NCBI GenBank assembly: GCA_046726415.1
Contig: JBKPAK010000271.1
Span: 1-18,254, forward strand
Direction: 5' to 3'
Length of the DNA stretch: 18,254 nucleotides
Source of the DNA: Candidatus Methylomirabilota bacterium
Lineage (GTDB): Bacteria > Methylomirabilota > Methylomirabilia > Rokubacteriales > CSP1-6
The position numbers and the translations under genes were made by a program. The notes beneath the pieces are model-generated. The model did not search any database. It saw only the letters and a program-made list of their open reading frames with translations, and was not told the origin of the DNA. How positions within the stretch are numbered: the stretch's first letter is position 1; each line of letters begins with the position of its first letter. Of this stretch, positions 1-18,254 are shown piece after piece.

Positions 1-1
1 A

Positions 2-3000
2 CCCATCAATGAAGTGGCCGCGTCAATCGTTCAGCGGGGAGACTTCCGAGCGGCCGTGGCGGCCAACCGGCCCTGGATCTCCGACGCCATCGTCGACGCG
101 CGCGCGCAGCCCACCATCCTCATTGCCGTGCCCGCCGGCCGCGACGGGGCGCCGGGTCCGGTTCTCGTCGCCGCGGTTCGCACCGAGGCCCTGGCCATGG
201 TGCTCGCCCAGCATCGCCTGCCCGAAGGGGCTTCTGCATACGTCCTCGACCGTCAGAACGCCGTCGTGGTGCGGCTGCCAGGGGAGGGGCCGGACCAGGC
301 GACGCCGCTGCATGAGGGTCTCATGCGCAACCAGCAACGCGCATGGGATGGCTTCGCGAGGCTTCCCTCGGCAGCCGGCCAGTCGGTGTACGCAGCCTTC
401 ACCCGATCGCCGACGTCGAACTGGACGGTCACGCTCGTCGTTCCCGAAGCCGCCTTCAACGCGCCGTGGCGGCGGTGGCTGTGGACGGTCGTCGGAGGCG
501 GTCTCCTCCTGCTTCTCCTGGGAGTCGGCTTGGCCTCGCTGGTGGCTCGGCGCATCGCCCGCGCGATCGTGGCTCTGTCGGCGGCCGCCCGCGCCTTGGG
601 GCGAGGCGAAGTGCCGCGTGCCGATGCCTTCGGGATCGCTGAGGTCGACGAGGTGGGGCAGGCGATCGCCGAGGCGGCGGTGGCCCGGCAGCGGGCCGAG
701 GAAGCGCTTCGCCGGAGCGAGGCCTGGCTTCACACGACCCTTCGGGGTATCGGCGACGCCGTGCTGGCCACCGATACGAACGGTCGCGTCACCTTCATGA
801 ATCCCGTGGCCGAGTCGATGACCGGCTGGACGCTCCACGAGGCGGCGGGACAACCGCTCGATCGGATCTTCGTCATTTCGAACGAGGCGACACGAGAGCG
901 CGAGGAAACTCCAGTGGCGAAGGTCCTCCGGGAGGGCGCGGTGGTCGGGTTGGGCAGTCACGCGATCCTCACGAGCCGGGAGGGCACGGAGACGCCGATC
1001 GATGACAGCGCGGCGCCCATCCGCGACGAGGCCGGACGCGCGATCGGCGTGGTGCTGGTCTTCCGGGACGTCACCGAGCGACGGCACACCGAGCACATGC
1101 TGCGCACGAGCGAGGCGCGCTATCGGGCTATCGTCGAGGATCAGACCGAGCTGGTGTGTCGCTTCTCCCCGAGCGGACGTCTCACCTTTGTCAACGAGGC
1201 GTGCGAGCGCTATTTTGGGCGCCCACGAGATGCTCTGCAGGGGGAGAGCTTCATCGCCTTGCTCCATCCCGAGGATCGCGAACGCGTGGCGAAGAACCTC
1301 GCGCTCCTCGGGCCGAGCCAGGTGACGGTGAATATCGAGAGCCGGATCGTCGGAAGGGATGGTCAGATCGGCTGGACGCAGTGGACCACCCACGCGATCG
1401 TCGAGGGCGACGGGCCGGTGATGGAAGTGCAGGCGGTAGGGCGAGACATCACCGGCCGGAAGATGGTCGAGCAGGCGCTGGCGCGCATCACCGAGGATCT
1501 CGCCGGGCGCGCGCGCCGGCAGGCCGCCGTCGCCCAGCTCGGACAACGTGCGCTAGCCGGCACGGATCTGGCCACCCTCCAGGAGGAAGCAGCGAAGCTC
1601 CTGTGCGGGGCCCTCGGGGCGGAGTTTTGCCGCGTGCTCGAGCTATCCGGAGACGGTCAGCGCCTGGAGATCCGCGCCAAGGTCGGATGGCCAGTAGGAT
1701 CGCCGCTCGTCGTCCCGGCAACGGGCTCCGAAGCGGAGCAGGCGCTCTCGAACTTGGAACCGGTCATCATCGAGGATCTCGAGGCCGACCAGCGCTTTCG
1801 CGGCGACCCGCTGCTGCGGCGCGCGGGCATCGTCAGCGGGATGAGCGTGATGATCCTCGGCCACCCGCGGCCGTACGGCCTTCTGAGCGTGCACACGACG
1901 AATCGCCGGACCTTCACCCCGGACGATGTCAACTTCCTGCACAGCGTGGCGAACGTCCTGGCCACCGCGATCGCCCGGGCGCGGGCGGAGACGGAGCGGG
2001 CCGAGCTGTTGCGGCGCGCCCAAGAGGCGCAAGTCTCCGCCGAACAGGCAAACCGCGCCAAGGACGAATTCCTGGCCATGCTGGGGCACGAGCTGCGCAA
2101 CCCGCTGGCCGCGATCGTCAACGCTGGCCGCGTCCTCGAGCAGACCCGGACGGAAGACGACCGCACAATCCAGCTCGGGTCGATCATCGCGCGGCAGAGC
2201 GGCCACCTCTCGCGCATGGTCGACGACCTCCTGGATGTTTCGCGCCTGGGCTCCGGCAAGATCGCGCTGCGGCGGGAACCGGTGGACTTGAAGGACGTGG
2301 TCGAACGCTCGGTCGGGTCATTTCGGGACGCCGGGCGAATCGAGCGGCACCACCTCGCGGTCGAGGCCGAGTCCGTACCCGTCTTCGGAGATCCCACGCG
2401 GCTCGAGCAGATCGTGTGGAACCTGCTCGACAATGCCCTCAAGTACACGCCGCCGGGAGGCCGCATCGTCGTTGCCGTCAGCCGCGATCGCAACACCGCG
2501 CTTCTGCGCGTGCGCGACACGGGCGTCGGGATTCATCCTGACATCCTGACCCACGTCTTCGACCTTTTCGTGCAAGCTCGGCCCTCGCTCGACCGGGCCC
2601 AAGGCGGGCTCGGACTCGGTCTCACGCTCGTGAGACGTCTGGTGGAGCTCCACGGCGGCGCCGTCTCCGCCTTCAGTGACGGACCGGGGCAGGGCAGCGA
2701 ATTCGTCGTCCGCCTGCCCGCGACAGTGGCGACGACGCCCGCCGCGCTCGTGCCCCCGGCGCCCACGGTGCGGGAGCGCCGCCGCGTGCTGCTGGTGGAA
2801 GACAATCCCGATACCCGCGAGGCGCTCGCCATTCTGCTGGAGAGCTGGGGACATCAGGTCGAGCAGGTCGGTGACGGTGCGAGCGCGGCAGCCGCCGTAG
2901 CCGCGGCACCTCCGGAGTTCGCGTTGGTCGACGTCGGTCTGCCCGACATGGATGGCTATGTCGTGGCGCAGCGGCTGCGCGCCATTCCGGCAAGCGCCGA

Positions 3001-3154
3001 CATCGTCCTGGTGGCCCTTACCGGCTACAGCCGCGAGGACGATCGGCGTCGGGCTCGCGAGGCCGGATTCGATGCGTACCTCGTGAAGCCCGTCGACCCC
3101 GACGCTCTGATGCGAATCCTCGACGGCAACTCCCCGCCCGCGCGCGACCTGTAG
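2..3154 (+). CDS. Membrane-bound hybrid sensor histidine kinase (TM-HAMP-PAS-PAS-GAF-HisKA-HATPase-REC), 5' end outside window
   Basis: The frame is open from base 2. It shows a TM segment WLWTVVGGGLLLLLLGVGLASLVA, a HAMP-like region, two PAS/PAC units ending RDVTER and RDITGR, and a GAF region (GIVSGMSVMI...FTPDDVNFL). Kinase motifs are H-box FLAMLGHELRNPL, N-box NLLDNALKY, G1 DTGVGI and G2 GGLGLGL. The C-terminal receiver reads LLVEDN / LVDVGLPDMDG / LVKP. No HPt domain seen. Confidence 0.95.
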   Translation, partial: PINEVAASIVQRGDFRAAVAANRPWISDAIVDARAQPTILIAVPAGRDGAPGPVLVAAVRTEALAMVLAQHRLPEGASAYVLDRQNAVVVRLPGEGPDQATPLHEGLMRNQQRAWDGFARLPSAAGQSVYAAFTRSPTSNWTVTLVVPEAAFNAPWRRWLWTVVGGGLLLLLLGVGLASLVARRIARAIVALSAAARALGRGEVPRADAFGIAEVDEVGQAIAEAAVARQRAEEALRRSEAWLHTTLRGIGDAVLATDTNGRVTFMNPVAESMTGWTLHEAAGQPLDRIFVISNEATREREETPVAKVLREGAVVGLGSHAILTSREGTETPIDDSAAPIRDEAGRAIGVVLVFRDVTERRHTEHMLRTSEARYRAIVEDQTELVCRFSPSGRLTFVNEACERYFGRPRDALQGESFIALLHPEDRERVAKNLALLGPSQVTVNIESRIVGRDGQIGWTQWTTHAIVEGDGPVMEVQAVGRDITGRKMVEQALARITEDLAGRARRQAAVAQLGQRALAGTDLATLQEEAAKLLCGALGAEFCRVLELSGDGQRLEIRAKVGWPVGSPLVVPATGSEAEQALSNLEPVIIEDLEADQRFRGDPLLRRAGIVSGMSVMILGHPRPYGLLSVHTTNRRTFTPDDVNFLHSVANVLATAIARARAETERAELLRRAQEAQVSAEQANRAKDEFLAMLGHELRNPLAAIVNAGRVLEQTRTEDDRTIQLGSIIARQSGHLSRMVDDLLDVSRLGSGKIALRREPVDLKDVVERSVGSFRDAGRIERHHLAVEAESVPVFGDPTRLEQIVWNLLDNALKYTPPGGRIVVAVSRDRNTALLRVRDTGVGIHPDILTHVFDLFVQARPSLDRAQGGLGLGLTLVRRLVELHGGAVSAFSDGPGQGSEFVVRLPATVATTPAALVPPAPTVRERRRVLLVEDNPDTREALAILLESWGHQVEQVGDGASAAAAVAAAPPEFALVDVGLPDMDGYVVAQRLRAIPASADIVLVALTGYSREDDRRRAREAGFDAYLVKPVDPDALMRILDGNSPPARDL

Positions 3155-3214
3155 GTCCGCACGGTGCGGCGCGAAGCGCCCGACTCTTCCGCCCAACCTC
3201 TCTCGGCGTTCCAT

Positions 3215-3231
3215 CCGGCAAGCGAGTTGCA
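3215..3231 (+). promoter_or_regulatory. Putative sigma54 -24/-12 promoter for the two microprotein genes
   Basis: CCGGCAAGCGAGTTGCA: GG(3217-18)-N10-GC(3229-30) with GGCA and TTGCA. Intergenic and oriented toward the genes at 3307 and 3519. Confidence 0.7.
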
Positions 3232-3306
3232 CTCCCTCAATCCTGAGGGCATGCCGGGCCTGTGCGACGAGCGGGGGATGTGTGCAGAACGTCACGAGGA
3301 GGGGGT

Positions 3307-3461
3307 ACGCTGAGCATCGTATTGCTCGTCATCTTGGTGCTTCTGTTGATTGGAGCCCTACCCTCATGGCCTTACAGCTCTGGCTGGGTTACGCGCCGAG
3401 CGGCGTCATCGGCGTGGTGCTGGTGGTCATCGTCATCTCGGCCCTGACAGGGCGCTTGTGA
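3307..3461 (+). pseudogene. DUF3309-family small membrane protein, frameshifted and with ACG in place of a start codon
   Basis: After the strong RBS GAGGAGGGGG, ACG-CTG-AGC reads (M)LSIVLLVILVLLLIGALPSWPYSSGW. The family continuation GYAPSGVIGVVLVVIVISALTGRL* lies in the -1 frame from 3387 to TGA 3459-3461, i.e. one G is missing at TGGG (3385-3388). Could be an assembly error. Confidence 0.75.
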
Positions 3462-3518
3462 TCGCCGCGCTCAAGCGGCACCACCGGGATGGACAGATCC
3501 ACTGAGAAGGAGGCCCCG

Positions 3519-3668
3519 ATGCTGTGGACGATCTTCGTGATCCTGCTGGTCTTGTGGGCGCTCGGGATGGTCAGCTCGTACACCTTGGGCGGGTTCATCC
3601 ACATTTTGCTGCTCATCGCATTGGCCGTCGTGCTGATCCGGATCATTCAAGGCCGACGACCCATATAA
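3519..3668 (+). CDS. lmo0937-family small membrane protein (49 aa), missed by the ORF track
   Basis: RBS AAGGAGG then ATG 3519. Translation MLWTIFVILLVLWALGMVSSYTLGGFIHILLLIALAVVLIRIIQGRRPI* has two hydrophobic helices and the GGxIHILL signature. Confidence 0.9.
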   Translation: MLWTIFVILLVLWALGMVSSYTLGGFIHILLLIALAVVLIRIIQGRRPI

Positions 3669-3688
3669 GGCCGGGGCTGGTCGTTTCT

Positions 3689-3883
3689 TCAAAGTGGACG
3701 GCTGGGCCCCTTCGCGCAGCTCGGGCAGACCTCTCGTTCCGCATCGTACGCGATGCCGTGCAGGGGACAGTTGACGATCGCCAAATTGGGGACGGATGGG
3801 CGCGTTGGCCCCCGTCCCCATACCCGCAGGAGCAGCCAGCCAATGGCCACCGACACCACCACGCCAAGGATTCGCCGGCTCAT
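3689..3883 (-). CDS. Hypothetical 64-aa membrane-anchored protein with CxxH...CxxC metal-binding motif
   Basis: N-terminal TM segment ILGVVVSVAIGWLLL, then CPLH-x10-CPSC. Starts 12 nt after the stop of the upstream minus-strand gene. Confidence 0.65.
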   Translation of the reverse strand: MSRRILGVVVSVAIGWLLLRVWGRGPTRPSVPNLAIVNCPLHGIAYDAEREVCPSCAKGPSRPL

Positions 3884-3895
3884 GGCGATGGCGGG

Positions 3896-4174
3896 TTAGC
3901 GCGGGAGCGGCGGAGGAGGCGCAATCGTCCCAGGCTGTGTTCTCGCCGACAGCCATACCCAGAAGTAGGGACTGGCGGCCGTCCCATCGCCCCGCAGCTC
4001 GTAGCGGCCTTCCGGATACGTCACGGTGCGCTGGGCGGGCGGGGTGACGATGACCGCCGCTGGAGGACTGGACGAGGGCACGACGGTCTCCGTCTTCGAT
4101 CGATAAATGCACCCGGCCGTCGTCGCCATAGGGGCGAGCGGGGCAACACCGAGGTAACGCTGTCGAGTCTTCAT
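3896..4174 (-). CDS. Hypothetical 92-aa proline-rich putative lipoprotein
   Basis: RBS GAGAGAGGA before ATG 4174. MKTRQRYLGVAPLAPMATTAGC has a lipobox-like TAGC, followed by a core TYPEGRYELRGDGTAASPYFWVW and a PPPPLPR tail. Only the last 92 aa of the 380-aa ORF-track frame look real. Confidence 0.7.
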   Translation of the reverse strand: MKTRQRYLGVAPLAPMATTAGCIYRSKTETVVPSSSPPAAVIVTPPAQRTVTYPEGRYELRGDGTAASPYFWVWLSARTQPGTIAPPPPLPR

Positions 4175-4214
4175 GGCGTCCTCTCTCGTGGCTTCTCCGG
4201 TCACCCGAGTGTCG

Positions 4215-4231
4215 AGCAACGGCTGTGCCGG
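4215..4231 (-). promoter_or_regulatory. Putative sigma54 -24/-12 promoter for the lipoprotein/zinc-microprotein pair
   Basis: The minus strand reads CCGGCACAGCCGTTGCT, a close match to TGGCAC-N5-TTGCW. Predicted +1 near 4204, about 30 nt before the ATG. Confidence 0.8.
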
Positions 4232-4244
4232 CAGAGCCGCCTCG

Positions 4245-4261
4245 CGGGCAACGCCTTTGCT
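4245..4261 (+). promoter_or_regulatory. Putative sigma54 -24/-12 promoter for the SRPBCC-dehydrogenase operon
   Basis: CGGGCAACGCCTTTGCT: GG(4247-48)-N10-GC(4259-60) with TTTGCT. Confidence 0.7.
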
Positions 4262-4414
4262 CTCGTCATGACACACCGTACTGAGGCCTTGGATGCTGCA
4301 GTTCGCCGGAGCCATGGCCGGCGTCGGCGGGTGGAGCGCTCGCGAGGTCGGTTGATCTGCATGGCCAGACCGGAGCTCAGGCGGGCTGGAACGCGGGAAG
4401 AGGAAGTCGGGAGT

Positions 4415-5152
4415 ATGGCCATCAGGGTGAACGTCAGTGACACCGAGCGTGCTTTGACGCTGATCGTCAGCGGAAGCTTGCTCGCCAGTGCCCTGGCCCG
4501 GGCGTCCTCTCGGTCCTCGTGGGGGCTGGGACTCATCGCCGGTGCTCTGGCCTACCGGTCCCTCCGCGGTCAGTGTCCCCTCTACCGCGCTCTGGGCTTG
4601 CGGACCGCGGCGGAGTCCGGCGGGCAAGGCGGAGTGGCCACAGCGCCGTCGGCGTTGTTGGTCGAGAAGAGCACCACCATCAGACGGCCGCGCGATGAGG
4701 TCTATCGGTTCTGCCGCACGCTCGACAATCTGCCACTCTTCATGACCCACGTGCAGGCCGTGAAGACGGCGCCCGATGGGACATCGCATTGGACGGTGCA
4801 GGGGCCAGCCGGGATCACTCTCGAGTGGGACGCCGAGGTGACGGCCGACACTCCGGGCGAGGTCATCGCCTGGTCGACGCGGGCGGACTCCGACGTCCGC
4901 CATGAAGGCACGGTGCGCTTCGCCCCGGCGCCCGGCGCGCGCGGCACCGAGATCCGCGTCCAACTGCGCTATGAATGCATGGGTGGCAAGCTCGCCGCCC
5001 TCGTGGCCACGTTGATGGGCGAGGAGCCGTCCCAGCAAGTGGAGAGCGATCTGCGGCGCCTGAAGCAGATCCTCGAAGCCGGCGAAGTGGCCACCGGAAC
5101 ACGGAGGCGGGGCATGAACGACATGGCCCCACGAGCATGGAGGTGGACATGA
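4415..5152 (+). CDS. DUF2892 + SRPBCC (cyclase/dehydrase, START-fold) family protein
   Basis: N-terminal NVSDTER...[10 protein letters not shown] is DUF2892/YgaP-like. It is followed by SRPBCC-type [45 protein letters not shown] and [14 protein letters not shown]. Start 4415 has a purine-rich RBS; an alternative in-frame ATG lies at 4361. Confidence 0.9.
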
Positions 5153-6318
5153 GAGCGGTGTGCTGGTACGGCGCTTCGGATGTGCGCGTGGAGACGGTAG
5201 CCGATCCGGAGATCGTGAACCCGCGCGACGCCATCATCCGCACGACGCGCACGGCCATCTGCGGCTCGGACCTTCACCTCTACAACGGCTACATCCCCAC
5301 CATGAAGCGCGGCGACATTCTTGGCCACGAGTTCATGGGCGAGGTGGTCGAGGTGGGCCCCGAGGTCCGGATCCTGGAGCAGGGCGACCGCGTCGTTGTT
5401 CCCTTCGCCATCGCATGCGGTGCCTGTCAGTACTGCGCGGAGGGTCTCTGGTCCCTCTGCGACAACTCCAACCCCAATGCCGCTACCCTGGAGACCCTGT
5501 ACGGCTTCGCGGGCAGCGGGCTGTTCGGGTACTCGCACCTCTACGGGGGATACGCGGGCGGGCAGGCCGAATACGTCCGCGTGCCGTTTGCCGACGTCGG
5601 TCCGCTCCCCGTTCCCGCGGACCTGTCGGACGAGCAGGTTCTGTTTCTGAGCGACGTGTTGCCGACGGGGTACATGGCGGCCGAGAATTGCCGCATCGAG
5701 CCCGGAGATGTGGTCGCGGTGTGGGGGTGCGGCCCCGTCGGTCTCTTTGCCATCCGCAGCGCCTGGATGCTGGGGGCCGAGCGGGTGTTCGCCATCGATC
5801 GCTTCCCGGAGCGCCTCGCCCTTGCCGAAACGTTCGGCAAGGCGGAGACGCTCAACTACGAAGCCCTCGATCTCATCGAGGAACTGAAGGTGCGCAGCGG
5901 CGGCCGGGGTCCGGACGCCTGCATCGACGCGGTCGGGCTGGAGGCGCACGGGACGACGGTCGATGCCTTTGTGGACCGGGCCAAGCACGCCGTGCGGCTG
6001 GCCACCGATCGCCCTCACGCCCTTCGCCAGGCCATTCAAGCGTGCCGCAAGGGAGGGACCGTGTCCATCACCGGAGTCTACGGAGGCTTTCTCGACAAGG
6101 TGCCGCTCGGCGCCGCCTTCGCCAAAGGGCTCACCCTGACCATGGGGCAAACGCACGTGCACCGGTACATGCGTCCCCTCCTGGAACGGATCGCCCGCGG
6201 AGACATCGATCCGTCGATGATCATCACCCACCGCCTGTCCTTGGAGGATGCGCCGCGCGGCTACGAGATGTTCCGGGACAAGCGCGAGGGGTGCGTGAAG
6301 GTCGTTCTCACGGCCTGA
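5149..6318 (+). CDS. Zinc-dependent alcohol dehydrogenase (MDR family, formaldehyde dehydrogenase-like/YbdR-like)
   Basis: RBS GGAGG and ATGA overlap with the upstream stop. Motifs [15 protein letters not shown], structural Zn CxxCxxC...C, LSDVLPTG and Rossmann GCGPVG. Confidence 0.95.
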
Positions 6319-7009
6319 GCGAATGGCGCCTCGGGTGTCGCGGCCTTCGGCGGAGCACCCAGGCGACCCTTTGCAGGTCCTGGACGAAGCGCTGCATCTC
6401 CTCGCGCCGGGCGGCCTCGTCAGGGCTGCGGAGCACCGCCGACGGGTGCACGGTGGCCATCACACGCGGCGCGAGCGACGAGGAGACAAAGCGTCCCTGC
6501 TGTTCGCGGACGCGGAAATCGCGGCCGAGCAATCCCTGCGCAGCGGTCGCTCCGAGGCACACGATCACCTCGGGGCTGATGCGGGCGATCTCGGCGCCCA
6601 CCCAGGGAAGGCAGGCAGCGACCTCCCGCCCGTTCGGCTTGGCGTGAATTCGCCGCTTTCCCCGGGGCTCCCACTTGAAGTGCTTCACGATATTGGTGAC
6701 GTAGACGTCCGAGCGGTCGATCCCCGCGGCCACCAGGGCCCGATCGAGCAGGCGCCCGGCCGGGCCCACGAACGGCTCTCCGGCGAGGTCCTCCTCGTGG
6801 CCAGGCTGTTCGCCCACGAACACGACGCGCGCCGTGGCGGGCCCACGTCCGAAGACGGTCTGGGTCGCCCTCCGGTACAGGTCGCAGGCCGTGCATCCGG
6901 CGGCGAGACGCCTCAGGGCGGCCAGGCCGAGGTGTGCCGGGATCCGAAGCACCGCGGGGGCCAGCGGGCCCGATGCGCGGCGAGTCACTCTGCCTGGAGC
7001 TCTGGCCAT
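6308..7009 (-). CDS. udgX: UdgX-family uracil-DNA binding protein (family 4 UDG with R-loop)
   Basis: Fe-S ligands CTACDL and AACLPW, motif A GEQPG, VKHFKW, the diagnostic KRRIH loop and motif B HPSAVLR. Confidence 0.93.
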
Positions 7010-7554
7010 CAGCCCCGGGCGGCGCTTGCGATGGCGCCGCAGGCGATGCGGCTACCGCTGTTCCCCGCCGGAACACTGCGCATGTCGTCCGGCGCAGCGT
7101 GAATGATGAGGGCGCTGCCGTCGGCGTCGAAGAGGGAGGCCGGCCCCTGGCGCAGCGTGATCTGGTTGGTGGTGACGTCGAGGCGGCCCTGTCCACTCGC
7201 GTCGATGCTGATGTTCGGCAGGTCGCCGCCATGCGGTCCTCGAGGATTTGCCAGACCGTGCTCCTTGCCCGTCGGATTGAAGTGGGCCTTGGCCGAGTCG
7301 AACGACGGCGCCTCGCAGTGTCCTACTTCGTGGATATGCACCGCCTTGTCACCCGGGGGCAGCCCCGCGACGTCGACGATGACCCGAACTCCGTCGCGGG
7401 TTTCCGAGAGAGTGGCTTTTCCCACTGTGCGACCGCTCCCATCCACGAGGTGCGCCGTGGAAGACGCGGTGCTGGCGGTATCGGGGGTCGGTGAGGTCGG
7501 CCCACTGCATCCGAACGAGACGGCGACGAGCCCGAGTATTGCCAGTGTCTTCAT
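7009..7554 (-). CDS. sodC: Cu/Zn superoxide dismutase family lipoprotein
   Basis: RBS GGAGGA before ATG 7554 and signal/lipobox MKTLAILGLVAVSFGC. All expected metal ligands are present (VHIHE, AHFNP, EHG, PHGGDL, IIHA), plus GSRIACG. The stop overlaps the udgX start (TGATG). Confidence 0.93.
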   Translation of the reverse strand: MKTLAILGLVAVSFGCSGPTSPTPDTASTASSTAHLVDGSGRTVGKATLSETRDGVRVIVDVAGLPPGDKAVHIHEVGHCEAPSFDSAKAHFNPTGKEHGLANPRGPHGGDLPNISIDASGQGRLDVTTNQITLRQGPASLFDADGSALIIHAAPDDMRSVPAGNSGSRIACGAIASAARG

Positions 7555-7608
7555 GCTTCCTCCGGGGCGATCTCGAAGGTTCCCCGACGAAGTCTCGGTG
7601 GGGGAGGC

Positions 7609-7625
7609 TGCAAGGCTCAGACCAC
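7609..7625 (-). promoter_or_regulatory. Putative sigma54 -24/-12 promoter for sodC-udgX
   Basis: The minus strand reads GTGGTCTGAGCCTTGCA: TGG-N10-GC with TTGCA. The -24 box deviates (GGTC instead of GGCA). Confidence 0.6.
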
Positions 7626-7695
7626 CGCGCTCGCGCCCTTCTGGCCTTCTATCTTTGTGCGATCTGCTGATTGATGCTGCCGCCCTGGCCAGTCG

Positions 7696-7712
7696 TTGGC
7701 GGTCTGCTTGCA
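7696..7712 (+). promoter_or_regulatory. Putative sigma54 -24/-12 promoter for the holin-like/DUF3618/DUF883 operon
   Basis: TTGGCGGTCTGCTTGCA: GG(7698-99)-N10-GC(7710-11). Predicted +1 near 7723, ATG at 7769. Confidence 0.72.
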
Positions 7713-7768
7713 ATCTCTGGATTAGCAGGCGAGCGGCGCCCGACGCGGCCGCGGTAGAGGATGGCACC

Positions 7769-8173
7769 ATGGCGGTCATTCAGAGAATCGATTTCGACAA
7801 GGAGGCCGATCGTGGGGGCCTCGGGATCCAGTTGGCGCGCCTCGCAAAACTGCATGCCGAGTTGGCTCTGGCCGAAGTGCGCGACCTGCTCGTCACGGCC
7901 GCGGTGGCCGTCGCGGTGGCCGTGCCCGCCGCTATCGCGATCGTGGCGGCGATCGTCGTGCTCATCGCAGCGGGCTTTGCGCCGCTCTTTGGAGCGCCGT
8001 GGGAGCACCTGGTGATCGCGGGCGGCGGTGTCTTGATCGTGTCATCTATAGCCATTGGCTGGAGCGTCTGGCGCCTGAGACACCTCAGGCTGCCTCGGGA
8101 GACGCTGAGAGCGCTGACGGAGAATTGGGAATGGCTCGTAGCTCAGGTGAGGTCCAGGCTGACATTGCGCTGA
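7769..8173 (+). CDS. Phage-holin-like family (YqjE/YhjD-type) two-TM membrane protein
   Basis: RBS AGAGGA. The pattern L..LHAELALAEVR is followed by two hydrophobic helices and a C-terminal PRETLRALTENWEWL, typical of this non-phage holin superfamily. Context includes a DUF883 gene. Confidence 0.8.
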   Translation: MAVIQRIDFDKEADRGGLGIQLARLAKLHAELALAEVRDLLVTAAVAVAVAVPAAIAIVAAIVVLIAAGFAPLFGAPWEHLVIAGGGVLIVSSIAIGWSVWRLRHLRLPRETLRALTENWEWLVAQVRSRLTLR

Positions 8174-8466
8174 CTCGAGAGGTCATCGAACGCGAGTTGG
8201 ACGCGCTCCATCGCCGCGTGCCCAAGCGCTGGTGGCTCTCCTACGCCTGGCTGGCTGGCGGCCTGGCGACGGGTGTGCTGCTGTCGCGCGCTCCACTGTT
8301 CGCTGTGGTGAGCCAGGGATTTCGGATGATCGAGTTCGGCGCCGCCCTGATGGGAACGGTGGCGATGCTCGAGCGCGCCCTTGCCGCGCGGCCGAAACCA
8401 CGCCCGGCAGGCTTTCTCGACGGCTATCATAAGACCACGAACCGCTTAGAAGGGGTGCCTCGATGA
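8131..8466 (+). CDS. DUF3618-like protein (YqjK-like position)
   Basis: MARSSGEVQADIALTREVIERELDALHRRV matches the DUF3618 amphipathic pattern and is followed by a TM segment. It overlaps the upstream gene by 43 nt and the downstream gene by ATGA. Confidence 0.72.
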   Translation: MARSSGEVQADIALTREVIERELDALHRRVPKRWWLSYAWLAGGLATGVLLSRAPLFAVVSQGFRMIEFGAALMGTVAMLERALAARPKPRPAGFLDGYHKTTNRLEGVPR

Positions 8467-8774
8467 CCGACCACGACGATGAGAGGAAGGCCCCGCTCGC
8501 CGATCTAAGCCACACGGCTCGTCGAGTCACCGAGTTAGGACGTGAGACGGCCGCGAAGACCAGTGAGTACGTCCGGGGGGGCCTCGACCGCGCCGCGGAG
8601 TACGCCGAGGACTTGACGGGTCGTGCGAGTGATCGCATCAGCGACTTCACGGGCCGCCCGCTCGACGTGTGGGCGCGCGAGCTCCGCCAGTTCGTCGAAC
8701 ACTCGCCGATAAAAGCCCTCGTCATCGCCGTCGTCGCCGGCTATCTGCTCGGGAGGGCCGTGCGCCGCAGCTGA
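8463..8774 (+). CDS. DUF883 / YqjD-ElaB family tail-anchored protein
   Basis: A helical hydrophilic body, then FVEHSPIKALVIAVVAGYLLGRAVRRS, the C-terminal glycine-zipper TM with basic tail. Confidence 0.85.
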   Translation: MTDHDDERKAPLADLSHTARRVTELGRETAAKTSEYVRGGLDRAAEYAEDLTGRASDRISDFTGRPLDVWARELRQFVEHSPIKALVIAVVAGYLLGRAVRRS

Positions 8775-8795
8775 GAGGAGCGAGCGCGGCGCTGG

Positions 8796-8820
8796 GTCGC
8801 TCCCTGCGAGGGATAGCGAC
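8796..8820 (+). terminator. Possible terminator hairpin after the DUF883 gene
   Basis: GTCGCTCCCT-GCG-AGGGATAGCGAC forms a 10-bp stem with a 2-nt bulge, 21 nt after the stop. Only a weak tail (ACTAATT) follows. Confidence 0.35.
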
Positions 8821-8930
8821 ACTAATTCGACGTCGCGCCCGCCGCCCACCGAGGGGTCGTCGAGCTCGTCGACGTCGGGCGCCCTTTCTGCTTCACCGTT
8901 TTGCAGAAGCTGCAGGTGCCCGCCCCGCCC

Positions 8931-8954
8931 GATGCCCCTTCAGATGCCCCTTCA
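8931..8954. repeat. Perfect 12-bp tandem duplication
   Basis: GATGCCCCTTCA at 8931-8942 and 8943-8954. Confidence 0.9.
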
Positions 8955-8991
8955 ATTGGGCGCGTTGAAGCATGCGGGCGATCCTTAGCCG

Positions 8992-9008
8992 GTGGCATCG
9001 ACGCTGCA
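8992..9008 (+). promoter_or_regulatory. Putative sigma54 -24/-12 promoter for the BON-M48 operon
   Basis: GTGGCATCGACGCTGCA: TGGCA, GG(8994-95)-N10-GC(9006-07). Confidence 0.75.
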
Positions 9009-9092
9009 GTGCACGAGAACGAGCGGTGGGGCCTTAGAGCCGGCCCACTAAGAATTGGCCAGCTCCAGCCACCGCCGAGAAGGAGGACCCCG

Positions 9093-9692
9093 ATGCGAAG
9101 CCAATGGATGACTGGCGTGGTCCTGGCGGTGCTGATCGCCGCACCCGTGGCCATCGAGGCCCAGACCTCGACCGACAGCGGGACAAAGACCGAGCGCGCT
9201 GTAGACAAGACTAAGGACGCGGCCGGGAAAGCGACCGCCGCGACCAAAGACAGTTGGATCACCGCGAAGGCGAAGATCGCTCTCTACGCGGATGATCGTG
9301 TCTCGGGCAGCGACATCAACGTCGATACCCAGAATGGCACGGTGACGTTGCGCGGAAAGGTAGCCACGGCCGACGAGAAGCGCGCGGCCGACGAAGTGGC
9401 GAAGACGGTGGACGGCGTGGCCGCGGTCCGCAACGAGCTCCAGGTGGTGCCCGCCGCCGAGCGCAAGGCGGTCAATGCCGAGGACAAGGATCTCAAGAAC
9501 GCGATCCAGAAGCGAATCAAGCAGGATGCGCGGCTGAAGGGTGCAGATATCGACGTGCAGGTCGACCGCGGCGTGGTGACCTTGATGGGTGATGTCAAGG
9601 ACGTGGGCGCGCGCGCCCGCGCCTCAGAAGTGGCTCGTGCCGTGCCGGGCGTTCGCTCGGTGAAGAACGAGCTTCGCGAGAAGAGCAGCTAG
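9093..9692 (+). CDS. OsmY-like periplasmic protein with two BON domains
   Basis: RBS AAGGAGG and a signal peptide ending AIEA. BON1 reads DSWITAKAKIAL...INVDTQNGTVTLRG...VDGVAAVRNEL and BON2 reads DKDLKNAI...IDVQVDRGVVTLMG...VPGVRSVKNEL. Confidence 0.93.
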   Translation: MRSQWMTGVVLAVLIAAPVAIEAQTSTDSGTKTERAVDKTKDAAGKATAATKDSWITAKAKIALYADDRVSGSDINVDTQNGTVTLRGKVATADEKRAADEVAKTVDGVAAVRNELQVVPAAERKAVNAEDKDLKNAIQKRIKQDARLKGADIDVQVDRGVVTLMGDVKDVGARARASEVARAVPGVRSVKNELREKSS

Positions 9693-9694
9693 CC

Positions 9695-10387
9695 ATGCAG
9701 TGGATGCGGCTCGCGGCGGTCATCATCGCCTGCGCGGCGAGCGGAGCCTGCGCCGTGGGAAGCGAGGCTCCGCCCCGCGAGCCGTCTCCCTCTCCCTCTC
9801 CCGCTCCGACCTCGCGCGCCGGAACTCCGAGCACGCGGCCACTCGGTCCCGAACAGGCGGCGCGGCTCCAGCGGCTGATGATTCCCCTCGTCAAGGCCAT
9901 GGATCACCCGAAGCCTCTGAACCAGGTGAAGATCGCCGTGATCGACGATCCCGGTATCAACGCCGCCAACGCCGGCGGGGGCCAGTTCTACGTGACTCGC
10001 GGCTTGCTCGAGCGCGCGAACGACGATCAGCTCCTCGGCGTCCTGGCTCATGAGGTTGCGCATGACGACCTCGGGCACGTGGCCAAAGTTCAAGTCCTGG
10101 GCGCTGGCGTCGGTCTGGGAATCATCCTGCTCGACCAGCTCGTCCCTGGAAGCCGGGCCCTCACGCCGATCGCCGGGGAGCTGATCGTCCGGGGGTACAG
10201 CCGGCGTGAGGAATATGAGGCTGACCGCCACGGCGTGACCTTGCTGCGACGCATTGGCCGATCCAAGGACGTCATGGTCAACACCCTGACGTGGCTGCTG
10301 CAGAGCTCCGGACCAAGTGGGGGTGGATTTCTCGCGACCCACCCCGCGACGGGCGACCGGATCCAGGCCCTCCGTGAGCTGAAGTAG
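9695..10387 (+). CDS. M48 family zinc metallopeptidase, probable lipoprotein
   Basis: INAA, VTRGLL, HEXXH (LAHEVAH), YSRREEYEAD and THP motifs. N-terminal signal with Cys and a Pro/Ser linker. Starts 2 nt after the BON stop. Confidence 0.92.
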   Translation: MQWMRLAAVIIACAASGACAVGSEAPPREPSPSPSPAPTSRAGTPSTRPLGPEQAARLQRLMIPLVKAMDHPKPLNQVKIAVIDDPGINAANAGGGQFYVTRGLLERANDDQLLGVLAHEVAHDDLGHVAKVQVLGAGVGLGIILLDQLVPGSRALTPIAGELIVRGYSRREEYEADRHGVTLLRRIGRSKDVMVNTLTWLLQSSGPSGGGFLATHPATGDRIQALRELK

Positions 10388-10449
10388 CCGCAGACGGCTG
10401 GAGGGCCTCCTCTGCTTCGCTGACGCGGTGGGACTTGCTTGTCCGCGTC

Positions 10450-11616
10450 CTACCAGTGAAGGGTCTCGCCGGGGACGAGGACCTTCATCCGCGCTTCCAG
10501 GCCGCGGCGGCGCGCTTCCCGGAGCAATCGCTCTGGCGGTTCCGCGAAGGGCTCCATGTTCATGTCGAACGTGCCCCAGTGCATGGGCACCAAGATCTGT
10601 CCGCCGACGTCCTCGAAGAGGCGAACCGCTTCTTCTGGATTCACATGGTTCGGATGGCGACTGACATACGCGCTATACCCGCCGATTGGCACCGTCGCCA
10701 ACTCGAACGGGCCGAGCCGCGCGCCGATCTCCTTGAAACCCGCGAAGTAGCCGGTGTCACCCGCGAAGAAGAACCGCTTGCTCTCGCCGAGCACGGCCCA
10801 GGAGGACCACAGCCGTCGATTCTGGTCAGTCAACGTCCGACCCGAGGAATGCTGGGCGGGCGTACACACGATGGTGAGGCCGCCCACGACGGTGGACTCC
10901 CACCAGTCCAGCTCCACGACCCGCGCCGCGCCCAAGTCGAAGAGCAAGGGGCGGAGTCCCAAGGGCACGACGAAGAGCGCGTCATGGGTACGGGCTATCC
11001 GGGACACCGTCTCGGGGTCCAGATGATCGTAGTGGTCATGAGAGATGACGACGGCGTGAATGGGCGGAAGATCCTCGAACCGCAAGCCTGGCGCGATCAG
11101 GCGGCGCGGCCCGGCGAAGCTCAGAGGACTCGCCCGGTCCCCCCAGTGAGGGTCCGTCAGAAGGTTGATTCCTTCCAACTGGATCAGAAACGTCGAGTGC
11201 CCGATCCATGTGGCCGTCGCGCGCGCGCCGTTGGCGCGCAGCTCCGCGCCGTCGTTCGCCTTCAGCGCGAAGGGCTTCCCACGGGGCTGGGCCGCCTGGC
11301 CGAGTCGGCGAAACATGCGGCTCGCTCGATCCAGCATCGAATACGAGTAGCTCGGATCGAGATTCTTGAATCCCTGGCTGAGGTGGTGAGAAGAGACATT
11401 CGATCCTGCGGTCTGCGCGGCGAGGCGTCCCACGTCCCCGGCGACCAAGAGTAGGATGACGGTCCAGGCGGCGATGGCTAGGCGCTGCGAAAGCCGCGCG
11501 CGCAGGGGTGCGCGTGAATGGAAGCGGGGAGACACAAACGTCACCGTACCATGCCGCAGGCGCAGGTCAACCGGCATGGATCTGAGCTGGTTCCGGTGTC
11601 GCGGCCGCCGTGTCAT
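10450..11616 (-). CDS. MBL-fold metallo-hydrolase (NAPE-PLD/RomA-like); start codon uncertain
   Basis: TWIGHSTFLI, LLTDP, SHDHYDHLD, PAQHSSGR, FFAGDTGY, PIGGY and PMHWGTF motifs, with an N-terminal hydrophobic segment. The true start may lie downstream (e.g. ATG 11577 or later). Confidence 0.9.
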   Translation of the reverse strand: MTRRPRHRNQLRSMPVDLRLRHGTVTFVSPRFHSRAPLRARLSQRLAIAAWTVILLLVAGDVGRLAAQTAGSNVSSHHLSQGFKNLDPSYSYSMLDRASRMFRRLGQAAQPRGKPFALKANDGAELRANGARATATWIGHSTFLIQLEGINLLTDPHWGDRASPLSFAGPRRLIAPGLRFEDLPPIHAVVISHDHYDHLDPETVSRIARTHDALFVVPLGLRPLLFDLGAARVVELDWWESTVVGGLTIVCTPAQHSSGRTLTDQNRRLWSSWAVLGESKRFFFAGDTGYFAGFKEIGARLGPFELATVPIGGYSAYVSRHPNHVNPEEAVRLFEDVGGQILVPMHWGTFDMNMEPFAEPPERLLREARRRGLEARMKVLVPGETLHW

Positions 11617-11783
11617 TCACGAGTAGTGTCAGCGTCACGAACGCGATCCGTCGCGGCGATTTAGCCGCGGGCCAGTGACCGCTGGTCCAGCGACGAGGCC
11701 GCGAGTTCGTGCAAGTTGCCGGGACAACAGTGCTCTGCCGATTGATTCGCCTCACGGCAACGGCGATCCCGAAAGGCGACTGC

Positions 11784-11800
11784 CTGGCATGGCGTCTGCA
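11784..11800 (+). promoter_or_regulatory. Putative sigma54 -24/-12 promoter for the LigD polymerase-domain gene
   Basis: CTGGCATGGCGTCTGCA: GG(11786-87)-N10-GC(11798-99). Predicted +1 near 11811, followed by RBS AAAGGA and GTG 11840. Confidence 0.75.
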
Positions 11801-11839
11801 TACGCTGGGCTAGAGTCAGGGCGAAAGGATTTGGCCGAC

Positions 11840-12763
11840 GTGACGAGTCGTCTGCTTGATATCGAGGGTCGCCGTCTCATTTTGGCGGAGGTGGGGTCTC
11901 CGGCGTGGTCGGGTGCTGGCCTGTCCAAGGCGGACCTCCTCGCCTATTACCTGGAGGTGGCAGACGAACTGCTTCCGTTTCTCCGCAATCGACCCACGAG
12001 CGTGGTCCGACGGAGCGAAAGCGGGCTCGAGGGCTGGAGCTTCGAAAAGAGCCCGGGCCCCGGCCTTCCGGGCTGGATTGGCCGATGCCAGGTGCGTGAT
12101 GAGTTGTCCCTGGCCCTGGTAGAGTGCGTCGTGGTCGACGAACGCGCGGCACTGGCCGCCTTGGTCAATACTGGATGTCTTTCGTTTCACCCCTGGAGCG
12201 CGACCTGCTCCGCGATCGACCGGCCCGATCAGATGTTGTTTGACGTCGATCCAACCGAGATCGCCTTTCGCGAGGTCCGCAACGCGGCGCTGCTTCTGCG
12301 GGACTTGCTCGCCCGATACGGCATTCGGAGTTGGGTGAAGACCTCAGGCGGTCGGGGAATACATGTGATGGTTCCCCTGCGTCCCCTTCATGCCTTCGAC
12401 GAGGTGCGTGCCGCCGCCGGGCTGATCGCGCGAGCGGCGCGCGTGCGAGAGCCCAAACTCTTCACCTTCGAGGTTCGCCGATCTCGGCGACGAGGTCGCA
12501 TTCTGGTCGACATCGAGCGCAACCGCTGCGGGGCGGCTCTGGTCAGTGCGTTCTCGGTCCGCCCGGAGTCCGGGCTGATCTCGGCCCCCCTGGACTGGCA
12601 GGATCTCGAACGTGCGGTCTATCCGGAAGACTTTCCCATGAGCGCGGCGAAGGCTCAGCATGCGAAGCTCGGCGCCCCTCTTCGCGAGTTCTTCGACCAT
12701 CCCCAGTCTCTCGAGCCTCTGCTCGACGTTGTCAAGGCACGGCAGCGACGCTCCGCAGGGTGA
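11840..12763 (+). CDS. Stand-alone LigD polymerase/primase (AEP) domain protein
   Basis: SKADLLAYY..V...LLPFLRNRP, FHPW, RPDQMLFDVDP (DxD), KTSGGRGIH, ILVDIERN and FSVR...SAPLDW. No ligase or phosphoesterase domain. Start inferred from the RBS and promoter. Confidence 0.88.
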   Translation: MTSRLLDIEGRRLILAEVGSPAWSGAGLSKADLLAYYLEVADELLPFLRNRPTSVVRRSESGLEGWSFEKSPGPGLPGWIGRCQVRDELSLALVECVVVDERAALAALVNTGCLSFHPWSATCSAIDRPDQMLFDVDPTEIAFREVRNAALLLRDLLARYGIRSWVKTSGGRGIHVMVPLRPLHAFDEVRAAAGLIARAARVREPKLFTFEVRRSRRRGRILVDIERNRCGAALVSAFSVRPESGLISAPLDWQDLERAVYPEDFPMSAAKAQHAKLGAPLREFFDHPQSLEPLLDVVKARQRRSAG

Positions 12764-12877
12764 TGTCTTCCGGCCGTTGAGCTGTACTCCGTGCATCGCG
12801 TATTGTATGTTCTGCAATAATCGAAGGCGGGCCTCGCGGATAGCGCTCAAAGTCATCGAAAGACAACGAGCTATCCT

Positions 12878-12894
12878 TTGGCATGCAACCTGCT
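12878..12894 (+). promoter_or_regulatory. Putative sigma54 -24/-12 promoter for the NtrC-type activator
   Basis: TTGGCATGCAACCTGCT: GG(12880-81)-N10-GC(12892-93). Predicted +1 near 12905, ATG at 12938. Confidence 0.78.
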
Positions 12895-12937
12895 CGATGT
12901 CAGGAGTTTCAAGCCAGCCGGAGACGAGAGGGAACAT

Positions 12938-14329
12938 ATGCTTGACCGACGAACTTCCGGCGCCAGGGTCCTCGTCGTCGATGACGAGCCGGCAGAGCGC
13001 GAAATGTTGGCTCGGCTCATCGGGCAGTGGGGGTACGAGGTCGAGGCCGCGGAATCGAGCGATGAGGCACTCTCGCTAACGGAGACCTATCGGCCTGCTG
13101 TCGTGGTCACGGATCTGATTCTGCCGGGGACCGATGGGCTGAGTCTCTTGCAAACGCTTCGGGACAGTAACCGTCCCCCGGTGGTGCTCCTGGTCACGGG
13201 CCACGCGACGGTGGAATCCGCCGTCGAGGCGATGCGGCATGGCGCCCTGGATTATCTGACCAAGCCCATCGATGCGACGAGGCTGCAGCTGCTCCTCGAG
13301 AAGGCTGTGGAGCAGGATTCGCTCTCGCGCGAAGTGACTCTCCTGCGCCGCGAGCTCCGGCAAAGGGGCACCTTCGGCCGCTTCGTGGGGCAGTCCAAGC
13401 GAATGCAGGAGGTCTATCACCTCATCGAGCTGATGGCTACCAGCAATGCGCCGGTGCTGATCCATGGGGAGAGCGGGACCGGCAAGGAGCTGGCGGCGCG
13501 GACGGTACACGAGCTGTCCGATCGGCGGGCCCGGCCCTTCGTGGCCATCAACTGCGCCGCCATCCCCGAGACGCTCATCGAGAGCGAGATGTTCGGTCAC
13601 GAGCGAGGCGCGTTCACCGGCGCCAGCGAGCGGCGGATCGGCTGTTTCGAGCTGGCTGACGGGGGCACCCTGTTTCTCGACGAGGTGGCCGAGATGAACG
13701 CCGCCACCCAGGCCAAGCTGCTGCGCGTACTGGAAGACGCGGGCTTCCGACGGGTGGGCGGCAAGACGGAGGTCACGGTCGACGTCCGTGTGATCGCCGC
13801 CACCAACCAGGTGCCGGCCGAGGCCCTGGCCAGCGGCAAGCTGCGCGAGGATCTCTTCTACCGGCTGAGCGTGTTCGTCGTCGAGCTGCCTCCGCTCCGC
13901 GAACGGACCGAAGACATCCCATTGCTCGCCGCGACTTTCATTGAGGACTTCAACGCTCAGAACAATCGCTCGGTCAAGGGACTCACCCCGGAAGCGGAAG
14001 AGGCCCTCATGCGACACCCGTGGCCCGGCAATGTCCGCGAGCTGCGAAACGCCATGCACCGCGCGGTGGTGCTGGCCGGAGAGGGGGCCATCCCGCGGGA
14101 GCACTTGCCGCCTATCATACTGGGCGGGACGTCGCGCTCGGCGCGCGCCGCGGAGTTCAGCAAGGTCATCCCGCTGAAGGACGTGGAGCGCGAGATGATC
14201 GTCCGCGCCCTCGATGAGGCGAACTACCACAAGCCGCAGGCCGCGGCCATGCTGGGCATCAGCCTCAAGACGCTTTACAACAAGCTCGCTCGTTTTGGCC
14301 TGCCTCCCAACCGGGCGTCGGCTCCGTAG
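12938..14329 (+). CDS. Sigma54-dependent response regulator (NtrC/AtoC family: REC-AAA+-Fis HTH)
   Basis: REC motifs VLVVDDE / VVTDLILPG / LTKP. AAA+ motifs are Walker A GESGTGKE, ESEMFGHERGAFTGA (intact GAFTGA), Walker B LFLDE, REDLFYRL and WPGNVREL. HTH AAAMLGISLKTLYNKL. RBS GAGAGGGA. Confidence 0.96.
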   Translation: MLDRRTSGARVLVVDDEPAEREMLARLIGQWGYEVEAAESSDEALSLTETYRPAVVVTDLILPGTDGLSLLQTLRDSNRPPVVLLVTGHATVESAVEAMRHGALDYLTKPIDATRLQLLLEKAVEQDSLSREVTLLRRELRQRGTFGRFVGQSKRMQEVYHLIELMATSNAPVLIHGESGTGKELAARTVHELSDRRARPFVAINCAAIPETLIESEMFGHERGAFTGASERRIGCFELADGGTLFLDEVAEMNAATQAKLLRVLEDAGFRRVGGKTEVTVDVRVIAATNQVPAEALASGKLREDLFYRLSVFVVELPPLRERTEDIPLLAATFIEDFNAQNNRSVKGLTPEAEEALMRHPWPGNVRELRNAMHRAVVLAGEGAIPREHLPPIILGGTSRSARAAEFSKVIPLKDVEREMIVRALDEANYHKPQAAAMLGISLKTLYNKLARFGLPPNRASAP

Positions 14330-15021
14330 TGCGCTCGGAGCTCGAAACCATCGACCACGTGCTGCGGGGAGCGTTGAACACCGCCATGCTGAACCTGCAA
14401 TTGGTCTCCACCTCCGTCGGGCGCGACGAGCAGACGGCCCCGCTGCTCGACCGGGCGCGTGCGGAAATCCGGCGGGTGGCCGAGGTGCTGCTGCCAGCTG
14501 GGTTCAGCGTTCTCGGCCTCGAGGCCTCGGACGTCCGGCCGCTCGACGTGCGCCAGCTCGTGGAGGAAACGCTCGCCCAGCACGCGCTGGGGCCGGTGGT
14601 CGTAGCGGCCGGCCCGTGGCCAGCCGTGGTCGCCGATGCCGCGTTACTCGCCACAGCCATCGCGCACCTGGTTCGCAACGCGGTGGCGGCCACTCCAGCC
14701 GAGGGGCCAGTGCCCCAGGTTGCGGTCGATACGAGCGTCGAGGGTGAAGTAGCGCTTGTCGTGCGGAACACGTGCGCGGGCACGGTTCCACCCCTCGGCG
14801 AGGACGGCACACCCGTCGCTCGCGGGCACATCGGCGGCGTGACCGCCGTGGTGCGCATCGCTCGGCTGCACGGGGGCGCGCTGCGCTTCGAACGGCAGGA
14901 CCGCGAGCTGGTGGCGCGGCTGTCGATCCCGAACGCGCTACGCGACGGCCAAGCAGAGCCCGGTCATCAGCACTCGAGGGCGCGGAGCGCGCGAGTGCGG
15001 CAGAGCGTCTGGAAGCGGTAG
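14329..15021 (+). CDS. Sensor-less, degenerate histidine-kinase-like protein (DHp + HATPase_c-like)
   Basis: The GTG overlaps the regulator stop (TAGTG). It has an H-box-like DHVLRGALN at residue 10, an N-box-like HLVRNAVAA and a C-terminal RIARLHGGALRFE. G1 and G2 boxes are degenerate (NTCAG, GHIGG). Confidence 0.75.
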   Translation: MRSELETIDHVLRGALNTAMLNLQLVSTSVGRDEQTAPLLDRARAEIRRVAEVLLPAGFSVLGLEASDVRPLDVRQLVEETLAQHALGPVVVAAGPWPAVVADAALLATAIAHLVRNAVAATPAEGPVPQVAVDTSVEGEVALVVRNTCAGTVPPLGEDGTPVARGHIGGVTAVVRIARLHGGALRFERQDRELVARLSIPNALRDGQAEPGHQHSRARSARVRQSVWKR

Positions 15022-15714
15022 CACCCCCAGCCGATCGTCCTGCGTCGGAATCATCGAGGGAAGATCGCCGGGCGGCATGTCGATCAGTCTCGGCTGGCCT
15101 GGTCGGCCCAACTCCAGAAGGCGCCGAGCCATCCCCACCATGATCTGCGTCCCCGTCAGCCCGTCGTGCTGGGAGAGCTGGCTCGCCTCCTGGGCACTCG
15201 GGTGGGGGACGAAGCGCTTGACCGTCCGGATGCATAGGTCTTCGAGACCATTGATGGGGTCACCCGGTTGGATCCACGGCTGTCGGACGACCGGCCCCCT
15301 TGGGTGCGCACCGATCATTACGAGTACCTCCGGGCGGCGCCGGACGCCCCACGCCGCCTTGGCGAGCGGGTGAGCGAGGCGATGGCGGTTCGCTCCCAGC
15401 GCGGCTTGTGGAAGAACCAGCACGGTAGCCCGGGGCTCCCAGTCGTTGATCCGAAGCAGGGCTTCCGCCAGGGCTGGGGCAGTACCGCGATCGCCCGCCT
15501 GGAGCATCGGGATCGCACCGAGCCGCTCGGCATGCGCGGACATGTGCTCATCGACGTCGACCGTGAGGACGACCATGAGGCGTCGCCCGGGCACGAGGCT
15601 CAGCGCTCGGTCCACGCTGCCGGCGAATTCCGCCGTGTCGAACTGTTCCCATGCCGCCCGCGGCGGGCGGCGGTGCGGGAGGAGGAGTCCCCAAACGTGG
15701 CCCTGACCAACCAT
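14938..15714 (-). CDS. Degenerate mannose-1-phosphate guanylyltransferase-like (nucleotidyltransferase fold) protein
   Basis: The scaffold is recognisable (VWGLLL, QF, VDRALSLVP, LQAGDRGTAPAL, TVLVLP, LVMIGAHP, WIQPG, VKRFV..P), but the catalytic motifs are altered and the C-terminus is short. Confidence 0.7.
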   Translation of the reverse strand: MVGQGHVWGLLLPHRRPPRAAWEQFDTAEFAGSVDRALSLVPGRRLMVVLTVDVDEHMSAHAERLGAIPMLQAGDRGTAPALAEALLRINDWEPRATVLVLPQAALGANRHRLAHPLAKAAWGVRRRPEVLVMIGAHPRGPVVRQPWIQPGDPINGLEDLCIRTVKRFVPHPSAQEASQLSQHDGLTGTQIMVGMARRLLELGRPGQPRLIDMPPGDLPSMIPTQDDRLGVLPLPDALPHSRAPRPRVLMTGLCLAVA

Positions 15715-15725
15715 GGCTGCTCAGT

Positions 15726-15744
15726 ATGGCAACCGCGATGCCGT
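15726..15744. promoter_or_regulatory. Palindromic two-way sigma54 -24/-12 motif between divergent genes
   Basis: Core GGCA-ACCGCGA-TGCC (15728-15742). The plus strand reads ATGGCAACCGCGATGCC and the minus strand ACGGCATCGCGGTTGCC; both are GG-N10-GC. Confidence 0.62.
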
Positions 15745-15782
15745 CGAGATCAGGAGCAATCTTGGGCAGGGCGGATTCCCTC

Positions 15783-16337
15783 GTGAAGGTCTTCCACTGT
15801 GGCAACTGCCGGCACCTCGTGTTCTTCGAGAACACGCGATGCGTGAGATGCGAGCGCATGCTCGCCTATCTCCCTCACCGGGAGTCCATGGCGACGCTCG
15901 TGCCGGAGGGAGACCACGGATGGCGAGCGCTGGCCGTCCCGGTCGAACGCCTTCGGCTGTGCGAGAACTACACCGCGCACGACGTGTGCAATTGGGTGGC
16001 CCCCGCCGACGACTCGAAGCCCCTGTGCATCTCATGCCAACTCACAGGCGTCATTCCGGACCTGTCGCGTGTGGGCGCCAAGCAGGCGTGGTATCGGCTC
16101 GAGGCGGCCAAGCGCCGGCTGGTGTCCTCGCTGCTCACCTTGAAACTCCCGCTGGTCAGTCGCGAGGCCGATGCCGAGCGCGGATTGGAGTTCAAGTCCA
16201 GGAGTTCCGAATCCGAAGTAGCCCAAGCGAGACGAGGGCGGTCAGTGCGTGCCGCCGGCCAGGCAACAAGGCGCTCCGATTCCGCCGGGCTTCAGGCGAT
16301 GGCGGGCCAGCGGCTTTGGTCGGTCATGACCGGTTGA
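15783..16337 (+). pseudogene. Truncated putative zinc-binding metallopeptidase (DUF2248-type zinc-ribbon N-terminus)
   Basis: MKVFHCGNCRHLVFFENTRCVRC, LCENY...VCNW, CISCQL..VIPDLS, WYRLEAAKRRL and GLEF match the family N-terminal half. Similarity ends near 16195 and no HExxH domain follows. An in-frame TTG at 15762 with AGGAG is an alternative start. Confidence 0.75.
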
Positions 16338-17749
16338 TGGCGATGTTGCGACGGCGGGATTCCCAGCTCGACTCGGTATTTCGCCACCGTCCGTCGCGCG
16401 ATGTGGAGTCCCCGCCCGCGCAGGTGGGAGGCGATCTCGAGGTCGGAGAGTGGCTTGGCCGGATCCTCGGCCGTCACGCAGTCCTGGATCATCGTCTTGA
16501 CCGAGATGGACGACACCTTGCCGCCCCCGTCGGCGGCCAGGCCGTTTTGGAAGAAGAAGCGCAGCTCGTACAGCCCGCGCGGCGTGTCCACGTACTTGTT
16601 GGCGGTCACCCGGCTCACCGTGGACTCGTGCATACCGATGTCCTCGCTCACGTCATGCAAGGCCAGCGGCCGCAGATGGGCGACGCCCTTGTCCAGGAAG
16701 TCCCGCTGGAAGCGAAAGATCGAATCGGCCACTTTGCGCAAGGTGCGTTGGCGCTGCTCCACGCTCTTGATGAGCCAAAGAGCCGATCGCACCTTCTGCT
16801 CCACGTAGTGCCGCGCCTCGTCGCCCGATTGGCGCAGCAAGGACCGATAGAAGGCATTGATGCGGAGGCGAGGCACGCCCTCCTCGTTGAGCGCCACCAC
16901 ATAGTCCGTCCCCACTTTGTGGATGATGACGTCGGGGACGACGTAGCGCGGATCCTGGCTGTCGAAGCGCCGACCGGGCTTGGGCTCCAGCCGGTGAATG
17001 CTCTCAATGGACTGCATGACCTGCTCGGGCGTCACCTTGAGGACGCGCGCGAGATCGCCGTAGCGGCGGCGACCGAGTTCGGGAAAATGATGCTCGACGA
17101 TGGCGATGGCCAGGGCATCGGGCGCGGGGGCGGCCCGCAGCTGGAGCAGCAGGCACTCCTGGACCGACCGCGCAGCCACCCCCGGCGGGTCGAAGCCCTG
17201 CACGAGGGCCAGCACTCTGTGGACATCCGCCGGGCGCGCGGCGCAGCCGCGCGCGATGTCCTCCAGGTCGGCCCGAAGATAACCGTCATCGTCGAGGTTC
17301 CCGATGATGGCGCCGCCGACGCGGCGCACCAGCGAATCGTCCGTGGATAGGCGCAGCTGTTCGTCGAGGTGGTCGCCCAGGGAGTCCACCGTGCGCAGCG
17401 CGCTTTCAAACGGCTGCTCGCGCTCCTCCTCGGCGACCAGCGAGCGGTCGGGGGGACCGTCGTCCCCTACCGCGGTGACGTCGAAGGGCAAATCATGGCT
17501 CGGTGGCTCGCGTGGCCCCGTGGCCTCGAGGCTCACCTCCGACGGAAGGTCCGGGCTCGCAGCCGAGTCACCTCCGTCCGGGGTGTCGCCGGGGTCGGTG
17601 GATTCCTCGAGCAAAGGGTTTTCCAGCAACTCATTCTGGACCACTTGCTGCAGATCTGCGGTCGAGAGCTGAAGGAGCTCGATGGCCTGCTGGAGAGCGG
17701 GGGTCATGATCACCCGCTGACTCTGTCGAAGCGCGAGCTGCTGTTCCAT
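16292..17749 (-). CDS. rpoN: RNA polymerase sigma-54 factor
   Basis: Region I MEQQLALRQSQ..MTPALQQAIELLQLS, IIGNLDDDGYL, DPPGVAARSVQECLLLQL, HTH MHESTVSRVTANKY, ELRFFF, PLSD and RpoN box ARRTVAKYR. Confidence 0.97.
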   Translation of the reverse strand: MEQQLALRQSQRVIMTPALQQAIELLQLSTADLQQVVQNELLENPLLEESTDPGDTPDGGDSAASPDLPSEVSLEATGPREPPSHDLPFDVTAVGDDGPPDRSLVAEEEREQPFESALRTVDSLGDHLDEQLRLSTDDSLVRRVGGAIIGNLDDDGYLRADLEDIARGCAARPADVHRVLALVQGFDPPGVAARSVQECLLLQLRAAPAPDALAIAIVEHHFPELGRRRYGDLARVLKVTPEQVMQSIESIHRLEPKPGRRFDSQDPRYVVPDVIIHKVGTDYVVALNEEGVPRLRINAFYRSLLRQSGDEARHYVEQKVRSALWLIKSVEQRQRTLRKVADSIFRFQRDFLDKGVAHLRPLALHDVSEDIGMHESTVSRVTANKYVDTPRGLYELRFFFQNGLAADGGGKVSSISVKTMIQDCVTAEDPAKPLSDLEIASHLRGRGLHIARRTVAKYRVELGIPPSQHRHQPVMTDQSRWPAIA

Positions 17750-17764
17750 GGGTAACCCTCACCC

Positions 17765-18254
17765 TCATGATGTGCGAAAGGCGATCGGGCCGACGAACGC
17801 CTCGGCCGGAGCGCGCGTGTCGTTGGTGTCGATGGACAACGCCAGGGCGCGGACCGGGTCGGGCTCTTCGCCATAGATCCGGCGGTAGTCCGCGTGCACG
17901 TTGCGGCGCTCGGTCAACCACTGCGCGAGCCCGACCGGGCCAGACCGGACGATCACGAACGTCACCGTGCCCGACTTCCGACTCCGCTCGATGCTGTGGG
18001 CGGGAGCGGTAGTATCCCACGCGTAGGCGATGATGCGCGAGCGGATGACCTCGGGTGAGCGAGGCCATACCACGAGGACGTTGGCTGCCGAGTCTGAGGT
18101 CCCCGACTCACGCACATCCGCCCCCGCGGGTAGCCGAACCGTCTTCCAGCTCCACTCGAGGATCGGCGTGGTCCTCAGATCCACGTCGACGGCCCGTGCG
18201 ATGGTCGACCGATCGCCCTGACTCTTGAGGTGAAGCGCTCGAAGTCCGTCCACG
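17765..18254 (-). CDS. DUF3047-domain protein, 5' end outside window
   Basis: DLRTTPILEWSWK, D.AA.VLV, IAYAWD, IVRSG, WLTERRNV..DYRRIYGE and DTNDT match the DUF3047 pattern. Stops 15 nt before the rpoN ATG. Confidence 0.85.
   Translation of the reverse strand, partial: VDGLRALHLKSQGDRSTIARAVDVDLRTTPILEWSWKTVRLPAGADVRESGTSDSAANVLVVWPRSPEVIRSRIIAYAWDTTAPAHSIERSRKSGTVTFVIVRSGPVGLAQWLTERRNVHADYRRIYGEEPDPVRALALSIDTNDTRAPAEAFVGPIAFRTS

What the first reader, a model, noticed from the sequence alone, without database searches (positions are those of the whole stretch)
3215..17749. Self-contained sigma54-driven general-stress island: a -24/-12 motif before nearly every transcription unit, with local rpoN and activator
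Seen: ten correctly oriented, intergenic GG-N10-GC motifs. They are 3215+ CCGGCAAGCGAGTTGCA, 4231- CCGGCACAGCCGTTGCT, 4245+ CGGGCAACGCCTTTGCT, 7625- GTGGTCTGAGCCTTGCA, 7696+ TTGGCGGTCTGCTTGCA, 8992+ GTGGCATCGACGCTGCA, 11784+ CTGGCATGGCGTCTGCA, 12878+ TTGGCATGCAACCTGCT, 15726+ ATGGCAACCGCGATGCC and 15744- ACGGCATCGCGGTTGCC. Eight fit GGCA-N7-TGC, a 7-base pattern that a rough estimate puts at well under one chance hit in the roughly 1.5 kb of intergenic DNA. Known: homologues of the downstream genes (OsmY, YqjD/ElaB, YqjE, SodC, lmo0937, LigD, SRPBCC-ADH) are typical members of sigma70-family stress regulons (RpoS, SigB, EcfG). Inference: this lineage runs its general-stress/desiccation programme through sigma54, using the rpoN, GAFTGA activator and kinases encoded in the island. 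I cannot confirm from the sequence alone that this is undescribed.
Basis: partly seen in the sequence, partly recalled or inferred. Interest (0 to 1): 0.9.

Follow-up and report, generated by a model that had tools for sequence, protein, structure and literature searches.

The report
Sigma-54 promoters drive a stress-protein gene cluster
A soil-type bacterium, closest to uncultured Rokubacteria, appears to switch on stress-protection genes through the sigma-54 system and a resident activator, where model bacteria use an RpoS-, SigB- or EcfG-type sigma factor.

Summary
The bare GG-N10-GC pattern is not enriched: 36 intergenic against 378 elsewhere, p=0.46. The extended pattern GGCA-N7-TGC is enriched: 8 hits in 1,546 bp of intergenic DNA against 2 in the other 16.7 kb (p=1e-7; shuffled intergenic mean 0.31).

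Two Rokubacteria genomes carry the same cluster, and TGGCA-N7-(T/C)GC motifs precede the orthologous units there. No sigma-70 or EcfG-type promoter consensus was found.

I read eight units as sigma-54 promoters, most likely driven by the resident autoregulated NtrC-type activator and its kinase. The pair at 15726/15744 is one sequence read on both strands and is doubtful. One unit (MBL hydrolase) has no motif.

"Self-contained" is only partly supported. rpoN is absent within 10 kb of the activator in both relatives, and it abuts a truncated gene in the window.

The activator's nearest cultured relatives form one Burkholderiales clade (quick tree). There, sigma-54 motifs precede OtsA-like, CsbD, DUF883 and DUF3309 genes, and 19 of 19 nearby rpoN copies, including Ralstonia's "enigmatic" rpoN2.

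This is a new variant of a known kind. No expression data exist.

The parts
2..3154 (+). Hybrid sensor histidine kinase, 5' end cut by the window (Cache, 2-3 PAS, GAF, HisKA, HATPase, REC). Candidate signal input; no link to the activator has been shown.
   Evidence: Pfam; NCBIfam, (no equivalog cutoff reached).
3216..3231 (+). Sigma-54-type motif CGGCAAGCGAGTTGCA (9/11). Lies 78 nt before the DUF3309 ORF.
   Evidence: By analogy, a DUF3309 gene follows TGGCATAGCAATTGCT in L043.
3310..3668 (+). DUF3309 gene (about 3310-3461, split over two frames near 3385) and an lmo0937-family/DUF5670 membrane protein (3519-3668).
   Evidence: Pfam: profile positions 1-26 fall in one frame and 27-50 in another. 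NCBIfam NF033488 scores 60 bits against a cutoff of 30.
4215..4230 (-). Sigma-54-type motif CGGCACAGCCGTTGCT (10/11). Lies 40 nt before the ATG at 4174.
3689..4174 (-). Two small genes: a predicted lipoprotein (4174-3896) and a 64-aa membrane/Cys-rich protein (3883-3689). Neither has a family match.
   Evidence: Read and translated. No Pfam or NCBIfam match.
4246..4261 (+). Sigma-54-type motif GGGCAACGCCTTTGCT (9/11), back to back with the previous motif (15 bp apart). Lies 153 nt before the ATG at 4415.
4415..6318 (+). YgaP-like TM + SRPBCC protein (4415-5152) and a Zn-dependent alcohol/formaldehyde-type dehydrogenase (about 5149-6318). They are separate genes whose stop and start overlap; they are not a fusion.
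   Evidence: Pfam, NCBIfam, translations.
7609..7624 (-). Weaker sigma-54-type motif TGGTCTGAGCCTTGCA (9/11; the -24 element is off consensus). Lies 54 nt before the SodC ATG at 7554.
   Evidence: No orthologous promoter was available for comparison.
6308..7554 (-). Cu/Zn superoxide dismutase SodC (7554-7009), followed by a UdgX-family uracil-DNA-binding protein (7009-6308).
   Evidence: Pfam. NCBIfam TIGR03914 scores 267 bits against a cutoff of 190.
7697..7712 (+). Sigma-54-type motif TGGCGGTCTGCTTGCA (9/11). Lies 56 nt before the ATG at 7769.
   Evidence: Its position is conserved: TGGCAATACTCTTGCT (L010) and TGGCAGCCGAATTGCT (L011) precede the orthologous gene.
7769..8774 (+). Operon of three small membrane-associated proteins: YqjE-like/Phage_holin_3_6 (7769-8173), DUF3618-like (8131-8466) and DUF883/ElaB-like (8463-8774).
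   Evidence: Pfam. The L010 homologues hit DUF3618 and DUF883_C, and tblastn identity is 27-56%. The window copies of the last two have no direct Pfam hit.
8993..9008 (+). Strong sigma-54-type motif TGGCATCGACGCTGCA (11/11). Lies 84 nt before the OsmY ATG at 9093. A second, weaker match lies at 8877-8892.
9093..10387 (+). OsmY-like periplasmic protein with two BON domains (9093-9692) and an M48 metalloprotease (9695-10387).
   Evidence: Pfam, NCBIfam. In L010 and L011 the M48 orthologue (64% identity) has its own sigma-54 motif.
10450..11616 (-). MBL-fold hydrolase. It has no sigma-54 motif upstream and is probably not part of the regulon.
   Evidence: Pfam; motif scans.
11785..11800 (+). Strong sigma-54-type motif TGGCATGGCGTCTGCA (11/11). 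Lies 39 nt before the GTG at 11840.
   Evidence: It is the top hit (18.7 bits) of a matrix built only from the L010/L011 sites.
11840..12763 (+). Stand-alone LigD primase-polymerase domain protein (end-joining repair).
   Evidence: Pfam, NCBIfam. It is 52% identical to genes in L010 and L011, where it sits inside the YqjE operon.
12879..12894 (+). Strong sigma-54-type motif TGGCATGCAACCTGCT (11/11). Lies 43 nt before the activator ATG at 12938, which implies positive autoregulation.
   Evidence: In L010 and L011 the operon containing the activator is preceded by TGGCACGACA(A/T)CTGCC.
12938..15021 (+). NtrC-type enhancer-binding protein (REC, AAA+ with GAFTGA, AAA lid, HTH_8; 12938-14329) and a small soluble histidine-kinase-like protein (14329-15021).
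   Evidence: The activator is 69% identical to those of L010 and L011. The L010 kinase homologue has HisKA + HATPase.
15727..15743 (.). One sequence, TGGCAACCGCGATGCCG, which reads as a weak motif on both strands. On the plus strand it lies 40 nt before the Zn-ribbon gene. On the minus strand it lies 13 nt before the ATG at 15714. Doubtful.
   Evidence: Orthologues of the minus-strand gene have strong motifs 47-55 nt upstream.
14938..15714 (-). Conserved protein of unknown function, with a weak nucleotidyltransferase-like similarity.
   Evidence: Alignment A1 shows 35-36% identity to the L010 and L011 proteins. NCBIfam TIGR01479 gives E=8e-5, far below its cutoff.
15783..16337 (+). Zn-ribbon (DZR_6) protein with only the first ~50 of 236 positions of the Peptidase_Mx domain. 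It is truncated and overlaps the 3' end of rpoN by 46 nt.
   Evidence: Pfam.
16292..17749 (-). rpoN (sigma-54) with activator-interacting, core-binding and DNA-binding domains and the RpoN box. It starts 15 nt after DUF3047 (17765-18253), so its promoter lies outside the window.
   Evidence: TIGR02395 scores 443 bits against a cutoff of 277.

Best explanation
The window holds a cluster of at least eight transcription units, each preceded by a sigma-54 (-24/-12) promoter.

Proposed mechanism: sigma-54 RNA polymerase binds these promoters as a closed complex. Transcription starts only when the resident NtrC-type response regulator is phosphorylated on its receiver domain. It then assembles into an ATPase ring and remodels the complex through its GAFTGA loop. 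The phosphate probably comes from the small kinase encoded next to it, perhaps with input from the PAS/GAF/Cache hybrid kinase at the left end. The activator-kinase operon carries the same promoter type, so the response should amplify itself.

The products are:
- small membrane and periplasmic protectants: DUF3309, lmo0937-family, YqjE-like, DUF3618-like, DUF883/ElaB-like, OsmY/BON and a lipoprotein;
- an M48 protease;
- SodC;
- an SRPBCC protein with a Zn-dehydrogenase;
- DNA-repair proteins: UdgX-family and the LigD polymerase domain.

Together this looks like a survival programme for non-growing, drying or oxidatively stressed cells, run by sigma-54 plus one activator and not by a sigma-70-family stress sigma.

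Shown: the motifs, their enrichment, orientation and conservation, and the domain make-up of rpoN and the activator.

Inferred: that this activator serves all eight promoters, the nature of the signal, the autoregulation, and the physiological role. The neighbouring rpoN supplies the sigma factor but need not be dedicated to the cluster.
For: (1) Enrichment. GGCA-N7-TGC has 8 intergenic hits against 2 elsewhere (p=1e-7). The shuffle mean is 0.31 and the maximum 5 of 2,000 shuffles. TGGCA-N7-TGCW has 4 hits against 0.19 expected.

(2) Geometry. The motifs lie 39-153 nt upstream of start codons and point at the gene. For comparison, motifs lie 33-102 nt before rpoN in 19 Burkholderiales loci.

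(3) Conservation. L010 and L011 are Rokubacteria genomes whose activator is 69% identical. They carry YqjE-like, DUF3618, LigD-pol, DUF883, M48, BON, activator, kinase and the unknown gene in synteny. Each has five motifs scoring 10-11 of 11, before the YqjE-like gene, the DUF883 gene, M48, the DksA-BON-activator-kinase operon and the unknown gene.

(4) Independent matrix. A matrix built only from those ten sites ranks window sites 11785+, 8993+, 15743-, 12879+, 4230- and 3216+ among its top ten.

(5) Machinery. rpoN has all three domains and the RpoN box. The activator has REC, AAA+ with GAFTGA, and HTH_8.

(6) No competing promoter consensus. There were 0 sigma-70-type sites against 1.0 expected, and 0 EcfG-type sites.

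(7) Parallel elsewhere. The nearest cultured relatives of the activator form one Burkholderiales clade (SH-aLRT 100, quick tree). In those loci sigma-54 motifs precede Glyco_transf_20/OtsA-like, CsbD, DUF883, DUF3309, hemerythrin, DJ-1/PfpI and ferritin-like genes. C or G before GG recurs at the same position after the activator gene in 23 of the 24 loci that have a motif there. That makes the window's CGGCA and GGGCA variants credible.
Against: - There are no transcription start sites, expression data or binding data.
- No shared upstream activator-binding site was found. The palindrome search gave nothing. Two blocks conserved between L010 and L011 are absent from the window.
- The two back-to-back promoters at 4215-4261 leave only 15 bp between them, so any enhancer must lie inside a transcribed region.
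- Five of the eight sites score only 9-10 of 11. Three of these lack the T before GG and one has TGGTCT.
- The independent matrix scores 7624- and 4246+ near background (about 6 bits), and 7697+ is not in its top 30.
- For four units (DUF3309, lipoprotein, SRPBCC-ADH, SodC-UdgX) no orthologous promoter could be fetched.
- The small kinase matches HATPase only weakly (E=4e-5, below the Pfam cutoff).
- The activator reaches no named NCBIfam equivalog, so its signal is unknown.
- The grouping of the Rokubacteria and Burkholderiales activator clades has only SH-aLRT 91 on a quick, midpoint-rooted tree whose careful search did not finish.
Confidence: 0.65

Rival explanations
1. Dedicated second sigma factor. 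The window's rpoN is a specialised paralogue (RpoN2-like) that serves this cluster, while a housekeeping rpoN sits elsewhere in the genome. The island would then be self-contained.
For: In 19 of 19 Burkholderiales loci where an rpoN homologue lies within 10 kb of the related activator, that rpoN lies among stress-type genes and has its own sigma-54 motif. The window's rpoN is not followed by the usual hpf/ptsN-type neighbours; it is flanked by DUF3047 and a Zn-ribbon gene. The 'usual neighbours' are recalled knowledge.
Against: L010 and L011 keep the cluster without an rpoN within 10 kb of the activator. The window's rpoN has no sigma-54 motif of 9/11 or better in the 500 bp available upstream. 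It overlaps a truncated gene, which suggests a rearrangement. No second rpoN can be looked for, because only this window is available. Identity to the Burkholderiales copies is only 35-38%, which is uninformative.
Confidence: 0.25
2. Partial regulon. Only the four or five consensus-like sites (8993+, 11785+, 12879+, probably 7697+ and 4230-) are working sigma-54 promoters. The off-consensus sites (3216+, 4246+, 7624-, 15727/15743) would be chance or non-functional, and those units would use other promoters.
For: The independent matrix scores 4246+ and 7624- at about 6 bits, within the background range. No orthologous promoters were available for those units. At the 9/11 threshold, 11 matches also occur in coding DNA.
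Against: After removing the three strongest sites, 4 independent GGCA-N7-TGC hits remain in 1.5 kb where 0.31 are expected in total. All of them point at genes. CGGCA and GGGCA variants are conserved at orthologous positions in many Burkholderiaceae loci. No alternative promoter consensus was found.
Confidence: 0.2
3. A narrower response. The promoters are real, but the cluster answers one specific insult (envelope, oxidative or DNA damage in resting cells). It may use several activators, and it is not the organism's general stress response.
For: No common enhancer was found. A hybrid kinase and a second kinase are both present. Burkholderiales loci carry a second, receiver-less activator next to the first. 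One locus cannot define a genome-wide programme.
Against: The gene set spans envelope, oxidative, osmotic and DNA-repair functions, and so resembles general-stress regulons (recalled comparison). The related Burkholderiales loci add trehalose synthesis, CsbD, ferritin-like proteins and, in the flanks of two plasmid records, Hsp20.
Confidence: 0.3
4. The motif is not a promoter. It would be a chance pattern in GC-rich DNA or the binding site of an unrelated regulator.
For: Bare GG-N10-GC is not enriched. One strong match is plainly produced by coding sequence (11958+).
Against: The extended motif is enriched at p=1e-7. It has strict 10-nt spacing, correct orientation and conservation before orthologous genes. 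rpoN and a GAFTGA activator co-occur with it.
Confidence: 0.04

Closest known systems
Classical NtrC-type two-component sigma-54 regulons (NtrBC, ZraSR, AtoSC, and other bEBP regulons)
   Same: A response-regulator activator with REC, AAA+ (GAFTGA) and a Fis-type HTH. An adjacent kinase. TGGCA-N7-TGC promoters. An autoregulated activator operon.
   Different: The activator reaches no named equivalog cutoff (best AtoC, 436 bits against 714). The targets are small stress protectants, SodC and repair enzymes, not nitrogen, zinc or acetoacetate genes. The kinase is small and has no recognisable sensor domain.
Phage-shock (PspF/sigma-54) and RtcR/sigma-54 stress and repair systems of enterobacteria
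   Same: Sigma-54 plus one activator switches on envelope-stress or repair genes. This comparison is recalled knowledge.
   Different: No PspA or Rtc domains were found among the window ORFs scanned. The activator has a receiver domain, unlike PspF. There are many promoters instead of one or two.
General stress regulons of sigma-70-family sigmas (RpoS in E. coli, SigB in Firmicutes, EcfG in Alphaproteobacteria)
   Same: Gene content: OsmY/BON, ElaB/YqjD-type DUF883, YqjE-like, SodC, lmo0937-family, DUF3309 and LigD. Related loci add OtsA-like and CsbD. That these belong to those regulons is recalled knowledge.
   Different: The promoter class is -24/-12, with an obligatory ATPase activator. 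No sigma-70 or EcfG-type consensus was found.
rpoN2-linked locus of Ralstonia and other Burkholderiales
   Same: The activator is related: 45-49% identity, and all 48 Burkholderiales rows form one clade that groups with the window's clade at SH-aLRT 91. A PAS kinase, small stress-type genes and sigma-54 motifs are also present.
   Different: There the rpoN copy has its own sigma-54 promoter (19 of 19 loci). In Ralstonia it is known to depend on rpoN1 and its role 'remains enigmatic' (PMC4371752, passages read). The window's rpoN shows no such promoter, and the closest Rokubacteria relatives have no rpoN nearby. Gene content overlaps only in part: DUF883, BON, DUF3309 and LigD/Ku.

Membership tests
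Sigma-54-dependent (-24/-12) promoter | GG and GC dinucleotides exactly 10 nt apart within TGGCAC-N5-TTGCW. (The consensus is recalled; it is also quoted as TGGCACRNNNNTTGCW in PMC4371752.) | tested here: met
   Eight sites score 9-11 of 11 specified positions and three score 11 of 11. Three sites have C or G in place of the T before GG.
Sigma-54-dependent (-24/-12) promoter | More frequent than chance, upstream of genes, and oriented towards them. | tested here: met
   8 intergenic against 2 elsewhere, p=1e-7, shuffle mean 0.31. The motifs lie 39-153 nt from start codons.
Sigma-54-dependent (-24/-12) promoter | Conserved before orthologous genes in related genomes. | tested here: met
   Met for the YqjE-like unit, M48, the activator operon and the unknown gene in L010 and L011. 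Not testable for the DUF3309, lipoprotein, SRPBCC-ADH and SodC units, which have no orthologues in the fetched loci.
Sigma-54-dependent (-24/-12) promoter | Transcription starts about 12 nt downstream of the GC and depends on rpoN and an activator. | not testable with these tools
   No transcript data are available for this sequence.
Sigma-54-dependent (-24/-12) promoter | An upstream enhancer (activator-binding sites). | tested here: inconclusive
   No palindrome is shared among the 18 upstream regions. The blocks conserved between L010 and L011 are absent from the window.
RpoN (sigma-54) | Activator-interacting, core-binding and DNA-binding domains, with the RpoN box. | tested here: met
   PF00309, PF04963 and PF04552 all exceed their cutoffs. 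TIGR02395 scores 443 bits against 277. ARRTVAKYR is present.
NtrC-family bacterial enhancer-binding protein | Receiver domain, AAA+ sigma-54 interaction domain with GAFTGA, and a C-terminal Fis-type HTH. | tested here: met
   PF00072, PF00158, PF25601 and PF02954. GAFTGA appears in the translation. No named equivalog cutoff is reached.
RpoS/SigB/EcfG-type general stress regulon | Promoters recognised by a sigma-70-family stress sigma factor. | tested here: not met
   0 sigma-70-type sites and 0 GGAAC-N15-18-CGTT sites. No sigma-70-family sigma gene was found among the window ORFs scanned. The cluster resembles these regulons in content only.
Phage-shock (Psp) system | A pspA-family effector and a receiver-less PspF activator. 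| tested here: not met
   No PspA domain in the ORFs scanned. The activator has a receiver domain.
Burkholderiales rpoN2-linked stress locus | An rpoN copy beside the related activator, itself preceded by a sigma-54 promoter. | tested here: not met
   rpoN is adjacent in the window. However, no motif of 9/11 or better lies in the 500 bp upstream that the window holds, against 19 of 19 in Burkholderiales. rpoN is absent near the activator in L010 and L011.
Burkholderiales rpoN2-linked stress locus | An activator of the same clade, with stress-type genes behind sigma-54 motifs. | tested here: inconclusive
   The clades group at SH-aLRT 91 on a quick tree whose careful search did not finish. Shared families are DUF883, BON, DUF3309 and LigD.

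The most novel reading that the evidence does not exclude
A sigma-54 system headed by one family of NtrC-type activators may be a widespread, unrecognised counterpart of the RpoS/SigB/EcfG general stress response. It would control desiccation- and dormancy-type protectants (OsmY/BON, DUF883, CsbD, DUF3309, trehalose synthesis, SodC, end-joining repair) in Rokubacteria and, with a dedicated sigma-54-dependent rpoN2, in Burkholderiales. That would give the 'enigmatic' RpoN2 of Ralstonia and its relatives a function.
Probability: 0.35. Interest if true: 0.8.

Novelty: new variant of a known kind. Interest (0 to 1): 0.62.

Why it matters
Sigma-54 differs in kind from other sigma factors. It gives tight, all-or-none control and needs ATP hydrolysis by an activator.

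If a whole survival programme hangs on it, three things follow. Stress entry in these soil lineages is a switch gated by a phosphorelay, not by competition among sigma factors. Phyla without RpoS or EcfG would have a concrete candidate for their general stress regulator. And the related loci in cultured Burkholderiales offer a direct way to test what their second rpoN copy is for. Two 2015 studies could not answer that (PMC4371752 and PMC4676750; passages read; the word 'stress' occurs in neither main text).

My searches found no paper linking Rokubacteria with sigma-54. They also found none linking sigma-54 activators with osmY, nor any describing a sigma-54 general-stress or desiccation regulon. 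A 2025 review of stress in Paraburkholderia never mentions rpoN or sigma-54 (PMC12117332, term search). The searches cover only the held open-access library.

Tried and rejected
- **Plasmid origin.** Megablast of the whole window against PLSDB gave only three weak ADH matches, so this is not a known plasmid.
- **Matrix from the ten L010/L011 sites.** It recovers the strong sites, but with ten sequences it over-fits the spacer. It was not used for final counts.
- **Enhancer search.** Shared palindromes of 4-5 nt arms with 0-12 nt spacers were sought in 18 upstream regions. Two conserved L010/L011 blocks were then searched in the window. Nothing usable emerged.
- **Burkholderia cenocepacia low-oxygen (lxa) locus.** It has similar gene content (BON, Hsp20), but its motif is Anr/FNR-like TGA-N6-TCA, not sigma-54 (PMC3721108, passages). 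Rejected as the same system.
- **Insect-associated Burkholderiaceae island (PMC9088363).** Its sigma-54 regulator belongs to a PQQ/formaldehyde gene set. Unrelated.
- **Bordetella BP2158 activator (PMC11722255).** Its regulon is unknown and orthology was not tested. Left as a lead.
- **Careful tree of activators.** The search did not finish in the time limit. Only the quick tree is reported.
- It failed on a wrong coordinate (a stop codon in the range). This was corrected.
- **My first gene coordinates.** Four genes were out of frame. Corrected.
- **Not done.** No search for a second rpoN, and no search for orthologues of the DUF3309, SodC and SRPBCC units. No supplementary tables were opened. 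Those of PMC12316311 (a sigma-54 regulon survey) and PMC4371752 could list related promoters.

Full report
**What is in the window**

The 18,254-bp window is 63-71% G+C. I built a gene map from Pfam, NCBIfam and direct reading of the intergenic DNA. Four starts were corrected. The genes, left to right, are:
- a hybrid Cache-PAS-GAF histidine kinase (2-3154, +);
- DUF3309 (about 3310-3461, +) and an lmo0937-family protein (3519-3668, +);
- a lipoprotein and a 64-aa protein (4174-3689, -);
- a YgaP-TM/SRPBCC protein and a Zn-dehydrogenase (4415-6318, +);
- SodC and a UdgX-family protein (7554-6308, -);
- YqjE-like, DUF3618-like and DUF883-like proteins (7769-8774, +);
- OsmY and an M48 protease (9093-10387, +);
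- an MBL-fold hydrolase (11616-10450, -);
- a LigD polymerase-domain protein (11840-12763, +);
- an NtrC-type activator and a small kinase (12938-15021, +);
- a conserved unknown protein (15714-14938, -);
- a truncated Zn-ribbon protein (15783-16337, +);
- rpoN (17749-16292, -) and DUF3047 (18253-17765, -).

**Checking the observation**

All ten motifs are present at the stated places and strands. It occurs 36 times in the 1,546 bp of intergenic DNA and 378 times elsewhere, exactly in proportion (p=0.46).

The extended pattern is another matter. GGCA-N7-TGC occurs 8 times in intergenic DNA and twice in the remaining 16.7 kb (binomial p=1e-7). In 2,000 dinucleotide-preserving shuffles of the intergenic DNA the mean was 0.31 hits and never more than 5. 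Over the whole window it occurs 10 times against 4.09 expected. TGGCA-N7-TGCW occurs 4 times against 0.19 expected, and 0 of 200 shuffles reach 4.

Three corrections apply.
- The pair at 15726+/15744- is one sequence, GGCA-N7-TGCC. Its ends are self-complementary, so it matches both strands by construction.
- The strong match inside LigD (11958+) encodes VADELL and is not kept as a motif in L010. It is a by-product of coding.
- The MBL gene has no motif at all.

**Relatives**

One scan of representative genomes with the activator protein returned 80 loci. The two best, L010 and L011, are Rokubacteria/Rokuibacteriota MAGs with 69% identity. All others are at or below 52%.

L010 and L011 carry the same genes in synteny: YqjE-like, DUF3618, LigD-pol, DUF883, M48, BON, activator, kinase and the unknown gene. 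Identities run from 27% to 69%.

Scanning both with TGGCAY-N5-YTGCW (GG and GC fixed) gave five hits of 10-11/11 in each. These lie before the YqjE-like gene, the DUF883 gene, M48, the DksA-BON-activator-kinase operon and the unknown gene. The motif is therefore kept before orthologous units while the surrounding intergenic DNA has diverged.

In the window, M48 has moved behind OsmY and LigD has its own promoter, but each remains behind a motif. The activator operon carries the motif in all three genomes, which argues for positive autoregulation.

**The doubtful sites**

The unknown gene at 15714-14938 aligns with its L010 and L011 homologues from the first residues (35-36% identity). The window's motif ends only 13 nt before its ATG, which leaves a leader of about 3 nt. 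In L010 and L011 the same gene has a strong motif 47-55 nt upstream.

A very short leader does not disqualify the site by itself. The conserved YqjE promoters of L010 and L011 end 15 nt before their ATG. Even so, this site is 9/11 with an off-consensus -12 element, so I leave it as doubtful.

Sites 7624- (TGGTCT...) and 4246+ (GGGCAA...) score near background with a matrix built only from the L010/L011 sites, and 7697+ is not in its top 30. Site 7697+ is nevertheless supported by position, because the orthologous gene has a motif in both relatives.

**Other promoter classes**

A sigma-70 consensus scan of 3000-18254 found 0 sites against 1.0 expected. The EcfG-type pattern GGAAC-N15-18-CGTT has no match. 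These are consensus scans, so they exclude only near-consensus promoters.

**The machinery**

rpoN has all three domains and the RpoN box. The activator has a receiver domain, an AAA+ domain with GAFTGA, and a Fis-type HTH. It reaches none of NCBI's named equivalog cutoffs.

The adjacent 230-aa protein matches HATPase only weakly in the window. Its L010 homologue has HisKA plus HATPase.

I found no enhancer. There is no shared palindrome in 18 upstream regions, and the two blocks conserved between L010 and L011 are not in the window. That this one activator serves all promoters is therefore inference.

**Is the island self-contained?**

This is only partly supported. L010 and L011 have no rpoN within 10 kb on either side of the activator.

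In the window, rpoN follows DUF3047 after 15 nt, so its promoter lies beyond the window. No motif of 9/11 or better lies in the 500 bp available upstream.

The gene convergent with rpoN is a Zn-ribbon protein that keeps only positions 2-51 of the 236-position Peptidase_Mx domain. It overlaps rpoN by 46 nt, which looks like a rearrangement junction. Whether the organism has another rpoN cannot be told from one window.

**A parallel in cultured bacteria**

After the Rokubacteria, two Acidobacteriota and several Myxococcota rows, the next hits are 48 Burkholderiales loci at 45-49% identity. On a quick maximum-likelihood tree they form one clade (SH-aLRT 100). That clade groups with the window's clade and two Acidobacteriota rows at SH-aLRT 91. 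The root is at the midpoint and the careful search did not finish.

Nineteen of these loci have an rpoN homologue within 10 kb. In 19 of 19, a 10-11/11 motif lies 33-102 nt upstream of that rpoN.

One of them is the Ralstonia solanacearum megaplasmid locus. Ray et al. already reported a sigma-54 promoter before rpoN2 there, and dependence on rpoN1. They wrote that its role 'remains enigmatic' (PMC4371752, passages). Lundgren et al. found no metabolic or virulence phenotype (PMC4676750, abstract and passages). A term search found the word 'stress' in neither main text.

I listed 178 motif hits outside strong ORFs in all loci and scanned 45 of the downstream ORFs against Pfam. The results were:
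- Glyco_transf_20 (OtsA-like) in 4 of the 4 roughly 480-aa ORFs tested;
- CsbD in 2;
- DUF883 in 2, plus one weak match;
- DJ-1/PfpI in 2;
- DUF3309, hemerythrin, ferritin-like DUF2383 and a hybrid PAS kinase in 1 each;
- four further weak or unrelated matches;
- no hit in 26.

A fuller scan of one Caballeronia locus (L038) shows the following around rpoN: DUF883, OtsA-like, BrkB/YihY, BON, DUF2383, DUF4142, and a second receiver-less activator.

Annotated plasmid records add more around the related activator. Burkholderia stagnalis has BON, SDR, DUF2795, ferritin-like, alcohol dehydrogenase and Hsp20 genes. Paraburkholderia has Ku, LigD, hemerythrin and Hsp20, with motifs before a BON operon and before Ku.

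C or G before GG recurs at the same position just after the activator gene in 23 of the 24 loci that have a motif there. This makes the window's CGGCA and GGGCA sites more credible.

**What it most likely is**

It is a sigma-54 regulon of stress-protection genes under an autoregulated two-component activator. In content it resembles the RpoS/SigB/EcfG general stress regulons, but it uses the -24/-12 promoter class.

[quoted passage not shown] It is not a member of the sigma-70-family stress regulons, because their defining promoter type was tested and not found. The physiological label (general stress, desiccation, dormancy) rests on gene content and recalled knowledge of model regulons, not on any measurement.

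**Literature**

- Rokubacteria with sigma-54: 0 papers. A broader search gave none that held Rokubacteria.
- sigma54 + osmY + enhancer: 2 unrelated papers.
- sigma-54 with general stress or desiccation: nothing describing such a regulon.
- A 2025 survey of sigma-54 regulons across phyla has no occurrence of 'general stress', 'osmY' or 'desiccation' in its main text (PMC12316311, term search). Its supplements were not opened.
- A 2026 paper assigns a plasmid-borne RpoN of Bradyrhizobium DOA9 a role in 'fine-tuning stress responses' (PMC13207237, abstract and passages). The general idea of an accessory stress-linked RpoN is therefore in print.
- These searches cover only the held open-access library.

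**Verdict**

This is a new variant of a known kind, of moderate to high interest, mainly because it points to a testable function for a conserved activator family and for accessory rpoN copies.

Noticed in passing
window 3310-3461: The DUF3309 gene is split over two reading frames near 3385 (a run of G). Profile positions 1-26 match one frame and 27-50 the other. This is either a sequencing or assembly error, or a recent frameshift. Its best in-frame start is an unusual CTG (3310) or TTG (3322).
   Followed up: partly
window 15783-16337 and 16292-17749: The Zn-ribbon (DZR_6) gene keeps only the first ~50 of 236 Peptidase_Mx positions and overlaps the 3' end of the convergent rpoN by 46 nt. Both ORFs run on into low-complexity tails. 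It looks like a deletion or rearrangement junction, or an assembly join.
   Followed up: partly
window 11958-11973: A 10/11 sigma-54-like match lies inside the LigD gene. It is made by the codons for VADELL and is not kept as a motif in L010. This shows that coding sequence can mimic the motif.
   Followed up: yes
window 8877-8892: A second, weaker motif (GGGCGCCCTTTCTGCT, 9/11) lies 116 nt upstream of the strong OsmY promoter, in the same orientation. It could be a tandem promoter or chance.
   Followed up: no
window 4215-4261: Two divergent motifs sit back to back with only 15 bp between them, so neither has room for an enhancer in the shared spacer. This is an unusual geometry for activator-dependent promoters.
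   Followed up: no
L010 5882-5913 and L011 4269-4300: The conserved motif before the YqjE-like gene ends 15 nt before the ATG in both genomes. That implies a leader of about 5 nt, a near-leaderless mRNA from a sigma-54 promoter.
   Followed up: partly
L010 1165-5830: An ImuB-like (IMS) gene and a DnaE2-type error-prone polymerase lie directly upstream of the YqjE-LigD operon. The relative's cluster therefore abuts a mutagenic-repair cassette.
   Followed up: no
L012, L013, L015, L017, L021, L029, L030, L033, L038, L039, L041, L045, L048, L050, L051, L055, L062, L076, L081: In 19 of 19 Burkholderiales loci with an rpoN homologue near the related activator, a 10-11/11 sigma-54 motif lies 33-102 nt upstream of that rpoN. 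This is known for Ralstonia rpoN2; here it is seen across Alcaligenaceae and Burkholderiaceae.
   Followed up: yes
L038 6946-8013, L012 7837-8919, L082 10734-11711: A second, receiver-less sigma-54 activator (AAA+ plus HTH only) sits next to the related activator in these Burkholderiales loci. The window has no counterpart.
   Followed up: no
L025-L062 and L079, about 60-230 nt after the activator gene: A conserved motif (CGGCAY- or GGGCAT-N5-(C/T)TTGCT) is followed by a 56-187-aa ORF, mostly 68-92 aa, in 24 Burkholderiaceae loci. Seven of these ORFs were scanned: six had no Pfam match and one (L045) was DJ-1/PfpI. They appear to be mostly unnamed small proteins behind a sigma-54 motif.
   Followed up: partly
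window 6308-7554: SodC is followed, with a 1-nt overlap, by a UdgX-family uracil-DNA-binding protein. This pairs an oxidative-stress enzyme with a DNA-damage protein in one unit.
   Followed up: no

Follow-up and report, generated by a model that had tools for sequence, protein, structure and literature searches.

We propose that a short gene in the genome of an uncultured soil Rokubacterium encodes a histidine kinase-like protein that would have lost its kinase function while keeping a phosphorylatable histidine, His10. The protein (P0001, 230 aa) lacks a sensor and is encoded at positions 14329–15021 on the forward strand of the window, the whole 18 254-nt stretch of contig JBKPAK010000271.1 that was analysed, directly behind the gene for an NtrC-type sigma-54 activator. 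We give about an even chance to its having no kinase activity and serving the receiver domain of that activator as a histidine phosphotransfer partner. An initial annotation had described the protein as kinase-like yet not a kinase and, on the evidence of its translation, Pfam matches, AlphaFold model and alignment, it does look both kinase-dead and functional: His10 is invariant in all 22 sequences of its clade (clade a), the changes in the G1 and G2 boxes are clade-wide, and dN/dS lies below 1. The retention of a phosphorylatable His together with the loss of residues for ATP use would point to an exchange of phosphate with the activator, in one direction or the other, and not to a kinase role.

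A sensor-less protein with a predicted HisKA-type fold

The GTG start codon at 14329 shares a base with the TAG stop codon (14327–14329) of the NtrC-type frame, and a GTGA overlap of the start with the upstream stop was found in 5/5 other clade-a loci (6/6 including that of P0001), in line with the translational coupling of the two genes that had been claimed for this locus. The N-terminus given by this start agrees with homologues starting MRSELD. His10 (CAC, 14356–14358) is preceded by only nine residues, and P0001 is therefore without an input domain. Translation of 14329–15021 bore out the motifs listed in the initial annotation, which were His10 with Val at H+1, NTCAG (residues 147–151) within the G1 sequence VRNTCAG (Asn147, 14767–14769), GHIGG (residues 166–170) within the G2 sequence RGHIGG (14821–14838), and no F box, FxxF being absent between G1 and G2. 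The N-box Asn117 is encoded at 14677–14679.

The AlphaFold model of P0001 (pLDDT 86.8) consists of a two-helix hairpin and an alpha/beta domain. The hairpin, a predicted DHp (residues 2–62, 14332–14514, forward strand; model helices 2–29 and 36–62), carries the H-box IDHVLRGALNT, and the CA-like alpha/beta domain delimited by the model and per-column counts covers residues 67–203 (14527–14937, forward strand). The tail (residues 204–230) is unconserved, has low pLDDT and is overlapped by a convergent ORF. The top Foldseek and VIA matches to the model were HisKA kinases without exception, with structural Z-scores of 17.7 for HprS, 17.6 for CusS and 17.0 for DivL, and the CA domain of NtrB matched with a Z-score of 16.0 and an rmsd of 2.0 Å over 121 residues. 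The pseudokinase RetS gave a Z-score of 15.3. As modelled, the fold is that of an ordinary HisKA-type DHp+CA protein. Of the features that define class I HisKA kinases (PF00512 plus PF02518), P0001 has the fold and the phospho-acceptor His and lacks the H+1 acid and H+5 Pro, the DxGxG sequence and scores above the Pfam gathering cut-offs. Its HATPase_c match of 24.4 bits is below the cut-off of 26.4 and was missed at an E-value of 1e-5 in the genome scan, and HisKA gave no Pfam match at E-values up to 0.01.

In a soil RNA-seq library (X1), one 248-nt contig lay on 14488–14735 with three differing letters. No run contained half of the locus words, and the remaining cover fell mostly on the conserved AAA+ of other organisms. 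These matches are no evidence of transcription, and DNA carry-over may explain them.

The upstream activator gene and its promoter-like element

The partner gene (12938–14329, forward strand) encodes an NtrC-type sigma-54 activator with REC, AAA+ and HTH_8 domains. All of its receiver active-site residues are intact, and D11, D12, D55, T83 and K105 of the receiver are kept in 21/21 sequences. Its ORF opens at TTG 12878, and the likely start, judged by the GGAG-rich site preceding it, is ATG 12938. About 45 nt upstream of this start we found a sigma-54 (−24/−12) promoter-like element, TGGCATGCAACCTGCT (12879–12894, forward strand), and GGCA[TC]-N5-CTGC occupies the corresponding position in each of the three further clade-a loci for which upstream sequence exists. 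These elements suggest that a sigma-54 promoter drives the operon, in which case P0001 and the activator would be co-produced in a feedback loop.

Clade-a-specific changes were seen at contact regions of the receiver, where the α1 Gly is replaced by Met, Pro or Thr and LPEMDG by LPGTDG; these changes are one lineage event and not statistical evidence. An activator–kinase fusion, considered for open frames of ~680 aa, was rejected: activator and kinase do not share a reading frame, and the long frames are alternative open frames in GC-rich DNA. The window also contains rpoN, the sigma-54 gene (16292–17749, reverse strand), which lies here in this genome alone and not in related loci. The genes for BON-M48 and LigD polymerase are each placed behind a −24/−12 element.

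Conservation and selection within the short-kinase family

We compared 30 Rokubacterial reference loci and 8 metagenome loci. The short-kinase gene was found directly 3′ of the NtrC orthologue in 30/30 reference loci and also in the 8 metagenome loci. The encoded proteins are of ~205–235 aa and consist of DHp and CA only, with full-length members among 27 representatives (E-values up to 1e-30) of 207–278 aa, and the absence of a sensor and of an F box is common to the whole family, canonical members included. The family is monophyletic with an SH-aLRT support of 99, the same value as obtained for clade a. A canonical form with an HD H-box and DxGxG was present in 27/30 loci, and the degenerate form was restricted to this genus and its metagenomic relatives (clade a, 22 sequences, some of them encoded on long contigs of 42–278 kb). 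The consistent degeneration of the G-boxes that the initial annotation had proposed to check held across clade a but not in the 27 canonical loci, and of the two signs by which it would have recognized a relic, intact boxes were seen in the orthologues of other genera while a sensor domain was seen in none.

The canonical clade b (e.g. P0028–P0037, loci L006–L033) has the same length, fold class and position behind the same activator as clade a. Its members have Pfam matches to HisKA and HATPase_c and read LLHDLRGPLN, VRDWGxG and GHRGxGL where clade a reads IDHVLRGALN, VRNxC and RGHLGG, the last being one residue shorter. The H-box consensus has been given as H-E/D-L-R-T/N-P-L (PMC3510030). 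While the His at the H-box is present in 22/22 clade-a and 17/17 clade-b sequences, H+1 is Asp in 17/17 canonical sequences and Val (16/22) or Ala (6/22) in clade a, and H+5 is Pro in 16/17 canonical sequences and Ala, Gly or Ser in clade a. H+4 is Gly in all 22 clade-a sequences, and H−1 in P0001 is Asp, unlike the canonical sister clade. The first position of G1 is Asp in 16/17 canonical sequences and Asn in 22/22 clade-a sequences, in which Cys replaces the second G1 glycine in 18 and the third is retained in just 11. P0026, P0038, P0039 and clade c have Val or Ala at H+1 yet an intact DxGxG, and a non-acidic H+1 may therefore not kill kinase activity in this family.

Within clade a (n = 22), D9, H10, R13, G14, L16, N17, L21, N22, Q24 and L25 are invariant, as are the receiver-docking helix below His10, the N-box Asn117 and R165, G166, G169 and G170 of G2, with H167 in 21/22 sequences. 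Asn117 and RGHLGG are more conserved here than among the canonical proteins (G2 relative entropy, 0.36 versus 0.68), which would be consistent with a pocket in which some ligand is still bound. In total, 39 columns are invariant over the 22 sequences, which reach down to 47% identity. Clade a is less diverse than the canonical clade (mean column entropy 1.15 versus 1.40), so that invariance there weighs less. The dN/dS ratio (NG86) was 0.19–0.44 over 15 clade-a pairs, the closest of which had a dN of 0.018 and a dS of 0.070, and 0.23–0.62 for the 15 of 45 canonical pairs listed, and the reading frame was open in every clade-a locus. For the NtrC gene, three of six pairs, those with L005, had a pN of about 0.72 and were set aside as a presumed fault of sequence extraction. 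As judged from these alignments, the P0001 gene is under purifying selection, and both His10 conservation and a dN/dS below 1, which the initial annotation had proposed to check, were found in clade a.

Predicted complex with the activator receiver

A complex predicted for two copies of P0001 and the activator receiver scored 0.41 against 0.01 for the best control, a difference that may reflect likeness only because kinase–regulator complexes have already been solved. The runs agreed in at least 86% of contacts, with a partner pLDDT of at least 79. The mark used for this score was reached by 116/157 solved complexes and 2/215 mismatches, and those reaching it with scores of 0.60 or less comprised 18 of the 157 solved complexes and both mismatches. 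The prediction lends weak support to the pairing of P0001 with the activator receiver.

A proposed phosphotransfer partner and competing explanations

On the phosphotransfer reading, P0001 would be a dimer that serves the receiver of the upstream activator in histidine phosphotransfer. Its motifs suggest that ATP binding and autophosphorylation have been lost, in which case His10 would be phosphorylated solely by transfer from an aspartyl phosphate. The phosphate of His10 could be handed to the activator in a LuxU-like relay fed by a hybrid-kinase receiver, or phosphate could be taken back from the phosphorylated activator, P0001 then serving as a resetting sink. Of the possible core activities, we slightly favour a reversible exchange of phosphate with the activator.

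The donor originally suggested was the hybrid kinase at 2–3154 (forward strand, truncated at its 5′ end by the contig boundary), for which Pfam gave the architecture dCache-PAS-PAS-GAF-HisKA-HATPase_c-REC and agreed with the claim that it ends in a REC domain without an Hpt. A route from this receiver through His10 to the activator would follow the logic of LuxQ/LuxN, LuxU and LuxO with a kinase-fold transfer protein, and we regard it as rather doubtful. The hybrid kinase has its sole close full-length orthologue (60% identity, residues 1–1041) in the other clade-a reference genome (G095), in the same cluster and ~13 kb upstream, and the order of activator gene and transfer-protein gene is that of luxOU; the synteny with the hybrid kinase is, however, seen in one genus, and no hybrid kinase lies within the 10-kb flanks of the canonical loci. 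A need for such a route would fit the single Hpt match in the genome, which is within a kinase-REC-Hpt frame, and the presence of about five more kinase-REC frames without Hpt, but hybrid kinase cores are plentiful in all these genomes and proximity is therefore weak evidence for a relay. Among 66 genome receivers, that of the hybrid kinase ranked 26th in likeness to the activator receiver at 15 kinase-contact positions, and none of the 73 receiver matches in the genome was singled out as donor to His10. With single-genus synteny and this rank, nothing specific speaks for the relay that had been suggested, and it is proximity alone that makes the hybrid kinase a candidate phosphodonor.

To a similarly low degree we credit a non-catalytic pseudokinase that would hold the activator receiver, or another kinase, in an active or inactive state without phosphoryl transfer, in the manner of NifL–NifA or DivL–DivK. 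The best solved-structure sequence match of the clade-a profile was in fact the pseudokinase DivL (E-value 1e-07), and the CA-like domain with RGHLGG is strongly conserved despite the loss of ATP-binding residues. DivL, RetS and NifL are kinase folds repurposed for regulation and are large multi-domain proteins, unlike P0001. In DivL the His is replaced, and NifL-type proteins are PAS sensors without phosphotransfer, NifL acting on an activator, NifA, that has no receiver. In contrast, P0001 has neither a PAS nor an N-terminal domain and keeps its His in 22/22 sequences, and the acceptor Asp of its partner lies in a complete phospho-acceptor site, the receiver being intact in 21/21 sequences.

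Retained kinase activity in spite of the unusual motifs seems unlikely for P0001. Its N-box Asn and G2 glycines are invariant, its canonical sisters share the sensor-less build, and DosS is reported to bind ATP although its lid is short and lacks an F box (PMC10312584). The same report on DosS, however, describes an Asp-to-Asn change in G1, as found here, that abolished nucleotide binding (PMC10312584), and the H+1 substitutions reported for CrdS (A, D, G and Q) abolished kinase activity (PMC3510030). The G1 glycines of P0001 are moreover degenerate, and its HATPase_c domain fell short both of the Pfam cut-off and of the genome scan.

Less probable again is that P0001 serves solely to dephosphorylate the activator, with kinase activity lost and phosphatase activity kept. 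This is the phenotype reported for H+1 acid substitutions in the HisKA kinases CrdS and HK853 and in two other kinases (PMC3510030), and RedF-P is described as being dephosphorylated by RedE (PMC2755868). Phosphatase activity of HisKA proteins is nevertheless reported to need Thr or Asn at H+4 (PMC3510030), where clade a has Gly, and that of RedE required ADP or ATP (PMC2755868), whereas nucleotide binding is probably lost here. The His is also often dispensable for phosphatase activity in these accounts (PMC2755868, PMC3510030), yet His10 is invariant.

Simple decay of a canonical kinase, which the initial annotation had allowed for, is hardly credible: the short kinase does evolve much faster than the partner activator (34–52% versus 64–82% identity among loci) and its Pfam scores are sub-threshold, but the open frame and the start–stop overlap are conserved across clade-a loci, dN/dS is not above that of the canonical clade, and His10, the 39 invariant columns and the clade-wide G1 and G2 changes are not those of a relic.

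Relation to known phosphotransfer proteins

Kinase-fold or sensor-less transfer proteins are already known from ChpT, RedE and LuxU–LuxO, and P0001 would be a variant of these. ChpT of Caulobacter and Spo0B of Bacillus, dimeric phosphotransferases with the Pfam families HPTransfase and SPOB_a, retain an acidic H+1 according to the initial annotation. The features that P0001 would share with them are a DHp-like hairpin with a transferable His, a CA-like domain not using ATP and the lack of a sensor; ChpT is described as kinase-like in fold but unable to bind ATP (PMC3433190). In that description, extra helical turns replace the lid of ChpT and the H-box Pro38 is kept (PMC3433190), whereas P0001 has a short-loop lid and has lost the Pro. 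As the initial annotation had supposed, P0001 would be of a different type from both proteins, given its predicted HisKA-type fold and its sequence: neither family gave a Pfam match at E-values up to 0.01, and neither protein was returned by a clade-a profile search of solved structures at E-values up to 10. The 50 entries in the Foldseek and VIA lists included neither, absence from such a list being no exclusion. The nearest relatives of P0001 are ordinary HisKA kinases, and its origin would be separate and recent, with canonical sisters still at the locus.

LuxU, an Hpt protein, is a monomer of four helices, whereas P0001, with its putative relay role, has a DHp+CA kinase fold rather than a four-helix bundle and no Pfam match to the Hpt domain (PF01627). 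Common to both systems is the gene for an NtrC-type activator followed by that for a small phosphotransfer protein, a putative one in the case of P0001, luxO and luxU of Vibrio being described as lying on one mRNA (PMC2632942), and LuxU is reported to pass phosphate from hybrid kinases to LuxO (PMC2632942; PMC10841015). RedE of the Myxococcus xanthus RedCDEF system is likewise described as a sensor-less kinase-like protein that does not autophosphorylate, has its His at position 24, takes phosphate from the receiver RedD and acts on another regulator (PMC2755868). Compared by this description, it differs from P0001 in having a phosphatase activity that needs ADP or ATP, so that it presumably binds nucleotide, and in having single-domain receivers as partners rather than a sigma-54 activator (PMC2755868).

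More tentatively than the phosphotransfer role itself, we suggest that in clade a a HisKA kinase may have been turned, independently and recently, into an Hpt-like transfer protein whose intermediates are extant and whose H-box converged on HxL[KR]GA, and that clade a may provide the missing step from Hpt-less hybrid kinases to the sigma-54 activator of a stress and DNA-repair cluster (BON-M48, LigD polymerase). The series would lead from the canonical clade b through clade c and P0026, P0038 and P0039, with a non-acidic H+1 and an intact G1, to clade a with its G1 Asn. ChpT and Spo0B are too diverged to reveal how kinase-fold phosphotransferases arose from kinases; here a putatively kinase-dead form under selection, partial intermediates and canonical sisters in related genomes would form a natural series behind one activator gene, which makes each loss (the H+1 acid, the H+5 Pro, G2 and the G1 Asp) separately testable. 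Since the organisms are uncultured, the value of the series lies in heterologous biochemistry. If the reading is true, a LuxU–LuxO circuit has evolved anew from a kinase fold, which may be how regulators receive phosphate in a genome that has only one Hpt domain and whose several hybrid kinases lack an Hpt. For annotation, it is a warning that the label 'signal transduction histidine kinase' on a short protein may be wrong as to kinase activity. Between HVLRGAL, the H-box of clade a, and HTLKGAV, the only Hpt motif of the genome (HxxKG type), there is a local motif likeness.

Sequence and fold of the kinase-like protein

The window, which is the entire 18,254-bp contig C271 of a 7.6-Mb MAG (98% complete), encodes the protein P0001 at 14329–15021 on the forward strand. 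Its 230-aa translation had the His10 codon CAC at 14356–14358 followed by Val at H+1, the N-box HLVRNAVAAT, G1 VRNTCAG and G2 RGHIGG. Because just 9 residues precede His10, the protein has no input domain, and its GTG start codon overlaps with the TAG that ends the activator ORF just upstream. In Pfam, P0001 matched HATPase_c alone (24.4 bits against a cut-off of 26.4) and HisKA was not found; NCBIfam gave partial matches only, at 17–18 bits, and the canonical relative P0028 was matched at ~50 bits along its full length. Translation and domain scans thus bore out every sequence statement of the initial annotation, among them His10, Val at H+1, NTCAG and GHIGG in place of G1 and G2, no input domain, and the overlap with the activator gene. 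A 504-nt contig in the public run X3, whose type is unknown, covered the activator–P0001 junction with a G to A change at 14329 as the sole difference; this turns TAGTG into TAATG, keeping the upstream stop and giving the P0001 gene an ATG start, which fits the assigned start.

The AlphaFold2 model of P0001 (34-row alignment, pLDDT 86.8) contained helices at residues 2–29 and 36–62 followed by an alpha/beta domain, and Foldseek and VIA-align placed it among HisKA-type kinases, with HprS (Z 17.7), CusS (17.6), DivL (17.0), RetS (15.3), HK853 and EnvZ among its matches; it fitted the NtrB CA domain at Z 16.0 and an rmsd of 2.0 Å over 121 residues. ChpT and Spo0B were not among the structural matches listed by these tools, nor did they turn up when the sequences of solved structures were searched with a profile at E up to 10, where DivL (1e-07) and ZraS (5e-05) ranked highest. 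ChpT/Spo0B and RedE are nearest to P0001 in mode of action, as proposed here; P0001 did not match the sequence families of ChpT or Spo0B and is probably not a RedE family member either.

A family grading from canonical to degenerate forms

A word-indexed search retrieved 34 relatives, each 130–236 aa long. When 1.84 billion representatives were searched exhaustively with a profile, 27 had E up to 1e-30; those of full length measured 207–278 aa, and generic long kinases came below them. No member of this short-kinase family contained a sensor domain. Clade b carried the canonical motifs LLHDLRGPLN, VRDWGxG and GHRGxGL. In clade c (P0048, P0050 and a paralogue in the genome G010) and in P0026, P0038 and P0039, H+1 was Val or Ala and the H+5 Pro was gone, with the G1 Asp retained. 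Clade a (P0001 and P0005–P0025) carried IDHVLRGALN, VRNxC and RGHLGG. A quick IQ-TREE analysis gave SH-aLRT values of 99 for the family, 99 for clade a and 95 for a group of clade a, the intermediates and clade c, sister to clade b (88); after removal of the H-box and G1–G2 columns, clade a and the same group kept values of 97 and 94. In the activator tree the branching order of the three clades was not resolved (a trichotomy), clade a standing on a long stem, and from the two trees the activator and short-kinase genes seem to have diverged together as pairs. The family is of value chiefly because a single locus offers a natural gradation between canonical and degenerate forms. We found no published description of the family in PMC open-access papers and bioRxiv, the literature covered; the one listed paper that mentioned Rokubacteria was a rhizosphere study on another subject.

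The G010 genome has a second activator–short kinase pair (L104, contig C132, about 8438–10440), whose activator was 62% identical and was preceded by two receiver genes. Its kinase-like protein has MSHVLRGSLQ (H+1 acid and Pro absent), DWGRG still intact and HVATGL as a degenerate G2; by its motifs it is an intermediate state of degeneration. The orthologue of another genome, G118 (L013/L035), had G1 VRNWGAT and was otherwise canonical (LLHDLRGPLN, GHQGVGL); this Asp-to-Asn change at the adenine-binding position apparently arose independently.

Among 22 clade-a sequences, with identity as low as 47%, 39 columns were invariant, including S3, E4, L5, I8, D9, H10, R13, G14, L16, N17, L21, N22, Q24 and L25 in the DHp hairpin and N117, N147, R165, G166, G169 and G170 beyond it. 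NG86 dN/dS ratios, with dS close to saturation in most pairs, were 0.19–0.44 in 15 clade-a pairs (0.25 in the closest, with dN 0.018 and dS 0.070), 0.23–0.62 in 15 of 45 clade-b pairs and about 0.09–0.2 for the activator, three faulty pairs involving L005 being left out. Regional entropies scaled to each clade's own mean were 1.19 in clade a and 0.81 in clade b for the G1 strand, 1.43 and 1.13 for the lid, 0.81 and 1.09 for DHp helix 2, and 0.36 and 0.68 for G2; clade a is therefore relaxed at G1 and the lid and tighter at DHp helix 2 and G2. As judged from these alignments, the clade-a gene is maintained, its constraint having moved from the adenine pocket to the DHp surface.

Probable loss of kinase activity and the activator as proposed partner

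According to Willett and Kirby (PMC3510030), substitution of the H+1 acid kills the kinase but spares the phosphatase in CrdS (E372A/D/G/Q), HK853, HK4262 and HK1190, and an H+4 Thr or Asn is needed for phosphatase activity only. In clade a, H+1 is Val or Ala and H+4 is Gly; conservation of the G1 glycines has been lost, and G2 is one residue shorter. In DosS (PMC10312584) the same Asp-to-Asn change at G1 abolished nucleotide binding, and ATP binding persisted with a lid of six residues and no F box. Of the signs of lost ATP use that had been read from P0001, we therefore took the G1 Asn to be diagnostic, but not the missing F box. By the published rules P0001 would be kinase-minus, and nucleotide binding has probably been lost; with H+4 neither Thr nor Asn, it would therefore be unlikely to act as a classical phosphatase either. 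Conservation persists at the His and on the face that docks the receiver, which points to a phosphotransfer role. The clade-a H-box HVLRGAL also shows a short likeness to HTLKGAV, the motif of the genome's sole Hpt domain, a shift that is only suggestive.

The upstream NtrC-type activator, on the same strand, matched Response_reg, Sigma54_activat, AAA_lid_14 and HTH_8 in Pfam. Its receiver retained D11, D12, D55, T83 and K105 in 21/21 orthologues, with clade-a-specific changes in helix alpha1 and the loop following the acceptor Asp. Complex prediction with two copies of P0001 and this receiver scored 0.41 (runs 0.43, 0.41 and 0.38; best control 0.01), with contact agreement of at least 86% between runs and a partner pLDDT of at least 79. 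Of 157 solved complexes, 116 passed the mark used, as did 2 of 215 mismatches; the passes that scored 0.60 or less comprised just 18 of the 157 solved complexes and both of the mismatches. The predicted complex thus weakly suggests a P0001–receiver pairing, and because kinase–regulator complexes have already been solved, the pass may reflect likeness to these only. The reading we prefer, at about even odds, is that P0001 has lost kinase activity and serves the neighbouring activator as a phosphotransfer partner.

The hybrid kinase as a possible phosphate donor

The initial annotation had further proposed a relay from the REC domain of the hybrid kinase (2–3154) through P0001 to the activator REC. 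Its architecture has a precedent in LuxO–LuxU: luxO and luxU share one mRNA (PMC2632942), and LuxU hands phosphate from sensor kinases to LuxO (PMC10841015); the operon layout resembles the activator–P0001 pair, although P0001 is not a LuxU family member. A full-length orthologue of the hybrid kinase (60% identity) was found only in G095, a genome of the same genus, where it belongs to the same cluster; second among full-length matches was one of 40% in G136, which has no short-kinase orthologue. Kinase–REC cores of 50–58% identity were abundant in each genome, and the hybrid receiver ranked 26 of 66 for likeness to the activator receiver when 15 kinase-contact positions were compared. Such a relay may thus exist, but these results give it no specific support. 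The original interpretation is supported in part, for a protein that seems kinase-dead but still functional and not for this particular route. The genome's only Pfam Hpt match lay at C227:47636–48739 (L003), in a single 731-aa frame for an unorthodox kinase that also contains HATPase_c and REC; about five other kinase–REC frames in the genome, as we read the scans, lack Hpt.

Genomic context and regulation

Across 183 genomes of the order, the family profile matched 44 places in 43 genomes at 129 bits or more, the next best match scoring 91 bits. In 30/30 fetched loci the gene lay directly 3' of the NtrC orthologue, with identities of 64–82% for the activator and just 34–52% for the kinase-like protein. 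By canonical profile and motif table, 27 of the 30 were fully canonical, the G118 locus (L013) had a canonical H-box but G1 VRNWGAT, and only the window (L004) and G095 (L005), of one genus, belonged to clade a; these counts take in two unpublished genomes (L023, G148; L030, G008), on which no conclusion depends. Metagenome contigs added four clade-a loci (L096–L099), each with the activator upstream. A 258-aa convergent ORF without a Pfam family (14938–15714, reverse strand) overlapped the P0001 gene 3' end by 84 nt; canonical loci have it conserved (30–38% identity) directly behind the kinase gene, and it is missing from the other clade-a loci, where DUF3047 comes next.

Neighbours common to the loci were a holin-X-like gene, BON, M48 peptidase, MBL-fold hydrolase and LigD primase-polymerase; the hybrid kinase and rpoN were not common to loci outside the genus. 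The region 3524–12763 resembles a cluster for stress response and DNA repair, encoding an SRPBCC/YgaP-like protein, a Zn alcohol dehydrogenase (4975–6318), a UDG-family glycosylase (6308–7009, reverse), a Cu/Zn superoxide dismutase (7009–7779, reverse), a holin-X-like membrane protein (about 7830–8173), BON (likely start ATG 9094 after GAAGGAGG) and then M48 peptidase, an MBL-fold hydrolase (10450–11616, reverse) and a LigD polymerase domain with no ligase domain attached.

A -24/-12 element, TGGCATGCAACCTGCT, was found at 12879–12894, about 45 nt 5' of the likely activator start ATG 12938, upstream of the activator operon. Read by eye, GGCA[TC]-N5-CTGC recurred at this position in each of the three further clade-a loci with upstream sequence; several clade-b loci carry TTGACA-N17-TTTAC instead. 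The window contained 5 exact copies of the pattern TGGCA-N7-TGC where 0.61 were expected, a count reached in 0/200 shuffles. Two of these five sites, likewise sigma-54 promoter-like elements, lay upstream of BON–M48 (8993–9008) and LigD primase-polymerase (11785–11800), and G095 had a match to the pattern before LigD-pol (L095:2045–2059). The activator operon and the BON and LigD-pol neighbours are probably transcribed under control of the activator itself. For the activator ORF, the TTG start as listed (12878–12937 region) probably lies too far 5': alignments with orthologues begin at about residue 20, a GGAG-rich site precedes ATG 12938, and with the TTG start the element at 12879–12894 would fall inside the gene.
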